64,000 bases of DNA from NCBI GenBank assembly GCA_919902105.1, contig CAKKQO010000037.1, positions 5,598 through 69,597 of the forward strand, in the 5' to 3' direction. How positions within the stretch are numbered: position 1 is the stretch's first letter; the number at the start of each line of letters is the position of its first letter. Of the stretch, positions 1-64,000 are shown piece after piece. The translations under genes were made by a program, and so were the position numbers. Origin of the DNA: Omnitrophica bacterium GWA2_41_15 (GTDB taxonomy: Bacteria; Omnitrophota; Gorgyraeia; Ghiorseimicrobiales; Ghiorseimicrobiaceae). The notes beneath the pieces are model-generated. The model had not been told where the DNA came from. It was given only the letters and a program-made list of their open reading frames with translations, and did no database searches.

Positions 1-7645: not shown

Positions 7646-9778
7646 TTATATTTCTTGTTTTAAGCCGGCTGTTTTTTGCCATAATTCAATTACTTTGTCT
7701 ATATTTTTATTGTTAGCAAAATATTCTTCTATTTTCTTAGAGGCGGTTATTCCCATTTCTTTTGCCCTCTCTGGATTATCTATAAGATCACTAATCCTGT
7801 CCGCCATTGTCCGGTAATCCTTTTGTTCAACTATAAAACCGTTTTCCCCATCAGCGATTAAGTCTCTTGCCCCGGCAAATTTAGTTACAACAACGGCTCT
7901 ACCTGCCGCCATTGCCTCAGCCATAGCAATACAGGTTCCCTCAAATATAGAGGGCACGACATATACGTCGCATGCTGAAAGATATTGCGGTATTTTCATA
8001 TGCGGAATATTTCCAGTGAATACTACGTTATTGCTTATTTCTAACTCTAAAGCGCTTCTTTTTAAAAAATCTCCCTGGCTTCCTGAGCCGCCGATTAATA
8101 AAAGCGTGGATGGCCGGCTGTTTAGGACCAGCTTAAATGCCTTAAATAGCGTGGGGATGTCTTTCTGCTGCACAAGACGTCCAGCAAATAGGATTAATTT
8201 GTCGTACTTGCCATTTAAGTACTGTGCCCTTATATTTTGCCCATCCACCCCTTTAAACTTTGAAAGGTCGGCATTTACCGGTATAACAGATATCTTATCC
8301 TGTTTAATTCGCAGCTTATCTGCCAGTTTTTCTTTTTCGTATTTTGTGCCTACCCGTATAGTATCTGCCCTTTTTAGGATAAATTTACCTAAAATATTAA
8401 AAAATTTATTAATTTTTCTTAAATTTATCCAGTATTGATTATCGCAAAAGTCAATATGCGTCTGCACATTTAAAGGTATTTTAAAGCATTTTTTGAGCAA
8501 ATAACCTATAATGCCTGTTGTAAAAGGGTCTTCTGCCGTGATAGCATTAATCTCATTACTTTTGCATATTCGGGATGCAATTTTAAACGCGTCTAAAATA
8601 AATAAACACTTATTTTTTGAATTGGTCGGATAAATATAAAGATTATCTGCCCATTGTTCTTTTTTAAGAGCTAATTCTTTAGGGGAATAGACCACTTGAT
8701 GAAAACTGCCTAAGCGCTTAGCATAGTCAAGTTGCCTTGCTCGCACGTCTCCTCTTACATTATCATCTCTTAACATGAGGTAATCTAGTCCTATGCCCAA
8801 AACATTGGGCATATCAATGTGTCTATTTTGCTGATCAGGAGATTCTCTAAATTGCTTATGCAGATTTACCCCGTATTTGACACCTTTTATAAAATATATG
8901 AATGTTTGTGTATCGCCTTTTAACAGTGCGCTTATGCATCTCATCAGCCATCCGCAAGATAACCAGATAAAAGAAAGCCAAGCAGTGATGCTATGGGAAA
9001 AGTTTTTTAGGAATATATATGTCCAGCTGGAAGCCTCTAAGAAGATACATCTTTGTCTCGTGTGAGGGTTCCGTTCATTTCCTTCTGGGTTATGGATTAG
9101 CCGTGCTCTTGTCGTAATCGCTAAAGGATGTTTTTTAGCAATCCTTAAGCTTAAATCTATATCTTCTCCAAAAGAATATCCGTCCATAATTTTATCAAAG
9201 GTATCATCAAATTTTTCTAAGGTAATAACCTCTCTTTTGTATGAAGAACAGCCGCCGGATAACTTATTCGTGTATATGGGGTTGTGGTATTTATTAAAAT
9301 CTGCGAATATCTTTTTGCGATTATCACGAAAAATTCCCAAGCAGAAAATTTCGTTAAATATTTTAATATTGAAGTTATTGAGAGATTTCTTATTGGTAAT
9401 AACTCCCCCTACACCTGCAAGATCCGGATATTCCTTATAGGTATTAAGACTTTCTTTGATAAAATCTTTATCTAAAACCACGTCATCATCAAAGAAAAAA
9501 ATTATATCGCCTGTTGCTAATTCTATAGCCCTATTTCTTGCCTGAGCGGCCCCTGTTATTTTTGTATCAAGTATGTATTTTAAGCTAATTTTATTTTCCG
9601 CATTATTGTTATAGTTGCTGATTAGATTTTCTGCGATTAACTTAGATTCATCGTTTCTACTCTGGTCAACGATTATTACTTCATCCGGGATTTGGCTCTG
9701 GAGCAACAGACTTTTAAGCATCTCAGTTAAGTCTTTTGGGCGGTTCAGCGTGGGGAGTATTATGGATATTTTTTCCAT
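7646..9778 (-). CDS. Bifunctional glycosyltransferase: N-terminal GT2 domain plus C-terminal GT4 domain
   Basis: N-terminus ISIILPTLNRPKDLTEML...VIIVDQS is GT2-like. C-terminus EGTCIAMAEAMAAGRAVVVT...GENGFIV is GT4-like. Confidence 0.75.
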   Translation of the reverse strand: MEKISIILPTLNRPKDLTEMLKSLLLQSQIPDEVIIVDQSRNDESKLIAENLISNYNNNAENKISLKYILDTKITGAAQARNRAIELATGDIIFFFDDDVVLDKDFIKESLNTYKEYPDLAGVGGVITNKKSLNNFNIKIFNEIFCLGIFRDNRKKIFADFNKYHNPIYTNKLSGGCSSYKREVITLEKFDDTFDKIMDGYSFGEDIDLSLRIAKKHPLAITTRARLIHNPEGNERNPHTRQRCIFLEASSWTYIFLKNFSHSITAWLSFIWLSCGWLMRCISALLKGDTQTFIYFIKGVKYGVNLHKQFRESPDQQNRHIDMPNVLGIGLDYLMLRDDNVRGDVRARQLDYAKRLGSFHQVVYSPKELALKKEQWADNLYIYPTNSKNKCLFILDAFKIASRICKSNEINAITAEDPFTTGIIGYLLKKCFKIPLNVQTHIDFCDNQYWINLRKINKFFNILGKFILKRADTIRVGTKYEKEKLADKLRIKQDKISVIPVNADLSKFKGVDGQNIRAQYLNGKYDKLILFAGRLVQQKDIPTLFKAFKLVLNSRPSTLLLIGGSGSQGDFLKRSALELEISNNVVFTGNIPHMKIPQYLSACDVYVVPSIFEGTCIAMAEAMAAGRAVVVTKFAGARDLIADGENGFIVEQKDYRTMADRISDLIDNPERAKEMGITASKKIEEYFANNKNIDKVIELWQKTAGLKQEI

Positions 9779-9781
9779 TTT

Positions 9782-10783
9782 TTATTTATCTTTAAAATAC
9801 GCTTTTAATTTACGAAGCTTTATCTGCGCAGAAATCGGCAACAAGGAAGCCAATAATAATAGGTATGCAACTGATGGTAATTGGCGATAGCGTATGCTAT
9901 CTAAAAATGCATTACGTGCTTGTTTAATTTTTAAATTTCGCAGATAATGGCGCCCTAATTCCAAATAATCCAAAAAAATCTTATTTTTAATTATTTTGAT
10001 TGTTACTGAATCAATTTGTTTCATTTTGTTATTTTTTAACTCATCATTAAGTATTGCTATTCTAAGCTGTGCACCCTTGGCAATATATTGCTCATAGTTT
10101 TTCGTTAAATTACTTTGCATTGTTTTATAGCAGCTCAGAGCTTCATTTATAAATCCAACCTTGTATTTTCTAATTATGCGTATCCAGAAATCCACATCTT
10201 CGGCAATGGAAATATCAGTGCGGAACATTCCGATATCGTTAATTATATTTTTCTTAAGCATTACTGTTCCCGTCCAAATAGGCCAAATTGTGAATTTTAA
10301 ATAGTCATTATAAAAATTGGAATTAAATATTAAGCACCCGTTATCTTTGTATTCTATTGAATTATTGAGCTTATTCATAAAATTTAAGCTTTTTAATCGT
10401 GCGTTTCTGGAATTAGCGTTTTCACAGATATAATCTGTGAAGAGCATATCCAAATTGCTATATTTTTCAAGAAAATCTACCCTTTTAAGCAAGCTATTTT
10501 CCAGTAGAACGTCATCTGAGTCAAGAAAGCATATATATTTACCTTGGGCTTGGTTTATGCCGGTATTTCTTGCCGCGCCCGGCCCTTGATTTTCCTGATA
10601 AATGTATTTTATTAATCCCTTTTCGATATAAGGCGATAAAGCATCTTTTGTATTATCTGTAGAGCCGTCATCAACTACGATAATTTCATAATCTTTGAAT
10701 GATTGGTTTAAAATGCTCTCAATCGCCTCATTAATGTATTTAGCGCAGTTATAGGTTGGAACAATTATGCTTAGTTTGGTCAT
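9782..10783 (-). CDS. GT2 family glycosyltransferase
   Basis: LSIIVPTYNCAKYINEAIESILNQSFKDYEIIVVDDGSTDNT. Its first roughly 25 codons are duplicated at 12231-12313 and 13278-13334. Confidence 0.8.
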   Translation of the reverse strand: MTKLSIIVPTYNCAKYINEAIESILNQSFKDYEIIVVDDGSTDNTKDALSPYIEKGLIKYIYQENQGPGAARNTGINQAQGKYICFLDSDDVLLENSLLKRVDFLEKYSNLDMLFTDYICENANSRNARLKSLNFMNKLNNSIEYKDNGCLIFNSNFYNDYLKFTIWPIWTGTVMLKKNIINDIGMFRTDISIAEDVDFWIRIIRKYKVGFINEALSCYKTMQSNLTKNYEQYIAKGAQLRIAILNDELKNNKMKQIDSVTIKIIKNKIFLDYLELGRHYLRNLKIKQARNAFLDSIRYRQLPSVAYLLLLASLLPISAQIKLRKLKAYFKDK

Positions 10784-11415
10784 TCTTTTATCTGAGATTC
10801 AAGAATGCGCTCTAATTTTTTGTTTACGCAAAGGCGAATCTTAGGATCATTTATTGCTCTTACCCACTCTTTTGCCTTTTTGAAACTAAACTTTTTTGAG
10901 AAATGTAGTTCTGGAAAGTAGCTGAACTGTTTTTTTTTGCGCGCCGAAACATATAGGCAATCTATAAGCGCCTTTTCTGGTTCTGCTATCAAGAATTTTC
11001 CGCTGTCTCTATACCAATTAAATCCTTTAAAAAATGATGGTGCTATCCTGTGTATGTGAAATACCCCTAATTTTGTAGCAATTGTTTTACTATGCGATAT
11101 TGAAGCCAAGGTTATCGTCTGTGGTATTTGCTCTATAATATCGTGAAGATGTAAGGCGCTTGTAAAGGAAAGATAAACGCGCTGGCTGGGAAGCAAAAAA
11201 GGTATAACTGAATAGGGACTTATTTTTTCATTACCGATATCGAGCGCCCATACTCCTCGCGATATCTTTAGGATTATTCCTTTTTTTTCAAGATGATTAA
11301 GCGTTTGGATAGAATTGGATAGCGTTTTGCCGGCTGCTGCTGCCGCTTCGCGGGTAGTAAAAACGGACCTTTTGAGCTGTTTAATCGCTGTCAAAATTGG
11401 CGTATTATTATGCAT
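10780..11415 (-). CDS. AbiEi-like antitoxin/transcriptional regulator (type IV toxin-antitoxin system)
   Basis: N-terminal winged-HTH region FTTREAAAAAGKTLSNSIQTLNHLEKKGIILKISRGVWAL is typical of AbiEi. It is adjacent to the AbiEii gene with an 8-nt overlap. Confidence 0.65.
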   Translation of the reverse strand: MHNNTPILTAIKQLKRSVFTTREAAAAAGKTLSNSIQTLNHLEKKGIILKISRGVWALDIGNEKISPYSVIPFLLPSQRVYLSFTSALHLHDIIEQIPQTITLASISHSKTIATKLGVFHIHRIAPSFFKGFNWYRDSGKFLIAEPEKALIDCLYVSARKKKQFSYFPELHFSKKFSFKKAKEWVRAINDPKIRLCVNKKLERILESQIKE

Positions 11416-12184
11416 TCCTTTTTATCTCCTCAATAAAATTTGATACTCTTATCTTGATTGCATCCCAAGCGTCTGCTTTAGCATATGCGAGCTGATCATC
11501 GGACGATAAATAAGATACTGCTGTGTCACGGAATTGATTAAAAGTTACATGAGAGACATTTTCTTTTGCTCTTATTAATAAGGATTGCCCGATTTTTTGC
11601 TTTTTACCTTCATATTGCGTGGTTAGGATATAAAGGTCAAAGACATCACGTGCCTGAATGGCAGCTCTCATAACCAATGCTTCTATTTTTTGCGCTATCG
11701 CGGAATTGATGCTGTAGTGAGGAATCAATAATGGTGGCATTTTATACGCGCGTAGAATGTTATCTGAAACCGGCTGGGTAATTGTTTCGCCTTTAAAACC
11801 ACGCCTTGAGAATTCTACTTTTGTAAATAAGTCTTCACCGGAATATGTTAAAAGATGAACCTTAAAACGTTGTGTTGTTTCAGTTTGTTTTGCTTTGGAA
11901 ATATCAGGTGGAAGTACCTTTTCTATTCCAAAAGATTTGAGCGTTTCCTGAAAAGATACCGCCGTAAGAATTTTCATAACCGTATCCTTAAGCCATTCTA
12001 CCTTTACGCCGGAGATATCTAAGTCCATATCCTCGGAATAACGAAAGCTGTTAAAGAAAAAACGCAGGTTTACCCCGCCTTTAAGCGCATAGTTCTCAGG
12101 ACTAGCTTTTTTTGTCAGCCATCTTAGGAATTCAAGGTGAAAAATTTCTCTTAATTGCAGCTGATTATAAATTGTCTGTCCCAT
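11408..12184 (-). CDS. AbiEii/AbiGii-family nucleotidyltransferase toxin (type IV toxin-antitoxin system)
   Basis: ALKGGVNLRFFF...RYSEDMDLDI matches the GGTAL...RxSxDLDF signature of PF08843. Confidence 0.75.
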   Translation of the reverse strand: MGQTIYNQLQLREIFHLEFLRWLTKKASPENYALKGGVNLRFFFNSFRYSEDMDLDISGVKVEWLKDTVMKILTAVSFQETLKSFGIEKVLPPDISKAKQTETTQRFKVHLLTYSGEDLFTKVEFSRRGFKGETITQPVSDNILRAYKMPPLLIPHYSINSAIAQKIEALVMRAAIQARDVFDLYILTTQYEGKKQKIGQSLLIRAKENVSHVTFNQFRDTAVSYLSSDDQLAYAKADAWDAIKIRVSNFIEEIKRNA

Positions 12185-12230
12185 AATATGTATTATAATT
12201 TAGTTTTAACTAAATTTCAAGATATAATTG

Positions 12231-12313
12231 GCTCAAAATGCTCTCAATCGCCTCAGGAATGTATTTAGCGCAGTTATAGGTTGGAACAATTATGCTTAGT
12301 TTGGTCATTTTAG
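12231..12313. repeat. Direct repeat copy B of the 5' end of GT2 gene 9782-10783, containing a truncated pseudo-start MTKLSIIVPTYNCAKYIPEAIESIL
   Basis: About 75 nt nearly identical (2 mismatches) to 10706-10790. Confidence 0.85.
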
Positions 12314-12334
12314 CTGGCAATATATTTTCATTTC

Positions 12335-12364
12335 TTGACATTTGTCTTCTTTGTATCGTATAAT
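12335..12364 (+). promoter_or_regulatory. Sigma-70-type promoter for mntA/hepT: TTGACA, 18-nt spacer, TATAAT
   Basis: ttgaca tttgtcttctttgtatcg tataat, followed by the RBS gaggtaaaag and the ATG at 12385. Confidence 0.6.
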
Positions 12365-12384
12365 CTATATAGTTGAGGTAAAAG

Positions 12385-12795
12385 ATGACGCCTATAAAAA
12401 TTGATAACCAAATATTTGAAAAACTTAATGTAAAACTTGTCTACCTTTTTGGTTCGCGCGCCAAGGGTAATTTCGTAAAAGAAAGCGATTTTGATATCGC
12501 CGTACTTTTTAAAAAAAAACCGTCTGACCCTTTAGCGCTGAAAGAAGTTTCGATCCTTTCGCATAAATTAAGCAAGTTTTTTCCTGCAAAAATTGATATT
12601 GTGAGCTTAAATCAATCATCGTCATTGCTTAAATATGAAGCCATAGCCTCCGGACGCCCTTTATATTGCAGCAGCGAATCCGAGCGGATTAATTTTGAGG
12701 TCTCCGTATTAAAAGAGTATATTGACGAACAGTTTATGCGTGATATATACTTTAAGGCAATGAAAAAGCGCGTTAATAAAGGAGCCTTTTCGTGA
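12385..12795 (+). CDS. mntA: MntA-type minimal nucleotidyltransferase antitoxin
   Basis: LVYLFGSRAKGNFVKESDFDIAVLF matches the GSxxxG...DxD motif. GTGA overlap with the downstream hepT. Confidence 0.75.
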   Translation: MTPIKIDNQIFEKLNVKLVYLFGSRAKGNFVKESDFDIAVLFKKKPSDPLALKEVSILSHKLSKFFPAKIDIVSLNQSSSLLKYEAIASGRPLYCSSESERINFEVSVLKEYIDEQFMRDIYFKAMKKRVNKGAFS

Positions 12796-13214
12796 TTAAT
12801 TCCGAAATAATCAAAGAACGTTTAAAAGAGATAGACGAAAACATTAAAATACTATCAGACCTGAAAAAAATGTCTTTAAAAAGTTTCATTTCTGATGTCA
12901 AAACCTGCAAGGCGGCTGAACGCTGTCTTGAGGTAAGCATACAGTGCGTTATTGATATTTGCCATCATATTATTGCCGCCAGAAATTGGCCGCGGCCAAA
13001 AGACAGCCGCGAGGCAATTATAACTATAGGTCAAAGAGGTATTATCCCCCTTACTTTTTCTAAACGTATACAGCCGATGGCCGGATTGAGAAATATTCTC
13101 GTCCATGAATATATTAAAGTTGATCCAGTTATTATTTACAAGCATCTTCGCCGCCTCGCGGATTTCCGTAAATTTCAGAAATATATCATTATTTATCTTC
13201 AAAAACACACCTAA
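12792..13214 (+). CDS. hepT: HepT (DUF86/HEPN) toxin
   Basis: The HEPN Rx4-6H motif is present as LRNILVHEY. GTG start overlapping the mntA stop. Confidence 0.75.
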   Translation: MINSEIIKERLKEIDENIKILSDLKKMSLKSFISDVKTCKAAERCLEVSIQCVIDICHHIIAARNWPRPKDSREAIITIGQRGIIPLTFSKRIQPMAGLRNILVHEYIKVDPVIIYKHLRRLADFRKFQKYIIIYLQKHT

Positions 13215-13277
13215 TTTTTTTCTATCGCTGCGGTTTATTGTTTATCGTTTTGCTTCATTTGATGACGCGTTAACATA

Positions 13278-13334
13278 AATGTACTTAGCGCAGTTATATG
13301 TGGGGACAATTATGCTTAGTTTGGTCATTTTTTA
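13278..13334. repeat. Direct repeat copy C of the GT2 5' end (MTKLSIIVPTYNCAKYI...), more diverged
   Basis: About 52 nt with 5 mismatches against 10739-10790 and 12262-12313. Confidence 0.8.
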
Positions 13335-13340
13335 TAGGGG

Positions 13341-14270
13341 TTAAATAATATTTTTTTGTATCCGCGCTGCCATTTTACCAAGGTGGCGCGCGCAGCGGCA
13401 TCCATACTTAAGCCTATCATAGCTTTTCCGGGCAAGCATAAACTTAATGCCATCTTCTATAAATGCCTTGATAAACCATAGAGGTATGCCCAGCGGGTAA
13501 TAAAATTTAACCCTTTTATCTTCAAATAAATCCCAAAGTTTTCCTCTGCGATAGAACCAGCCATAAAAATATTTTGGGGAAAGACGATTTGTCGGTATCT
13601 TGTGAAGTATTTTAATATCCGGATTATACAATCCTTTTACTCCCGCTCTTAGAAATCTACTGCAGATTTCAGTATCATGCGCATTTATCATCCTTGTATC
13701 AAAACCTCCGTAAGTATCAAATAACTTTTTTTTAAAGGCAAAATTGTTTCCAAAAAATAATCTTTGCGAATCCGATTCAAAAATTATAGGCTTATCTCCA
13801 TAGTCCAGAATACCAAGGGGGCCTAAAAAATAATCACCAAACCAATTCGGCCTGCTCTCGTTTGGCCATAAAGGCAGGGATTTACCACCTACCATGTTTA
13901 TTCCGGAGTTGTCGCCGTTAAAAGATTTCGCTATGTTAAGTAACCAATATTTATCAATGATGCAGTCATCATCAGTAAAGGCGATTACCTCGCCTTTTGC
14001 TTGCGCTATTCCTTTATTCAAAGCGTAAGGCTTTCCCTGTCTTGGTTCAAATAAATATTTTAACTTTCCATTAGATCTACTTTTATAGCTTTCTACTGTT
14101 TCTTTTGTTTTATCGTTTGAGTTGTTATCTGCAACTATTACTTCGTATTCGTAACTTCCATCGCAATCTTGTTTAACAAGACTCTCTAAAGTCTCTTTTA
14201 AGCTTTCAGAACGGTTGTAGGTTGCGATGATTACGCTGATAAAACTTCTTCTCTTTGCTATATTTGGCAT
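13341..14270 (-). CDS. GT2 family glycosyltransferase
   Basis: SVIIATYNRSESLKETLESLVKQ...VIAFTDDDCIIDKYW. Confidence 0.8.
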   Translation of the reverse strand: MPNIAKRRSFISVIIATYNRSESLKETLESLVKQDCDGSYEYEVIVADNNSNDKTKETVESYKSRSNGKLKYLFEPRQGKPYALNKGIAQAKGEVIAFTDDDCIIDKYWLLNIAKSFNGDNSGINMVGGKSLPLWPNESRPNWFGDYFLGPLGILDYGDKPIIFESDSQRLFFGNNFAFKKKLFDTYGGFDTRMINAHDTEICSRFLRAGVKGLYNPDIKILHKIPTNRLSPKYFYGWFYRRGKLWDLFEDKRVKFYYPLGIPLWFIKAFIEDGIKFMLARKSYDRLKYGCRCARHLGKMAARIQKNII

Positions 14271-15247
14271 AATATTTTACTTTCTTCATTACTTTCTAAA
14301 ACGTATTTATATCCCATAGAGGCGCATCTGCAAATTTCTCCGGAACACTTTTTAGGTGCGTCAAATAGGTTTATTTGGCCATCATACAAATTTCCCAAAT
14401 ACTGCTTATCTCCATAGCATCTGTATATGTCACCCATAGAAGTCATTATTACAAATTTACTTCCCGCGTTACAGTATCTACCTTTAAAATCGGGGAGTCC
14501 CTGAATACAAAATCTATCAAACCATATATCGGAAAGTTTTAATCTTTGTAAATTCTCATCTTGGGTAATATTCGAATTGCTATCGCTCTGGCTTCTTTCT
14601 ATGTATGATTTAATTTTTTCTTGTTCCTGCTTAGAATAGGCATTAGGATAGAGATGACTAAAAAAAGGCATTATTTTCTTAAAAAACCTTGAATCCATTA
14701 GTTTGAATCTTGTGCACATGCCTTTGAATACTTTCGGCCATAGTATTATTCCTTTTGACTTAAAGTAGTTATAATCATTTTCAAATCGGTTTATTAAATA
14801 CGGATACATCAAATATGAGGCAAATACACAAAATCCCTTTTTTTGTAAAATTTGATATTTTCCTATGAAGTCTTGTACCAGATTCAATCTTTCTCTTTCT
14901 TCGATATGCAAGCTGCAATGAATGGAACTCACCTTTTCTGGTTTAATAGTTTCAGCAAAACGGAATATATCTTTGTGGCTTAAATTTGTATTAATACTTA
15001 CAATATGTTGTCTGCATAACTTATCACATAATTTTACAAAATCAGGAACAAAAAATGGTTCTCCTCCCGTAAAACCAATCAACCAGGTTAAGCCTGTTTT
15101 ATTGAAGTTATTGACTACTTTATCAATATCTTTTGGGCCAATAAAACAACTTTTTTTATCCTTTTTATCTAAGCAATAAATACATTCAAAATTACAGAAG
15201 TCATTAATATGCCAATCTACCTCTACATCATATATATCGTAATTCAT
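14258..15247 (-). CDS. Radical SAM protein with a C-terminal SPASM-like Cys cluster
   Basis: CNFECIYC is the CxxxCxxC motif. The C-terminus carries CNAGSKF...CSGEICRC cysteines. Confidence 0.7.
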   Translation of the reverse strand: MNYDIYDVEVDWHINDFCNFECIYCLDKKDKKSCFIGPKDIDKVVNNFNKTGLTWLIGFTGGEPFFVPDFVKLCDKLCRQHIVSINTNLSHKDIFRFAETIKPEKVSSIHCSLHIEERERLNLVQDFIGKYQILQKKGFCVFASYLMYPYLINRFENDYNYFKSKGIILWPKVFKGMCTRFKLMDSRFFKKIMPFFSHLYPNAYSKQEQEKIKSYIERSQSDSNSNITQDENLQRLKLSDIWFDRFCIQGLPDFKGRYCNAGSKFVIMTSMGDIYRCYGDKQYLGNLYDGQINLFDAPKKCSGEICRCASMGYKYVLESNEESKILCQI

Positions 15248-16422
15248 TTGTGGGTCACCATTTCCTCTGTTTTCGTATTAGGCGTAAGATTGCTTAAGTG
15301 TAACTCTATATTAGGAAGCCTGGTTGCTTCATATAGCCGAGCAGAAAATGTAATTTTATCTATATTGGTTCCATCTCTCTGTGGTGATTCTAAATTTAAA
15401 TAGTTATCCATCTGTTTTTCAATCCAATATTTTAAGGATTCCTCATTATTTTTGAGACTTAAAATATTTCTAAAAATATATAAAGCATAGGCGATTTCAA
15501 AACCGAGTGGATTATATGTCCAAGTATATTTGTTTTTATTCGCTTCTTTAAGAAATTGCTCCTTTTGAATATAAATAATTATTTCTTGAATTATTTTTTT
15601 AAACCGTTTATTATCCCACCATCTCTCATCTGGAGCATTGTCATAGGCTAAAGCAAACGCATATAAATTAAAGGGCAAATAGCCAATAGAAAGCTCTTTA
15701 ATCCTGGCAGGAGAACATCTGTGTTTTAGCACCCTTTTTATATAGATTTTTAATCCGGATAATCTATTCAAAGATAAAGAATTACTAAAATATTTTGGTA
15801 TTTCATGTATTATGAGTCCCGGCTCCATAAAAAATAGATTCTTGCGGATATTCATGAAAAAATCTCTCGAACGGTGCAATAACTCTTCATTATTATTTTT
15901 TTTACCAGCGATAAGATTTATAGTAGCAAACCAGAGCTGCTGATTGAAAGTAGGATTAATGCTACCAATATTTCCATCGATATCAAGATTATGCCATAAA
16001 TGCATTTTTTCATCATATTTATGTTTTAATAGCGTATCTTCTGCCGCAGAGAGATAGTCTTTGCGTCCCAACTCTTTTCCTATAAATAGCCATGGCTCTA
16101 TTGCCCAGGCTTGGCCGATCAGGCCATTTGCCTTATCTTCGCCTTCGGATAATCTGCATAAAAATGATGCGTTGTATGGCCTTGCATCTTTAGATAAGAG
16201 ATAATCACAAGCCGATATAGCAGCTTTTAAAAATCGGAATTCTTTTGATATTTCATATGCCTTATAAAAGGCTAATGCCCAATGAGCTGTGTTTCTTACA
16301 GGCGTATCAATATCATTCCACGGCCCATTATTGCCTGCAGGCATACTCCCATCTTCTTTCTGTGTTTTTAACTGAACTTGAGCGGTTTTAAGAATAAAAT
16401 CGTACAAAAATATATTATTCAT
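15244..16422 (-). CDS. Hypothetical protein (392 aa), possibly an alpha/alpha-toroid carbohydrate-active fold
   Basis: No diagnostic motif recognised. The N-terminal roughly 35 codons are duplicated at 17863-17963. Confidence 0.3.
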   Translation of the reverse strand: MNNIFLYDFILKTAQVQLKTQKEDGSMPAGNNGPWNDIDTPVRNTAHWALAFYKAYEISKEFRFLKAAISACDYLLSKDARPYNASFLCRLSEGEDKANGLIGQAWAIEPWLFIGKELGRKDYLSAAEDTLLKHKYDEKMHLWHNLDIDGNIGSINPTFNQQLWFATINLIAGKKNNNEELLHRSRDFFMNIRKNLFFMEPGLIIHEIPKYFSNSLSLNRLSGLKIYIKRVLKHRCSPARIKELSIGYLPFNLYAFALAYDNAPDERWWDNKRFKKIIQEIIIYIQKEQFLKEANKNKYTWTYNPLGFEIAYALYIFRNILSLKNNEESLKYWIEKQMDNYLNLESPQRDGTNIDKITFSARLYEATRLPNIELHLSNLTPNTKTEEMVTHK

Positions 16423-16431
16423 ATAAAACTA

Positions 16432-17823
16432 TTACATATAACCCAAGGCAACGAGTTGATGCTTGATTTTATCAATATTTATGTCGGATTCTTTGATAGT
16501 TTTCATTTCTCTAAAACTTTTAAGGTTTAAATTTTTGGAAAGTTTATATAATTCGTCGCGCATAGATAATTCTAGGTTACAAACATTTTCTCTCTCTTTC
16601 GGATCTTTCGATATGCAATACAGCTCTATCGGGTTATTGTCTTTATCCAATATTAATTTCCATTCATTAGTCCTTACGCACCTAATAAATTCCGGAACCT
16701 CATATCCTAACCGAGGCGGTAAATCTCCGATATTTTTATTCGGGTCTTTTCCTGTTTCACTTATAACAAAAGAAGTAGAATTATGAGTAGATGTTTTTAT
16801 TAAAGATAAAAGACTCCTGCCATCTGAAGTATGTTTATATTTTGCGTCTAAGATTTCTAAGATGGTCGCGGGTATGTCAACAAGAGAAACAACTTTATCA
16901 ATCTTTTTTCCCGAATTAATAAAAGGAATATACACAAGTAAGGGTATGCGAATAAGCTCTTCGTACAAAGTCCTAATATGTCCAAGCTGGCCATGCTCCA
17001 TAAATTCTTCACCGTGATCAGAAGTAATAATGATAATTGTTTTTTCGATAAGATGTAACTCTTCCAGCTTTTGGACTACCTTTTTTATTAAAAAATCTGT
17101 ATATTTAATCTCTCCATCATATTTCGCAATTATAAACTCTAAATCTTCTTTATTTTTAAGCGGTTCCCAAGCATAAATTGATTTCCTATTAGTATTGTAA
17201 GTTGAGCGCATGCCCTTTGAATAAATATCAAACTTCCTCGGCGGATTAAATGGTACGTGACAATTAAAGCCATGAAGAAAAAGAAAAAATGGTAATTTCT
17301 TATGTCTTTCCAGCCATCCAAAACAATCCCTTAAATTGTCTTCAAAACGACTTCCTTTGCTTCTATAAGTAGAAAAACCGCGATTAAAACCGAAATTCGC
17401 AGAAACATAACCACCCCCATGAAAACCTGCCGTATTGTAACCGCTTTGATTTAATATCTCGGCTAAAGTCTTGATTTCTTCTGGCAGGATACCTGGCCGG
17501 GGCGACTGGACCAAGCCGAGTCGAGAAGCATACATTCCGGTAAACAGTGAAGCATGCGCAGGAACTGTCCATGCTGAAGTGCTAAAGGCATTAGTAAAAA
17601 GTGCACATCTTTGAGAAAATTCGTCTATGTATGGAGACGTATTCCTTTCGTATCCATAGCAACTTAAGTGATCGGCCCTTAACGTATCTATAGAAATTAA
17701 AATAACATTGTATTTATTTGCTAAGTTACCAGAACGATTATTTTTTATCTTAATGGTTCGCGCTATATGCTGATTTTTCATTGTATTTACTTTATGTTTA
17801 AAGCTATCAATAGCATTATTCAT
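16432..17823 (-). CDS. Sulfatase-fold (PF00884-like) hydrolase/transferase whose nucleophile motif is TVPAH instead of CTPSR
   Basis: LISIDTLRADHLSCYGY...FTNAFSTSAWTVPAHASLFTGMYASRLG aligns to the arylsulfatase motif CTPSRAALLTGRY with Cys to Thr and Arg to His. The ATG at 17823 is preferred over the TTG the ORF track uses at 17832. Confidence 0.65.
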   Translation of the reverse strand: MNNAIDSFKHKVNTMKNQHIARTIKIKNNRSGNLANKYNVILISIDTLRADHLSCYGYERNTSPYIDEFSQRCALFTNAFSTSAWTVPAHASLFTGMYASRLGLVQSPRPGILPEEIKTLAEILNQSGYNTAGFHGGGYVSANFGFNRGFSTYRSKGSRFEDNLRDCFGWLERHKKLPFFLFLHGFNCHVPFNPPRKFDIYSKGMRSTYNTNRKSIYAWEPLKNKEDLEFIIAKYDGEIKYTDFLIKKVVQKLEELHLIEKTIIIITSDHGEEFMEHGQLGHIRTLYEELIRIPLLVYIPFINSGKKIDKVVSLVDIPATILEILDAKYKHTSDGRSLLSLIKTSTHNSTSFVISETGKDPNKNIGDLPPRLGYEVPEFIRCVRTNEWKLILDKDNNPIELYCISKDPKERENVCNLELSMRDELYKLSKNLNLKSFREMKTIKESDINIDKIKHQLVALGYM

Positions 17824-17862
17824 ATTAATCAATATAACCCAGTTCTTCTAATTTATTCTTTG

Positions 17863-17963
17863 GGCCGTTATTGCCTGCAGGCATACTGCCATCGTCATTT
17901 TGTGCTTTTAATTGCGCCTGGGCGCTCTTAATAATAATATCGTATAAAAACATAATATTGCTC
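17863..17963. repeat. Diverged duplicate of the 5' end of gene 15244-16422, encoding remnant MFLYDIIIKSAQAQLKAQNDDGSMPAGNNGP...
   Basis: About 100 nt at about 75% identity to 16322-16422, including the 20-nt identical core ttattgcctgcaggcatact. Confidence 0.75.
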
Positions 17964-18046
17964 TTCGTTGTGTCCACTTTTTCGGAGGAACATTAGTCTT
18001 TTATATTAAAATTAAATAACTCTGAAATTACTTGTTCCATGATTTT

Positions 18047-19804
18047 TTAAATGTAGCCTAAATCAGCCAGGCGTTTTTCAACTTTGGAAATATCTTCTTT
18101 ATCGTTACTATTTTTAACCCGTTTAATTTCACTATTTTTTTCGGAAACTACTTTGTATTCTATTGGTTTTTGAATTAAGTAATCGTTTTTTATCGCATCT
18201 TTGAGAACTTTACCATCAAAATCGTATAAAATAGGTATCCCAAGAAGGTAAAGAATGCTAGGAGTTAGGTCGATAATTTGCGCATTTTCTAAATGTAGAG
18301 CTTTTTTGAAACTGTTCCCATAACAAATTATAACGCCATTTTTTTTATGCGTTCCTGTCCAGTCTTCACTTAATCTAAAAATCTCCCTGGTATTGGCGCC
18401 GCTTCGCAATAGATATCTTCCATCTTCGATTTCTAAGCACAGGTCAAAACCATCTTGAGTAAATGGACCCGAATAAATTTCTTCTTTTTTATCAATTTTT
18501 ACTCTTAGATTTCGACCTAATTCTGGATCGAACAAGTTACTAATAAGGCCTATAACCCGTCCTCTAATATCATTATAATCGCCCTTAGAACTGATGATGC
18601 CATCAGGTTCTCTATTTTTGAGGTTAAAAAAAATGGTATTATCTGCATAGCCAGAATAGCAAAACGTTTTTTTCCAGTTTATGCTTTGCCAATACATACT
18701 TCCAACGTCAGAGCCGAATGTTATTTTTCTAGGCTTTTTGAGACAAACATCATTCTTTTGAATAACTTTAATATTTTTGTAAAAGATATTTCTTACAATT
18801 AATTTTAACACTCTATAAAGGTAACATTTTTCGTGCATTTTTTTTCTAATTTTATCAGTTATTATTTCAATTTTTTTTAGCAAAGAATTATTCTTATAAT
18901 ATAAAAAACCATTCTCCTCAAGTATTCTATGTAATGAAATTATTTTTTCCCTTGGTCCAAATCCGTGATCGGAGATTATAAATAAAGAGGTGTTTTCATC
19001 TGTGCGGATGATAAACTCTCCAATTATCGAATCCAATTTTTGATAATATTTGATTATTAGCGGTAGAAATTTTTCGGCCTCAATTGGATCATGTTTTGAA
19101 TGTGTTGGGTCGATGTAATGCCAGCAGAAATGTTGAAGCCAATCAGTCTCACCAAAAACGAGCACAAATAAATCCCAATCCAATGCATCCATGAGTTTAA
19201 AACTTATTTCTTTCCTTTGTTCGGAGCATTTAATTATATCAGCGAAAAAACTTTCCTTTTCGTCTTTAGAATAATTCATCCAATTTATATTTAATATGTA
19301 TTCTTCTTTTTTAATCCCACTTTTTTCAAATAAATTATTTGGAAATGTAAAATTACAATTATTATCCGGTGTTGTTAAGCCACAACTTATCATACCTCCC
19401 CTTATTTCAAATGGAGGGTAAGTCATCGGTAAATTTATTACTCCACTTGTTCTTTTAAAATCAGTAAGTATCTCAAAAATAGTTTTTGTTTTTATATCTC
19501 GTGATGTGGTAAATTCTTTGTTATAAGTTTTATTTCTAAAAGGTTTAATGAAATCAAAAACACCGTGTTTCCCGGGATTAACTCCTGTCATAAACGAGGT
19601 CCACGAAGTACTTGAACGATACGGTATTGTTGATTTAAGTTCGCCAGAGGCGCCGTTATCGACAAGAAATTTTAGATTGGGCAGTAACCCTTGCTCCATC
19701 CAGGGCCTTAAATTCGTCCAGGTAGCGCCATCTAAACCAATTACGATTACCCGCGATTTAGTAGTTTCGGTTTTATTTTCCATTAAAAATCGCCTTTTTA
19801 ACAT
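18047..19804 (-). CDS. Alkaline-phosphatase-superfamily protein (type I phosphodiesterase / nucleotide pyrophosphatase family, PF01663-like)
   Basis: VIVIGLDGATW...STIPYRSSTSWTSFMTGVNPGKHGVF resembles the NPP motif KTFPNHYS.VTGLYPESHGI. The start may instead be MENKTE (19783). Confidence 0.65.
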   Translation of the reverse strand: MLKRRFLMENKTETTKSRVIVIGLDGATWTNLRPWMEQGLLPNLKFLVDNGASGELKSTIPYRSSTSWTSFMTGVNPGKHGVFDFIKPFRNKTYNKEFTTSRDIKTKTIFEILTDFKRTSGVINLPMTYPPFEIRGGMISCGLTTPDNNCNFTFPNNLFEKSGIKKEEYILNINWMNYSKDEKESFFADIIKCSEQRKEISFKLMDALDWDLFVLVFGETDWLQHFCWHYIDPTHSKHDPIEAEKFLPLIIKYYQKLDSIIGEFIIRTDENTSLFIISDHGFGPREKIISLHRILEENGFLYYKNNSLLKKIEIITDKIRKKMHEKCYLYRVLKLIVRNIFYKNIKVIQKNDVCLKKPRKITFGSDVGSMYWQSINWKKTFCYSGYADNTIFFNLKNREPDGIISSKGDYNDIRGRVIGLISNLFDPELGRNLRVKIDKKEEIYSGPFTQDGFDLCLEIEDGRYLLRSGANTREIFRLSEDWTGTHKKNGVIICYGNSFKKALHLENAQIIDLTPSILYLLGIPILYDFDGKVLKDAIKNDYLIQKPIEYKVVSEKNSEIKRVKNSNDKEDISKVEKRLADLGYI

Positions 19805-21053
19805 CCATTATACTTTCTACGTTACTGATATCACAGTTTCGCGAATATATGAATGCATCATCAAAGGTATGCATACCGTTAAGGTGCGAATGTTCAAATA
19901 CACTTATGTCTCCGGTTCTTCCTTTCAGGTCATATCCTCGTATAGGATGGGCGATTATGTCTGCGGCATCTTCAAGATATGGGCCAGAATAGAGCTCTTC
20001 CCTAAAAAATACCTTATCTATTATCTTCTCGCCTTGGCGGTCTTTAAATTCAAGCAGGCGGCTTTTGACAACGTTCCTTACGGAATTATAATCATTCGCT
20101 TTAACTGTCCCCTTTTCTTCCCTGCCCTCTAAATTAATAAATATCCTGCCGGGAAGCAGAGAATAGCAAATAGAGTTTTTATCGTAATCAGGTAATTTTT
20201 CATCAGTATTTGTAAATTTAAGCAGATTCTGTTCTTTAAGCCAGGCATTGAGTTGGACTTCAGCTTTGACGCCGCAGAAGCCATGGTCGGAAAGAATAAT
20301 TAACTGGTCAGTTTTTAAAAGTTTTTCATTTAACTTTTTTATAAAAACGTCTAATTTTTCAAAAAAATTAACGATATCTTTGTAAAATCCGTTTTTGTTT
20401 TCTAAGTCGCTCCATAAAAAATGAAATAACCTATCTGTTTCCATAATATGCAGCTGAAAATAATCCCATTCTTGTTTGTCTATTAATTCAAAGGCAACTT
20501 CAAATCGCCTCTCTAGCGCAAGATGCAACTCGTCCATAAACTTGCGTTTATTCTCTTTTGCCAGGCTTGCGTCAACATCTATTATGTAGCCCTTTTCTTT
20601 AAGATAATTTGAAAACTCTTTAGGGTAGGATGATTTATCTATGTCCGTGCATAAAAAACAGGATATCAGTATGCCGTTTACCTCTTCCGGGGGGTATGTT
20701 ATAGGAACGTTTATTACAATTACTTTTTTGCCCTGTTCTGATAATTCCTGCCAGATTGTTTTGGCGCGCCTGTTGCGCGCGGTGGGTATTTCTATCTGGA
20801 AAGGGTTAGGGTGCCTATCCACAAAGCCGAATATGCTATGGCCTGCGGGATTTAGGCCGGTAGCAAAGCTTGTCCAGGCAACAGATGAGACAGTTGGATA
20901 TACCGAATCCATCCTTTTGGCAGGGCTATCCTTAAATAGCCCCAAGAGATTAGGCATTGTTTCCTGAACAAGGCCATTATTTAGAAATGAATAAGGCACG
21001 CCGTCTAAGCCTAAGACAAATGTGCGTTTTTTATGTTTTTTGCCGAATATCAT
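19773..21053 (-). CDS. Alkaline-phosphatase-superfamily protein (PF01663-like), tandem paralogue of 18047-19804
   Basis: FVLGLDGVPYSF...YPTVSSVAWTSFATGLNPAGHSIFGF. Confidence 0.65.
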   Translation of the reverse strand: MIFGKKHKKRTFVLGLDGVPYSFLNNGLVQETMPNLLGLFKDSPAKRMDSVYPTVSSVAWTSFATGLNPAGHSIFGFVDRHPNPFQIEIPTARNRRAKTIWQELSEQGKKVIVINVPITYPPEEVNGILISCFLCTDIDKSSYPKEFSNYLKEKGYIIDVDASLAKENKRKFMDELHLALERRFEVAFELIDKQEWDYFQLHIMETDRLFHFLWSDLENKNGFYKDIVNFFEKLDVFIKKLNEKLLKTDQLIILSDHGFCGVKAEVQLNAWLKEQNLLKFTNTDEKLPDYDKNSICYSLLPGRIFINLEGREEKGTVKANDYNSVRNVVKSRLLEFKDRQGEKIIDKVFFREELYSGPYLEDAADIIAHPIRGYDLKGRTGDISVFEHSHLNGMHTFDDAFIYSRNCDISNVESIMDVKKAIFNGK

Positions 21054-21078
21054 TACGATATCCCTTCTGTGTTTGTTA

Positions 21079-21166
21079 TGATGCCTCCGGCAGAGATATT
21101 TTCGTTTTTCACCAATACAAAACGGCTTATTTCGCGGATATTTTTAAATGTGTCAATTACTATCGC
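21079..21166. repeat. Diverged duplicate of the 3' end of cysN (compare 22711-22799), lying directly upstream of gene 19773-21053 and ending in a TAATG stop/start overlap
   Basis: About 88 nt at about 80% identity. Encodes ...[29 protein letters not shown]. Confidence 0.8.
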
Positions 21167-21178
21167 GCGCGGGGGCGT

Positions 21179-21982
21179 TCAGCTGAGCAAGTTAATAAAA
21201 GTGCGAGATTCAAGCAATCTAAGCTCATTTTGATCCTCAAGAAACCTGCCCACGTCATCTCTAGCCTTAGCCCAATCTAACGCTTCAACGACCTTCTTAA
21301 TTTCTGTTTTCCAGTTCTGGGTATTAAGCGTAATAAAATTTTTCTGTGTTTGAGCCATTGCATTGTTTAGCATAATGTAATTGGGTTCTATACCTTTAAA
21401 TTTAGCCAGATACCACATTAAATCATACCAATCCCTTCCTTTTGTATATTCACGGCATAAAAGCGCGTGGACTTTTCCCGCCAGTAATGAAGGCAGGTCA
21501 TAATGCAGTGCATAGAACATAAACGTTGATTTATATACTGAATTTGTTTCTACTCCTCCACGGGGAGGATTTGTATCAATTTCTATTTTAATAATAATTT
21601 TTTGATCCTTTAACGGGCTGAGGCCGGTTTCATAAAGAATCCCTGAAAATTTTAGCAAAGCGCTGTGCACTGTCCGCTCACTGTTGTGTTTAATGTTTAA
21701 ATCGTAACCAGCTAAATTGAATTCCTGTTGAATTTGACTAATCATCGGATTAAAATCATAATTTTTAGCCCTATTTGATAGACTAAAATCAATGTCTTCT
21801 GAGAATCGCCTAATCTGGTGAACAAAACGCAGAGCTGTGCCGCCGGTAAAAACAAGATTTTGATAAAATTTTGTTTTGTAGACAACGTACAAGAAATAGG
21901 CCTGTAAATATTCTCTTACCCTATTTAAATTATTATTAAGGGTTAATTTAGGATCAACGACTGACTTAATGTAATCTCTCAT
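21179..21982 (-). CDS. AbiEii/AbiGii-family nucleotidyltransferase toxin
   Basis: FTGGTALRFVHQIRRFSEDIDFSLS matches the PF08843 signature. Confidence 0.75.
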   Translation of the reverse strand: MRDYIKSVVDPKLTLNNNLNRVREYLQAYFLYVVYKTKFYQNLVFTGGTALRFVHQIRRFSEDIDFSLSNRAKNYDFNPMISQIQQEFNLAGYDLNIKHNSERTVHSALLKFSGILYETGLSPLKDQKIIIKIEIDTNPPRGGVETNSVYKSTFMFYALHYDLPSLLAGKVHALLCREYTKGRDWYDLMWYLAKFKGIEPNYIMLNNAMAQTQKNFITLNTQNWKTEIKKVVEALDWAKARDDVGRFLEDQNELRLLESRTFINLLS

Positions 21983-22620
21983 TTTAAAGTTTTATATCGT
22001 TTCTTTTCCAGCCTACTGAATTTCATAAAAGACCGGGCAATATTATTAGTTTTCTTGTTATATCTTAACCTTAATTCGTTAAAACGCTTAAAATTAAGAA
22101 TCTCAGAGTTCTGGAACCTGTAAGATTCAAATTCGCTTTCCACCCCTTTTAAATCTTGATGAAAATAAAAAAAATCAAGAAGAGCCTTTTCAGGATAAGC
22201 GATGAAGTAATTCTCTCCGCTATCAACCATTTTGGTATATCCGCCAAAAACGCTTTCTTTAACTGAACGATACTCAAAAGTACCGATCGGGGTATTATAA
22301 GTTGTCGTTTTCTTAGATGTGACTGAAGTATAAACCGTAACTTTTTCCGGAATAATGTCGTAGTAGCCCAAAGCGTATTCAAGACTCACGTATGACGGAG
22401 AAAGTAGAAAGTTTGAAATAAAACCCATTGATAAAGGTTTTTTACGTAAGTCTTCATTTAGCAGGTAAACACCTCTCTTAAGCGGAATAAGATGTCCGCG
22501 CTTAAGCCAATATTGCACTTCACAGCGAAGCATTTGGAGATTTCCTCCGTGCAAAGCGAAAGTGGAGGAATCAATAATTGGATATTCGCTATATTTTTTT
22601 ACGAACTCTGCAAGTTTCAT
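21979..22620 (-). CDS. AbiEi-like antitoxin (type IV toxin-antitoxin system)
   Basis: LKRGHLIPLKRGVYLL...SLEYALGYYDII is typical of the AbiEi N-terminal domain. ATGA overlap with the downstream AbiEii gene. Confidence 0.65.
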   Translation of the reverse strand: MKLAEFVKKYSEYPIIDSSTFALHGGNLQMLRCEVQYWLKRGHLIPLKRGVYLLNEDLRKKPLSMGFISNFLLSPSYVSLEYALGYYDIIPEKVTVYTSVTSKKTTTYNTPIGTFEYRSVKESVFGGYTKMVDSGENYFIAYPEKALLDFFYFHQDLKGVESEFESYRFQNSEILNFKRFNELRLRYNKKTNNIARSFMKFSRLEKKRYKTLK

Positions 22621-22694
22621 TTCTCTATATCATAAAATTTATATATTTACAGAAACAAGTATAGCACAAAACTACGATTTGTCAAGATAATACG

Positions 22695-23984
22695 TCATTC
22701 GATATTAGTGATTATGCCGCCGGCGGAAATATTCTCGTTTTTTACCAATACAAAGCGCCCTATCTCGCGGGTGTTTTTAAAGGTGTCAATTACTATCGGC
22801 TTTTTGGTTTTGATGGTTACTTCGCCGATTTCAAGGTTTTCTAAATTTTGCGCGTCTGTTTCTATTAACTCTAAACTTGATGAGTTAATCCGTCTATGTA
22901 TCGCTTCAATCTTACAGCTTATTTCTTGCGTTGCGCAGCGCAATAAAACCTTCTCATCCTTGTTGTAGCCCTGTTTAGACATCCAGAAGACGCTTGTCTG
23001 GAATGTATCCGATACTTTCGGCTCTTTGCCTTTCTCGCATAATACATTACCTCTGTCTAAGAATACCGCGTCTTCTGTGGTTATGCCTGTGCTTTCTTGC
23101 GCAGATGCAGATTTAGCATCGCTTAAGAATTTTTCAATGCTTTTTACCCTCGTAATCTGCCCTTCAGGCAGCACTTTAACAACCTGTCCTTCTTTTATCG
23201 CCCCTGTCTCAACTCTGCCTACGATAATGCGTTTATCGTCTATCTTATATATATCCTGCACAGGAAAGATAAGCGGCTGGTTTTCTAAAGGCGCTTTATT
23301 CTTAAGTTGGCTAAGCCCTTCTAACATTGTCGGCCCTTTATACCAAGGCATATTGGTTGATTTATTGGCAATATTGTCGCCTTTTAAGGCAGAGATGGGT
23401 ATGTAGAGTTTCGGGGTTATGTTTAAGGTAATTAAGAACTTTCCTATCTTAGTTTTTAGTTCTATGTATTTTTCTGCATTAAAATCTATCAAATCCACCT
23501 TATTTATGAGGACGATTACCTGTTCTATTCCCAGCATAGAAAGGATAGTAGCGTGGCGCTTGGTCTGTTCTTGTATTCCTTCCTTGGCATCAATTATTAA
23601 AATAGCTGCCTCTGCCTGAGAGGCGCCGGTAATCATATTTTTTACGAATTCCACATGGCCCGGAGCATCAATGATTACGTATTCTTTCTTGTCTGTTTTA
23701 AAGAAGACTTGGGTTGTATCTATGGTGATGCCTTGTCGGCGCTCTTCTTCTAAATGGTCAAGAAGATAGGCGAATTCCGTATCTCTGCCTAATTCTTGGG
23801 AAGTTTTCCTTATCTCCTCCATTTTATCCGGAGGTAGAGAATTAGTATCGTAGAGCAGGCGGCCGATTAAGGTTGACTTTCCGTGGTCAACGTGTCCGAC
23901 GATGACGAATTTTAGCGACCGTTCGTCGCAGTTCGTGGTTCGTTGTTCTTTGTTCGTTGCTTGATTGTAATGCTCGCTAGTCAT
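22695..23984 (-). CDS. cysN: Sulfate adenylyltransferase subunit 1 (GTPase)
   Basis: [15 protein letters not shown] (G1 box plus the CysN-specific KSTLIGRLL), DAPGH and NKVD motifs. 429 aa with no fused APS-kinase domain. Confidence 0.85.
23921..23968. repeat. GTTCGT-rich segment (4 copies about 10 nt apart) overlapping the cysN 5' end; imperfect inverted partner of 24361-24405
   Basis: ccgttcgtcgcagttcgtggttcgttgttctttgttcgttgc. The partner's reverse complement is tttgttcgtagttcgtcgttcttagttcttcgtt. Confidence 0.5.
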
Positions 23985-24355
23985 AGAGTCCTCTTTGAAT
24001 TTTTAATATATTTGATGAAGCCTCCGATAAGGTTTTTCACTTGCGAACACTTTTGATACATTTCTTCAAATTGTGCATCCTCTATATATTTTTGTTCCAA
24101 AGCAATATAAAGATGAGATTGTATTTCCGAACATGAGCGCTGGCTGTAGCTTAAGAACTTAGCAAATTCTAGATTAGATGAGCAGTCAAAGCCCTCTGCG
24201 ATATTCGCCATTACCGATATGCCAGCTTTCCTGATTTGTTCAACCAAGGCGTAATCTACCTTAAATCTATTTTCTTTGCTGACCTTATATATAAGGCCGA
24301 CTAATATTTTTGCCTCTTGCCATGATTTAATTTCTTCAAATTTAGTAATTTTCAT
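23981..24355 (-). CDS. Four-helix-bundle protein (23S rRNA intervening-sequence protein family, PF05635-like)
   Basis: A 124-aa helical protein resembling the family encoded in 23S rRNA intervening sequences and common in glycan loci. It sits between cysD and cysN and is flanked by ACGAAC/GTTCGT-rich inverted repeats. Confidence 0.55.
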
Positions 24356-24360
24356 TTTGC

Positions 24361-24405
24361 CTGAAATATTTAACGAAGAACTAAGAACGACGAACTACGA
24401 ACAAA
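24361..24405. repeat. ACGAAC-rich segment, inverted partner of 23921-23968
   Basis: aacgaagaactaagaacgacgaactacgaacaaac. Confidence 0.5.
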
Positions 24406-24407
24406 CA

Positions 24408-25208
24408 TCACATGTATCCTAATGATCTCAACTTCTGCATCATATAGGCGGATTCTTTATCTTGGGCGCGTCCACTGCGCTCAGATACTTTAGAGGTTTT
24501 TAGCTCTTCAATTATTTTATCTATAGTGTCGGCATCAGAGTCCACCGGGTTACAGCAAGTTTGACAGCCAATGCTTCTGTATCTTTTTCCATTTTTTGCC
24601 AGATAAAGCGAAGTGATGGGTATATTTTCGCGCCTTACATATTCCCAGATATCTATCTCCCGCCAGCTAAGTAATGGATGAATCCTCAGATGTTCTTCAT
24701 CTTTTGCCTTTGATTTATATTGGTCCCATAATTCCGGCGGCTGGTCTTTATAATTCCATTCAAAGTCTTCATCGCGAGGCGAGAAAAATCTTTCCTTTGC
24801 CCGTATGCCGTGCTCATCGCGCCTGATGCCTAAATACAGGGCTTTAAAGCCGTATTTTGCTATTGCGTCTTTTAAGGCATTTGTTTTAAGCTCGGTGCAG
24901 CAGGTTAATTTTTGCTTATCGGGTCCTACACCGTGTTTTATCGCCTCTTCGTTTTTGTGCACAATAAGGTTAAGATTCCATTTTTTGGCGTATTCATCGC
25001 GGAATTGGTATATTTCCTTAAATTTATATCCGGTGTCTATATGAAGCACGGGAAAAGGAAGCTTTCCATAAAATGCCTTGTGCAGAAGCCATAAAAGGGC
25101 GGTAGAATCTTTGCCGATAGACCAAAGCATTGCTACTTTTTTAAATTGATAATATGCCTCTCTGATGATAAAGATGCTTTCATTTTCTAATGCTGAAATT
25201 TTATCCAT
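24408..25208 (-). CDS. cysD: Sulfate adenylyltransferase subunit 2 (PAPS-reductase-like fold)
   Basis: WSIGKDSTALLWL is the PP-loop SGGKDS-like motif. The C-terminus CQTCCNPVD is typical of CysD. Confidence 0.85.
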   Translation of the reverse strand: MDKISALENESIFIIREAYYQFKKVAMLWSIGKDSTALLWLLHKAFYGKLPFPVLHIDTGYKFKEIYQFRDEYAKKWNLNLIVHKNEEAIKHGVGPDKQKLTCCTELKTNALKDAIAKYGFKALYLGIRRDEHGIRAKERFFSPRDEDFEWNYKDQPPELWDQYKSKAKDEEHLRIHPLLSWREIDIWEYVRRENIPITSLYLAKNGKRYRSIGCQTCCNPVDSDADTIDKIIEELKTSKVSERSGRAQDKESAYMMQKLRSLGYM

Positions 25209-26451
25209 TATTGTTCCATATCTCCCACTTTACTTTTGGTAAGAATACTGCTTTTATCTGCTTATTAAATTTATTTAATTCTATCTTAAAAATATCTTTA
25301 TTTCGTCTTGTGTAGGCACAAATCATATCCTTATCCCAGATAGAAATGCGCGCCACATATATACCGGGGGCAAGATTTATCCTGCCCAGGTCTATTTTTA
25401 TCCTGCCGCCTCCTTTAAGACTATTTATGGAAACGCCGTTGTCTTTTGTGTTTACCGAGCAGCATATCACTCCGTCGGCTCTGGCAATATCTAAACTAAA
25501 TACGGGATTTTCAATTGCCTCTTTTGCAAAATATTCAACAGTTATAGCTATCGGCTCCTCCCCCTGAAAGCTGCTTTTGATTTTATAATCCCCGTTTGAG
25601 ATTAAAACGTTTGAAATCTCTATCGGTGTATGTTGGTCTATTTTTACTCTATATCCTTCGCTATATGCCTTCTTTTTAATCTTTTCTTCCTCTTTTTTAT
25701 AGACTAAATTTTGGTAGTGTATAATTACTTCGTCTGTCGCGCCCTCTTTAAAGATTTGCCCGCCCTCTATTAAGATTACCCTCTTGCATAAGCTTTGCAC
25801 CAAAGCAAGATTATGCGAGACAAGTATAATAGTAGTATTTAATTCCAGAAGCTCTCTCATTTTATTTGCGCATTTTGCCTGAAAGGCAATATCGCCTACG
25901 GATAAAACCTCATCTACCAAGAGAATATCCGGCTCCATATGCGCCGCCACTGAAAAACCTAACCGCGAATACATCCCTGAAGAATACCTTTTAACCGGGG
26001 TATCAATGAATTCTCCCAGCTCGGAAAAATCAACTATTGAGGCAAATTTACTATCTATCTCTTTTTTTCTCATCCCTAAGATTGTTCCGTTTAGATAGAT
26101 GTTTTCGCGGCCGGTAAGTTCCGGATGAAAGCCGGCGGTTACCTCTATTAGTGCCGAGAGTTTTCCGTTTATTTTTATCTCACCCTTATTAGGGCGCAGA
26201 ATACCGGATAAAAGTTTTAAGGCGGTGCTTTTACCGGCGCCGTTAGGTCCGATAATGCCTAAGACTTCGCCCTTTTTAACTTTAAAATCTACATCCTGCA
26301 AAGCCCAGAATTCCTCTTTTTTTAGGATGTCGTTATTATTAGTAAAAGGCAGGGCCCTGCCGAACATAGCGGGGATTAAATCCCTAATGGAGTTTAGCTT
26401 CTCGCCCCTATTGAACTTCTTCCATACCTGATTAAATTCTATGACATTCAT
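25201..26451 (-). CDS. wzt: Polysaccharide ABC transporter ATP-binding protein with a C-terminal Wzt_C-like carbohydrate-binding domain
   Basis: Walker A GIIGPNGAGKST, signature YSSGMYSRLGF, Walker B ILLVDEVLSVGD, followed by a roughly 160-aa beta-rich C-terminal extension. Confidence 0.8.
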   Translation of the reverse strand: MNVIEFNQVWKKFNRGEKLNSIRDLIPAMFGRALPFTNNNDILKKEEFWALQDVDFKVKKGEVLGIIGPNGAGKSTALKLLSGILRPNKGEIKINGKLSALIEVTAGFHPELTGRENIYLNGTILGMRKKEIDSKFASIVDFSELGEFIDTPVKRYSSGMYSRLGFSVAAHMEPDILLVDEVLSVGDIAFQAKCANKMRELLELNTTIILVSHNLALVQSLCKRVILIEGGQIFKEGATDEVIIHYQNLVYKKEEEKIKKKAYSEGYRVKIDQHTPIEISNVLISNGDYKIKSSFQGEEPIAITVEYFAKEAIENPVFSLDIARADGVICCSVNTKDNGVSINSLKGGGRIKIDLGRINLAPGIYVARISIWDKDMICAYTRRNKDIFKIELNKFNKQIKAVFLPKVKWEIWNNNG

Positions 26452-26454
26452 AGT

Positions 26455-27231
26455 CTATATTCTCTCTGCAAATTGCGGCTCCAGCCTTCTGAAAAATCTT
26501 ATGCCTAAGGCAAAAATCAATATTGAACTTAACCCCGCATAGGAAAACCATAAAATATCCGGCATCTGATGCAGGACAACAGTGCTGTTGATAGATTCCA
26601 ATATGCTGGCTATGGGGTTGAGCAGCATTAGTGTTTTCCATTTGCCGAATGTGCTTACAGAGTAAAATACAGGCGTAAAAAATATGCCGAACATAAGAAT
26701 TGTTTCCACGATATATTTTACGTCCCTATAGAAAAGATTAGCCGCTGACAATATCAAGCTTAATCCGGTAGTAAAAAGTATTAAAAATAACAAGAGAAAC
26801 GGAATAAGCAAAATGTGTATGCTCAGGCCGATACGCGCGATAGCAAGCATTAGCGATAAGGTGCAGATGGCGATTAAAAAATCAAATAGACAGGCAAGCA
26901 CAGCCCCGAAAGGCAGGACTTCGCGGGGAAAATAAATCTTGGTGATAAGTGAGCTGTTTTGCACCAGGCTGTTCACTGAGAATTTTATCGCGCTGACAAA
27001 AAATGTCCAAGGGAGGACTTTAACCGTAATAGAGATAACCTCAGATAAATCTAAAGGCCTGCCTGAAATAAAAGCAATCGCCTGTTTTACTATAATTCCT
27101 GCGAGTATTGCCATAATCGGCATAAATATGGCCCAGGCAAGGCCCATTATTGCCTGTTTATACCTTACCCTGATATCGCGCATCGCCAGCATAAATAAAA
27201 GGTCTCGGTATTTTATAAGTTGATTAAACAT
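26455..27231 (-). CDS. wzm: ABC-2 type polysaccharide exporter permease
   Basis: A polytopic membrane protein of 258 aa lying immediately upstream of wzt on the same strand. Confidence 0.7.
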   Translation of the reverse strand: MFNQLIKYRDLLFMLAMRDIRVRYKQAIMGLAWAIFMPIMAILAGIIVKQAIAFISGRPLDLSEVISITVKVLPWTFFVSAIKFSVNSLVQNSSLITKIYFPREVLPFGAVLACLFDFLIAICTLSLMLAIARIGLSIHILLIPFLLLFLILFTTGLSLILSAANLFYRDVKYIVETILMFGIFFTPVFYSVSTFGKWKTLMLLNPIASILESINSTVVLHQMPDILWFSYAGLSSILIFALGIRFFRRLEPQFAERI

Positions 27232-27242
27232 TTACTGGTATC

Positions 27243-27298
27243 CTCTTAAAATCATCATCCAAACGTTCAATGTCATCTTCTTCCAAGTAGCTTCCGCT
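27243..27298. repeat. Duplicate of the manC 3' end (compare 28710-28765), encoding ...QSGSYLEEDDIERLDDDF
   Basis: About 56 nt with 4-5 mismatches. Confidence 0.8.
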
Positions 27299-27365
27299 CT
27301 GGATTTCGCCTTGTAACGCTGCGCCTGCCAAACTGAATTCGGACAAGTAGACGTAATGAACTGTG

Positions 27366-28028
27366 CTAAATTATTTTTTGCGCCAGACGATGAAGCTCTG
27401 GATTCGCTAAAGCTGACACTTTCTTTTTTACTGCCCGGGAATAATATTCTCTTTCTGTCTTGCTCAGCTTTTCGCCTTTGAGCTTTTTAAAAAACAGCTC
27501 TTTCTGTTTAGGAGAAAAAACCTGTGAAAGCGCGTATTCAACATCAAATTCCTCTTTCATAGCGACAAAGTCTTTTAGTTTTGTTTCTTCTTTTTGAAAA
27601 TAGTTATTGAATGTGGTTTTCAATCTCTGAGGCGATAAGCGCTTGCCGCAAACCGTAAGCGCTTCTCCTCTCTTAAATTGGCTAAGATATAAGTTGAAAA
27701 CTCTTTGATACCGCGAGAGATTCTTAAAAACACCTTTGGACCAGGAAAATTTTAAACCAAGGGTTTCATATAGAGCAAGCGACATCGCGAGCAATTGATC
27801 AAGGCATTTTTTTTCAGCATGTTTTTTTAACTGAACCTTTACTTTTTCATACTCGAACAAGCCGTCTTTGGCGGCATTAACCAATAAAAGAGGAAACCCT
27901 TCCCAGAGCCGCAGGTCGCGGTTTACAACAACCCGAGCCAAGGTGGTATTAACGTCAACATCTTCGTCTTTTTTAAAAAGAGGGTAACCCATCATCTCGA
28001 CTTTTTTTAAGAGCGCTTCATTTTTCAT
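27366..28028 (-). CDS. Hypothetical protein (about 220 aa), downstream partner of the NTase-like gene 28018-28608
   Basis: Start taken at MKNEALLKK (28028). The ORF track's longer N-terminal extension would overlap the upstream gene by 100 nt. Confidence 0.3.
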   Translation of the reverse strand: MKNEALLKKVEMMGYPLFKKDEDVDVNTTLARVVVNRDLRLWEGFPLLLVNAAKDGLFEYEKVKVQLKKHAEKKCLDQLLAMSLALYETLGLKFSWSKGVFKNLSRYQRVFNLYLSQFKRGEALTVCGKRLSPQRLKTTFNNYFQKEETKLKDFVAMKEEFDVEYALSQVFSPKQKELFFKKLKGEKLSKTEREYYSRAVKKKVSALANPELHRLAQKII

Positions 28029-28608
28029 TGTATAATCCCTCTTTACGCAGAATTTTGACAAAATGCGATAAATTCTTATTAACTTTTTCTTCCGAAACGT
28101 CATATGAGGCAGTTTCACTAAAACGTTTCAAAAGGATATCTAGGTTAATATCGTGTTTTTTGGTTTTTACCAAAAGCAGACAGTCATCCATATCAGTACT
28201 GCTTGCCCTAAAAAGTTTACTGATGATAAGATCATAATGATTGAGCACCCCCAGATAAATAGATTTAAACTCTTTAATTAGCGCGTGATTGCCTTCTTTA
28301 AGCGGCGATTCCAGCAATTCTGTGGTATGGATTCGTTTTCCTTTGAACAAGTCAAAAATAAAACCCCCGTCTTTTGTCCATCCGGAACCGCTAGCGTTCC
28401 TATAGCCTAAGTCTTGTAAAATACGCAAGAGATAGTCATGTTCTGCTTCGTTGGGCGCTAATAGGTCAATATCTTTTGTGGATTCTTTTATACCTAAAAG
28501 CGTCAGAGCCGTGCCGCCGCAGGCGATCAAATGTATTTTTCGCTTGAGATAGCCATTCCATATAGAAAGCGTATCTAGCAAGCTTTCTTTGTTTATTCTA
28601 TATTCCAT
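28018..28608 (-). CDS. Short AbiEii-like nucleotidyltransferase-fold protein (196 aa)
   Basis: IACGGTALTLLGIKESTKDIDLL carries a GGTAL motif followed by SxKDIDL. Confidence 0.5.
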   Translation of the reverse strand: MEYRINKESLLDTLSIWNGYLKRKIHLIACGGTALTLLGIKESTKDIDLLAPNEAEHDYLLRILQDLGYRNASGSGWTKDGGFIFDLFKGKRIHTTELLESPLKEGNHALIKEFKSIYLGVLNHYDLIISKLFRASSTDMDDCLLLVKTKKHDINLDILLKRFSETASYDVSEEKVNKNLSHFVKILRKEGLYNEK

Positions 28609-28705
28609 ACAATTGTTTGTATAAATTCATACAACTTCTTGTATATAATTATACAACATATTTGATATCTTGTCAAGGTCTTTGCTAGTGGAATCTGAAG
28701 CGCAG

Positions 28706-30142
28706 CTATCTATTAAAATCATCATCCAAACGTTCGATGTCGTCTTCTTCCAAGTAGCTTCCGCTTTGCACTTCCACTATTTTTAACGCAGAGTCTTTAG
28801 GGTTTTCTAAGCGGTGGACGTGCCCGGCAGAGACAAAGATGCTTTCATTGCTGTTAATTAAGCTTACCTTGCCTTCGCAGGTTACTTTTGCTGTGCCTTC
28901 CACCACTACCCAGTGTTCGCTTCTAAACTTATGCCTCTGAAGGCTTAGGCGTTTATGCGGCACTAATTCGATAAGTTTAACCTTATATCCTTTGCCGGTG
29001 TTTATGACCGTGTAGGTTCCCCACGGCCGCTTGACAGTATGCGAGGAAAAATGTTCGTATCCCCCCTTTTTCTTAACGAGCTCTACCATCTGTTTAACAT
29101 CTTCGGCTCTGTCCTTAGCGCAGACCAATAGAGCGTCTTCAGTATCCACAATAATTAGATCTTTAAGGCCTACGGTGGAAATTAAGTGATTTTTGCCTAT
29201 GACAGTAATATCCCTGCTGTTGATGTCAATGGAGTTTGCCTGAATGATGTTTCCGCTCTTGTCTTTAGGCAGAAGCGCATCCAGCGCAGAGAGCGTGCCT
29301 AAATCGCTCCAGCCTAATTTCTCGGCAGGTATGACAACAGTTTGCCTTGATTTTTCCAATACGCCGTAGTCGATAGAGATAGATTCAAACAGAGAATAGG
29401 TCTTATCAATATCAGCGCCATCGCTTACTCTCTTGAGGGCGGTGTATAGTTGCGGAAGGTATCTTTTTAGTTCATCTAAAATAACCCTGGATTTAGCGAT
29501 AAACATTCCGCTGTTCCAGAGGTAGTTTTTGTTTTTGATGAATCTTTGCGCTGTTTTTAAGTCCGGTTTTTCGGTAAATTTTTCAACTTTATAATATTTC
29601 GGATTTCGGCATTCGGATTTCGGATTTATCTTGATATATCCATACCCTGCGGCAGGATATGTTGGCTTTATGCCCAATGTTACGAGGTAGCCCTTATGCG
29701 CGGCTAAAATGGCATTTTTAACCAGCGATTTAAATTTTTCCAGATTAGCGATATGGTGGTCAGCCGGCAGGATTATGAGTAGTGAGTCCGTATCTTTTTT
29801 AATAAGATTAAACGCGGCGAGTCCTATTGCCGGAGCGGTATTTTTTCCCTGAGGCTCTAAGATTATATTTTCTTCTGGGATGCCGAATATAGATATTTGA
29901 TTCTCTAGTTCAAACTTATGCAGGTTGTTAGTTACGATATAAATTCGGTTAGGATTAATTAAAGGGATAATCCGCTTTATAGTCTGCTGAAGTAAGGATT
30001 CTTCGTTATAGAATTTAAGCAGGTGTTTTGGTTCAAGTTGGCGGCTGAGCGGCCAGAATCGGCTGCCTACGCCACCGGCTAATATGACCGCATACATGTT
30101 AGTTTTATTCGTAAGTATCGAGTCGCGAGTATTGCGTGTCAT
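28706..30142 (-). CDS. manC: Mannose-1-phosphate guanylyltransferase / mannose-6-phosphate isomerase (bifunctional, cupin C-terminus)
   Basis: MYAVILAGGVGSRFWPLSR nucleotidyltransferase N-terminus and a cupin-type C-terminus. The true start is probably the M at about 30097. Confidence 0.85.
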   Translation of the reverse strand: MTRNTRDSILTNKTNMYAVILAGGVGSRFWPLSRQLEPKHLLKFYNEESLLQQTIKRIIPLINPNRIYIVTNNLHKFELENQISIFGIPEENIILEPQGKNTAPAIGLAAFNLIKKDTDSLLIILPADHHIANLEKFKSLVKNAILAAHKGYLVTLGIKPTYPAAGYGYIKINPKSECRNPKYYKVEKFTEKPDLKTAQRFIKNKNYLWNSGMFIAKSRVILDELKRYLPQLYTALKRVSDGADIDKTYSLFESISIDYGVLEKSRQTVVIPAEKLGWSDLGTLSALDALLPKDKSGNIIQANSIDINSRDITVIGKNHLISTVGLKDLIIVDTEDALLVCAKDRAEDVKQMVELVKKKGGYEHFSSHTVKRPWGTYTVINTGKGYKVKLIELVPHKRLSLQRHKFRSEHWVVVEGTAKVTCEGKVSLINSNESIFVSAGHVHRLENPKDSALKIVEVQSGSYLEEDDIERLDDDFNR

Positions 30143-30924
30143 TATAAATACCTATAGATATACTCCGGAATATGGTAGCGGATACCGGTAAGTATGAAGC
30201 CTAAGACTTTTGCTTCCGCCTGTAAAAGCAGGCTTTCTGCGTGGTGGATTATGCCGCGCTGGGTCCTGCCAGCCTGGACAACTAAAAATACTCCGTCTGC
30301 CTGCGCCCCTAGGACCTGCGGGTCTGTAAGAGGTATAACCGGCGGCGTATCTAAAATTATGTAATCATACTTGGCGCGGATAGTGCTAAGCAGTTCTTTC
30401 ATTTTATATGAGCCGAGTAGTTCAGCGGGATTTAGCGGCGCCTTGCCTGAGGCAATTACGTCTAAATTCTCTACGCCAAAGTTAAATACGCAAGATTCAA
30501 AGGCAGTGCCGTTGGTTAAAAAGTCTGAAAGCCCTGCCTCGGGCTGGATATTTAAGTACTTTGCGACCTTACCTTTTCTCATATCGGCATCAACAAGCAG
30601 TACCCTTTTATTATTTACGTCATTAGCAAGGGCTATAGAAAGGTTTAAAGAAGTGATAGTTTTTCCTTCGTTGTGTATTGCGCTGCTGATAACAAAAACC
30701 TTTGATTTATTGGTTGTTTTGAGAGACTGGATATTGGTGCGTAAGATTTTATACTGTTCGGAGATAGGAGATTTAGGGTCAAAGTAGGCAACAACGTGCG
30801 GGTCAATTTTAGAGTCTCCTATCCGTTGGACGACAAATTCTTTTGCTAGGCTAGAAACTTTTCTTTCAATATGCGATAATCTTTCTTGTGCTGCTTTTTT
30901 TAGTGCATCGGTGATTTTTCCCAC
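30142..30924 (-). CDS. BY-kinase (CpsD/CapB-type tyrosine-protein kinase cytoplasmic domain)
   Basis: Walker A SAIHNEGKTITSLNL, Walker A' VLLVDADMRKG, Walker B ILDTPPV, and a C-terminal Tyr cluster YHIPEYIYRYL. Confidence 0.8.
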   Translation of the reverse strand: MGKITDALKKAAQERLSHIERKVSSLAKEFVVQRIGDSKIDPHVVAYFDPKSPISEQYKILRTNIQSLKTTNKSKVFVISSAIHNEGKTITSLNLSIALANDVNNKRVLLVDADMRKGKVAKYLNIQPEAGLSDFLTNGTAFESCVFNFGVENLDVIASGKAPLNPAELLGSYKMKELLSTIRAKYDYIILDTPPVIPLTDPQVLGAQADGVFLVVQAGRTQRGIIHHAESLLLQAEAKVLGFILTGIRYHIPEYIYRYL

Positions 30925-30947
30925 GGTTTGTTCCCTCCTGAAAATGA

Positions 30948-31769
30948 TTACATTGATTGTACTGTTGAAAATGGCGCTTCTTTAATAGTTTCCTCCATTA
31001 TTTTTGCATCTATCTGTTTTGCTTCATAGACATAGCCGGATAAAAGCGCGCTGTCGCAGATGAGATTGACCAGCCGGGGGACGCCTTTACTAAAGCCGTA
31101 GATTAAACCTAACGCCTCGTCAGTAAAGAAATCAAAGCCGTTGTTTGAGGCAATCGTTAGGCGGTGCCGAATATATCCAACCATCTCCTCTTTACTTAAT
31201 GGATAAATATGATAATGCACGGCAATACGCTGCCTTAACTGGGTGAGGCTTTCTAATTGCAGCTTTTTCTTTAGCTGGGGTTGGCCCATCAGGATAATCT
31301 GGATGAGTTTTTCGGTTTCGGTTTCTAAGTTTGAAATCATCCTTATCTCTTCCAATACTGAAGGGGTTAAATTTTGCGCCTCGTCAATTATCAAAACAAC
31401 ATTCATATTTTGCGATAATTGCTCGACAAGGAATTCGTTTAAGCGTGAAAGTAATCTGGCTTTACTTGCAGGTTTATAATCAACCCCAAAGTCATCCAAG
31501 ATGCTCATCAACAATTCTTTTGCGTTAACATAAGTATTAGTGATAAGGGCGGTTTTAGTGTTGGGGTCAAGTTTATTCAATAATGCCCTGCAGACAGTGG
31601 TTTTACCGGCGCCGATTTCACCTGTGATAGCCACAAAACCCTTGCGTTCATTGATAGCATAAATCAGGCTGTCTAAGGCCTCGCTATGCTTTGAGCTTGG
31701 AAAAAAGAACTTCGGGTCAGGCGTTATATTAAATGGTTTTTCTTTAAAACCATAGAATTTTTCATACAT
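30948..31769 (-). CDS. ExeA-like AAA ATPase (AAA_22 family) associated with exopolysaccharide systems
   Basis: ITGEIGAGKTT...LIIDEAQNL. Confidence 0.65.
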   Translation of the reverse strand: MYEKFYGFKEKPFNITPDPKFFFPSSKHSEALDSLIYAINERKGFVAITGEIGAGKTTVCRALLNKLDPNTKTALITNTYVNAKELLMSILDDFGVDYKPASKARLLSRLNEFLVEQLSQNMNVVLIIDEAQNLTPSVLEEIRMISNLETETEKLIQIILMGQPQLKKKLQLESLTQLRQRIAVHYHIYPLSKEEMVGYIRHRLTIASNNGFDFFTDEALGLIYGFSKGVPRLVNLICDSALLSGYVYEAKQIDAKIMEETIKEAPFSTVQSM

Positions 31770-31784
31770 AGCCCACCCCCTTGG

Positions 31785-33080
31785 TTATTTACCATTTATA
31801 AACGAGTATACCATTAAAATCATCACTAATGATATCCCTGCTGTTAAAGAAAAGACGATACGTTTTTTAACCACATTTTTTTCTTTTAGTAAGTCTTCTG
31901 CGGTAATAATTCTGGATATGCCCCCTAAAATAGGATAATTAAGGCAGGCCTTGGCCTCTTCTATGCCTACTAAAGAATGGTCCATAAGTTCCATCAGTAA
32001 AACCAAGCCCGCACCTACTGCTGCGCCTAAAAATATACCGATAAATACAACCATTAATTTATTCGGTTTAGTGGGCTTTATGGGCAGACGCGGCGGATCG
32101 AGAATGATATATTTAGTTCCCTGTGTTGAAACATCAAGGCGTTTAGTTATTTTAGCTACCTCAAGCTTCTGTAAAAGTATATTGTAAATATTTTCATCAA
32201 TTTTTACATCCTGCGATAGGGCAGTATCAATTTTATCCACCAGCAGCATTTTATATAGGGCCTCATTAATTGTTCCTGCTGTTTGCGGTTCTCCGGATTT
32301 GGCATTATCTAAGTCTAGGGAGTCTCGCAGGCTCTTCAGCTCTCCCTTTAATTGGTCATTACCTGAACTTATAGGTGCAGATTCTGAATCGAAGTTTTCT
32401 TTGGCTAAGTCTTCTTTTGCCTTGTTAATTCTATTGCGTAAATCTTTAACACTGGGGTGGTTTTCTGTAGAGTCTATGAGGAGATTATCAAGGTCATCTT
32501 GCATTTTCGCAATTTTACCTTCTAGTATTTTTTTCTTATAGAGTTTTAATTGGTCGTTTATGAAGTTTATAGCGTCATCGGTCTCTTCATTCTGCATTTC
32601 GATGTTTTGGTTAACAAGTATCTCAGTCAATGTTTTTACTACCGCTTGGGCTTTGGCGGGATTTGCATCTTCAAAAGAAATCTTAATTATATTCTGGCCG
32701 CCTAAAAGGACCTTAATTCTTTTGCGTATGCTTAAAATAAGATTTTCATATTCATAGCGGGTTTTAACGGCGTTATCTAACCTAAGTGCTTTAACCATCT
32801 GTGTTAGGCTATTCCAGCTTAAGATCTGTTCTTGAATACTGCGCATCCTCTCGGTTAATTTGGTCGACACTGCCAGGGAACTAATGATGGGATTAATAAT
32901 CTTACCCTCTTCGACTAACATAAGAGTGCTTGATTCGTAGCTTTTAGGCAGAATATAACTTGTGACTATTCCGCTTATTAAGCCTATGTATATTGCTGCG
33001 AGTAGCAGCCATTTCCGCCTAAAAATTATTTTTATATAATCTATAGGCGTTATCGCGTGGGTTGATTCTAAGTTTTCCAT
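31785..33080 (-). CDS. Polysaccharide co-polymerase (Wzz/chain-length-determinant family); partner of the BY-kinase
   Basis: N- and C-terminal transmembrane segments flank a long coiled-coil-rich periplasmic region. The protein ends GISLVMILMVYSFINGK. Confidence 0.7.
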   Translation of the reverse strand: MENLESTHAITPIDYIKIIFRRKWLLLAAIYIGLISGIVTSYILPKSYESSTLMLVEEGKIINPIISSLAVSTKLTERMRSIQEQILSWNSLTQMVKALRLDNAVKTRYEYENLILSIRKRIKVLLGGQNIIKISFEDANPAKAQAVVKTLTEILVNQNIEMQNEETDDAINFINDQLKLYKKKILEGKIAKMQDDLDNLLIDSTENHPSVKDLRNRINKAKEDLAKENFDSESAPISSGNDQLKGELKSLRDSLDLDNAKSGEPQTAGTINEALYKMLLVDKIDTALSQDVKIDENIYNILLQKLEVAKITKRLDVSTQGTKYIILDPPRLPIKPTKPNKLMVVFIGIFLGAAVGAGLVLLMELMDHSLVGIEEAKACLNYPILGGISRIITAEDLLKEKNVVKKRIVFSLTAGISLVMILMVYSFINGK

Positions 33081-33096
33081 ATATTTTCTCCTCTTA

Positions 33097-33864
33097 TTAT
33101 GGTATGCCTGCTCCTGCTGAAACGACTGTCTTTCCGGTGGAGGCCGCGTTTGTAAGCGGCGCTGTCACTGGAGAGATTACTCTCATCACTTTAGCCATAA
33201 CCGTTGACGGAACATATAGCACATCTCCAGGCAGCATATTAATGTTCTTTTTAAGGTCTCCGCCATAAAGAACGCTATAAATATCGACTTTTGTGTTTAT
33301 TGGTTTTCCGCTTATATCAGGCCGGATAAGCCGGCATTTGCGCATTGCCGCAGACATTAAAGGCAGTCCGGCCGTAACTACGGCTTCGCGCACACTAAGA
33401 GTGTTCCCCATCATATAATATTTACCCGGCCTGGATACTTCGCCGATTACATAAAATACTTTGCTTTTATAGTCTAAAATCGTGATATTGATTTCCGGTT
33501 CAACTACATACTGAGAAATGATATTGGTTAGCTTCTTATTCAGCTCATCCTTGGCAAGGCCGGCTACCTCGATATCTCCGACAAACTTATATTGAATTTT
33601 TCCGTCTTTGTTGACTTTAAATTTATCGCTGAATTCAGGATGCCTTCTGACTAAAATTTCAATTATGTCTTCAGCGCCTAAGGTATATTCTTCATCAGAA
33701 GCATTAGTTGTTGTATTCGCTATACTAGAAGCAAGGTTTACTGCCTGAATTTCCAAGATGGGTTTCTCAGTGACAGTTTCGGGTTGTGCTTCAGTGGTAT
33801 CTGCTGAGCAAACACTACTTGTAATAATTAGCAATCCAAATAATATAATAATACAATATCTCAT
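33097..33864 (-). CDS. wza: Polysaccharide export outer-membrane protein (Wza-like Poly_export plus SLBB domains)
   Basis: Signal peptide MRYCIIILFGLLIITSSVCSA; LGAEDIIEILV...VIGEVSRPGKYYM is the typical Poly_export/SLBB pattern. Confidence 0.75.
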   Translation of the reverse strand: MRYCIIILFGLLIITSSVCSADTTEAQPETVTEKPILEIQAVNLASSIANTTTNASDEEYTLGAEDIIEILVRRHPEFSDKFKVNKDGKIQYKFVGDIEVAGLAKDELNKKLTNIISQYVVEPEINITILDYKSKVFYVIGEVSRPGKYYMMGNTLSVREAVVTAGLPLMSAAMRKCRLIRPDISGKPINTKVDIYSVLYGGDLKKNINMLPGDVLYVPSTVMAKVMRVISPVTAPLTNAASTGKTVVSAGAGIP

Positions 33865-33893
33865 TTTAATCCTCCCTCTTTGCTTAAATAATG

Positions 33894-34082
33894 TTATTCA
33901 CGCAATGTATCGTGGAAATCTCTTATGTTAGTTAAATCATCTTGAGTATACACTCTCCAGCCGCGCCAATCGCGCTTAGACTTTTTAATTTTCCCTCCCG
34001 CCTCCCAGCGGATTAGGGTTTTAGTCGTTACCCCGATTTCTTTTGCTACATCTGTGATAGTTAATCTTCCGTTTCCAGCCAT
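33894..34082 (-). CDS. Small HTH DNA-binding protein of the excisionase/MerR-like family (HTH_17-like), first gene of the polysaccharide operon
   Basis: LTITDVAKEIGVTTKTLIRWEAGGKIKKSKRDWRGWRVYTQDDL fits the excisionase-family pattern. A strong GAGGAGG RBS precedes the start. Confidence 0.55.
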   Translation of the reverse strand: MAGNGRLTITDVAKEIGVTTKTLIRWEAGGKIKKSKRDWRGWRVYTQDDLTNIRDFHDTLRE

Positions 34083-34101
34083 ATTCTGTCCTCCTCAATG
34101 A

Positions 34102-34119
34102 GTCCCGAAAGTTCGGGAC
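34102..34119. promoter_or_regulatory. Perfect 18-bp palindrome GTCCCGAAAGTTCGGGAC in the leader of the HTH gene
   Basis: Read directly from the sequence. It lies between the predicted sigma-54 promoter and the ATG at 34082. Confidence 0.6.
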
Positions 34120-34240
34120 GAATTGAACCTTTTAAAATGTCTAAATAAAAGAGTATTCAATGTTAGAATGTCCTACTAAGTCTGGGAAAATCTATTTTCA
34201 AAAAAAAGCCTTATTTTCGCCTAAGGCAATAATAAATAGA

Positions 34241-34256
34241 GCAAGTTTTGTGCCAA
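34241..34256 (-). promoter_or_regulatory. Sigma-54 (-24/-12) promoter, TTGGCAC-AAAAC-TTGC, driving the HTH gene and the downstream polysaccharide operon
   Basis: The reverse complement of gcaagttttgtgccaa is TTGGCACAAAACTTGC, which matches the TGGCAC-N5-TTGC consensus exactly. It is about 160 nt upstream of the ATG and rpoN is adjacent. Confidence 0.6.
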
Positions 34257-34398
34257 GTCCTATTTCAAGTTAGTTTTAATAATGATATTTTTATATAACC
34301 ATATATTTTACAAATAGTTAAGGCTCTAAAAAATAAATTTTTTCGATTTACTTTATATCTCTTTCAATCCCCTTTGTGTATAAAAAATGAACATTAAC

Positions 34399-34427
34399 TT
34401 GACAAATTTGTATAAGTCTGTTATACT
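34399..34427 (+). promoter_or_regulatory. Sigma-70 promoter for rpoN: TTGACA, 17-nt spacer, TATACT
   Basis: ttgaca aatttgtataagtctgt tatact, about 95 nt upstream of the rpoN ATG. Confidence 0.6.
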
Positions 34428-34452
34428 TATAAACTACCGGCTCTAAATAGTG

Positions 34453-34478
34453 CATTGCCTTAACCACCTAAGGCAATG
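34453..34478. promoter_or_regulatory. Perfect inverted repeat CATTGCCTTA-N6-TAAGGCAATG in the rpoN leader, about 200 bp upstream of the divergent sigma-54 promoter
   Basis: Read directly from the sequence. A related half-site TAAGGCAAT also occurs at 34222-34231. Confidence 0.55.
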
Positions 34479-34522
34479 TTTATTTTCCGTGATTCTTAAA
34501 TACTTTTAAAATTAATAGCATT

Positions 34523-35851
34523 ATGGAGCAAATTTTAGCGCAAAGACAAAAACAACAGCTTCTCCTCTCTCCCCAGTTGCAACAAGCCATTCATATCCTG
34601 CAATTACCCTTTATTGAATTAAAGAACCTCATTGAGCAAGAGGTAGAAAATAACCCCTGTCTTGAGGTATACAAGCCAGAGCCGCAATCCCAGACAGGAC
34701 CAATAAAAGATAATAGATATACAAATTTTCCTTTATCGGATTCCATAATAGAGTCCGAGAATAATATGCAGGTTAAACAGATTACCCTACAAGAACACCT
34801 TTTAAGACAGATGCGCTTAACCTTTCAGCATGAGAGAGATTTACGAATAGGCGAATTAATAATCGGCAGCCTTGATGAGCGGGGATATCTAATGATTGCC
34901 GCAGATGAGATTGCCGGGATAGTTAACGCGGAAGTTGAAACCATAGAAGCGATTATAACTATAATACAAACTTTTGATCCTGTTGGTTGTGCTTTCAGAA
35001 ACATTAAGGAATGCCTATTGGCTCAATTAAGGTTTAAGGGCAGGCAAAGCTCTCTTATATATAAAATTGTAGAGTTATATTTAGAAGACTTGGCCAATAA
35101 AAGATGCGCTTTAATTGCTAAACAGCTAAACGTAGATTTAGAGGAAATAAAATCAGCCGCTAAAGAAATCTCATTGCTTGAGCCAAATCCGGCGCGAAAT
35201 TTCTCTTACGTTGATAAGTCAGTATATATTATACCGGATATAATTGTAGATTCCGGCGGCGAAGGGAGTTATAAGGTTAGCCTTAATGAAGATGAACCGT
35301 TTTTCTTGAGGGTAAATAATTTTTATAAGTCGGTGCTCGCTCGAAAAAATATATCCGATAAAGAAAGGGATTTTATCAGGGAAAGAATCTCTGCCGGGCA
35401 GAATTTTATCAAATGTATCCAAATGCGCAAGGAAACGATTAAGCGGCTTGCAGAATATTTAGTTAAGTTTCAGGAGGAGTTTTTAGATAAAGGCCGGGAA
35501 TATCTTAAGCCTTTAACGTTTAAACAGGTTGCCCAAGAAATAGGCAGAGATGAATCTACTGTATGCCGCGCGGTAAATAATAAATATATGGATACTCCTC
35601 AGGGTATTTTTAGGCTTAAGGATTTATTTTCTAGTCAGGTTAACGGCACAGGTGATACTCAAGCTATATCCTCTGCTAGCATTAAAGAACGTATTCGTAT
35701 TCTGGTGGAGAATGAAGACAAGGTCAATCCTTTAAGCGATGAGGACTTATTAAAACAATTACACTTAGAAAATCTTAAATTGTCCCGCAGAACAATCGCT
35801 AAATACCGGACTCAACTTAAAATCCTCCCCTCCTATCTCAGAAAAGCATAA
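34523..35851 (+). CDS. rpoN: RNA polymerase sigma-54 factor
   Basis: The Gln/Leu-rich N-terminus MEQILAQRQKQQLLLSPQLQQAIHILQLP and the C-terminal RpoN box RRTIAKYRTQLKI. Confidence 0.9.
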   Translation: MEQILAQRQKQQLLLSPQLQQAIHILQLPFIELKNLIEQEVENNPCLEVYKPEPQSQTGPIKDNRYTNFPLSDSIIESENNMQVKQITLQEHLLRQMRLTFQHERDLRIGELIIGSLDERGYLMIAADEIAGIVNAEVETIEAIITIIQTFDPVGCAFRNIKECLLAQLRFKGRQSSLIYKIVELYLEDLANKRCALIAKQLNVDLEEIKSAAKEISLLEPNPARNFSYVDKSVYIIPDIIVDSGGEGSYKVSLNEDEPFFLRVNNFYKSVLARKNISDKERDFIRERISAGQNFIKCIQMRKETIKRLAEYLVKFQEEFLDKGREYLKPLTFKQVAQEIGRDESTVCRAVNNKYMDTPQGIFRLKDLFSSQVNGTGDTQAISSASIKERIRILVENEDKVNPLSDEDLLKQLHLENLKLSRRTIAKYRTQLKILPSYLRKA

Positions 35852-35853
35852 CC

Positions 35854-35882
35854 CCATGTAGACCTACGCGGTCTACATGGGT
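35854..35882. repeat. REP-like palindrome, copy 1: CCCATGTAGACC-tacgc-GGTCTACATGGG
   Basis: Perfect 12-bp stem with a 5-nt loop, immediately after the rpoN stop. Confidence 0.9.
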
Positions 35883-35900
35883 TGAACTCGATACAACTAA

Positions 35901-36356
35901 TTACGCAGATGTTGTGATGGGGTTACCGACAGAGATTTGACCGCCTTTTATAACCTTAGCAAAAATTCCTTCTTTAGGCATAATACAGGTGCCAATTTTT
36001 TTATAAGTCTCGCAGTAATTATGACATTCCTTGCCGATTTGGCTTACTTCTAAGATTATTGTATCCTTTATAATAAGCCTATCCCCTATCTTTAATTTCG
36101 CCAGATTTATGCCTTGGGTAGTAATGTTTTCGGCGAAATCGCCCGGTTTAAACTTAATTTCCTGCTTTTTAACTTTTGGGCAGTCCTGTTGTTGAGAGAT
36201 GCTTTCCCATGAGAGTAAACTAACTTGGCGGGTTTTATCTCCGGCGTGAACGTCCCCTTCTATGCCAAAATTTTCTATTAAATTAGCTGTTGGGATTTGA
36301 GTTTTAGGAAGCCCTTTTTTTGCGCTGATATTTATGGAAAACACCTTTTCCTTCAT
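35901..36356 (-). CDS. MOSC-domain protein
   Basis: A 151-aa YiiM-like MOSC beta-barrel protein adjacent to moaC. Confidence 0.6.
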   Translation of the reverse strand: MKEKVFSINISAKKGLPKTQIPTANLIENFGIEGDVHAGDKTRQVSLLSWESISQQQDCPKVKKQEIKFKPGDFAENITTQGINLAKLKIGDRLIIKDTIILEVSQIGKECHNYCETYKKIGTCIMPKEGIFAKVIKGGQISVGNPITTSA

Positions 36357-36381
36357 TTTTCATTTATTTTTGTTTTACCTT

Positions 36382-36404
36382 ATGTAGACCGCGTAGGTCT
36401 ACAG
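36382..36404. repeat. REP-like palindrome, copy 2 (inverted orientation, loop gcgta)
   Basis: tgtagaccgcgtaggtctaca. Confidence 0.9.
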
Positions 36405-36845
36405 GGGTCTGGTAAATTTTCCGCTTTTACCGCCTTCTTTTTCTAAGAGCTTTACTTCTATAGTCATATTTTTATCTAAATATTTGCACATATCATAGAC
36501 ATTTAGTGCGGCTATTGCTGCCGCGTTTAACGCCTCCATTTCAAAGCCGGTGCGTGCATTGCCTGAAACTTCGGATTTTATCAGAAGCGCGTCCTTCTTA
36601 AAGGAAAAAGAGATATCAATGTGGGAAAATTCTATTGGATGAGCGAGCAGGATTAAATCCCTGGTTTTTTTTGCCGCCTGTATGCCGGCAAGGGTTGAAA
36701 CTGCTAATGCATCTCCCTTTTTAATTTTACCTTGCATAATTAACTTTAAGGTTTCTTTTTGCATGGAAACCTTCGCCTCCGCCACCGCCCTGCGCTGTGT
36801 TTTCGGTTTATCTGATACATTCACCATTGCTATTTTTTTGTTCAT
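36399..36845 (-). CDS. moaC: Cyclic pyranopterin monophosphate synthase accessory protein
   Basis: MVNVSDK...ALAVSTLAGIQAAKKT...GFEMEALNAAAIAALNVYDMCK is typical of MoaC. Confidence 0.85.
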   Translation of the reverse strand: MNKKIAMVNVSDKPKTQRRAVAEAKVSMQKETLKLIMQGKIKKGDALAVSTLAGIQAAKKTRDLILLAHPIEFSHIDISFSFKKDALLIKSEVSGNARTGFEMEALNAAAIAALNVYDMCKYLDKNMTIEVKLLEKEGGKSGKFTRPL

Positions 36846-37750
36846 GAGAGCATCCCTTCTAAATTTTTACCTAGAATGTTCTGTTTATCTTCTTGGGAGA
36901 TTTTTAAATTCCTGACTGCGTTTATCGAGCCGGCAATATCTTTTTTTGCCGGCCAGTCGCTTCCCCAGAGGATATGCCCAGGCCCTAATAATTCTAAGGC
37001 GGCTTGGAAGTTTGTGTCTTTCGTGTCGCCGCTGGTATCCACATAGATATTCTTTAGATATTCGCCAGGATTGCCTTTTAAGTCTTTTACGAAATTTATG
37101 CCGCGAAGCATGCCATAAGTTGCCTCAAAACGGCCGGCTAAATGCGTAATTACTCCCCCGAAATAGGCAAAGATAAATTTAACGCCAGCAAATTCGCGTA
37201 ATATATCCGCCATTAAGAGTTTACCGATACAAATAGTAGTATCAAAGACGTATTCAATTACCGGCGTAAGCAATGGGTCTTTGACGCGCTCAAAACCGAT
37301 TGGGTTGATGATCTGGGAATGGACGAATACGGGAATATTCTTTTGCGCAGCTTCATTATAAACAGGTAAAAATAGAACATCATCTAAATATTTACCATTG
37401 TAACTACTGGCTAAAGAAATTGCCTTAAAGCCAAGTTTTTCGGTTGCGCGCTTAATTTCATCAAGTATATCCTGTCCATTGTCTATCGGCAGGATTGAGG
37501 CGCCGATAAATCGGCTAGGATAGCGTTTAATAATTTTTCCGACGTTATCGTTATAAATCCGCGCTACTTTACTGATGCTTCCTAATTTTAAATGCGCATC
37601 TGAGGTGGGATAACTTAAGACGGCCATATCAATGCCTGTCTCATCCATCATCTTAAGATGCGCTTCAATGTCCCCCCAGCCCTGATGAAAAAAATGGGCG
37701 TTATTGATAATATCTTGGGGTAACCAGTGGCTATGTGCGTCGATTATCAT
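36842..37750 (-). CDS. Amidohydrolase-2 family metal-dependent hydrolase (TIM barrel)
   Basis: The N-terminus MIIDAHSHW and C-terminus WGSDWP are typical of PF04909. Confidence 0.7.
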   Translation of the reverse strand: MIIDAHSHWLPQDIINNAHFFHQGWGDIEAHLKMMDETGIDMAVLSYPTSDAHLKLGSISKVARIYNDNVGKIIKRYPSRFIGASILPIDNGQDILDEIKRATEKLGFKAISLASSYNGKYLDDVLFLPVYNEAAQKNIPVFVHSQIINPIGFERVKDPLLTPVIEYVFDTTICIGKLLMADILREFAGVKFIFAYFGGVITHLAGRFEATYGMLRGINFVKDLKGNPGEYLKNIYVDTSGDTKDTNFQAALELLGPGHILWGSDWPAKKDIAGSINAVRNLKISQEDKQNILGKNLEGMLS

Positions 37751-38352
37751 ATTGTTAGTTCTGCTGTGTCAATATAAAGCGCGCCTTTTGCCTCAGCCAG
37801 CGGCTCAAATTGAAAACTTTTTACGGGAAAGTCTAATATGGCATTTGCATTGGCTGTCTGCGGCTGCCAGTCGCCTCTGGCAAAGAATTCGTTGAACGGA
37901 CAGCTTATTTGTTTCCAGCCGCTAAAATCATCGGTAATTATAAAACGCCACATTTCATTGCCGGAATCTTTAATATCGAAGGCAATTTTTGTTTTTGAGC
38001 CGCTGCCGTAGATATAAAAACTTATGGCGTTGTATTTTTTCCAGTCAATGCTTTCCGGAGTGAGGAGCCATGCAGAATTTTTAACGTCTAAACTGAATCC
38101 TTTGGCTATCCACATGTAACCGCCTGAAACTGCATCGTAAACTATTTTTAGTGATTGCGCGCCTGAATTTTTAATATTTGTATCGGCAGTTACTGCGACT
38201 GATGAGCCGTTGCCTGAGCCAAAGTCCACCGTGCCATTTTCTCCTCCGGAAATTTCACCTTCAAAATCTTCGATTAACAAACCTTTTTCCTGCGCAAAAC
38301 AAGGCATTGAGAATAAGAAAAACAGAATAAGAATAAGTTTTGTTATTTTCAT
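37747..38352 (-). CDS. Secreted protein with a putative carbohydrate-binding-module-like beta-sandwich
   Basis: Signal peptide MKITKLILILFFLFSMPCFA; the remainder is low in sequence complexity and tentatively CBM-like. Confidence 0.35.
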   Translation of the reverse strand: MKITKLILILFFLFSMPCFAQEKGLLIEDFEGEISGGENGTVDFGSGNGSSVAVTADTNIKNSGAQSLKIVYDAVSGGYMWIAKGFSLDVKNSAWLLTPESIDWKKYNAISFYIYGSGSKTKIAFDIKDSGNEMWRFIITDDFSGWKQISCPFNEFFARGDWQPQTANANAILDFPVKSFQFEPLAEAKGALYIDTAELTI

Positions 38353-38404
38353 TATTTTGCCCCCTGTTTTTAAAATTTTATTCTTTGAATTTTGCCATTT
38401 GTCA

Positions 38405-39178
38405 TTACTTCTCAGGATGCACCTGTTTAAACGGTATTACCGGCGCAGTCCACGGTGTCTGCTGATTTATTACTGCAATCTCTAACGGACAGACATTTGC
38501 CGGAACGGTTAAGGCAAATTTAACTGCGTTTTCAATTGCTTCGGTTGTCATCAGCCGAGAAGTATCGGCGGTTATTTCCTGCAATTTTCCCGTTAAATCC
38601 GTATCGGTTACGCCGGGAAGAATCGATGTTATTTTTATCCCGCGGTCACGCATTTCCCAGAATAAGCCTTTAGAAAATGCCCTTAGTCCTACTTTAAGCG
38701 AGCTATAAACCAGAAAATTTCTCGGTAACGGGTCACATAAAGTTGAGCCGGAGACCAGATTGATAATCGCACCGCTTTTGTTGTTAATCATATCGTTTAT
38801 GACGAGACGTATCAGGCGCACATATCCGAGATAATTAGTATGCGCTAATTTTTCGAAATCTTCAAGCGGTTGTTTTTCAAAAGGATACTGGCTGGATACG
38901 CCGGCATTATTAATCAAGATGTCAATTTTACCGAATTTGTCTTTAGTTTTATTAATCAGATTTTCCAAATCTTCTAATTTGGTTACATCGCAAGGCACAG
39001 CTAAAACCCCTACTTTGTATTTTTGGGCGATTTCATCCGCCGTTTCTTCCAACGGCCCTTCGGCTCGCGCAGCAATGCTTAAGTTTATGCCTAAGCTTGC
39101 GCAGGTTTTGGCAATGGCTTTGCCTATGCCGCGGCTGGCGCCGGTTATAATTGCCGTTTTTCCTTTTAAGTCAGGCAT
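38405..39178 (-). CDS. SDR-family oxidoreductase (FabG-like ketoreductase)
   Basis: TGASRGIGKAIA, NNAG and the YSSLK (YxxxK) motifs. Confidence 0.85.
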   Translation of the reverse strand: MPDLKGKTAIITGASRGIGKAIAKTCASLGINLSIAARAEGPLEETADEIAQKYKVGVLAVPCDVTKLEDLENLINKTKDKFGKIDILINNAGVSSQYPFEKQPLEDFEKLAHTNYLGYVRLIRLVINDMINNKSGAIINLVSGSTLCDPLPRNFLVYSSLKVGLRAFSKGLFWEMRDRGIKITSILPGVTDTDLTGKLQEITADTSRLMTTEAIENAVKFALTVPANVCPLEIAVINQQTPWTAPVIPFKQVHPEK

Positions 39179-39188
39179 TTATCCTCCT

Positions 39189-39641
39189 TTAGGCATTAAT
39201 TTTCTCACTTGCTTCCTTTTCGATAATTTCTTTAAAAATTTTTAGGTTTTCTTTAGAATGTTTGTTAATGAAGCCCTCTACCTGCTCGTCATTGAATTTG
39301 GCTTTTGTATCCATTTCAAAGTGTTGTATCCATATTAGCTCGATGCCCTCCGCTTTGTGAGTGTAGAGCCAGATAATTTTCATATATTTAAAGGGGAATT
39401 TTGGCTCTTCCCGTTCGGCATAGGCAAAAAATTTATCTTTAAAAAGCAGCCGCCATGACTGCCAGGATTTTCCTTCATCATCAGTCAGGCGGAAAGTTAT
39501 TTTATTGCCTTCTTTTTTCACGACTTCTGCTTTTTGGTATTCTGTACCAAATAGCTCTGTCCAGCGTAGTATATCATTGGAAATATCAAAAACTTTATCG
39601 TACGGCGCGTTAATGATTATAGAATTACAAGTATGTCCCAT
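39189..39641 (-). CDS. SRPBCC / polyketide cyclase-dehydrase-like protein
   Basis: A 150-aa protein of the Polyketide_cyc2-like fold; tentative. Confidence 0.45.
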   Translation of the reverse strand: MGHTCNSIIINAPYDKVFDISNDILRWTELFGTEYQKAEVVKKEGNKITFRLTDDEGKSWQSWRLLFKDKFFAYAEREEPKFPFKYMKIIWLYTHKAEGIELIWIQHFEMDTKAKFNDEQVEGFINKHSKENLKIFKEIIEKEASEKINA

Positions 39642-39698
39642 AATTCCTCCCTTCGGTCGGAAAGTTTACAGTTAATAATGAACAGTTTACAGAAAAAA

Positions 39699-40013
39699 TC
39701 ATTTACCAGAAAGGCTTAAAAGTATTGCTAAGTTCTCATTCGCGCTTAGTGAGTGTGGCGCGTTTTTCGGCATAAAAATAAATATACCCGGTTTCATTTT
39801 GATCTTTTTGCCGTTTAATACAAATGTTCCCTTCCCTTTTAAAACCGTAACCGCGGCTTCTCTGGTTGAAGTATGCTCGGAAATATCGCTGCCTTTAGCT
39901 AAACACATTAGCGTATGATTAGAAATATCCGTCTTAACCAAAACCTTACTAAAAATGCCCTGTTTGGGGAATTCCATCATCTGCTCTAAATTTTCTATTG
40001 CTGATTTAACCAT
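39699..40013 (-). CDS. Cupin-domain protein
   Basis: GKGTFVLNGKKIKMKPGIFIFMPKNAPHSL matches the cupin motif pair. Confidence 0.6.
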   Translation of the reverse strand: MVKSAIENLEQMMEFPKQGIFSKVLVKTDISNHTLMCLAKGSDISEHTSTREAAVTVLKGKGTFVLNGKKIKMKPGIFIFMPKNAPHSLSANENLAILLSLSGK

Positions 40014-40023
40014 AAATTACCTC

Positions 40024-40818
40024 TTATGTTATAATTGCCGCTACTCTTGCCCAAGCAGCACCAGTTTTTCTGATTTTCACCGGAAGGCAATGGATTTTAA
40101 AGCCGTAATCGGGTAACTTGTCCAAATTGGCTAACCTCTCAATATGAATAAATTCCCTAATTCTGCCGTAAAAATGCGCCGGGTATAAAGGTTTCTTTTG
40201 TTCTAAGAACTCTTTAAGCATAAACCTGTAGGGCCTATCTATTCCCATCGTATCTACGCCGAAAATTTTTATTCCATGGTCTAAGAGATAATCTATTGCC
40301 GAAATATCCACTCCCGGATAATCCGAGAAGTATTTTGGTCCACCGTATAGCTTATCCGCTCCAGTGGCTAAAAGAACGATATTGAAAGGCTTAAGCTGGT
40401 AGTTAATTTTTGAAAGGGCGGATTTGATATCGCTGTTGGTGATAACTTCATTCGGTTTTTTGTGCTTAAGGTCAATTTTTACGCCGTTCTGTATGCAATA
40501 TTCTAAGGGAATTTCTTCGGCGGTTTTTGCGGCGCGCCCTTCTGATTTTGAGCCGTAGTGGTAGGAGTAGTCAAGGTGCGTGCCAATATGTACCGGCGAA
40601 TGCACCGTTTCTAACGATAAAAATTCTTCATCGGGCAAGTCTTCTTTTCTGATGATGCGCATACCGAGAGCATATTTTATCTTACCCAGCAGGGTTTTCC
40701 CCATCATCACGCGATTAAACTTTTCCACCCCCGCCGCGTGGTTTACGCGTTCAATCTCAACCTTATGCACTTCAAATGCCGTATCATCAATCGGCAAACT
40801 CAAATCAATTATTTTCAT
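40024..40818 (-). CDS. Cyclase-family protein (kynurenine-formamidase-like, PF04199)
   Basis: HIGTHLD matches the HxGTHxD motif. Confidence 0.7.
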   Translation of the reverse strand: MKIIDLSLPIDDTAFEVHKVEIERVNHAAGVEKFNRVMMGKTLLGKIKYALGMRIIRKEDLPDEEFLSLETVHSPVHIGTHLDYSYHYGSKSEGRAAKTAEEIPLEYCIQNGVKIDLKHKKPNEVITNSDIKSALSKINYQLKPFNIVLLATGADKLYGGPKYFSDYPGVDISAIDYLLDHGIKIFGVDTMGIDRPYRFMLKEFLEQKKPLYPAHFYGRIREFIHIERLANLDKLPDYGFKIHCLPVKIRKTGAAWARVAAIIT

Positions 40819-40829
40819 CTCATCTAACC

Positions 40830-40852
40830 ATGTAGACCGCGTAGGTCTACAT
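40830..40852. repeat. REP-like palindrome, copy 3 (loop gcgta), downstream flank of the RAYT gene
   Basis: atgtagaccgcgtaggtctacat. Confidence 0.9.
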
Positions 40853-40857
40853 AAGGT

Positions 40858-41523
40858 TTATTCTATAAACAAGTCTTTAATTCGCGTTAATTCTCTTTGG
40901 TATGAAATTCTATCCTCTGTAAATTTTTTATAATTTCCCGGCAGAACATTGATATGGCTATTAAAATGACAGTATCTTGGCGTTTCTTCAATGCCTAAGT
41001 ATTCTCTATACGAGGAGTACCGCCATAATTCAGGCTTATCTACTAAAAAAGCAGTTACAGGATTTAAATGTATGTACCGACTTAAATGAAGAAGTTGCTC
41101 TTCGTTCTCTACGAGTTTACTTTTAAATCGGCTTTCCCAGAGAGGTCCTTTACGCTTATGTTTTGTATTGAAATAACGTGTATAGCTATTGAGAATATTA
41201 TTTACAGAACGCGAAATTCCATTATCTTCTAATTGTTTAAAAATTAAATGAATATGGGTTGGCATTATGCAATATGCGATTATATCTACGATCTTGGCTT
41301 TTTGGCGAAGATAATCGCCAAGAACTATATTTATATCAGAATTGTTTGTTTCGTTCAACTCAAGAAAGCGCGCCAGGCATGAGGAGTGTTTGCCTATCAT
41401 GTAATATCTCACTGTTGTTAGGATTCTTTGATATTCCCAGTTGGTGTTAAATATGGTGAATCCGGCTATGCTCTTATTAAAGATATGATAAATTTCGCCC
41501 GTAACTAATGGATGTTGTCTCAT
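40858..41523 (-). CDS. REP-associated tyrosine transposase (RAYT; IS200/IS605 TnpA-like Y1 HUH enzyme)
   Basis: The HUH motif is present as IMPTHIHLIF and the catalytic Tyr motif as YIHLNPV. The gene is flanked by inverted REP copies 3 and 4. Confidence 0.8.
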   Translation of the reverse strand: MRQHPLVTGEIYHIFNKSIAGFTIFNTNWEYQRILTTVRYYMIGKHSSCLARFLELNETNNSDINIVLGDYLRQKAKIVDIIAYCIMPTHIHLIFKQLEDNGISRSVNNILNSYTRYFNTKHKRKGPLWESRFKSKLVENEEQLLHLSRYIHLNPVTAFLVDKPELWRYSSYREYLGIEETPRYCHFNSHINVLPGNYKKFTEDRISYQRELTRIKDLFIE

Positions 41524-41531
41524 TACCGTTT

Positions 41532-41554
41532 ATGTAGACCTACGCGGTCTACAT
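41532..41554. repeat. REP-like palindrome, copy 4 (loop tacgc), upstream flank of the RAYT gene
   Basis: atgtagacctacgcggtctacat. Confidence 0.9.
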
Positions 41555-41556
41555 GG

Positions 41557-41790
41557 TTAGAATTTGGAAGTGATGATTTTTTCAATATCGTTTACAGTAC
41601 TGAATTTAGTGATTTCTTTGGCGCTGAATTTTGTGCTAAATGCCTTCTCAAGGGCAATTACTGCCTCAACCATTTCCGTTGAATCAACGCCGATGCTATC
41701 TTGCAAAGAAACCTCGTCTTTTAATTCTTCAGGTTTAATCTTTAGCAATTTAACCAATGTATCCTTAATTTTAGTTTTTGTTTCCATTTT
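41557..41790 (-). CDS. Acyl carrier protein
   Basis: LQDSIGVDSTEMVEAVIALEKAF carries the Ser of the DS phosphopantetheine-attachment motif. The start is taken at METKTK, not at the longer ORF-track start. Confidence 0.75.
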   Translation of the reverse strand, partial: KMETKTKIKDTLVKLLKIKPEELKDEVSLQDSIGVDSTEMVEAVIALEKAFSTKFSAKEITKFSTVNDIEKIITSKF

Positions 41791-41803
41791 TTTCTCCCTG
41801 AAT

Positions 41804-43264
41804 TTAGATATGCACTTCGCCTTTGGTGGCACCTGCTTCCCATCGGCCGACACCTGCCATTACGTCTTTAAAGCAAAGTTTGGCGAGTTCGTCAAAATCG
41901 CTTTCTAAGATACGGTGGATTCTTCCCGGCTTTGAATAAAATTCGCGCATACACCAAGCGCCTAACTCGCCTAATTGCTGAAGGGATAAATGGTCTGTTG
42001 GCATAACCGGATGCAGGAAATCCCATTGCAGGAAATTAATTGTTTTAGGGTTAATCCAGTTTTTCTTTAAGCCCATCCTCCACATCGGTGAATTCGGCGA
42101 AGGTGTAACATAGCCGATCCATAAGATATCCGGGTCAACCTCGTCGGTAAATTCATATCTTTGTTTGATAATCGCCTCGTTGTCATAATCAAAACCCATC
42201 ATAATATCGGCAACTACGGCGATGTCGTGTTTACGTAATATCTCAACTGTGCGTTTTATCTGCTCAACAGTAATGCCTTTGGCGATTTTCTTTAATTCTT
42301 CCGGCGTAGTAACTTCTATGCCGAATACGCCGATAAAAAGGCCGGTTTCTTTCATTAGGGGTAATATTGGCTCACAGTTAACCCAGTCAATCGCGCGCCC
42401 CAAAGAAACCCATTTAATCGGGTTATTATGGGCTTTTTTGAGTTCGCAGAATTTCTTTACCCTTTCCGGATTGGTATTAAAGTTATCGTCTTGTAAAACT
42501 ACTACTTTTACACCGTATTTTTTATGTAAGATATCCAATTCTTCAATTACCCTTTCTGGAGATTTTGCCCGCCATTTCAAGAAGTCCGAAGGGTTGCGCG
42601 GGTCATACTGGTCCCATTCATAACAGAATGTGCAGGCAGAGGGACATCCCCGCGAGGTGACCATATCCACAAACGGCTTCCAGTGGGTATGCCCGACATA
42701 TTTATCCATCGGGAATAAATCATAAGCCGGAAGCGGAAGTTTATCCAAGTCCATATTCAGCGGGCTGTAGGGGCCCATTACGGGTTTACCGCTGGCGCGG
42801 CTGGTGACACCGGCAACTTTCGTTAGGTCTTTTTTCTTGTCTATTGCCTCTATTAAATCGCCGAATGATTCTTCTTCGCCCATAACTACAAAATCTACGG
42901 CCGGATTTGCCGTAAGTGTTTCCGTAGGCATTGCTGAATACCAAAGCCCGCCGAAAATAATCTTGGTTTTAGGCAGAGCTTCTTTTATCCGTTTTGCTGC
43001 GTCGTTAAAATGCGCTACCACAGCGTATCCGCCGTAAGAATGTAATTGCTCCCCTAAAACTACGATATCAGGATTTTTTTCTTTTACTTTAGCGACCATT
43101 TCATCTGCCTGGATTTCAAGGGCCTTACAGTCTAAAACTTCTATCGTTTCGTATCCTTTTTCCCTGACATACGCCGCCCAGTGCGCGTAGAGCTGGTTAG
43201 GTGCTACATGTTTTCCATGCGTTGCCCAAGCGCCTACTTTCGGCATAACAAATAAAATTTTCAT
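41804..43264 (-). CDS. B12-binding-domain radical SAM enzyme (class B radical SAM methyltransferase-like)
   Basis: N-terminal cobalamin-binding region IVVLGEQLH...FGGLW and the radical SAM CxxxCxxC motif as SRGCPSACTFC. Confidence 0.8.
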   Translation of the reverse strand: MKILFVMPKVGAWATHGKHVAPNQLYAHWAAYVREKGYETIEVLDCKALEIQADEMVAKVKEKNPDIVVLGEQLHSYGGYAVVAHFNDAAKRIKEALPKTKIIFGGLWYSAMPTETLTANPAVDFVVMGEEESFGDLIEAIDKKKDLTKVAGVTSRASGKPVMGPYSPLNMDLDKLPLPAYDLFPMDKYVGHTHWKPFVDMVTSRGCPSACTFCYEWDQYDPRNPSDFLKWRAKSPERVIEELDILHKKYGVKVVVLQDDNFNTNPERVKKFCELKKAHNNPIKWVSLGRAIDWVNCEPILPLMKETGLFIGVFGIEVTTPEELKKIAKGITVEQIKRTVEILRKHDIAVVADIMMGFDYDNEAIIKQRYEFTDEVDPDILWIGYVTPSPNSPMWRMGLKKNWINPKTINFLQWDFLHPVMPTDHLSLQQLGELGAWCMREFYSKPGRIHRILESDFDELAKLCFKDVMAGVGRWEAGATKGEVHI

Positions 43265-43279
43265 TCTAACCCCTTCCTT

Positions 43280-44512
43280 TTAAGGTTTTTCAACAATTAA
43301 AACCGCGTTTATCCCGCCTCTTCCGCGGGAGATAATCAGTGCTTTATTTATTTTATATTCCCTTGCTTGGTTGGCGACATAATTTAAGCCGTTAGGGTTC
43401 GGATTTTCTAAGTTTATCGTCGGCGGAATTAAGCCGTTCTCCATTGCCAATACGGTGATAATTGTATCCAAAGCGCCAGATGCCCCTAATAAATTTCCGA
43501 ACATTGATTTGGGACAGCTAACTGGAATATCTTTGGTATTATTGCCGAACACTTCTTTTATCGCCGTAACTTCGCTATTATCCCATAAGTCTAGCGCTAA
43601 TCCGTCTAAACTGATAAAATCTATCTCTTCGGGGTTAGTTTTTGCGCGTTCTAATACTAATCTTATTGCTCTAGCTAATTGTTTGCCGTAAGTGTCAGGA
43701 TTGATTCGGTTTGCCCCATCGCAGGTTGAGGCATAACCGGAAATTGTTGCCATGATATTGGCGCCTCTTTTTTGGGCGCGCTCCACACTTTCTAAAACCA
43801 TAATCCCCGCGCCTTCTGCGATGACAAAGCCGGATTTATCTTTATCAAACGGACGATAGGCGGTTTCCGGATGTTCATTATCTTCTGAAAGTCCGCCGTA
43901 AGTATTGCAACAAAGTAACGCATAAGGCGTAACCGGCGCCTCCATCCCTCCGGCTAAAATCATATTTAGTTTTCCTTTTTGCAATGTTTTGTTAGCATAA
44001 CCGATTGCCTCAAGAGAGCTGGCGCGGTCAGCAACCACTGTTTTTGAAAATCCCTTTATGCCGTAATATATGGAAACTTGTCCTTGGGGCGCGGCCGGAA
44101 ACCAGGCAGATGCCATATAGGGAGAAACACCTTGGCGTCCTTCTATATACATATCGCGCAATTCCGTTTCGGCATAGAGCCAGCCGCCAAGAGCATTGCC
44201 GAGGAAAATGCCTATGAGATTCGGGTCTTCGTTTCTAATCTCTATACCGGCATCTTGCAGGGCAAGTTCTGAAGCGATCAGCGCCATATGGGAAAAGGCA
44301 TCAATTTTTTTTAAGAGCCGTTCTGGGATGTGGGAATATTTTTCCAGTTCATCAATTTGCCCGGCGATGTGCGATGGATATTTTGAAGCGTCAAAGCGGG
44401 TAATTTCTTTAATAAAAGACCTGCCGGATTTAACATTCGCCCAAAACTGGCGCTTTCCTATTCCGCTGGGCGCAACTACTCCCACACCTGTAACTGCAAT
44501 TTTGTCTAGCAT
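43280..44512 (-). CDS. Beta-ketoacyl-synthase-like protein lacking the catalytic Cys/His/His triad (chain-length-factor-like partner)
   Basis: The thiolase fold is present, but ADRASS replaces the A-C-SS active-site motif, and the two His motifs read SLDGLALD and GNLLGASG. Confidence 0.7.
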   Translation of the reverse strand: MLDKIAVTGVGVVAPSGIGKRQFWANVKSGRSFIKEITRFDASKYPSHIAGQIDELEKYSHIPERLLKKIDAFSHMALIASELALQDAGIEIRNEDPNLIGIFLGNALGGWLYAETELRDMYIEGRQGVSPYMASAWFPAAPQGQVSIYYGIKGFSKTVVADRASSLEAIGYANKTLQKGKLNMILAGGMEAPVTPYALLCCNTYGGLSEDNEHPETAYRPFDKDKSGFVIAEGAGIMVLESVERAQKRGANIMATISGYASTCDGANRINPDTYGKQLARAIRLVLERAKTNPEEIDFISLDGLALDLWDNSEVTAIKEVFGNNTKDIPVSCPKSMFGNLLGASGALDTIITVLAMENGLIPPTINLENPNPNGLNYVANQAREYKINKALIISRGRGGINAVLIVEKP

Positions 44513-44520
44513 CTATTTTA

Positions 44521-44549
44521 ACCATGTAGACCTACGCGGTCTACATGGT
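44521..44549. repeat. REP-like palindrome, copy 5 (perfect 12-bp stem) between the two KS genes
   Basis: accatgtagacctacgcggtctacatggt. Confidence 0.9.
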
Positions 44550-45811
44550 TATCCTTTGAATCGTTTCATAATTAACGATGAGTGGATTCCAGAAAATCCG
44601 CTTGAGGTTTTTAAAATCGTATTCACTTTTTTTTCGCGCGCTTTATTGGGGATATAATCCAAGTCGCATAAATGGTCTTTTCCTTCCTGATTTATTGTCG
44701 GCGGTAAAATATTTTTTTCAAAAATCATACAACCCGCCGTTAGTTCTATGGCGTTTGCCGCGGCCAAGGGATGGCCGATCATTGATTTAAGCGAGCTAAT
44801 CGGCAATTTATAGGCATAGTCGCCAAAGACCATTTTGTAAGCACTGGTTTCAAAGATGTCGTTCATTCGGGTAGATGAGCCGTGGGCATTTATGTAATCG
44901 ATATCTTGCGGCTTAATTTCAGCGTCTTTAAGCGCAAGACTAATACAATTTGCCATCGCTGTTCCGTCAGCCGGTAAGTCCGTCATGTGATATGCATTAC
45001 AGCTTGTGCCAAAACCGATGACCTCGGCATAGATATGGGCATTGCGTTTTAAGGCATGGTTTAATTCTTCTAAAACTAAAATGCCTGCCCCTTCAGAAAG
45101 CACAAATCCGTCACGCTTATTGTCAAATGGCCGGCTGGCTTTTTCCGGACAGTCGTTACGCACAGATAAGACGTTTACTACGTCAAAGGCGCCGAAAGTT
45201 ATCGGCGTAATCGGTGCCTCTGCCGCGCCTGCTATTATAATATCCGCCTCACCGTCTTGAATTACTTCAAGGGCATATCCTAAAGAATCAGTTCCGGCAG
45301 TGCATCCGGTAGAAATAGTGTTGCAAATTCCCTTTAGGCCGTAGCGGCTTGAGATTTCAATAGACGGTGTATTAAACATAGAGGCATCGTAGAGGTCAGG
45401 CCGAACTTTAGATGGGTCAATCGGCTCTTTTCCGTCGTTAGTCACTAAGGCAAATTCCTCTTCCATATATTTTGTGCCGCAGATGGCATTGGCTAAACTA
45501 ACGCCGATCACTTCAGGATTTTCTTTGGAGAAATTTAGTTTTGAGCCCTCTATTGCTATCTTGGCCGCACAGACTGCAAACTGCACATACCTATCCATAC
45601 GCATAACTTCATCATGCGTCAGGCCAAATTTAAAGGGGTTAAAATCGCGGACTTCCGCGGCGATTTTTGTGTTAAAAATAGAAACGTCAAAGCCGTCAAC
45701 TAGCTTTACCCCGGATTTTCCCGAGATAAATGCCTGATAGGCATTGTCTTTGCCGATGCCGTTAGGCGAAATAACGCCGATACCGGTTATGACGACGCGG
45801 CGTTTTAACAT
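44549..45811 (-). CDS. Beta-ketoacyl synthase (KS-alpha/FabF-like, catalytically competent)
   Basis: Active-site Cys in ISTGCTAGTDS, and the two His motifs NAHGSSTRMND and KSMIGHPLAAANA. Confidence 0.8.
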   Translation of the reverse strand: MLKRRVVITGIGVISPNGIGKDNAYQAFISGKSGVKLVDGFDVSIFNTKIAAEVRDFNPFKFGLTHDEVMRMDRYVQFAVCAAKIAIEGSKLNFSKENPEVIGVSLANAICGTKYMEEEFALVTNDGKEPIDPSKVRPDLYDASMFNTPSIEISSRYGLKGICNTISTGCTAGTDSLGYALEVIQDGEADIIIAGAAEAPITPITFGAFDVVNVLSVRNDCPEKASRPFDNKRDGFVLSEGAGILVLEELNHALKRNAHIYAEVIGFGTSCNAYHMTDLPADGTAMANCISLALKDAEIKPQDIDYINAHGSSTRMNDIFETSAYKMVFGDYAYKLPISSLKSMIGHPLAAANAIELTAGCMIFEKNILPPTINQEGKDHLCDLDYIPNKAREKKVNTILKTSSGFSGIHSSLIMKRFKG

Positions 45812-45814
45812 ATT

Positions 45815-46408
45815 TTATTTCTCCTCCTGCTCTATCCCGCTTACCTTAAACACAATCTTTCCTCCATCCGGACAAGTCACAGTATCAATAGCATCGGGTT
45901 CTTTCATAAACCAAAACTTTCCGCCAAAGTTTAAAGCAAATAATGCAGGAAAGGCGGTATGGAATGCCGCTCCGCAAAACCCGGGTATGCATTTTAGCCC
46001 GGTGGTTTCCCATTTATCGCCTACCTTATAACCAAAGCTGCATTTCCCTTCTGCCTTTACTACCTCAATGACCATCTTCTTTGGTTGAGGGCCCTTATAA
46101 TTAGGGTCTTTGGGAATAAATTCAACTTTCCCTTCCTTATTTAAGATTTCTACCTTAAACTCTAATTTCCCGCCATCTGGACAGGTAATCAGCAATGAAC
46201 GTTGGTTCTCCATAAAAGGAAATTTTGCACCCCAACTTAAGGCATAAATCACCGGGAATAATACATGCGCTAAGCCCAAACAGAAGAACTCGGGCGGATG
46301 GGTAAAATCCTCTAAAATCAGTTCATCGCCAATTTTATAGCCGTGATAGCAATGGCCTTCAACTTTATTGACCGTAAGTTTTAATTTAGGAAAAGGAGTA
46401 TCGATCAT
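45815..46408 (-). CDS. Cys-rich hypothetical protein built of two tandem repeats of about 95 aa, each ending in TCPDGGK
   Basis: Repeat 1 reads VEGHCYHGYKIGDE...ITCPDGGKLEFKV and repeat 2 reads AEGKCSFGYKVGDK...VTCPDGGKIVFKV. ATGA overlap with the upstream PanE-like gene. Confidence 0.4.
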   Translation of the reverse strand: MIDTPFPKLKLTVNKVEGHCYHGYKIGDELILEDFTHPPEFFCLGLAHVLFPVIYALSWGAKFPFMENQRSLLITCPDGGKLEFKVEILNKEGKVEFIPKDPNYKGPQPKKMVIEVVKAEGKCSFGYKVGDKWETTGLKCIPGFCGAAFHTAFPALFALNFGGKFWFMKEPDAIDTVTCPDGGKIVFKVSGIEQEEK

Positions 46409-47400
46409 TTAGTCACGGCCTCAATTAATTCCTCTTTACTCAAAAATTTTCCGGTTTTCTCCACCTGATGCACCATTTCAACTAGTTTTTCGTTTAGGGG
46501 TGCCTTGAGATTATTTTTCTTAGCTAGATTCACAAACTCGCCGTTGATGTAGTCTATCTCAGATGTGCGATTTCTTTTAATACTTTGTAATATAGAGCCG
46601 TAAAGCGGCTGGCGGCTTAGATTAAACATAATATTAGAAAAAATCTTCGCCGCTTCATCACGCGGCATATTTGCAAGCGCCACATATCGTCTAATGTCGA
46701 ATTCCGGTAGCGACACCGGCTGAATTCCGCATTTTTCTATGATATTAAAGGTTTCTTTAAGCAGTTGAATGCTTATCGCCGCCATCTCTACCTCTTTAAA
46801 AGTCTCTTGCATGCTGAGGCCTACGACAGCGGGGATGCAGTTATTTAAGTTGATAAATAACTTTGTCCATTTCATCCCCTTTATGTGTTCAGAAACACTA
46901 ACTTTAAAAGTGCTACTTAAGGATTGCTCTACCTCTTTTAATTTATCGTCAATTTTTCCGTCTAACCGACCAATAATGCAGCCACCTTCAAAGTTATGGG
47001 TGATATGGCCGTAATCCAAATAAGTTGAGCCGAACATTACGATGCTGGAAATAATATCCGCGCCTTTAGCTGACTTGGCGACAATTTCATCAGCGCGTAT
47101 CCCGTTTTGCGTAGTTAAAATTATGCTATTTACTAAAAATGTTTCGTTTTGTGAAATTGCTTCTTCTATGTCTTGCGTTTTGACCGCTAATATTACTAAA
47201 TCCGCGGGTGTATCCATTTGCGCGCGCGCGTTTATTTTTACTGATAATTTGCCGCGTACGCCTTCAATCTTTAAACCATTTTTATTGATAAATTCGGCCT
47301 GTTCTTTTTTAGCGACTAAGATGACGTCTGCACCCTTATCCTTTAGATACGCCGCGACTAATCCGCCGATTGCCCCTGCGCCAATGACTGCTATTCTCAT
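46405..47400 (-). CDS. Ketopantoate-reductase-family (PanE/ApbA) NAD(P)-dependent oxidoreductase
   Basis: MRIAVIGAGAIGG Rossmann N-terminus with an ApbA_C-like C-terminus. Confidence 0.7.
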   Translation of the reverse strand: MRIAVIGAGAIGGLVAAYLKDKGADVILVAKKEQAEFINKNGLKIEGVRGKLSVKINARAQMDTPADLVILAVKTQDIEEAISQNETFLVNSIILTTQNGIRADEIVAKSAKGADIISSIVMFGSTYLDYGHITHNFEGGCIIGRLDGKIDDKLKEVEQSLSSTFKVSVSEHIKGMKWTKLFINLNNCIPAVVGLSMQETFKEVEMAAISIQLLKETFNIIEKCGIQPVSLPEFDIRRYVALANMPRDEAAKIFSNIMFNLSRQPLYGSILQSIKRNRTSEIDYINGEFVNLAKKNNLKAPLNEKLVEMVHQVEKTGKFLSKEELIEAVTK

Positions 47401-47672
47401 TTTGGGTATCCGTATTTTTTATAGTCAAACCCGCTTTTTTCTAACAAGCGCACCATCATGCTATAAAATGGCGATGGCACGTCCGAGAAAAAGGCGGAAA
47501 TTACGTCTTGTTCTCCTACTTCTCCGGCGTTACGCCTAAAGGCATTTTCCTCCGCCTTTTTAGTGACAACGCTTTCGGTAATCCGACGGTGAAAGACCGG
47601 AATTTTCGCGATCATTTCTTTAAATTTTTGCTGAGTCTCACTATCCCAGTTCATTTTATATTTTTTACGCAA
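47397..47672 (-). CDS. Small PCP_red-like domain protein (protochlorophyllide-reductase 57-kDa subunit C-terminal-like, PF08369)
   Basis: MNWDSETQQKFKEMIAKIPVFHRRITESVVTKKAEENAFRRNAGEVGEQDV fits the W..EA...L..IP.F.R pattern. Confidence 0.4.
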   Translation of the reverse strand: MRKKYKMNWDSETQQKFKEMIAKIPVFHRRITESVVTKKAEENAFRRNAGEVGEQDVISAFFSDVPSPFYSMMVRLLEKSGFDYKKYGYPK

Positions 47673-49200
47673 ACCACGACGTAACCAAAGATTTACCTGT
47701 AGGGTTTAAGTCAATATTTACGTGTTTGGTTTGAGTGTATTCTAAGAGACCTTCTTTGCCAAGTTCGCGGCCAAAACCACTTTCTTTGTATCCCCCAAAA
47801 GGCGCTTCGTTATAAAAACCGCCATAGGTATTTATCCAGACGGTTCCACAGCGCAGTTGCTGTGCTACTTGATTGGCGCGGGTTAGGTCCTTGGTCCAGA
47901 CCATCGCGGCTAAGCCAAAGCGTGTATTATTTGCGATTTTAACCGCTTCATCTTGTCCGGAAAATTTAATAATTGATAGCACCGGCCCGAATATTTCCTC
48001 TTGCGCAATACGCGCGTTATTATCCACATCCGTAAATATCGTTGGCTCCAAATAAAACCCATTTTCCAAACCATGTAGACCTACGCGGTCTACATCGGGG
48101 ATGGTGCCGCCAGAGATGAGTTTGGCTTCATGTTTACCGATTTCGATATAATTTAAAACGTTTTGCCGATGCTCAGCTGAAATTAATGGACCAAAGTCGG
48201 TGTCGTAAGATGCGGCATTACCGATTTTTAACTTTTTAGTTTTTGTAACCAATAAATCAATAAATTTATCGTATATTTTATCTTCAAGTATTAATCGTGA
48301 GCCGGCGGTGCACATCTGCCCTTGATTCATAAAGATTGCCGACATTGAACCGCCAACTGCCGCCTCTATATCGCAGTCGGCAAATACAATATTTGGGCTT
48401 TTGCCGCCCAATTCAAGAGAGAGTTTTTTGGTGTTGCCTGATGCCATTTTCATTATTTCTTTTCCCGCGGTATTTCCCCCGGTAAAAGAGACCATATCTA
48501 CGAGTTTACTCTCACAGATTGTTTTACCTACCTCATTAGCGGTTCCGGTAATAATATTCACTACGCCTTTGGGTAAGCCAGCCTCTTGTATTATTTTGGC
48601 TAATTCTAAGCAGCTTAATGAAGCAAGTTGTGAGGGTTTAAAAACTATCGTGTTTCCCAAAATAATTGCCGGTGCTATTTTCCAAGCCGCCATTAAAAAC
48701 GGATAATTCCAAGGGATAATCTGGCCGATAACGCCTATTGGCTCGCGAAATGTAAAACTTAGCGCCGGATTATGTATAGGTATGGTTTCGCCTTTAACCG
48801 CAGATGCCGCAGCTGCAAAATACTCAAAGGCCGATGCGGCTGTCGGGATATCAATAAAAGTGGTTTGTTTTATAGTTTTTCCGGTGTCTTGCGATTCCAA
48901 CTTGGCTAATTCCGCTGCTTCTTCCCTTATAATCTGGGCAATTTTTTGTAGATAGGGCGCGCGTTCAATAATCTGCATTTTAGGCCAGTCGCCGCTATCA
49001 AAGGCGAATCTAGCGGCTTTAATCGCTTTTTCTGTATCTTTAGCGTCTGCGGCAGGAAATTCCGCCAATGTTTCTCCAATAGAAGGATTAATACTGGCAA
49101 TAGTATTTTTATTACCGGCTTCTACAAATTCGCCATTAATATACGTTTGATATTTTTTCATTTTTTTCTCGCTACTCACTTCGTGGGTGCTAGTTTCCAC
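47665..49200 (-). CDS. NAD(P)+-dependent aldehyde dehydrogenase
   Basis: ELGGKSP, catalytic Cys in QGQMCTAGSRL, and EEIFGPV. The loop TIPDVDRVGLHGLEN is encoded by REP copy 6. Confidence 0.85.
   Translation of the reverse strand: METSTHEVSSEKKMKKYQTYINGEFVEAGNKNTIASINPSIGETLAEFPAADAKDTEKAIKAARFAFDSGDWPKMQIIERAPYLQKIAQIIREEAAELAKLESQDTGKTIKQTTFIDIPTAASAFEYFAAAASAVKGETIPIHNPALSFTFREPIGVIGQIIPWNYPFLMAAWKIAPAIILGNTIVFKPSQLASLSCLELAKIIQEAGLPKGVVNIITGTANEVGKTICESKLVDMVSFTGGNTAGKEIMKMASGNTKKLSLELGGKSPNIVFADCDIEAAVGGSMSAIFMNQGQMCTAGSRLILEDKIYDKFIDLLVTKTKKLKIGNAASYDTDFGPLISAEHRQNVLNYIEIGKHEAKLISGGTIPDVDRVGLHGLENGFYLEPTIFTDVDNNARIAQEEIFGPVLSIIKFSGQDEAVKIANNTRFGLAAMVWTKDLTRANQVAQQLRCGTVWINTYGGFYNEAPFGGYKESGFGRELGKEGLLEYTQTKHVNIDLNPTGKSLVTSWFA
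48073..48095. repeat. REP-like palindrome, copy 6, lying inside the aldehyde dehydrogenase CDS in frame and encoding DVDRVGLH
   Basis: atgtagacctacgcggtctacat within ORF 47665-49200. Confidence 0.85.
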
Positions 49201-50168
49201 AAATCAAAGATGCGGTTAAACGGGGCATACCAGCGGGATAGTTTTGCCATATCGCCTTTTAGTTTAAGCTTGTGTTGTGTTGCCGCAGCAAAAGGGTCAA
49301 GTTTTCTCTCGAAAACCAAGCGCCAGACAGCCGCAGGCCCCGAGATAACAAATTCCGCGTCTTCATCGTTGGTTACTTCTTCAATTTTTCCTTTATTAAA
49401 GTGAAAATTATAAACTTTATTTTCTTCATCAACCCTTATTGCTAATTTCGTGGTTAAATTAAGCGCCTCTCCCTTTTCTTTTGCTTCCTTATCCTCATTA
49501 ACCAGAGAAACAATTTTATTAATATGATCTTTTGAAAATAAATCGTATTTTTTGACCGTATCAACCGCGTAGGTTGATATTGGTTTTAGGTTAGAAAATG
49601 TTGCGGGAGCGTTTCTCAGGGTAAGGTTTACTTTGCAGGCTTCTTCTAACATTTCAAGCCATGAGAATGCCTCTTTGAAAGATGACCCGACTGAGACAAT
49701 GCCGTGTTTTTTTAAGACAACGATATTGCTTAAGCTTAATGCATCTAAAACAGGTAAAACATTGGTTACAATCGGGCCACCCTGCTCAATTACCGGGATG
49801 TTAGACAGATAAAGACGCGCTTCGTAGCTGAATATATCTAATGTGTTAAATTTAGCATAAAAGGCAGTAGTAAAGTTTGGGTGGGCATGGATAATGGCAT
49901 TAATCCCCTCTTTTTCATAAGCCGCCAAATGCATTGCTAATTCTGATGTGGGTTTTAAGTTAGTTCCAGAAACAGGTTTACCTTTCTTATCAACGATTAT
50001 GATTTCCTCTTCGCTTAAATAACCCAGATAAGCATTATGCGCGGTGACTAAAAACTTATCCTTATCCAGGCGTAGAGAAATATTGCCGCAGGGGCCGCTG
50101 ACAAAAGAGCGGTTATGCAGTTCTTTCGCCCAGAATACTATTTCTTTACGTTCTCTTGCATATAACAT
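49176..50168 (-). CDS. Class II aldolase/adducin-family protein fused to a C-terminal SCP2 sterol-carrier domain
   Basis: Aldolase_II-type N-terminus (HAHP, GIVSVG) and a C-terminus ISGPAAVWRLVFERKLDPFAAATQHKLKLKGDMAKL that looks SCP2-like. Confidence 0.6.
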   Translation of the reverse strand: MLYARERKEIVFWAKELHNRSFVSGPCGNISLRLDKDKFLVTAHNAYLGYLSEEEIIIVDKKGKPVSGTNLKPTSELAMHLAAYEKEGINAIIHAHPNFTTAFYAKFNTLDIFSYEARLYLSNIPVIEQGGPIVTNVLPVLDALSLSNIVVLKKHGIVSVGSSFKEAFSWLEMLEEACKVNLTLRNAPATFSNLKPISTYAVDTVKKYDLFSKDHINKIVSLVNEDKEAKEKGEALNLTTKLAIRVDEENKVYNFHFNKGKIEEVTNDEDAEFVISGPAAVWRLVFERKLDPFAAATQHKLKLKGDMAKLSRWYAPFNRIFDLWKLAPTK

Positions 50169-50177
50169 TATATTTAC

Positions 50178-50204
50178 CCCATGTAGACCTACGCGGTCTA
50201 CATG
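50178..50204. repeat. REP-like palindrome, copy 7
   Basis: ccatgtagacctacgcggtctacatgg. Confidence 0.9.
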
Positions 50205-50219
50205 GTTAGCTATTTATCC

Positions 50220-50651
50220 TTAGTTTAAGGATTCGTTCTGCGGCGTAATCACCTTTGTTTTGTTAACACAGGTTTTTATCCCTAAAAAAGTCTTGGCGTT
50301 TTGATCGGGAAACTTATCTAATTTAACATCTTTCCCTTTTTGTATTTCAAGCGCAACAGCGTGCCGCTGGGCAAGTATTTTTACCGCCTGCGCGCCCACC
50401 GGAAAAGTATTATCGTCAAAACCAAACAGATATACTTTATCTATGGCCTTTAAGAAAAATAAATGCCCTAAGCCGTTATCAGAAATAAGCGTAGATTTTA
50501 TTTTCCTTTTTTCTAATGCTTTTGCGACTATCTTTGCCCCCAAAAGATACGGACGCATCTCAGGGATAAGGATATGTTTATCCTTTACTTCTCTATAAAA
50601 ATCTTCCGGGGGTATGCCATAAATAAGTATGTATTTATTTATCCTTTCCAT
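50220..50651 (-). CDS. Truncated eIF-2B/MtnA-family paralogue (C-terminal Rossmann-like half only)
   Basis: KIKSTLISDNGLGHLFFLKAIDKVYLFGFDDNTF aligns to the MtnA stretch IPATLIVDSAAGSLM..GKIDAVIVGADRV but lacks the NKIGT motif. Confidence 0.35.
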   Translation of the reverse strand: MERINKYILIYGIPPEDFYREVKDKHILIPEMRPYLLGAKIVAKALEKRKIKSTLISDNGLGHLFFLKAIDKVYLFGFDDNTFPVGAQAVKILAQRHAVALEIQKGKDVKLDKFPDQNAKTFLGIKTCVNKTKVITPQNESLN

Positions 50652-51637
50652 TTTTTCGCAAACTCCTGCGGCGTATATATTCCGTCAAAAAAGATTAAGC
50701 CGCTGATTAGTTCATTAGGCACAACGTCAAAAGCCGGATAAAGCGCATCTTGGCTTTTGGAAGTAAGCCATTTATTTCTAAATAAGAGCATTTCTTCCTT
50801 GGGGCGGTATTCTATTTTTATGTCTTTTATGCTTTTAGTTTCTCCCGGAGGCTGGACAAAAGAATAAAACGGTATACGGAAATGTTTTGCTAAAACCGCA
50901 AGCTGATAGGTTCCGGTTTTATTGGCAATATCGCCGCCAATGGTGACGCGGTCAGCGCCAGTTAGGACCATATCTATGCGGCATCTTTTTAAAATGTCCG
51001 CCGCTTGATTATCGCAAAAAAGATACACGGAAATATCAGCCCGGTTTAATTCCCAGGTGGTAAGGCGCGAGCCTTGAAAATACGGCCGGGTTTCTGCGGC
51101 AAAAAATTCTACATGTTTACCTAATTTTTCCGCTTCATTTGTTAATGCAACTAATTCGCCTGAAATATTACAATGGGTTAAGATACGCGTATTTTGGGGA
51201 ATAACTTGCGCGGCAAGTTTTGCCCGGTACCTGCGCGCATTCTGTATTGACTCGATATAATTGATTACGGTATTTTTAAGCCCGGCAAAAAAATTATCAT
51301 TTTTGTCGTTCTTAAGCATATTGATTAATTCGTCTTTTAGCTGTCCAAAGGCAAAGGTTGGCCGGCTTTTAATAAATTTTTCGGTTGTTTCTTCTAGAAG
51401 CGGCAGGAACTTATTTAATGCGTCTATTTTTCTATTTTTTGCCTCGAGAATAAGTATGTAATAAAATAAAAGCACCTGCCCAAAAGCACGCGTCTTCATT
51501 TCCGCCAGCACCGAAAGTGCGTTTTTTAGATTTTTTACCTTGATGTATTTTACGTCAAAAGGAAGCCGCGTTTCGTCTAAAACCGCGATATGCCCGCCCT
51601 TAAAGATAGCTGGATGGAACAACAATGATTCTTTCAT
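50639..51637 (-). CDS. mtnA: eIF-2B alpha/beta/delta-family isomerase (methylthioribose-1-phosphate isomerase or ribose-1,5-bisphosphate isomerase)
   Basis: LTGADRVTIGGDIANKTGTYQLAVLAKHFRIPFY. Confidence 0.75.
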   Translation of the reverse strand: MKESLLFHPAIFKGGHIAVLDETRLPFDVKYIKVKNLKNALSVLAEMKTRAFGQVLLFYYILILEAKNRKIDALNKFLPLLEETTEKFIKSRPTFAFGQLKDELINMLKNDKNDNFFAGLKNTVINYIESIQNARRYRAKLAAQVIPQNTRILTHCNISGELVALTNEAEKLGKHVEFFAAETRPYFQGSRLTTWELNRADISVYLFCDNQAADILKRCRIDMVLTGADRVTIGGDIANKTGTYQLAVLAKHFRIPFYSFVQPPGETKSIKDIKIEYRPKEEMLLFRNKWLTSKSQDALYPAFDVVPNELISGLIFFDGIYTPQEFAKKWKG

Positions 51638-52386
51638 TACTTACTTTCTAAGAGTTTAATTGCCTCAAACGCAACTTTGATAATCTTCTGTTCGGCTTCG
51701 TAGTAATTGATATTCGTAAAACCCATTTCACCGGTAATTACGTTATCCGAGACGGCCATAATTGAGGCAGCCTTACAGTTATTTAACTGGGCAATGGTCA
51801 GGAAGCTTGATGAAACCATATCCACGGCAATTGCGCCTTTAGATATAAAACTTTCAACGATTTGGCGCGTTTCGCGCAAGAGCGCGTCAGTTGTCCAAAT
51901 CGGGCCTTTGTGGTAACGCACACCTAAATTTTGCGCCGCCTTAACTAAGGCATCGGTTAATTTATTGTCTGGTATTGTTTTAAAATTGTCTTTTACGTAG
52001 TATGGGGTAACGCCATCGCCGCGGATGGCAGAGGTTACAATAATGATGTCTCCTATTTGTATATCTTCGCGAAGTGCACCACTTGAGCCGGTGCGAATTA
52101 AATTATCTACCCCGCCGTTTGTGAGGATTTCGGCGCTGATGGCGCTGTCTGCAGAATACCTGCCTCCGTTTCCTACCGTAACCTTTGTGCCGTTAAAATC
52201 TCCGGAATAAAAGGTATATTCCATAAAAGAGAAGTTCCTCACCGGATTTTTTATCTGTTTTAAGGCCGCATCGCGGCGGTCAGCTGGGCCGGTGACAAGC
52301 GCATATTTTCCAAAGTCATGCGGTTTTATCCCAAGCATATATAATAATTCTTTCGCCGTTAAGTGAATATCTTTCTTCATTGGCAT
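51637..52386 (-). CDS. Purine/uridine/MTA nucleoside phosphorylase family protein (PNP_UDP_1)
   Basis: ALVTGPADRRDA...TGSSGALRE...DMVSSS pattern. Confidence 0.7.
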   Translation of the reverse strand: MPMKKDIHLTAKELLYMLGIKPHDFGKYALVTGPADRRDAALKQIKNPVRNFSFMEYTFYSGDFNGTKVTVGNGGRYSADSAISAEILTNGGVDNLIRTGSSGALREDIQIGDIIIVTSAIRGDGVTPYYVKDNFKTIPDNKLTDALVKAAQNLGVRYHKGPIWTTDALLRETRQIVESFISKGAIAVDMVSSSFLTIAQLNNCKAASIMAVSDNVITGEMGFTNINYYEAEQKIIKVAFEAIKLLESK

Positions 52387-53876
52387 TTCAATGCCTCCTT
52401 ATCAACCTTACCTACCCTGTTTTTTGGTATAGAGCCAACAAATTCTATTCTCTGTGGCACTTTAAAGTGCGCAAGGTGCTCTTGGCAAAAAACCCTTAAA
52501 TCACTCTCGCAAAGATCGCTGCGTTTGTTTTTAACGACAAATGCCTTAATAGTTTCCCCTCTTAACTTATCCGGCACTCCGATAACCGCGGCCTCTAAAA
52601 TATCTTGATGCTTATGCAGGGCTGCTTCTACTTCCGGCGCATAGACTAATTGTCCGGAAACCTTAATCATTTCTTTTTTTCTGCCTGCGATATATAAAAA
52701 CCTTTCTTCATTAAACCTGCCTAAATCTCCGGTATAAAACCAGCCGTTTTTTAGCACACGGTTTGTTTCTTGCGGGTTTTTATAATAACCCTTCATTACT
52801 ACCCAGCTTTTTATGGCTACCTCTCCTATTTCACCAGGCGCAACCGGCTCATCTTTTTCGTCGATGATGGAGATTTCAATCCATGGCGCGGGCTTACCGA
52901 CGCTGGCGATATTTTTACTACCTAAGGGGATAACTGTATTCGGCGGGCAGGTTTCGGTTAGCCCCCAGCCGTTTAAAAGATGCGTATTCGGGCAGTATTG
53001 ATGAAAACGCGCCAGGACATCGGAGCTGCTGGGCGCGCCAAAGACCACCATCCAGCGCAAGGAAGATAAATCATGCCTCTCGAACTCTTTTAGCTGTAAA
53101 ATCGCATAATACATTGAAGGCACAATATGAAAACAAGTTACTTTATACCTTTCAATGTTCTTTAAGAATTCAAGTGGTGAAAACCGTTCCATTAGAACCA
53201 GTGTAATATTAAAACAGACACAGTTCTGGATATAGATTAATCCGCCGCTGTGTGAAAGCGGAAGACTTGAAAGTTTTATGTCTTTCTCGGTCAGGTCAAC
53301 AAAATATTTCATTGCCTCGGGCGAGCCGGATAGATGTTTATAGGTAAGTAATACACCCTTGGGATTTCCGCTGGTGCCCGAAGTATACATTATTAAGGCA
53401 TCGTCAGTTTCCGAGACTTGATTTTGCGGGGTAATACTTTCGGCATTATGCATAATTTCTTCAAAACTAATGAATTCGCCGCTATCTTTCCCCAAAATAA
53501 TAATATTTTCCAAAGATTTTACCTGTTTTTTAATTTCTTCCAAAGATACATCCGGCTTTCTTGCGGTAATAAGGAGTTTAGTTTCGGAATGTTTCAGGCA
53601 GGAAATTAACTCTTCGTTCTTAAACATAAAATCAAGAGGGACAACCGTCACGCCTAAGCAAAACAAAGATAAGTAACTATAGACATATTCCGGGCAATTC
53701 GGAAGATAAATTGCTGCCTTATCCTGTTTCTTTACGCCATTTTTTTTAAGCGCCTCGGCTAACTTAAAGACGTTATCTTTTAGTCGGCTAAAGCTTACGG
53801 CGTTATCCTTAAAGATTAAGGCAGGTTTATCAGGCGAGATTTTGGCGTTGTGGATTAGGAGCTTTATTGTATCCAT
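52377..53876 (-). CDS. AMP-dependent synthetase/ligase (acyl-CoA synthetase family)
   Basis: AMP-binding motif I YTSGTSGNPKGV, plus GWGLTE and a C-terminal Lys motif. Confidence 0.85.
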   Translation of the reverse strand: MDTIKLLIHNAKISPDKPALIFKDNAVSFSRLKDNVFKLAEALKKNGVKKQDKAAIYLPNCPEYVYSYLSLFCLGVTVVPLDFMFKNEELISCLKHSETKLLITARKPDVSLEEIKKQVKSLENIIILGKDSGEFISFEEIMHNAESITPQNQVSETDDALIMYTSGTSGNPKGVLLTYKHLSGSPEAMKYFVDLTEKDIKLSSLPLSHSGGLIYIQNCVCFNITLVLMERFSPLEFLKNIERYKVTCFHIVPSMYYAILQLKEFERHDLSSLRWMVVFGAPSSSDVLARFHQYCPNTHLLNGWGLTETCPPNTVIPLGSKNIASVGKPAPWIEISIIDEKDEPVAPGEIGEVAIKSWVVMKGYYKNPQETNRVLKNGWFYTGDLGRFNEERFLYIAGRKKEMIKVSGQLVYAPEVEAALHKHQDILEAAVIGVPDKLRGETIKAFVVKNKRSDLCESDLRVFCQEHLAHFKVPQRIEFVGSIPKNRVGKVDKEALKCQ

Positions 53877-53916
53877 AGTAAAATTTTACTACCTTCACAA
53901 TAGTAAAATTTTACTA
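53876..53916. promoter_or_regulatory. Two identical, perfectly palindromic 16-mers TAGTAAAATTTTACTA (53876-53891 and 53901-53916) bracketing the RBS of the acyl-CoA ligase gene, directly downstream of the PadR gene
   Basis: Read directly from the sequence. On the mRNA the order is palindrome, UUGUGAAGG, palindrome, AUG. Confidence 0.7.
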
Positions 53917-54053
53917 AATTTAAGGCAGTTTGTCAAATGATTTTATTGTCCGCTGTATGTTTTTTACTGTTACTTTTAGTTTTTTCGCTGGGTTGGCATG
54001 AAAATAATACAAGGCATAAAGGCAGAGTTAATGTTATAAAAAATATTTTTTTG

Positions 54054-54632
54054 TTAAAATGCGCATTTAATTAAGTATCGGCTGAACTTTATTTCTGTTT
54101 TTATAAGTTCAATATTATGCCGAATAATTAGGGCCAAGGAATGTTTTCTTCTATTTTTTTCAAGGTCTTCTTCCGTTTTGATTAACCAGTTTTCTATGCG
54201 TTTAAGCCAATTCATTCTCTGGCACAGGCGTTTCTCTACCATATTTTTATCCGTATATTTTAAAAAATAAAGCGATACATCCGTATTGATAAACGGACGC
54301 TCAAGCATTAAAAAATTCTTATAGAGCATCTTTTTGAATGCGGCTCTGCCTTTTTGCGTGATATGGTAAACGAATTTTTCATGGTGTTTTTTTGTTTTTA
54401 TGTGTTTTTCGCTAAGTAATCCCTCCTTTTGCATCCGTCTTAAGGGATAATAAATAGATGTGCTCTCGATTGAGGCGTATTTTGCGGCAATTTCGCGGAT
54501 GAGTTTCTTGATTTGATAGCCATGTTTAGGGCCGTCCATCAAGAGCCCAAGAATGATTAAATCTTGTATCATAGATATTGTGCTTGTCCCGAATGCTGTT
54601 TTCCTTCGCAGTATTACTTCGGGATCCCGCAT
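54054..54632 (-). CDS. PadR-family transcriptional regulator
   Basis: ILGLLMDGPKHGYQIKKLI...IYYPLRRMQKEGLL is the PadR winged-HTH pattern. Confidence 0.7.
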   Translation of the reverse strand: MRDPEVILRRKTAFGTSTISMIQDLIILGLLMDGPKHGYQIKKLIREIAAKYASIESTSIYYPLRRMQKEGLLSEKHIKTKKHHEKFVYHITQKGRAAFKKMLYKNFLMLERPFINTDVSLYFLKYTDKNMVEKRLCQRMNWLKRIENWLIKTEEDLEKNRRKHSLALIIRHNIELIKTEIKFSRYLIKCAF

Positions 54633-54645
54633 TTGAAAATTTTAT

Positions 54646-54719
54646 TGGAGCGAGCGATGGGAATCGAACCCACATATATAGCTTGGAAGGCTATTGTTCT
54701 ACCACTGAACTACGCTCGC
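54646..54719 (-). tRNA. tRNA-Gly (anticodon UCC)
   Basis: Folded by hand. Acceptor stem GCGAGCG/CGCUCGC, anticodon stem ATAGC/GCTAT, loop CTTCCAA, T-arm GGTTCGATTCC, CCA encoded. Confidence 0.85.
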
Positions 54720-54764
54720 ATATATAAATGATAAATACCAAATTTCAAATGACAAATTACAAAA

Positions 54765-55529
54765 TTATGATTTTTGTTTTAATTCTTCGCGGTCGAATTT
54801 GTTGGTGCGGATTTTGGCTAATTCCCAGCTGTAGTCATAAAGATGCAAACCTTTACTGACCGCGATAATCTCGCCATCTTCTACGCCGATTTCGTCAGCC
54901 ATATAATTTTTGACCAATTGCAGGCCGCCACAATTAGAGGGAAACCCTCCCCAAAGATCCCATGACCTAAAATAGAGGATGAAATGCAGTTTGCCGTACC
55001 TGATGCGCGTGTCAATCAGGCGCAGGCATGGCGGATCGGCTAATTTAATATCGCTAGGCATCCCAATTTCCATTATTGCCTGATTTGTGCCGTGGCCCTG
55101 GGTTTTATAGATTTTAATGACTTCTTCCACTTGGTTACATTCTAGAGGAATCTCTTTTATTAGTCCGCTTGCAACATCGATTTTTACTCTGATTTTAGGA
55201 TCGACTAATCTTTCGCCGTAGGTATAATCTTCGGTATTGGTCTTTTGGCCGGTAAGAAGATAACTTAAGTATGAGTTTATATAGTCCATATCTGTCGGCG
55301 GCGGGATATTCATTCCTTCCGGAATTATGGGAATTATTTGACGGGAGGGTTTTTTCACTCGCACACTTACAAAATCAAATTCAAGCCGTTTTTGGCCTTT
55401 ATAACTGCCGCGGTCAATAGTATAGATATGGCCTTTATCAAGGATTTGATAGAGGCATTGAAACCAGGCATCATCTAAGTCAAAGGCGTCGATATGGACG
55501 GGAGTTAGGAATGTTTCTTTTTCGGGCAT
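54765..55529 (-). CDS. Divergent thymidylate-synthase (ThyA) family protein
   Basis: LADPPCLRLIDTRIRYGKLHFILYFRSWDLWGGFPSNCGG aligns to the ThyA stretch PPCH..FQFYV.DGKLS.QLYQRSxDxxLGxPFNIASYA. Confidence 0.6.
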   Translation of the reverse strand: MPEKETFLTPVHIDAFDLDDAWFQCLYQILDKGHIYTIDRGSYKGQKRLEFDFVSVRVKKPSRQIIPIIPEGMNIPPPTDMDYINSYLSYLLTGQKTNTEDYTYGERLVDPKIRVKIDVASGLIKEIPLECNQVEEVIKIYKTQGHGTNQAIMEIGMPSDIKLADPPCLRLIDTRIRYGKLHFILYFRSWDLWGGFPSNCGGLQLVKNYMADEIGVEDGEIIAVSKGLHLYDYSWELAKIRTNKFDREELKQKS

Positions 55530-55614
55530 TTTAAAAGTATCAAAGAGTCAAAGCGCCAAAGATTCAAAGTTTTTTACTTTGATGCTCTGACACTTTGATA
55601 CTCTGATGCTAACA

Positions 55615-55699
55615 TGGTGGGCAGGAGAGGGTTCGAACCTCTGAAGCATTGCGCAACAGATTTACAGTCTGTCCCCTTTGGCCACTTGGGTACCTGCCC
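55615..55699 (-). tRNA. tRNA-Tyr (anticodon GUA), long variable arm
   Basis: Acceptor stem GGGCAGG/CCTGCCC, anticodon stem-loop ACAGA-CTGTAAA-TCTGT, long extra arm, GGTTCGAACCC T-arm, CCA encoded. Confidence 0.85.
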
Positions 55700-56005
55700 G
55701 TCGTTCACTATAGATATTGATATGGTTGTCTACGCAAAAAAATAATAGTAATTAGTTTATCAAAAATTTCATTGGGAAACTATGACGTTCACTCCTTAAA
55801 GAAAAACCCTGATGGTTTTTCTTTAATATTTCTTTTCCTTCCGCAAGGATGCGAACGCCTCTGGAGAGAAAACAATCTTTTCTCTCCAGTCCTCTCTTTT
55901 TAGGTTTTCGGCTGTTGATTTTATATCCCGCTTTGCGGGATAACAGCCTTCGAACCTTATTTTGCTTTACTCAAGTTTAAATATCAAAAAATCGAAATAT
56001 TTCTA
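55700..56005 (-). other. Structured, non-coding spacer of about 300 nt between tRNA-Thr and tRNA-Tyr with at least three strong hairpins
   Basis: Hairpins CTGGAGAGAAAA-caatc-TTTTCTCTCCAG (12-bp stem) and GGCTGTT...ATCCCGC-tttg-GCGGGAT...AACAGCC, plus CCTT-GCGG-AAGG. No ORF is present. Confidence 0.4.
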
Positions 56006-56081
56006 TGGAGCTGGCGAGAGGACTTGAACCTCCGGCCTGAGGTTTACAAAACCCCTGCTCTACCAACTGAGCTACGCCAGC
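56006..56081 (-). tRNA. tRNA-Thr (anticodon UGU)
   Basis: Acceptor stem GCTGGCG/CGCCAGC, anticodon loop TTTGTAA, T-arm GGAGGTTCAAGTCCTCT, CCA encoded. Confidence 0.85.
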
Positions 56082-56082
56082 G

Positions 56083-56943
56083 TCAACTACATTTTTTAAT
56101 TGCCGCGGGGATTTTTTCGATGATGTCCGAAGCAATCATTCCCAGCTGTGTTTTTTCGTGAGCGGCAAGGTCGCCAGCTAAACCGTGAATATAGACGCCG
56201 TATTTTGCGGAGTTAAACGCATCTAACCCTTGCGCTAAAAATGCGCCGATGATGCCGCTTAATACATCGCCTGATCCGGCTGTGGCCATTCCCGGGTTTC
56301 CGGTTTTGTTTAGATAAATATTGTTTTTATCTGCAACAAGCGTATTATGGCCTTTTAGCACAACCGTAATATTATAATCAGAAGCCACTCTTTTTGCAAC
56401 ACTTTTACGGTTTTTGTTTATTTCAGCGATACTTAAGCCGGTCAGCCTTGACATCTCTCCGGGGTGAGGTGTTAATATCGTCGTTCGTCGTTCGTCGTTC
56501 GTCGTTCGTAGGATATTTAGATGGTCGGTTAATGCGTTCAGACCGTCAGCGTCGATGACCATTGGCTTGGGGCAATTTTGGATAATCCTGCGAATTAACT
56601 TTTGCGTGGCTTTATTCTGCGACAGCCCCGGGCCGATCACTAATACGTCTGCTTTTTTGTCCAAAAATTCGCTGATTTGCGGGTAGGCTTTGAGGCTTAA
56701 TGTTTTATCTTTGGTTTCGGCGAGCGGTTTTAGCATCAGCTCGACTATACGCCGGGCAAAAATATTATGCAGGGAGCCAGCTATGCCTAAAGTTACTAAT
56801 CCTGCGCCGCAACGTAAGCAAGCGGTTGCGGTAAGTATTGCCGAGCCCGTCATTCCTAACGAGCCGGCTAAAATAAATACGTGCCCAAAGTCGCCTTTAT
56901 GAGCGTTAGCCTTTCTTTGTAATAATTGCGCTGGCAACCGCAT
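56083..56943 (-). CDS. nnr: ADP-dependent NAD(P)H-hydrate dehydratase (YjeF C-terminal family)
   Basis: KGDFGHVFILAGS...LTPHPGEMSRL...GNPGMATAGSGDVLSG. Contains the heptamer repeat at 56482-56509. Confidence 0.8.
   Translation of the reverse strand: MRLPAQLLQRKANAHKGDFGHVFILAGSLGMTGSAILTATACLRCGAGLVTLGIAGSLHNIFARRIVELMLKPLAETKDKTLSLKAYPQISEFLDKKADVLVIGPGLSQNKATQKLIRRIIQNCPKPMVIDADGLNALTDHLNILRTTNDERRTTILTPHPGEMSRLTGLSIAEINKNRKSVAKRVASDYNITVVLKGHNTLVADKNNIYLNKTGNPGMATAGSGDVLSGIIGAFLAQGLDAFNSAKYGVYIHGLAGDLAAHEKTQLGMIASDIIEKIPAAIKKCS
56482..56509. repeat. Heptanucleotide tandem repeat (TCGTTCG)x4 inside the nnr CDS, encoding TNDERRTT
   Basis: atatcgtcgttcgtcgttcgtcgttcgtcgttcgtagg; the minus strand reads (ACGAACG)x4. 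Confidence 0.8.
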
Positions 56944-57262
56944 AATCTTTAATGTGGGAAATAGAAAGCGAAATTTTATATTTTTTATCCGCCTTGGTTA
57001 ACTTTACTATTGGTTTTCCGGATTGATTGTTGGTGATTTCTATGTCTTTAAAGGCGAATTCCGCAGAACCTGCAGCTTTAATCACCGCTTCTTTGGCGGC
57101 AAACCTGCCGGCTAAGTGTTCATAACTGAAGCGTTTACTTTTAGCATAGGCAATCTCTTTATCAGTAAAGACGCGGCTTAAAAACAAATCGCCCCATCTT
57201 TTAACCGACTGTTTGAGCCGTTTTACTTCGACGATATCTATGCCGGTGCCGATTATTTCCAT
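56906..57262 (-). CDS. acpS: Holo-[acyl-carrier-protein] synthase
   Basis: MEIIGTGIDIVEVKRL...RFAAKEAVIKA. Confidence 0.8.
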   Translation of the reverse strand: MEIIGTGIDIVEVKRLKQSVKRWGDLFLSRVFTDKEIAYAKSKRFSYEHLAGRFAAKEAVIKAAGSAEFAFKDIEITNNQSGKPIVKLTKADKKYKISLSISHIKDYAVASAIITKKG

Positions 57263-57264
57263 AA

Positions 57265-57310
57265 ACCGATTTCACCCCCGCGGTGCACGTTTACGTACAC
57301 CGCGGGGGTG
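57265..57310. repeat. GC-rich palindrome CACCCCCGCGGTG-N12-CACCGCGGGGGTG between pdxJ and acpS
   Basis: Read directly from the sequence. It abuts the acpS start codon. Confidence 0.6.
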
Positions 57311-57316
57311 TGTAAT

Positions 57317-58105
57317 CTATCGTGGGTTTATTAACCCCAGCATTTCCTTGACCGCATTTTCTAACCCGACAAATACCGCCCGGGTAATTATGGAATAGCC
57401 AATATTTAATTCTTCGACTTCAGGGATGTTTACTATTGGCGTAACATTCTCATAATCAAGGCCATGACCGGCAAAAACTGCAAGGCCGATTTCCGCAGCA
57501 AAACGCGCGGATTTTTTTATCTGCGCTAATTCTTTATTCTTTTCTTTAGCGGCAGCGTTAGCGTATCTTCCTGTATGTAATTCGATGGCATTGGCGTTAA
57601 TCTCTTTAGCCATATCGATTTGGCAGATATCTGGTTCGATAAATAAACTTACTTTAATGCCGCTGTCTTTTAGTTTATCTATAACGTTTCTAACTTTTAA
57701 TTTTAAGGAAATTATGTCCAGGCCGCCTTCGGTAGTCAATTCAGCTCGTTTTTCCGGGACTAAAGTTGCTTGTTCAGGCTTAGTTTTTATGGCGATAGCC
57801 ACAATTTCCGGATCAATGGACATCTCTAAATTTAAATGCGTAGTTACGCTCTCTTTAAGCCGCTTTAAGTCATTGTCATTAATATGGCGGCGGTCTTCCC
57901 TGAGATGCGCCACAATTCCATCTGCTCCGGCGCGCTCAACCACCCTTGCCGCCTTAACAGGATCCGGATACGTTCCTTTCCGGAGTTGCCGCAAGGTCGC
58001 AATATGGTCGATATTCACCCCTAATCTTTTTACCCCGTTAGAGATAGGTCGTCTTTCGACGACCGTCTCTGTATCTGATATTCTTCTATTGCGCAAGCGC
58101 TTCAT
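57317..58105 (-). CDS. pdxJ: Pyridoxine 5'-phosphate synthase
   Basis: GVNIDHIATLRQLRKGTYPDPV...AHLREDRRHI. Confidence 0.9.
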   Translation of the reverse strand: MKRLRNRRISDTETVVERRPISNGVKRLGVNIDHIATLRQLRKGTYPDPVKAARVVERAGADGIVAHLREDRRHINDNDLKRLKESVTTHLNLEMSIDPEIVAIAIKTKPEQATLVPEKRAELTTEGGLDIISLKLKVRNVIDKLKDSGIKVSLFIEPDICQIDMAKEINANAIELHTGRYANAAAKEKNKELAQIKKSARFAAEIGLAVFAGHGLDYENVTPIVNIPEVEELNIGYSIITRAVFVGLENAVKEMLGLINPR

Positions 58106-58156
58106 TATAATACAAATTTTGTAATTTTAGGGTTGAAGTGTTATCTCTAACGGGGT

Positions 58157-59062
58157 TTATTTTATTTGGCATTGTATGATTGCATCGCAGACATCGGCTA
58201 CATTACGCATCTGGCCTATGTCATGCATGCGGACAATATGCGCGCCCTGGGCAATGCTTAAGGCTACTGCCGCGGCTGTGCCGAAGATGCGCTCTTGGAC
58301 ATCCTTGTTTAGAATTTTCCCGATAAAGGACTTTCGGGACGGCCCCACTAAAATAGGCCGCTTCAAAACCTCAAACTCTCTCAGCCGATTTATAATTTCT
58401 AAATTATGTTCGGCAGTTTTTCCAAATCCTATTCCGGGGTCTATTATTATTTTATCCGGATTTATGCCAGAATCAACAGCTATTTCTATTTTTTTAGAAA
58501 GATACTTAATAATTTCAGGGATTAAAGATTTATAGTGAGGCCTATTTTGCATGTCCTGCGGCCTGCCCTGCATATGCATAAGCACAACCGCGGCATCATA
58601 TTTTTTTATTATTTCCGGCATTTTTTTGTCAGAGAGCGCTGTGATGTCATTAACGAAAGAAGCCCCATTATCTAATGCGGCTTGAGCAACTTCATGTTTA
58701 TAGGTATCGATAGAAAGAGGAATCTTTATTTTTTTTGCTAATACCTTTATCAGAGGAATAACCCGATTTAATTCTTCTTTGACCGATATAGGCTTTGCTC
58801 CGGGCCGGCTTGATTCACCGCCGATATCCAAAATATCTGCCCCATCTTTCATCATCTCTTTCGCTATATTGATAATTTTATTTGCTTCTAGCTTGGAGCT
58901 TGCAGCCTGCAGCCTGTAAAGCCCATCTCCGCTAAAGGAATCTGGCGTAAGGTTTAATATTCCCATTATCTGGGTACGTTCTCCAAGTCTTAGTTTGAAT
59001 CCTCTGGCTTTCAGAATAAAGCTTTGCCGCAGGGAAATCCTGTCGTTATGGGATGGTTTCAT
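58157..59062 (-). CDS. folP: Dihydropteroate synthase
   Basis: ILNLTPDSFSGDG...DIGGESSRPG. Confidence 0.85.
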   Translation of the reverse strand: MKPSHNDRISLRQSFILKARGFKLRLGERTQIMGILNLTPDSFSGDGLYRLQAASSKLEANKIINIAKEMMKDGADILDIGGESSRPGAKPISVKEELNRVIPLIKVLAKKIKIPLSIDTYKHEVAQAALDNGASFVNDITALSDKKMPEIIKKYDAAVVLMHMQGRPQDMQNRPHYKSLIPEIIKYLSKKIEIAVDSGINPDKIIIDPGIGFGKTAEHNLEIINRLREFEVLKRPILVGPSRKSFIGKILNKDVQERIFGTAAAVALSIAQGAHIVRMHDIGQMRNVADVCDAIIQCQIK

Positions 59063-59091
59063 GTGTCAAGCGAGTTTTAGGCCCTGTAGAA

Positions 59092-60990
59092 TTAGGAGGC
59101 AGTTGTAGCGGGAGTTTTATCTTTATTAGTATCAGTTATACCTAAGCCGGTGATTTTTTTAACTTCTTCGACATCTAAAACCTCTTTTTCTAAGAGCGTA
59201 TTGGCTAAAAGCGTAAGTTTGTCTCTGTGCTGCTCTATGAGGGTTTTAGCGCGCTCATAAGCGTGATAAATTATCTTTCTGACCTCTTCATCGATGAGCT
59301 TAGCGGTTTCTTCGCTATAATCCCTTTCTTCCATAATGTCACGGCCTAAAAATAACGGGCCATGGTGCGAACCGAGGGTAATATTGCCGATTTTTTCGCT
59401 CATTCCGAATTCACAGACCATTTTCCGGGCAAGTTTACTTGTCCGTCCTAAGTCGTCCTGAGCGCCGGTAGTAATCTCGCCCAATATCATTTGCTCAGCC
59501 ACCCTCCCCGCTAAACTCACAGTCAAAATGGCAAGCAATTCATTCTTTGAATAATTATGTTTATCCTCCTGCGGTGGCATAAGCGTATAACCTCCGGCCA
59601 TACCCCGGGGGATGATTGAGACTTTTGTTAAGGGATTTGCCTCCGGTATTAAAAGCGATAACAGCGCATGGCCGGCTTCATGGAATGCCGTAATCTCCCT
59701 TTCGCGTTTAGAGATTATTCTGCTTTTTGTCTCCGGCCCCATAATTACTCGCTCCATCGCCGCTTCCATTTCTTTTACAGTAACCGCTTCTTTATTAAAA
59801 CGCGCCGCCAAGAGTGCAGCTTCATTACATAAATTTGCTAAATCGGCACCTGAAAATCCGGAAGTTTGCCTGGCAATGGCTTTTAAATCTACTTCCGGGG
59901 CAAGTTTAATTTTACGCGTATGCACCTTTAATATTGCCTCTCTACCTACGATATCGGGCAGATTAACGACTATGTGCCGGTCAAACCTTCCGGGGCGCAG
60001 TAACGCCGGATCTAAGGTATCAGGACGGTTAGTTGCAGCAATAATGATTAAACCCTCGGTGGTATCGAAGCCATCCATCTCTGACAAGAGCTGGTTTAAA
60101 GTCTGTTCTCTTTCATCATGCCCGCCGCCAATGCCTGCAAAACGCTGCCTGCCAACAGCGTCTATTTCGTCAATAAATACAATGCCGCCCTTGCCTGAAA
60201 TTTTTGCCGCATGCCTGCCCTGTTCAAAAAGGTCACGCACACGCGATGCTCCCACACCAACGAACATCTCTACGAAATCCGAGCCGCTGATAGAAAAAAA
60301 CGGCACCCCTGCTTCTCCTGCTACTGCTTTGGCTAAAAGTGTTTTTCCGCATCCGGGGGGGCCTACGAGTAAAACTCCTTTGGGAATTTTTCCTCCCAGT
60401 TTTTGGAATCTCTTTGGGTCTTTTAGGAATTCAATTACTTCCTGCAGTTCTTCTTTTGCCTCTTCTATGCCGGCTACATCCTGAAAGGTTATTTTTTTAG
60501 CGGATAAATCTTCCTGGGGTTTAGAGCGTATTTTTCCAAATGACCAAATTTTGTTGCCTAATTGATTTCCGCGATAGCTAAAATACCAGAGAAAGGCGAT
60601 AAAAAGAACCATCGGGCCTAAAGTATAAAACAGGCTCGCCCAGAAAGTCTTTAAGGGTTTTATTTCAAATTGCCCAACGTTATTTCGCAATAAAGGGATT
60701 AAATCAGAATCTCCCTCGGGAATATTCACAATAAATCTTTCGCCGTCACTAAACTCTCCTTGAAGCATACTTTCAGTTTTAGAAACAGACTTTATCCTTA
60801 GGTTGCTGGGATTTTCTTTAAGCAGGCGATAGAATTCTCCATAGCTGAGCTCTTTAGCGCCCCCCTTAACTCCAATGTTCGGATAAAGCATATATAACAA
60901 AGCGAGGAAAATGGCTATGCTTAATATCAACCTTCGTAAGACAAAGTTATCCTTCGGCGCCTTTTTATTATTACTTGCTGTTTTGTTCAT
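59092..60990 (-). CDS. ftsH: ATP-dependent zinc metalloprotease FtsH
   Basis: AAA motif [26 protein letters not shown] region, and the HEAGHAL zinc motif. Confidence 0.95.
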
Positions 60991-61054
60991 CGTAGATATT
61001 TCTCCTCTAATCGTTTAGTATTGTATAACAAACAAAAGGTTTAATCAAGATTTA

Positions 61055-62044
61055 TTACCTGACGATAAATTTAATAAGCCGCTCACCTTTTAATGCCGAT
61101 ATGCCCTGCGGCAAATCAACTATAGAACCAAATTTTCTATTATCTATTAAATCTTCCAGCTCCTCTATGTGCCGATAATCTATGCGCCTTAGATTGCCTT
61201 TAAGTTTCTCGATGCTTAGACGCAGTATCATGCGCCTTAAAGCAGGGTGCAGCTTTAGAATATCCTTTATCTTGATGCGTATCTCTTTACAATTTTTTGG
61301 GATTTTTATTTTTTTAAAACATCCTTCTGCCTCTTTTCTCATAAAGTCATAATCTAAACTAGCGCTCTCTGCGGTATGAGAAAGGATATCAACGATATTT
61401 TTGTTGTATTTCTTTAATTCCGGAATAAGACGGTTACGGATACGGTTCCTAAAATAGATGTCTTGCTTATTTGTTTTATCAACCCGATAAGGGATGAACT
61501 TAGCGGATAGATAAGCCAAAACTTCATTTTTAGTTACCTCGATTAACGGACGGATAAATATATATTTTGATATTTTTCTTCTAGGCAATATTGCCGAAAG
61601 TCCGTATAATCCCGCACCCCTTAATAAGCGCATAAGCACGGTTTCTGACTGGTCGTCTTTCGTATGCCCCGATGCAATTTTATCGGCCCCTACCTCATTG
61701 GCAACCCGGAATAAAAAATCCTGGCGCATTTTTCTTGCTGTTTCTTCAAGCGACGAATTAGTTTTTAACTTCCTTACATCTATTTCTTCATAGAAAAATG
61801 GGATTTTAAATTTTTCTGATAATTTTTGCGCAAATAATAAATCCTGATGGGAATCTCTTCCTCTGAACATATGATTAAGGTGAGCGCAAATAAGTTTAAG
61901 GCAAAAATCTTTTTTTAGGGAATTTAGCAGGTATAAAAGAGAGACGGAATCCGGCCCGCCGGAAAGCGCAACTAAGACGCAATCCCCCTTCTTTAAAAGT
62001 CTGTATTTTTGAACGGTTGATTTGACCCTATCGGTGAGCTTCAT
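61055..62044 (-). CDS. tilS: tRNA(Ile)-lysidine synthetase
   Basis: The PP-loop is present as VALSGGPDSVSLLYLL. Confidence 0.85.
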   Translation of the reverse strand: MKLTDRVKSTVQKYRLLKKGDCVLVALSGGPDSVSLLYLLNSLKKDFCLKLICAHLNHMFRGRDSHQDLLFAQKLSEKFKIPFFYEEIDVRKLKTNSSLEETARKMRQDFLFRVANEVGADKIASGHTKDDQSETVLMRLLRGAGLYGLSAILPRRKISKYIFIRPLIEVTKNEVLAYLSAKFIPYRVDKTNKQDIYFRNRIRNRLIPELKKYNKNIVDILSHTAESASLDYDFMRKEAEGCFKKIKIPKNCKEIRIKIKDILKLHPALRRMILRLSIEKLKGNLRRIDYRHIEELEDLIDNRKFGSIVDLPQGISALKGERLIKFIVR

Positions 62045-62091
62045 CAGACGACAAACTACTCCAAGAAAAAGACTTCATAATTTATTCAATG

Positions 62092-62165
62092 TGACGGCGA
62101 GTGGATTTGAACCACTGACCGAGCGGGTATGAGCCGCTTGCTCTACCAGGCTGAGCTACGCCGCC
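62092..62165 (-). tRNA. tRNA with anticodon CAU; elongator Met or Ile2 (lysidine), not initiator
   Basis: Acceptor stem GGCGGCG/CGCCGTC with a paired 1:72, anticodon stem AGCGG/CCGCT (no GGG:CCC), loop CTCATAC, CCA not encoded. It lies directly downstream of tilS. Confidence 0.75.
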
Positions 62166-62177
62166 AAAATTAAGTTT

Positions 62178-62396
62178 TTATTTATGCATAAAAAGTGACA
62201 AATTACCCATCAGGAAAAAGAACGCCGCGACAAGTATAATTAAAATAATAGTAATCAAAAGGATTGCCCGGCGGCAGATATAAGTAATTAGGCATACCAG
62301 AAAAAAAATCGGTAGTCCAATTTTTAGTGTAAGGGGAATATCCAGCGTCCCCCACCATTCTGGTATAGAAATTAGTATGTTTTTGACATTATACAT
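62178..62396 (-). CDS. Small hydrophobic hypothetical protein (72 aa)
   Basis: ORF only; two predicted transmembrane helices. Confidence 0.25.
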   Translation of the reverse strand: MYNVKNILISIPEWWGTLDIPLTLKIGLPIFFLVCLITYICRRAILLITIILIILVAAFFFLMGNLSLFMHK

Positions 62397-62517
62397 TGTA
62401 TTAATTCCGAATTTCTAATGACGAATGCCGAATAAATGACGAAATCTTAATGTCGAATTTAATAATTGCATCATTATGGTTTTATTAGGCATTCGGATTT
62501 ATGATTTAGTCATTTCT

Positions 62518-63306
62518 TTATTTCTTTCTATACGCATCTAAAAATGAATCGCAGTATATTTGTCTATTTAAAATTAGCTCCGCCGTAATCAGCGCATCCA
62601 TCAGGTCTTTATCTAAAGGGTCCAGGATTGCCCCGTCAAGACCGCAGGCCTGAGCCATTACTAAAAAAGTGCGGTTGATTAGGCTGCGGACACCTGTCCC
62701 TTGCGATACATTACTTAGACCGACGATTGTCTTTGGCGGCGGTTCCGACAGGAGCTTAAATTCTCTTATCGCCTCAAGTGCTTCCGTGCCTTGCGATTGC
62801 GCGACATTTACCGGCAGGATTATTGGGTCAAGATATAAATCAGATAGATTAAAATTATTTTCCTGGCAGTAGGTTACAATTTGTGCCGCAAGCTCTAGGC
62901 GCTGGAAGCGGTCCTGCGGCACGCCTTTTTTATTCATTGCAAGACCGATAAGCAGGCTGTTATACCTTAGCGCCAGCGGTACGAGTATATCCAGCCTTTC
63001 CTTATCTGCGCCGGTTGAATTAATGATAGTTTTATTTTTGGCCATTGATAGACCGGCCTCAATGACATCGGCTTTTGTAGAGTCCAGGCATAGCGGGGTG
63101 TCTACCACTTCCTGTATAGATTCTACCAGCCATTTCATCGTATCGCCAGGCGTTGCGGAAGCCGGGCCGCAGTTGACATCCAAGGCGCTTGCGCCGGCCT
63201 TTGTCTGGGCAAGAGCAATTTCTTGGATTATTTTCTTGTTCTTATCCTTTATTGCTTCACGGACATTTCTATACATTCCGTTAATCAGTTCGCCTACGAT
63301 GAACAT
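62518..63306 (-). CDS. Pterin-binding (DHPS-like TIM barrel) methyltransferase, methyltetrahydrofolate:corrinoid MeTr/AcsE-like
   Basis: IVGELINGMYRNVREAI...ALDVNCG...NST is typical of the Pterin_bind domain. Confidence 0.6.
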   Translation of the reverse strand: MFIVGELINGMYRNVREAIKDKNKKIIQEIALAQTKAGASALDVNCGPASATPGDTMKWLVESIQEVVDTPLCLDSTKADVIEAGLSMAKNKTIINSTGADKERLDILVPLALRYNSLLIGLAMNKKGVPQDRFQRLELAAQIVTYCQENNFNLSDLYLDPIILPVNVAQSQGTEALEAIREFKLLSEPPPKTIVGLSNVSQGTGVRSLINRTFLVMAQACGLDGAILDPLDKDLMDALITAELILNRQIYCDSFLDAYRKK

Positions 63307-63364
63307 GGGTTAATTCTCCTTGTCAGCTAGACAACACCCGCGCAATTCCAATTAGCGCGGGGTG

Positions 63365-63970
63365 TCATCTTTTCATTAATTCTTCTATATTTTTCTTGAT
63401 TAACTCAATTGCCTTGGGATGGCGCATTATCAGGATATCTGCGCCGGCCTGTAAAAAGGCGGAGGCAGTTACTGTTTCCCAGAGTATTCCACGCTCAAGT
63501 TCATTTCCCCATTCCGGACACTCTTTAGCGGTAGTTTTTGCTTCTTTTGCGCGCCATGCCTCCTGCCCTACAAAGCAGATGAAGGCTTGAGAAAGTATCC
63601 TGTCGCCGCCAAGAGCGGCAAGGCGCGCGCGCTCCATAATAGAGTAAGCATACTCTAATCCGTAACCTAAGGCGCCAACCGTCGGGTTGATTACTATTCT
63701 GTTTACGGCAAATCCCATTTCACTGATTAAGATATTTAGCTGTTTGGCAATATTTATATCAATGGGTGATTCAGCGATAATATTATGCCCGTAAGCAAGG
63801 CAGGCGGCAGTTAGGGTCTTATAATTCTTTTGCAGCGCATCTCCGATAAGGCAACGTTCGCCTTTGGCCGCCTCGGCAATCTTAGGCAAAACCAAATTAT
63901 CTTTGGCTTCATCATTACAGCCGATAATAATCAAAGGAATTTTAACAGCGCTTAAGACGTCTCTTATCAA
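63365..63970 (-). CDS. CdhD/AcsD-like (corrinoid Fe-S protein small subunit / acetyl-CoA decarbonylase-synthase delta-like) TIM-barrel protein; start uncertain
   Basis: Adjacent to the AcsE-like gene. The start codon is TTG and the assignment is tentative. Confidence 0.35.
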   Translation of the reverse strand: MIRDVLSAVKIPLIIIGCNDEAKDNLVLPKIAEAAKGERCLIGDALQKNYKTLTAACLAYGHNIIAESPIDINIAKQLNILISEMGFAVNRIVINPTVGALGYGLEYAYSIMERARLAALGGDRILSQAFICFVGQEAWRAKEAKTTAKECPEWGNELERGILWETVTASAFLQAGADILIMRHPKAIELIKKNIEELMKR

Positions 63971-64000
63971 TTTTACTGCTTCATCAGCAGATTTATTGCC

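What the first reader, a model, noticed from the sequence alone, without database searches (positions are those of the whole stretch)
36399..53916. Candidate natural-product or specialised-lipid biosynthetic cluster built around an ACP, a KS/KS-like pair and a B12-radical SAM enzyme
The co-directional genes are an acyl-CoA ligase, a PNP-family enzyme and an MtnA-like isomerase, an aldolase-SCP2 fusion, an ALDH, a PCP_red-like protein, a PanE-type reductase, a tandem Cys-rich protein, a competent ketosynthase, a KS-like partner, a class-B radical SAM enzyme, an ACP, a cyclase, a cupin, an SRPBCC cyclase-like protein and an SDR. The competent ketosynthase keeps its Cys-His-His residues; the partner has lost all three, as chain-length factors have. 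That pairing with a stand-alone ACP resembles type II PKS or aryl-polyene-like minimal cassettes, while the B12-radical SAM enzyme suggests C-methylation of the product. A PadR regulator gene sits directly upstream of the ligase promoter, and REP elements punctuate the cluster. The product is not predictable from sequence.
Basis: inference. Interest (0 to 1): 0.7.

Follow-up and report, generated by a model that had tools for sequence, protein, structure and literature searches.

The report
Phylum-wide Omnitrophota aromatic polyketide operon
This is a real, roughly 18-kb repressor-controlled operon, kept almost unchanged across the uncultured phylum Omnitrophota, that joins a type II polyketide synthase-like machine to a B12-radical SAM enzyme and to a pathway that breaks a SAM-derived nucleoside down to a small acid; its product is unknown.

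Summary
The window comes from a Candidatus Omnitrophota genome.

- **PKS type.** The intact ketosynthase scores slightly closer to actinorhodin and anthraquinone KS-alpha than to FabF. Its partner carries an invariant Arg/Lys-Asp-Asn in place of Cys-His-His. The SRPBCC protein is a TcmN/WhiE-type aromatase/cyclase, and the last enzyme is a LigW-like aromatic decarboxylase. This is a type II PKS-like aromatic line, not FAS, aryl polyene or ladderane.
- **Nucleoside module.** PNP, MtnA-like isomerase, class II aldolase-SCP2, ALDH and ligase form a DHAP-shunt-like route from nucleoside to aldehyde to acid to thioester.
- **Conservation.** The whole set recurs in at least 144 species-level genomes, in several gene orders and in a second lineage whose rSAM is 50% identical. 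Chance adjacency is excluded.
- **Regulation.** An exact 16-bp palindrome, TAGTAAAATTTTACTA, precedes the first operon gene in 29 other loci.
- **rSAM.** It belongs to an uncharacterised BchE-like subfamily, so C-methylation is not specifically supported.

I propose that the rSAM by-product 5'-deoxyadenosine is recycled into the starter unit. This step is inferred. Verdict: new variant of a known kind.

The parts
54054..54632 (-). PadR-family transcriptional regulator
   Evidence: PF03551, E 3.5e-14. A PadR gene lies next to the cluster in 11 operator-bearing loci and in the lineage-B locus L083.
53877..53936 (-). Promoter-like site (TTGACA-17-TAAAAT, 53936..53908) and two copies of the palindromic operator AGTAAAATTTTACT (53877-53890 and 53902-53915) abutting the ligase ATG
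   Evidence: The exact 16-mer TAGTAAAATTTTACTA is found in 31 of 84 loci (two of them copies of the window's own contig). It always lies just upstream of the first operon gene, and TTGAC lies within 60 nt upstream in 32 of 33 sites.
52377..53876 (-). Acyl-CoA/acyl-ACP ligase (adenylate-forming)
   Evidence: AMP-binding plus AMP-binding_C. Best NCBIfam hit is long-chain-fatty-acid-CoA ligase, 424.6 bits, below the 476 cut-off.
51637..52386 (-). Nucleoside phosphorylase (hexameric NP-I type)
   Evidence: PF01048. The best PDB hits are tied: uridine phosphorylase 3qpb (88.9 bits) and S. solfataricus 5'-methylthioadenosine phosphorylase 1jds (88.4 bits).
50639..51637 (-). MtnA-like (5-substituted ribose-1-phosphate) isomerase
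   Evidence: PF01008. NF004326 scores 221.7 bits against a cut-off of 271. The THCN Cys and GADR Asp motifs are present.
50220..50651 (-). 143-aa degenerate fragment of the MtnA fold, without the catalytic Cys and Asp; probably a non-catalytic partner
   Evidence: Weak IF-2B/MtnA hits to the middle of the profile. It is conserved next to the MtnA-like gene in many loci, and appears as a 176-aa IF-2B protein in L083.
49176..50168 (-). Class II aldolase fused to an SCP2 lipid-binding domain
47665..49161 (-). NAD(P)-dependent aldehyde dehydrogenase, carrying an in-frame REP insertion at 48073-48095
   Evidence: PF00171, 585 bits. The catalytic Cys and Glu columns are invariant, and the REP-encoded loop DVDRVGLHG is seen.
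47397..47654 (-). Small DUF2621 / faintly PCP_red-like protein of unknown role
   Evidence: PF11084, E 6e-6 (below the gathering score); PF08369, E 0.022. It is the first gene after the operator in 23 loci.
46405..47400 (-). PanE/ApbA-family NAD(P)H ketoreductase
   Evidence: TIGR00745 scores 188.5 bits, above its 141.35 cut-off. Present in 36 of 39 full-length loci.
45815..46408 (-). Tandem TIGR04076 Cys-rich protein of unknown role
44549..45811 (-). Competent ketosynthase (KS-alpha-like)
   Evidence: Cys170, His310 and His347 within an STGCTAGTD motif, conserved in 61 of 61 orthologues. Best PDB hits are act KS-alpha 1tqy_A (381 bits) and AntD 6smo_B (379 bits), ahead of B. subtilis FabF (361 bits).
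43280..44512 (-). Catalytically dead KS partner (chain-length-factor-like)
   Evidence: The triad is replaced by Arg/Lys163, Asp303 and Asn340 in 68 of 68 sequences and in lineage B. It is 33% identical to the KS. PDB hits: FabF 292 bits, act CLF 266 bits.
41804..43264 (-). B12-binding radical SAM enzyme of an uncharacterised BchE-like subfamily
   Evidence: PF02310 plus PF04055, with the CPSACTFC motif. BchE model 199.9 bits against a cut-off of 481. It is 73-93% identical across 80 loci. The nearest other representatives are 49, 48, 40 and 37% identical.
41557..41787 (-). Stand-alone acyl carrier protein (76 aa)
   Evidence: PF00550. A GVDS serine motif is present. It scores below the AcpP equivalog cut-off, 34.8 against 70.45.
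40823..41561 (-). REP-associated tyrosine transposase (40858-41523) flanked by inverted REPs; a mobile insertion, not part of the pathway
   Evidence: PF01797 and NF047646. The inverted arms are 32 nt and 100% complementary. A RAYT matching this one was found in only 3 of the other loci (L004, L009, L045).
40024..40818 (-). PF04199 'putative cyclase' (metal-dependent, kynurenine formamidase/cyclase-like)
   Evidence: PF04199, E 3.4e-28. The HIGTHLDYSYH motif is present. Found in 34 of 39 full-length loci.
39699..40013 (-). Small cupin (accessory; present in only a minority of loci)
   Evidence: PF07883. Found in 8 of 39 full-length loci.
39189..39641 (-). TcmN/WhiE-type polyketide aromatase/cyclase (SRPBCC)
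   Evidence: PDB hits: TcmN 2rez, E 2.3e-24; WhiE cyclase 3tl1, E 2.3e-23. Also PF10604 and PF03364.
38405..39178 (-). Short-chain dehydrogenase/reductase
   Evidence: PF00106, E 8e-50. It is generic FabG-like and not specifically actKR-like. It is 56-93% identical across the loci, and 74% or more in most.
37747..38352 (-). Secreted CBM_11-like beta-sandwich protein (accessory)
   Evidence: PF03425, E 3.8e-25. N-terminal signal peptide. Found in 15 of 39 full-length loci; a 138-aa helical protein (19 of 39) lies between the SDR and the Amidohydro_2 gene in loci that lack it, as in L010.
36842..37750 (-). Amidohydro_2 enzyme of the non-oxidative aromatic-acid decarboxylase type
   Evidence: Best PDB hits are LigW 5-carboxyvanillate decarboxylase, ACMSD and gamma-resorcylate decarboxylase. 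Found in 38 of 39 full-length loci.

Best explanation
This is a PadR-repressed operon (about 54.6 to 36.8 kb, minus strand) that Omnitrophota carry as a conserved unit. It makes a hydrophobic aromatic polyketide under anoxic conditions.

Shown by sequence, structure and comparison:
- A KS-alpha-like ketosynthase is paired with a dead partner (Arg/Lys-Asp-Asn in place of Cys-His-His) and a dedicated ACP.
- A TcmN/WhiE-type aromatase/cyclase, a metal-dependent PF04199 cyclase, a LigW-like aromatic decarboxylase and two reductases (SDR, PanE-like) are all present and look intact.
- A BchE-like B12-radical SAM enzyme is always part of the set.
- A nucleoside phosphorylase, an MtnA-like isomerase with intact catalytic residues, a FucA-like class II aldolase fused to SCP2, an ALDH and an adenylating ligase are co-inherited with them.

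Inferred mechanism:
1. The phosphorylase, isomerase and aldolase run a DHAP-shunt-type sequence on a 5'-substituted adenosine. The most likely substrate is the 5'-deoxyadenosine released by the operon's own radical SAM enzyme (alternatively methylthioadenosine). The products are DHAP plus a short aldehyde.
2. ALDH oxidises the aldehyde to the acid, and the ligase activates it onto CoA or the ACP.
3. The partner subunit lacks the Gln that chain-length factors use for decarboxylative priming. This thioester therefore primes the KS pair, which extends it with malonyl-ACP.
4. The unreduced chain is folded and aromatised by the TcmN-type cyclase and the PF04199 cyclase, then decarboxylated and reduced.
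5. The radical SAM enzyme modifies the product by an oxygen-independent step. Methylation or BchE-like oxidation/cyclisation are both possible, and which one applies is unknown.
6. The product leaves through the MFS, RND or MMPL transporters found in most relatives.
For: Identity of the parts.

Type II PKS character:
- The KS scores best against act KS-alpha and AntD.
- The SRPBCC protein matches TcmN and WhiE.
- The Amidohydro_2 protein matches LigW, ACMSD and resorcylate decarboxylases.
- KS and partner residues are invariant.
- No FabZ, FabI, FabH or FabD is found in any locus.

DHAP-shunt character:
- The PNP ties with an archaeal MTA phosphorylase.
- MtnA catalytic motifs are present.
- The pathway definition is taken from PMC10986504.

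Functional coupling:
- In 39 loci with the full 10 kb on each side, KS and KS-like occur in 38, Amidohydro_2 in 38, MtnA in 36, aldolase-SCP2 in 34 and PNP in 34.
- At least three gene orders exist.
- A second lineage (rSAM 50%, KS 69% identical) keeps ligase-PNP-MtnA-fragment-aldolase/SCP2-ALDH-rSAM-DUF2621-PanE-KS-KS-ACP-cyclase-SRPBCC-MFS-SDR-Amidohydro_2.

Regulation: the exact 16-bp palindrome sits downstream of a TTGACA-type promoter in 31 loci.

Hydrophobic or exported product:
- A true SCP2 fold.
- An MFS gene in 34 of 39 loci, AcrB-type RND in 13 loci, and MMPL plus LolA-like plus DUF1302 in a few.
Against: - No substrate or product is known.
- The link between the aldehyde module and PKS priming is inference only.
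- Acetate, the product expected from 5'-deoxyadenosine, is a trivial starter that would not obviously need a dedicated route.
- The SCP2 fusion is unexplained if the sugar phosphate is small and polar.
- The KS passes NCBI's FabF subfamily cut-off (448.8 > 387), and its margin over FabF in PDB scores is small (381 against 361 bits).
- The partner scores better against FabF than against act CLF.
- The ligase gene was found in few loci (11 of 39), partly because it often lies beyond the fetched flank.
- The PNP is equally similar to uridine phosphorylase.
- The MtnA-like protein is below the NCBIfam cut-offs.
- Phylum-wide conservation is unusual for a secondary metabolite.
Confidence: 0.45

Rival explanations
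1. It is a specialised fatty-acid or lipid synthase, as proposed for the anammox ladderane cluster. The KS and dead-KS heterodimer would initiate or elongate an acyl chain on the dedicated ACP. The B12-radical SAM enzyme would remodel the chain. The product would be a membrane lipid that is effectively housekeeping for Omnitrophota.
For: - The core has the same architecture as anammox Cluster I: ACP, FabF2, FabF-mut and a B12 rSAM.
- Omnitrophota belong to the PVC group.
- antiSMASH 'ladderane' calls have been reported in Omnitrophota.
- The KS passes the FabF subfamily cut-off.
- Conservation is phylum-wide, and the cluster is retained in a 1.27-Mb genome.
- An SCP2 domain and MMPL/LolA-like lipid export genes are present.
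Against: - A TcmN-type aromatase/cyclase, a PF04199 cyclase and an aromatic decarboxylase are core members.
- No FabZ-like dehydratase, enoyl reductase or phytoene-desaturase homologue is present.
- The rSAM is not the ladderane type (TIGR04072, 75.5 bits against a cut-off of 360).
- The KS scores 381 bits to act KS against 293 bits to the 9s5h pair, which I take to be the anammox FabF pair.
- A conserved repressor and operator argue for regulated rather than constitutive expression.
Confidence: 0.17
2. It makes the aromatic head group of a primary redox cofactor, such as a quinone-type electron carrier, rather than a secondary metabolite. The SCP2 domain would handle lipidated intermediates, as UbiJ and UbiT do. 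The radical SAM enzyme and the decarboxylase would replace oxygen-dependent or UbiD-type steps.
For: - Core proteins are 70-93% identical across species, which is higher than the neighbouring AcpS (57%) and NnrD (63%) in L010.
- The cluster is retained in a 1.27-Mb genome.
- Seymour et al. report a UbiA-type prenyltransferase without chorismate lyase in some classes, and hence an unknown source of the aromatic precursor.
- The decarboxylase is LigW-like.
Against: - No prenyltransferase or O-methyltransferase occurs in any of the 80 lineage-A loci (L003-L082).
- The window also encodes a pterin-binding protein with a weak, sub-threshold CdhD-like hit. If this reflects a Wood-Ljungdahl pathway, the genome would belong to the classes predicted to be acetogens, where a quinone is less expected; this is a hint only.
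- PadR repression and MFS/RND export genes fit a secreted or conditionally made compound better.
Confidence: 0.15
3. An adenosyl-adduct route. A radical SAM step would add the 5'-deoxyadenosyl radical to an unsaturated or aromatic carbon of the lipid or polyketide, as HpnH and MqnE do. The phosphorylase would remove adenine. The isomerase and the SCP2-tethered aldolase would cut the ribose to leave R-CH2-CHO. ALDH and the ligase would turn this into R-CH2-CO-thioester for further KS chemistry.
For: - The aldolase is always fused to a true lipid-binding SCP2 domain. A small polar DHAP-shunt substrate would not need this.
- In one common gene order the rSAM sits directly beside the Amidohydro_2, MtnA, fragment, aldolase and ALDH genes. 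In lineage B it sits directly after ALDH.
- The best hits of the ligase are long-chain acyl-CoA ligases.
- The precedents HpnH/HpnG and MqnE/MqnB are from my own knowledge.
Against: No B12-binding radical SAM enzyme is known to catalyse adenosylation. There is no direct evidence for it here. The simpler by-product salvage reading explains the same five enzymes.
Confidence: 0.1
4. Two unrelated units, a SAM by-product salvage operon and a PKS operon, merely lie side by side.
For: The sugar-phosphate module evolves faster than the PKS core (35-58% against 60-93% identity). In different loci it lies on either side of the core.
Against: The two units stay linked through at least three rearrangements, in 34-36 of 39 full loci and in the deeply diverged lineage B. 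In the window they share a single operator-controlled promoter.
Confidence: 0.05

Closest known systems
Type II aromatic polyketide synthases (actinorhodin, tetracenomycin, WhiE spore pigment; Photorhabdus anthraquinone Ant system)
   Same: - A KS-alpha with Cys-His-His next to an inactive paralogue.
- A discrete ACP.
- A monodomain TcmN/WhiE-type aromatase/cyclase.
- A PF04199-type cyclase, a small cupin, an SDR and a CoA-ligase gene in the cluster.
   Different: - The partner has Arg/Lys where chain-length factors have Gln.
- The host is an uncultured anaerobic phylum, and the cluster is phylum-wide rather than strain-specific.
- It carries a B12-radical SAM enzyme, a TIGR04076 protein, a PanE-like reductase and a nucleoside-to-acid module, none of which I know from other type II PKS clusters.
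Anammox 'Cluster I' proposed for ladderane lipids (amxACP, amxFabF2/amxFabF-mut heterodimer, B12-radical SAM)
   Same: A dedicated ACP, an active KS, a triad-less KS and a cobalamin radical SAM enzyme, in a PVC-group organism. The heterodimer there behaves like a KS/CLF pair.
   Different: - No FabZ or phytoene-desaturase homologue is present.
- The rSAM fails the ladderane model (75.5 against 360 bits).
- The KS pair is closer to act KS and FabF than to the 9s5h chains, which I take to be the anammox pair.
- Aromatic cyclases and a decarboxylase are present.
DHAP shunt (MtnP or MtnN/MtnK, MtnA, Ald2), the DrdK-DrdI-DrdA 5-deoxyribose salvage route, and the Streptomyces cattleya fluoroacetate route (phosphorylase, isomerase, aldolase, aldehyde dehydrogenase)
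   Same: The enzyme order is the same: nucleoside phosphorylase, MtnA-type isomerase, then class II aldolase giving DHAP plus an aldehyde. The added ALDH mirrors the fluoroacetate pathway; that comparison is from my own knowledge.
   Different: - The phosphorylase is a hexameric UP/PNP-type enzyme, not the MtnP type.
- The isomerase has an extra degenerate partner protein.
- The aldolase is fused to SCP2.
- The module is embedded in a PKS/rSAM operon and followed by an adenylating ligase.
Ligase-primed type II PKS-like systems (aurachin AuaC/D with an anthranilate ligase; cispentacin AmcF/AmcG with AmcH)
   Same: An adenylating enzyme loads an unusual acid onto a discrete ACP, and a KS/CLF-like pair then adds few malonyl units. 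Both KS proteins give weak AmcF hits (162 and 152 bits) and the ACP gives an AmcB hit.
   Different: Scores are far below the Amc cut-offs. The starter here would come from a sugar-phosphate aldolase and ALDH route.
BchE (anaerobic Mg-protoporphyrin monomethyl ester cyclase) and other class-B radical SAM enzymes
   Same: An N-terminal B12-binding domain plus a CxxxCxxC radical SAM core. BchE is the best-scoring named family.
   Different: The score is 199.9 bits against a cut-off of 481. The enzyme belongs to a tight separate clade whose nearest neighbours are also uncharacterised.

Membership tests
Type II (aromatic) polyketide synthase | Ketosynthase subunit with the Cys-His-His triad | tested here: met
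   Cys170, His310 and His347 are conserved in 61 of 61 orthologues.
Type II (aromatic) polyketide synthase | Adjacent paralogous partner (chain-length factor) without the active-site Cys | tested here: met
   The neighbouring gene is 33% identical to the KS, with the triad replaced.
Type II (aromatic) polyketide synthase | Conserved Gln at the former Cys position of the chain-length factor (decarboxylative priming; a feature recalled from the actinorhodin system) | tested here: not met
   Arg in 59 and Lys in 9 of 68 sequences; never Gln.
Type II (aromatic) polyketide synthase | Discrete ACP with a phosphopantetheine serine | tested here: met
   PF00550 and a GVDS motif. It is not AcpP by the equivalog cut-off.
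Type II (aromatic) polyketide synthase | Dedicated aromatase/cyclase of the SRPBCC (TcmN/WhiE) type | tested here: met
   TcmN 2rez, E 2.3e-24; WhiE 3tl1, E 2.3e-23.
Type II (aromatic) polyketide synthase | KS groups with KS-alpha rather than FabF in a phylogeny | tested here: inconclusive
   Only score ranking was possible: act KS 381 and AntD 379 against FabF 361 bits or less. The KS also passes the FabF subfamily model. No tree with curated references could be built.
Type II (aromatic) polyketide synthase | Aromatic polyketide product | not testable with these tools
   Needs expression and chemistry.
Housekeeping type II fatty acid synthase (FabF) | Score above the FabF equivalog cut-off | tested here: not met
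   TIGR03150: KS 463 and partner 387, against a cut-off of 493.75. The looser PRK07314 subfamily model is passed by the KS only.
Housekeeping type II fatty acid synthase (FabF) | Companion FabH, FabD, FabZ and FabI genes in the conserved set | tested here: not met
   None appear among the conserved gene families of 80 loci.
Anammox ladderane Cluster I | Ladderane-type B12 radical SAM enzyme (TIGR04072) | tested here: not met
   75.5 bits against a cut-off of 360.
Anammox ladderane Cluster I | amxFabZ dehydratase and a phytoene-desaturase-like gene | tested here: not met
   Absent from the window and from the conserved set.
Aryl polyene cluster | FabZ/FabA-type dehydratases and reductive loop genes alongside the KS/CLF pair | tested here: not met
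   No dehydratase is present. Only the MMPL/LolA-like export genes in a few loci are reminiscent of this family.
DHAP shunt | MTA/5'-deoxyadenosine phosphorylase (or nucleosidase plus kinase) | tested here: inconclusive
   The PNP_UDP_1 protein ties between uridine phosphorylase and S. solfataricus MTAP. There is no hit to the MtnP model.
DHAP shunt | MtnA-type aldose-ketose isomerase with catalytic Cys and Asp | tested here: inconclusive
   The THCN and GADR motifs are present, but scores fall below the NCBIfam cut-offs (221.7 against 271).
DHAP shunt | Class II (Zn) aldolase of the Ald2/DrdA/FucA type | tested here: met
DHAP shunt | Substrates are 5'-deoxyadenosine or methylthioadenosine | not testable with these tools
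   Needs enzyme assays.
BchE anaerobic cyclase | Score above the TIGR02026 equivalog cut-off | tested here: not met
   199.9 bits against 481.35.
Class B (cobalamin-binding) radical SAM enzymes | N-terminal B12-binding domain plus a CxxxCxxC radical SAM core | tested here: met
   PF02310 plus PF04055, with the motif C-PSA-C-TF-C.
PadR-regulated operon | PadR gene plus a palindromic operator overlapping the promoter | tested here: met
   PF03551. A conserved 16-bp palindrome lies after the TTGACA-type promoter in 31 loci. Binding itself was not tested.
REP/RAYT system | Y1 transposase flanked by inverted REP palindromes, with further REPs nearby | tested here: met

The most novel reading that the evidence does not exclude
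The operon uses the adenosyl part of SAM as a carbon source. A radical SAM step would attach 5'-deoxyadenosine to the growing lipid or polyketide. The phosphorylase, isomerase and SCP2-tethered aldolase would then trim the ribose to a two-carbon aldehyde handle. ALDH and the ligase would reactivate this handle for the ketosynthase. This would be a new way of extending a carbon chain, and it would produce a metabolite that is a hallmark of the phylum Omnitrophota.
Probability: 0.1. Interest if true: 0.9.

Novelty: new variant of a known kind. Interest (0 to 1): 0.65.

Why it matters
Omnitrophota are widespread, uncultured and mostly ultra-small bacteria with suspected predatory or parasitic lifestyles, and none of their metabolites is known.

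- **What the operon offers.** It is about 15-18 kb and survives in a 1.27-Mb genome. Its core enzymes are 70-93% identical across at least 144 species. It has its own conserved repressor site. It is therefore likely to make a molecule central to the biology of the phylum. Candidates are a redox carrier, a membrane or surface pigment, or a compound used against hosts.
- **For enzymology.** It provides a type II PKS whose partner subunit has a fixed Arg/Lys-Asp-Asn pocket. It defines an uncharacterised clade of B12-radical SAM enzymes. It gives the first clue to TIGR04076 proteins. It contains an aldolase-SCP2 fusion embedded with a DHAP-shunt-like module, which could link SAM by-product recycling directly to polyketide priming.
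- **For genome mining.** It may be the cluster behind the 'ladderane' BGC calls that one survey (PMC9902471) reports in Omnitrophota, although I could not link the two; those calls should not be read as ladderane synthesis.

Tried and rejected
- **Riboswitch or other RNA control.** An Rfam scan of the whole window found only four tRNAs.
- **Recent horizontal transfer as the reason for the high identity.** GC content of the cluster matches the flanks in the window, in the Thermodesulfobacteriota genome ORM2a and in other loci. Transfer between phyla is still possible for ORM2a and for the 'Methanosarcinales' contig.
- **Naming the rSAM.** PDB gives only weak AprD4, TokK and CysS hits. The exhaustive representative search found no characterised close relative.
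- **SDR as a type II PKS C-9 ketoreductase.** The best hits are generic FabG and glucose dehydrogenase types.
- **MoaC and MOSC as cluster members.** They are adjacent only in the three closest relatives.
- **Literature.** Searches found no paper describing this operon.
- **A slip of my own.** My first REP pattern had one N too many and found nothing. The corrected search is.
- **Left undone.** A proper KS phylogeny could not be built, because no curated reference sequences were available to the tools.

Full report
**1. The observation**

The region is a run of co-directional, tightly packed or overlapping genes on the minus strand.
- AMP-ligase
- PNP_UDP_1 phosphorylase
- IF-2B/MtnA-like isomerase
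- Aldolase_II+SCP2 fusion
- ALDH
- a small DUF2621 protein with a faint PCP_red resemblance (E 0.022)
- PanE/ApbA reductase (above its NCBIfam cut-off)
- tandem TIGR04076 protein
- two ketosynthase homologues
- a B12-binding radical SAM enzyme
- an ACP
- a PF04199 cyclase
- a cupin
- an SRPBCC protein
- an SDR

The first KS has Cys-His-His. The second has lost all three residues. PadR lies 178 nt upstream.

The REP claim also holds. The palindrome ATGTAGACC-N5-GGTCTACAT occurs seven times in the window, against none in shuffles, and every copy lies between 35856 and 50203.

- a REP-associated tyrosine transposase inside the operon (40858-41523), flanked by perfect inverted REPs
- a 143-aa degenerate MtnA fragment
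- a secreted CBM_11-like protein
- an Amidohydro_2 enzyme

**2. Where it comes from and how widespread it is**

A scan of one genome per species with the radical SAM protein returned 144 confirmed relatives. The best 80 are 73-93% identical and almost all come from Candidatus Omnitrophota MAGs. One is a 1.27-Mb complete chromosome. One is the closed genome of the Thermodesulfobacteriota bacterium ORM2a.

I mapped the window's proteins onto these loci. Among the 39 loci with the full 10 kb on both sides, the counts are:

| Gene | Loci (of 39) |
|---|---|
| KS | 38 |
| KS-like | 38 |
| Amidohydro_2 | 38 |
| SDR | 36 |
| PanE | 36 |
| MtnA-like | 36 |
| TIGR04076 | 35 |
| cyclase | 34 |
| aldolase-SCP2 | 34 |
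| PNP | 34 |
| MFS transporter (absent from the window) | 34 |
| SRPBCC | 32 |
| DUF2621 | 31 |
| ALDH | 25 |

At least three gene orders exist. The nucleoside module lies upstream of the core in the window and downstream of Amidohydro_2 in others. In a third group the rSAM has moved next to the SDR, Amidohydro_2 and MtnA genes.

Identities differ between the two parts of the set:
- Core proteins (KS, partner, rSAM, TIGR04076, SRPBCC, SDR) are mostly 70-93% identical.
- In L010 they exceed the neighbouring housekeeping genes AcpS (57%) and NnrD (63%).
- The nucleoside module is only 38-58% identical.

GC content gives no sign of recent import.

**3. A second lineage**

The exhaustive representative search shows that the rSAM sits in a tight clade. 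Only four full-length representatives are closer than 36% identity (49, 48, 40 and 37%). Below that lies a continuum of about 30-35%. All of them score best against BchE, but far below its cut-off.

The 49% relative is itself a conserved Omnitrophota family. Its genomic context is the same operon in a diverged form: PadR, ligase, PNP, MtnA-like, IF-2B fragment, aldolase-SCP2, ALDH, rSAM, DUF2621, PanE, KS, KS-like, ACP, cyclase, SRPBCC, MFS, a class I methyltransferase, SDR, Amidohydro_2. It has no TIGR04076 gene. Identities to the window run from 69% (KS) to 35% (aldolase-SCP2).

The nucleoside module, the rSAM and the PKS have therefore travelled together through deep divergence and repeated rearrangement. 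This rules out chance adjacency.

**4. What kind of synthase it is**

- **KS.** It scores best against actinorhodin KS-alpha (381 bits) and the Photorhabdus anthraquinone KS AntD (379). FabF follows at 361 or less, and chain 9s5h_B, which I take to be the anammox FabF homologue, at 293. It fails the FabF equivalog cut-off but passes a looser FabF subfamily model.
- **Partner.** It is 33% identical to the KS. Its best hits are FabF (292) and act CLF (266). Across 68 sequences and in lineage B, the former Cys is Arg (59) or Lys (9), the first His is always Asp and the second His is always Asn. It is therefore not a decaying pseudo-enzyme. It also lacks the Gln that classical chain-length factors carry there (my knowledge of the actinorhodin system).
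- **SRPBCC protein.** It is a clear TcmN/WhiE-type aromatase/cyclase (E about 2e-24).
- **Amidohydro_2 protein.** It matches non-oxidative aromatic-acid decarboxylases: LigW, ACMSD and gamma-resorcylate decarboxylase.
- **PF04199 cyclase.** It keeps its His/Asp metal motif.
- **SDR.** It is generic.
- **Missing genes.** No dehydratase, enoyl reductase, FabH or FabD occurs in the conserved set.

Together this points to an unreduced, aromatic type II PKS-like line. It is not FAS, an aryl-polyene cassette or the ladderane cluster. The signature rSAM model of the ladderane cluster is not met (75.5 bits against a cut-off of 360).

**5. The nucleoside module**

- **Phosphorylase.** It is a hexameric NP-I type enzyme. 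It is equally similar to uridine phosphorylase and to the S. solfataricus MTA phosphorylase.
- **Isomerase.** It keeps the THCN cysteine and the GADR aspartate of MtnA. The 143-aa protein is a middle fragment of the same fold without these residues.

Phosphorylase, MtnA and class II aldolase are the enzymes of the MtnP variant of the DHAP shunt. That pathway converts 5'-deoxyadenosine or MTA to adenine, DHAP and acetaldehyde or 2-methylthioacetaldehyde (PMC10986504). Adding an ALDH and an adenylating ligase gives aldehyde, then acid, then thioester. This is formally like the fluoroacetate route (my knowledge).

A radical SAM enzyme releases 5'-deoxyadenosine at each turnover. The partner subunit lacks the priming Gln. 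The most economical reading is therefore that the operon recycles its own by-product into a starter unit. This step is inference.

The constant SCP2 fusion does not fit that reading well. It keeps alive the more radical idea that the sugar phosphate carries a hydrophobic group at C5, that is, an adenosylated intermediate.

**6. Regulation and export**

Between a TTGACA-17-TAAAAT promoter-like site and the ligase start codon lie two perfect copies of AGTAAAATTTTACT. The exact 16-mer TAGTAAAATTTTACTA occurs in 31 of 84 fetched loci. By my estimate, fewer than 0.001 such matches are expected by chance.

Its position is consistent:
- It always lies just upstream of the first operon gene: DUF2621 in 23 sites, ligase in 9 and PNP in 1.
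- TTGAC lies within 60 nt upstream in 32 of 33 sites.
- This holds even in lineage B, and where the PadR proteins are only 35-44% identical.

This is best read as the PadR operator. It argues for conditional rather than constitutive expression.

Several relatives carry transport genes next to the operon, consistent with a hydrophobic, exported or envelope-located product:
- an MFS gene in most loci
- an AcrB-type RND pump in 13 loci
- MMPL, LolA-like and DUF1302 genes in a few loci

**7. What remains unknown**

- The rSAM reaction is unknown. The best family hits are BchE and HpnJ rather than methylases, and all are sub-threshold.
- The roles of DUF2621 and the PanE-like reductase are unknown.
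- The starter, the chain length and the product are unknown.

The literature holds only indirect mentions:
- a KS-CLF catalogue that lists Candidatus Omnitrophica (PMC10132072)
- antiSMASH 'ladderane' calls in Omnitrophota (PMC9902471)
- the anammox heterodimer study
- Seymour et al., who note an unknown aromatic precursor source for quinones in some classes

**8. Verdict**

This is a phylum-conserved, PadR-controlled, type II PKS-like aromatic polyketide operon. It carries a new clade of B12-radical SAM enzyme and an embedded DHAP-shunt-like module. It is a new variant of a known kind, and it is worth experimental follow-up.

Noticed in passing
window 48073-48095 (inside the ALDH gene 47665-49161): One REP copy sits in frame inside the aldehyde dehydrogenase ORF and encodes a surface-loop insert, DVDRVGLHG. 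The orthologue in L004 carries the same REP-encoded loop, while L003, L010 and L082 do not.
   Followed up: partly
window 40823-41561: A RAYT (Y1 transposase) gene flanked by perfect 32-nt inverted REPs is inserted between the ACP and the cyclase without breaking the operon. A matching RAYT was found in only 3 of the other loci (L004, L009, L045). Short-read assemblies of the same strain (L001, L002) end at or near this point.
   Followed up: partly
window 53877-53915; also L010, L016, L024, L038, L051, L058, L083 and 22 other loci: An exact 16-bp palindrome, TAGTAAAATTTTACTA, is conserved upstream of the first operon gene across species and across both cluster lineages. It is far more conserved than the PadR protein (35-44% identity) that presumably binds it.
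   Followed up: yes
L083 1-21470 (ENA ERZ28654902 scaffold_16) and L084: A second, diverged lineage of the whole operon exists in other Omnitrophota. Its rSAM is 50% and its KS 69% identical to the window's. It has a class I SAM methyltransferase and a PC4-like protein, and it has no TIGR04076 gene.
   Followed up: partly
window 39178-39189 (the SRPBCC/SDR junction): The window lacks the MFS transporter gene that lies between SRPBCC and SDR in 34 of 39 full-length loci. L023 lacks it too.
   Followed up: partly
window 37747-38352: The CBM_11-like protein has a clear N-terminal signal peptide, so one member of the operon is secreted or periplasmic. In loci that lack it, a 138-aa helical protein of no known family lies between the SDR and the Amidohydro_2 gene, as in L010.
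   Followed up: no
L028 (CP113000.1, Thermodesulfobacteriota ORM2a), L023, L033, L073: The operon also occurs, at 73-79% rSAM identity, in a closed Thermodesulfobacteriota genome. It also occurs in contigs labelled Pseudomonadota, delta proteobacterium and Methanosarcinales archaeon. GC content matches the flanks, so this reflects either old transfer between phyla or mis-binning.
   Followed up: partly
L064 6650-9016, L079 12285-13208, L023 9906-11333: Some loci carry an MMPL transporter, a LolA-like/DUF1329 protein and a DUF1302 protein next to the operon. This set is reminiscent of the export of outer-membrane lipids such as aryl polyenes.
   Followed up: no
window 36399-36845 and 35901-36356: MoaC overlaps the stop codon of the Amidohydro_2 gene by 4 nt and is followed by a MOSC-domain gene. 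Both are adjacent only in the three closest relatives, so they are probably neighbours rather than pathway members.
   Followed up: partly
window 54765-55529: A 254-aa protein with only a weak, partial thymidylate synthase match (E 1.6e-10) lies among three tRNA genes (Gly, Tyr, Thr), between the PadR gene and the NnrD/AcpS genes.
   Followed up: no
window 62518-63306: A pterin-binding protein with a weak, sub-threshold CdhD-like (CO dehydrogenase/acetyl-CoA synthase delta) resemblance hints at a Wood-Ljungdahl-type, acetogenic host.
   Followed up: no

What the first reader, a model, noticed from the sequence alone, without database searches (positions are those of the whole stretch)
48073..48095. 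REP element apparently inserted in-frame within the aldehyde dehydrogenase coding sequence
Copy 6 of the palindrome lies inside ORF 47665-49200 and is translated as DVDRVGLH. It sits within an unusually long GG...GFYLEPT loop (15 residues; typical ALDHs have about 5-12), consistent with a 24-30 nt in-frame insertion of a mobile palindrome that the protein tolerated. This would be a rare case of a REP contributing coding sequence.
Basis: partly seen in the sequence, partly recalled or inferred. Interest (0 to 1): 0.65.

Follow-up and report, generated by a model that had tools for sequence, protein, structure and literature searches.

The report
Mobile palindrome translated inside an enzyme gene
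A 23-base mobile palindrome (a REP element, whose likely transposase gene lies 7 kb away) sits in-frame in an intact aldehyde dehydrogenase gene of an uncultured Omnitrophota bacterium and adds seven amino acids to a loop; such cases are rare but already described, and the unusual part is that related genomes carry flipped or different palindromes at the same codon position.

Summary
ATGTAGACC-TACGC-GGTCTACAT at 48073-48095 is one of seven copies in the window (0 expected by chance). Six are intergenic; this one lies in-frame in ALDH gene 47665-49161(-), encoding D356-H363 (DVDRVGLH).

The REP reading is supported:
- A Y1/HUH transposase gene (40858-41523) is flanked by two inverted copies. 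Its only match among solved structures is E. coli TnpA_REP.
- The 19-nt core occurs only in Omnitrophota MAGs, mostly as inverted doublets in one genome.

The ALDH is functional: dN/dS is about 0.05 and the catalytic Cys and Glu are conserved. Of 120 homologues, 111 have loops of 6-10 residues; this one has 15. The net insert is 21 nt, not 24-30.

New here: all six close relatives but one carry a palindrome at the same codon position.
- One (dS 1.2) has the identical 21 nt.
- One has the loop flipped (VDLRGLH).
- The closest relative has a different perfect palindrome (VHPRGAH), with 8/21 differences, all four stem changes compensatory.
- One nested lineage has lost it, and the sister lineage lacks it.
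- A distant orthologue carries an independent palindrome in the same loop.
- A second in-frame palindrome lies in the neighbouring aldolase-SCP2 gene (49559-49579).

Intragenic REPs are already described (Di Nocera 2013; Rickettsia RPEs), so this is a new member of a known kind with an informative turnover pattern.

The parts
48073..48095 (+). REP copy in-frame within the ALDH gene. On the coding (minus) strand it reads G-AT GTA GAC CGC GTA GGT CTA CAT = D356-H363.
   Evidence: An exact 23/23 match to five intergenic copies. As RNA in its context the hairpin folds at -19 kcal/mol, z = -4.2.
47665..49161 (-). Aldehyde dehydrogenase gene (498 aa, identical to MEK6715319.1). It is intact and under purifying selection.
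   Evidence: dN/dS is 0.05-0.075 against five orthologues. E250 and C284 are invariant across 45 homologues. The BADH equivalog model scores below its cutoff (588.9 < 668.6).
40858..41523 (-). RAYT-like Y1/HUH transposase gene (221 aa), sitting inside the operon between the ACP gene and the cyclase gene.
   Evidence: Pfam Y1_Tnp 41.9 bits, above the cutoff of 23. NCBIfam REP_Tyr_transpos 70.5 bits, below the cutoff of 80. The only PDB hit is 4er8, E. coli TnpA_REP, with the HUH motif (tHiHl) and the Tyr (rYIhlNPV) aligned. Syntenic orthologues are present in L005 and L009.
40830..40852 (-). REP copy 5 nt downstream of the RAYT stop codon, in inverted orientation relative to the copy at 41532.
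41532..41554 (+). REP copy 8 nt upstream of the RAYT start codon.
35856..35878 (+). Intergenic REP copy between two convergent genes.
36382..36404 (-). Intergenic REP copy (1 mismatch) between the MOSC and MoaC genes.
44524..44546 (+). Intergenic REP copy between the two ketosynthase genes, with a 14-bp stem. Other genomes have other REP stems at the same site.
50181..50203 (+). Intergenic REP copy between the small IF-2B-like gene and the aldolase-SCP2 gene. In L005, L009 and L057 these two genes overlap, so the site is empty there.
49559..49579 (-). A second in-frame palindrome of a different stem family (TATCAACC-TACGC-GGTTGATA on the coding strand, translated ISTYAVDT). It lies in the inter-domain linker of the aldolase_II-SCP2 gene 49176-50168.
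   Evidence: Orthologues carry covarying palindromes at the same position. The ATCAACC stem also occurs intergenically in L003.
57273..57310 (.). Intergenic inverted doublet of degenerate palindromes of the (G)TGCACC/ACACC-GCGGG-GGTG type. It is probably a relic of another REP family.

Best explanation
The palindrome at 48073-48095 is a genuine copy of a GTAG-type REP family of an uncultured Omnitrophota bacterium. The family's cognate RAYT-like transposase gene (40858-41523) lies in the same operon, flanked by two inverted copies.

The REP entered the ALDH gene as a 21-nt, stop-free, in-frame unit between Pro-Asp and Gly-Leu-Glu-Asn. That position is a variable loop between two beta-strands of the catalytic domain. 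The insert is translated as VDRVGLH in an enzyme that remains under strong purifying selection.

Shown:
- exact identity to the intergenic copies;
- association with a RAYT-like gene;
- restriction of the insert to one small clade;
- an intact, constrained gene;
- location in a loop.

Inferred: the insertion happened once, in the ancestor of the clade. Since then the hairpin has been rewritten in place in step with each genome's REP population. The route could be RAYT-catalysed exchange of equal-length hairpin cassettes, gene conversion or template switching between REP copies, and recombination between the arms that flips the loop. This would explain four things:
- the element is 21/21 identical in a genome whose synonymous sites are saturated;
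- the loop is flipped in another genome;
- the closest relative carries a different perfect palindrome;
- the reading frame is preserved throughout.

I see the insert as tolerated passenger sequence, not an adaptation of the enzyme.
For: - Copy number: 7 copies against 0 expected; 6 are intergenic, with shared outer flanks CCAT...ATGGTTA.
- RAYT: the gene has aligned HUH and Tyr motifs, its only solved relative is TnpA_REP (4er8), and it is flanked by inverted REPs.
- Distribution: the 19-nt core occurs only in Omnitrophota MAGs. JAPLLY01 has dozens, mostly as inverted doublets 6 nt apart, and PCWA01 has about six.
- Loop lengths: 111 of 120 homologues have 6-10 residues; the query has 15.
- Loop DNA across orthologues:
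  - window: GTAGACC-GCGTA-GGTCTAC;
  - L005: identical;
  - L001: same stems, loop TACGC;
  - L002: GTGCACC-CCCGC-GGTGCAC;
  - L003 and L004: degenerate or other palindromes;
  - L009 and L011: none.
- Phylogeny: the NJ tree makes the palindrome-bearing sequences one clade, with L009 nested inside and L011 as sister.
- Selection: dN/dS is 0.05-0.075; dS is 1.22 for window-L005 and 0.69 for window-L002.
- Conservation anomaly: only 3 of 458 seven-codon windows elsewhere in the gene are identical between window and L005, yet the REP codons match 21/21.
- Divergence anomaly: window and L002 differ at 8 of 21 positions, and all four stem changes are compensatory.
- The same turnover, with conserved outer flanks, occurs at orthologous intergenic sites (KS1|KS2, ACP|RAYT, IF-2B|aldolase).
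- Structure: the insert lies between strands 347-350 and 374-377 at pLDDT about 75. It aligns as a 5-residue gap against 4mpb.
- Reality of the sequence: the same protein was recovered in NCBI, JGI, ENA and Logan assemblies.
Against: - Transposition or conversion by this RAYT has not been shown. The NCBIfam RAYT model scores below its curated cutoff (70.5 < 80).
- All seven copies in the window lie within 14.4 kb around the RAYT gene, with none in the other ~50 kb. Genome-wide dispersal is therefore shown only for related genomes.
- The L002-type palindrome could not be shown to be multicopy. The metagenome scan found only L002's own contig plus unrelated high-GC hits.
- A distant orthologue (P0098/L063) carries an independent palindrome in the same loop, while its nearest relatives have short loops. 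Repeated insertion at this site is therefore possible, and a single origin within the clade is not proven.
- Solvent exposure of the loop was not computed.
Confidence: 0.85

Rival explanations
1. Recurrent independent insertion at a hot spot. The ALDH loop (CCN-GAY|GGN) is a preferred or uniquely permissive target. Each lineage acquired its own genome's REP separately, rather than inheriting one insertion that was later rewritten.
For: - P0098/L063 (62% identical) has an unrelated-lineage palindrome, G-TAGAGACG-AATGATCATG-CGTCTCTA-G, at the same loop. Its nearest relatives (67-71% identical) have short loops.
- IS200/IS605-type HUH enzymes, the relatives of RAYTs, insert next to specific short target sequences (established knowledge).
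- The closest pair, window and L002, carry different palindromes.
Against: - Within the clade all palindromes share the same boundaries, length (19 + 2 nt) and frame.
- This reading needs at least 4-5 independent insertions at the same nucleotide, against one insertion plus conversions.
- No allele with an intact ancestral loop is found inside the clade. L009 has a loop shorter than ancestral, which looks like a deletion.
- Intergenic orthologous sites show the same stem swaps within conserved outer flanks.
Confidence: 0.25
2. The in-gene hairpin is a selected RNA or DNA structure, for example a ribosome pause site, an RNase barrier that segments the operon mRNA, or a protein-binding site. It would be kept by compensatory mutation, and its resemblance to REPs would reflect shared function rather than mobility.
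For: - Stem covariation occurs across orthologues in both the ALDH and the aldolase-SCP2 genes.
- The hairpins are stable: -19 and -11.7 kcal/mol, z about -4.
- The intergenic copies all lie between co-directional or convergent genes of one long operon.
Against: - The in-gene copy is 23/23 identical to the intergenic copies and to those flanking a RAYT gene.
- The sister lineage, one nested lineage and all distant orthologues do without the hairpin.
- Eight changes in 21 nt between genomes 87% identical in DNA is too many for stepwise compensatory mutation.
- No Rfam family matches.
Confidence: 0.08
3. The palindromes are operator sites of an operon regulator (for example the PadR-family protein at the head of the cluster) or transcription terminators. 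They would not be mobile REPs.
For: All seven copies in the window cluster within one 14.4-kb stretch of a single operon. A PadR gene heads the syntenic clusters.
Against: - The same 19-mer is scattered over more than 20 contigs of JAPLLY01 as inverted doublets, and over several PCWA01 contigs.
- No run of T follows the hairpins.
- Inverted copies bracket a RAYT-like gene.
- Occupied sites in the window are empty in related genomes, where the flanking genes overlap.
Confidence: 0.03

Closest known systems
Intragenic GTAG/CGTC REPs (Di Nocera, De Gregorio & Rocco 2013, BMC Genomics 14:522; PMC3733652)
   Same: These are short GTAG-tagged palindromes, linked to RAYT genes, that lie entirely within ORFs and are translated. 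They were reported in several species, most abundantly in Opitutus terrae. The GTAG end can also supply TAG stop codons. Here the REP begins with GTAG, is bracketed around a RAYT-like gene, and encodes 7 residues. In related loci other copies supply C-terminal residues.
   Different: That survey catalogued insertions within single genomes. Here the same codon position can be followed across at least 6 related genomes. That comparison shows loop flips, stem-family swaps and a loss. The host phylum (Omnitrophota) and the stem families are new.
Rickettsia palindromic elements (RPE-1 and others; Ogata et al. 2000, cited in PMC3733652 as refs 13-14; otherwise from my own knowledge)
   Same: They are palindromic mobile repeats inserted in-frame into functional protein genes, typically in surface-compatible positions.
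   Different: RPEs are about 100-150 bp and add 30-50 residues. No cognate RAYT is known for RPE-1. The element here is a minimal 21-23-nt REP hairpin that adds 7 residues.
REP/REPIN-RAYT systems of Pseudomonas, Stenotrophomonas and E. coli (Nunvar 2010 and 2013; Bertels & Rainey 2011; Messing 2012, structure 4er8)
   Same: - A single-copy HUH/Y1 transposase gene is flanked by inverted REPs.
- The REPs carry a GTAG motif.
- Inverted doublets (REPINs) are present in one related genome.
- Orthologous, syntenic RAYTs are flanked by different REP classes in related strains (PMC3686654). The same is seen here for window, L005 and L009.
   Different: - The RAYT here is embedded inside a biosynthetic operon.
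- It scores below the NCBIfam RAYT cutoff, and its first ~75 N-terminal residues are unmatched.
- The GTAG is part of the stem rather than a 5' tail.
- The copies in the window are singlets clustered around the RAYT gene.
Quasipalindrome template-switch mutagenesis and small hairpin-loop inversions (E. coli quasipalindrome correction; chloroplast loop flip-flops; from my own knowledge)
   Same: These processes produce concerted, compensatory changes in both arms of a hairpin and inversion of its loop, without changing its length. That is the pattern seen between window, L001 and L002.
   Different: Those processes act within one hairpin. They do not explain why the in-gene copy matches the other copies in the same genome exactly.

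Membership tests
REP (repetitive extragenic palindrome), GTAG type | A short (20-40 bp) palindrome able to form a stem-loop | tested here: met
   The core has a 9-bp stem and a 5-nt loop, extending to a 14-bp stem at 44519-44551. RNA folding gives -19 to -23 kcal/mol, z = -4 to -8.
REP (repetitive extragenic palindrome), GTAG type | Many dispersed copies in a genome, predominantly extragenic | tested here: inconclusive
   The window has 7 copies, 6 of them intergenic, but all lie within 14.4 kb. Dispersal over many contigs is shown only for related genomes: JAPLLY01 with dozens and PCWA01 with about 6. The rest of the window's own genome was not available.
REP (repetitive extragenic palindrome), GTAG type | A conserved GTAG tetranucleotide at one end | tested here: met
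   AT-GTAG-ACC is present in all 7 copies. However, sister stem families (GTGCACC, ATCAACC, TTCCACC, GTAACACC) lack GTAG.
REP (repetitive extragenic palindrome), GTAG type | A cognate RAYT gene flanked by REPs in inverted orientation | tested here: met
   Copies at 40830-40852(-) and 41532-41554(+) bracket ORF 40858-41523. The same arrangement occurs in L005 and L009 with their own REP stems.
RAYT (REP-associated tyrosine transposase, Y1/HUH) | Y1_Tnp domain with an HUH motif and a catalytic tyrosine | tested here: met
   Pfam PF01797 scores 41.9 bits, above the cutoff of 23. PTHIHLIF aligns to PEHMHCIW, and RYIHLNPV aligns to DYIYINPV of 4er8 TnpA_REP.
RAYT (REP-associated tyrosine transposase, Y1/HUH) | Passes the curated NCBIfam equivalog model NF047646 | tested here: not met
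   It scores 70.5 bits against a cutoff of 80, and only profile positions 42-146 are matched. It is the best and only NCBIfam hit. I therefore call the protein RAYT-like.
RAYT (REP-associated tyrosine transposase, Y1/HUH) | Binds and cleaves its REP as single-stranded DNA | not testable with these tools
   This needs biochemistry.
Aldehyde dehydrogenase superfamily (PF00171) | Full-length ALDH fold with the catalytic Cys, the general-base Glu and the NAD-binding motifs | tested here: met
   The PDB E-value is 2e-134 over residues 5-488. E250 (ELGGKSP), C284 (QMCTAG) and E389-F391-G392-P393 are invariant across 45 homologues. The model has pLDDT 89.
Betaine-aldehyde dehydrogenase (TIGR01804 / NF009725 equivalogs) | A score above the curated equivalog cutoff | tested here: not met
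   The scores are 588.9 < 668.6 and 537.3 < 593. The substrate is unknown and the gene sits in a biosynthetic cluster.
Rickettsia RPE-type in-frame palindromic elements | A 100-150-bp element of the RPE sequence families | tested here: not met
   The element is 21-33 nt and unrelated in sequence. The resemblance is in outcome only.

The most novel reading that the evidence does not exclude
REP hairpins at fixed, anciently occupied sites, including sites inside coding sequence, are actively rewritten in place. Equal-length hairpin cassettes would be exchanged between copies, by RAYT-catalysed strand transfer or hairpin-templated conversion. REP families would then evolve in concert without net transposition. 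A by-product would be a hypervariable 7-residue peptide cassette (VDRVGLH, VDLRGLH, VHPRGAH, VHPLGAH and others) in otherwise highly conserved proteins. Because the reading frame fixes orthology exactly, these in-gene sites would be the cleanest natural record of that process.
Probability: 0.3. Interest if true: 0.7.

Novelty: new member of a known kind. Interest (0 to 1): 0.45.

Why it matters
REPs are by definition extragenic, and how REP families stay homogeneous within a genome yet differ between close relatives is still debated. The options are replicative transposition by RAYTs or in-place conversion.

An in-frame REP in a conserved enzyme gives an orthologous site whose boundaries are fixed to the nucleotide by the reading frame. 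Here that site carries one of the following, depending on the genome:
- the identical REP;
- its loop-flipped form;
- a different perfect palindrome;
- a decayed palindrome;
- nothing.

This makes the question directly testable with more genomes or with the purified RAYT-like protein.

Three further points:
- It extends REP/RAYT systems to Omnitrophota, a largely uncultured phylum.
- For annotators, a REP hit inside a gene need not signal a pseudogene.
- For protein engineers, this ALDH loop accepts at least 7-13 extra residues.

Tried and rejected
1. Operator or terminator reading: rejected. The element is dispersed as inverted doublets in another genome, no T-run follows the hairpins, and it is associated with a RAYT-like gene.
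2. Known RNA family: rejected. The Rfam gathering scan of the window found only four tRNAs.
3. Assembly artefact: rejected. The identical protein occurs in NCBI, JGI, ENA and Logan assemblies.
4. Pseudogene: rejected. dN/dS is about 0.05 and the catalytic residues are intact.
5. Betaine-aldehyde dehydrogenase label: not adopted, because the scores are below the curated cutoffs.
6. Test of whether the L002-type palindrome (GTGCACC-CCCGC-GGTGCAC) is a multicopy REP: inconclusive. The metagenome scan returned only L002's own contig and four unrelated high-GC hits. Only related GTGCAC-stem palindromes were seen, at L057's ACP|cyclase site and as a degenerate doublet at window 57273.
7. Idea that GLEN after the insert is REP-derived (GGTTTGGAAAAT resembles the REP tail GGTTAAAAT): rejected. 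L011 has GLEN without a palindrome, and distant homologues have the homologous G-F-D-K.
8. Whether the aldolase-SCP2 linker palindrome is a net insertion: it is not. The linker has a similar length in about 60 homologues. It is a REP-type palindrome occupying variable linker sequence, not a clear length gain.
9. Solvent accessibility of the loop: could not be computed, because model coordinates are not exposed.
Full report
**1. The observation**

Positions 48073-48095 read ATGTAGACC-TACGC-GGTCTACAT, a perfect 9-bp stem with a 5-nt loop. A search allowing 3 mismatches finds seven copies, and none of 100 dinucleotide-preserving shuffles gave any match:

| Copy | Strand | Note |
|---|---|---|
| 35856 | + | |
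| 36382 | - | one mismatch |
| 40830 | - | |
| 41532 | + | |
| 44524 | + | |
| 48073 | + | inside the ALDH gene |
| 50181 | + | |

Six copies lie in short spacers between genes of a long minus-strand operon. They share outer flanks: CCAT on one side and ATGGTTA(A/G)A on the other. These extend the stem to as much as 14 bp.

The copy at 48073 lies inside ORF 47665-49200(-). The real start is the ATG at 49161, because the 498-aa product is identical to NCBI protein MEK6715319.1, annotated in a Candidatus Omnitrophota MAG. On the coding strand the element reads CCC G-AT GTA GAC CGC GTA GGT CTA CAT GGT TTG, that is P-D-V-D-R-V-G-L-H-G-L, residues 355-365.

**2. It is a REP with a cognate transposase-like gene**

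ORF 40858-41523(-) encodes 221 aa and is bracketed by the copies at 40830(-) and 41532(+), which are in inverted orientation.

- It matches Pfam Y1_Tnp above threshold (41.9 bits).
- Its best and only NCBIfam hit is REP-associated tyrosine transposase (70.5 bits), which is below the curated cutoff of 80.
- Its only hit among all solved structures is 4er8, E. coli TnpA_REP. The HUH motif (PTHIHLIF against PEHMHCIW) and the catalytic tyrosine (RYIHLNPV against DYIYINPV) are aligned.
- No tnpB gene is adjacent; the neighbours are an ACP gene and a cyclase gene.

A scan of one genome per GTDB species for the 19-nt core found it only in Candidatus Omnitrophota MAGs. One genome (JAPLLY01) has dozens of copies on more than 20 contigs, mostly as inverted doublets 6 nt apart, which is the REPIN arrangement. 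PCWA01 has about six, and three further MAGs have one or two. JAPLLY01 also has a 73% identical RAYT orthologue next to such a doublet. Rfam has no matching family.

One caveat remains. In the window all seven copies lie within 14.4 kb around the RAYT gene. Genome-wide dispersal is therefore shown for relatives, not for this genome.

**3. The host gene is a working ALDH, and the element is an insertion in a loop**

- The protein aligns end to end with solved ALDHs. Against S. aureus BetB (4mpb) the E-value is 2e-134, with a 5-residue gap in BetB exactly at R-V-G-L-H.
- The general-base Glu (E250), the catalytic Cys (C284) and the EEIFGPV motif are invariant in a 45-sequence alignment.
- Against five orthologues dN/dS is 0.05-0.075.
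- It scores below the curated betaine-aldehyde dehydrogenase cutoffs, so I call it only an ALDH.
- Between the conserved GG and GFY there are 15 residues. Among 120 homologues, 111 have 6-10.
- The commonest loops are P-K-G-F-[DE]-K-GFY. Here the loop is P-D-[VDRVGLH]-G-L-E-N-GFY. The net insert is therefore 7 codons, or 21 nt (GTAGACCGCGTAGGTCTACAT), not 24-30 nt.
- In the AlphaFold model (mean pLDDT 89.2) the segment lies between strands 347-350 and 374-377. Local pLDDT is about 75, against 95-97 on either side.

That the loop is solvent-exposed is an inference from ALDH structures in general.

**4. Relatives**

Seven 90%-identity clusters are at least 80% identical to the window's ALDH. I fetched DNA for all of them. 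In every case the gene sits in the same operon.

| Locus | Loop-region DNA | Peptide | Note |
|---|---|---|---|
| window | GAT GTA GAC CGC GTA GGT CTA CAT | DVDRVGLH | |
| L005-L008 (PCWA01) | AAC GTA GAC CGC GTA GGT CTA CAT | NVDRVGLH | following GLEN deleted |
| L001 | AAT GTA GAC CTA CGC GGT CTA CAC | NVDLRGLH | same stems, loop inverted |
| L002 | TCT GTG CAC CCC CGC GGT GCA CAT | SVHPRGAH | closest relative (94% aa identity outside the loop); a different perfect 8-bp palindrome |
| L003 | GTA CAC CCC AGG GGT GGA CAG | | degenerate, plus six extra codons |
| L004 / L057 | CCCACC-TCGGA-GGTGGG | | |
| L009 | no palindrome | LPGK | loop shorter than ancestral |
| L011 | no palindrome | PKNKGLEN | |

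Further cluster members give NIDLRGLH and VHPLGAH.

An NJ tree built without the loop columns puts all palindrome-bearing sequences in one clade. L009 is nested inside it and L011 is its sister.

The genome that shares VDRVGLH (PCWA01) also carries the same REP elsewhere, including next to its RAYT. Orthologues without a palindrome have short loops.

**5. The palindrome does not evolve like the rest of the gene**

- Window against L005: dS is 1.22 and third-position identity is 0.59. Only 3 of 458 seven-codon windows elsewhere in the gene are fully identical. The seven REP codons nevertheless match 21/21, in the most variable loop of the protein.
- Window against L002: DNA identity is 87%, yet the element differs at 8 of 21 positions. 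All four stem differences form two compensatory pairs, and the loop changes from GCGTA to CCCGC.

So the element is too conserved in one comparison and too different in the other. It is always a perfect or near-perfect palindrome of the same length and frame.

The same behaviour is seen at orthologous intergenic sites:

| Site | Locus | Sequence |
|---|---|---|
| Between the two ketosynthase genes | window | CCAT-GTAGACC-GCGTA-GGTCTAC-ATGGTTAAAA |
| | L003 | CCAT-ATCAACC-TCCGC-GGTTGAC-ACGGTTTAAAA |
| | L009, L057 | CCATTA-GTAACACC-GCGTA-GGTGTTAC |
| | L005 | no spacer |
| Upstream of the RAYT | window, L005 | GTAGACC type |
| | L009 | ATTCCACC-CCCGC-GGTGGAAT |
| RAYT position | L057 (lacks the RAYT) | solo CCAT-GTGCAC-TGCGGTA-GTGCAC-ATGGTTAAAA |

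Different REP classes flanking orthologous RAYTs have been described in Pseudomonas and Stenotrophomonas (PMC3686654).

**6. Mechanism**

*Shown.* A REP copy identical to its genomic siblings is translated within a constrained enzyme. The reading frame used (GTA GAC ...) is stop-free in both loop orientations, whereas the +1 frame on each strand contains TAG.

*Inferred.* One insertion occurred in the clade ancestor. Afterwards the hairpin was rewritten in place in step with each genome's REP population. Candidate processes are:
- exchange of equal-length hairpin cassettes by the HUH enzyme, which cuts single-stranded DNA at set positions beside a hairpin;
- gene conversion or template switching between copies;
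- recombination between the arms, which would flip the loop.

Because all variants are 7+5+7 nt plus AT, any such exchange keeps the frame. I put about 0.5 on this in-place model.

*Main rival.* The main alternative is repeated insertion at a hot spot. It is strengthened by P0098/L063, an ALDH only 62% identical to the window's. Its nearest relatives (67-71% identical) have short loops. Yet it carries an independent palindrome, G-TAGAGACG-AATGATCATG-CGTCTCTA-G, after the same P-D. This shows that the loop is at least a permissive site that has been used repeatedly. Within the clade, however, the identical boundaries, length and frame argue for one origin. So does the absence of any intact ancestral-type allele.

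I found no evidence that the extra residues serve the enzyme. They look like tolerated passenger sequence.

**7. A second in-frame palindrome**

At 49559-49579, inside the aldolase_II-SCP2 gene (49176-50168), lies TATCAACC-TACGC-GGTTGATA on the coding strand. It is translated ISTYAVDT in the linker between the two domains.

Orthologues carry covarying palindromes at the same place:

| Locus / protein | Palindrome or peptide |
|---|---|
| L001 | GTGTCAACC-CCCGC-GGTTGACAC (TVSTPAVDT) |
| P0128, P0129 | loop-flipped form (STAGVD) |
| L005 | TTCCACC-CCCGC-GGTGGAA, the stem of L009's RAYT-flanking REP |
| L009 | GTCTCAGCC-CCCGG-GGCTGAGAC |
| P0130 | IPTPGVGI, which I back-translate by hand as a possible CCCACC-type palindrome (DNA not fetched) |

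The ATCAACC stem also occurs intergenically in L003. Here the linker is no longer than in about 60 distant homologues. It is therefore REP-type sequence occupying a variable linker, not a clear net insertion.

**8. Comparison with what is known, and novelty**

Intragenic, translated REPs have been catalogued. Di Nocera et al. 2013 found GTAG and CGTC REPs entirely within ORFs in several species, most in Opitutus terrae and Rickettsia conorii. They also noted that GTAG ends can supply TAG stop codons (PMC3733652). Rickettsia RPEs are the classic larger example.

The finding is therefore a new member of a known kind, in a new phylum. What I did not find described in the two REP papers I consulted (one literature search) is the cross-genome record at one codon position: identity, loop flip, stem-family swap, decay and loss.

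- Interest: 0.45.
- Most novel reading not excluded: RAYT-linked in-place cassette exchange as the engine of concerted REP evolution (probability about 0.3, interest 0.7 if true).

Noticed in passing
window 49559-49579 (inside gene 49176-50168, minus strand): A second in-frame palindrome of a different stem family (TATCAACC-TACGC-GGTTGATA, translated ISTYAVDT) lies in the linker of the aldolase_II-SCP2 fusion protein. Orthologues carry covarying or loop-flipped palindromes at the same position.
   Followed up: yes
window 57273-57310: An intergenic 18+18-nt inverted doublet (CACCCCCGCGGTGCACGT / ACGTACACCGCGGGGGTG) is built from two degenerate CACC-CCCGC-GGTG-type hairpins. It is probably a relic REPIN of the stem family seen in L002's ALDH.
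   Followed up: partly
window 34500-54000 (minus strand); syntenic in L001, L003, L005, L009 and L057: A conserved Omnitrophota biosynthetic operon is headed by a PadR gene. It encodes AMP-ligase, PNP_UDP_1, IF-2B/MtnA-like (plus a small IF-2B-like gene), aldolase_II-SCP2, ALDH, DUF2621-like, ApbA-type reductase, two ketosynthases, a B12-radical SAM enzyme, ACP, [RAYT], cyclase, cupin, polyketide cyclase, MFS and SDR. The product is unknown. The RAYT gene sits inside the operon, and L057 has only a solo palindrome at that position.
   Followed up: partly
L015:818-836 (PCWA01000103.1): The same REP lies in-frame (…DLTSVDLRGLHGYSS…) inside an open frame that spans the whole 8-kb locus (over 2,666 codons). 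This would be a further coding insertion in a giant protein. I did not check its orthologues.
   Followed up: no
L005:16484-16502, L041:386-404, L054:6017-6035, L056:3591-3609: REP copies overlap the 3' ends of ORFs and supply their last residues, for example the RAYT of PCWA01 ending …EPSVDLRGLHG*. In L054 a REP doublet forms the C-terminal tail.
   Followed up: no
L063:1164-1189 (P0098, ENA ERZ23498405): An ALDH orthologue only 62% identical carries an independent 26-nt palindrome (TAGAGACG-AATGATCATG-CGTCTCTA, translated VETNDHASL) after the same Pro-Asp of the loop. Its closest relatives have short loops.
   Followed up: partly
L005:11484-11522, L009:9946-9984, L057 about 9953-9990: A separate conserved 17-bp-stem hairpin (TAACTTTACATTTTAGT-CAATG-ACTAAAATGTAAAGTTA) occurs in intergenic spacers of related loci: between aldolase and ALDH in L005, L009 and L057, and also between the unnamed ORF after the ApbA-type reductase gene and the first ketosynthase gene in L005. 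It is AT-rich and unrelated to the REP. The window has no spacer at the aldolase/ALDH junction.
   Followed up: no
window 53865-53929: A cluster of overlapping AT-rich palindromes, including the exact 16-mer TAGTAAAATTTTACTA twice 9 nt apart, lies just upstream of the AMP-ligase gene (52377-53876). It could be an operator or promoter region of the operon.
   Followed up: no
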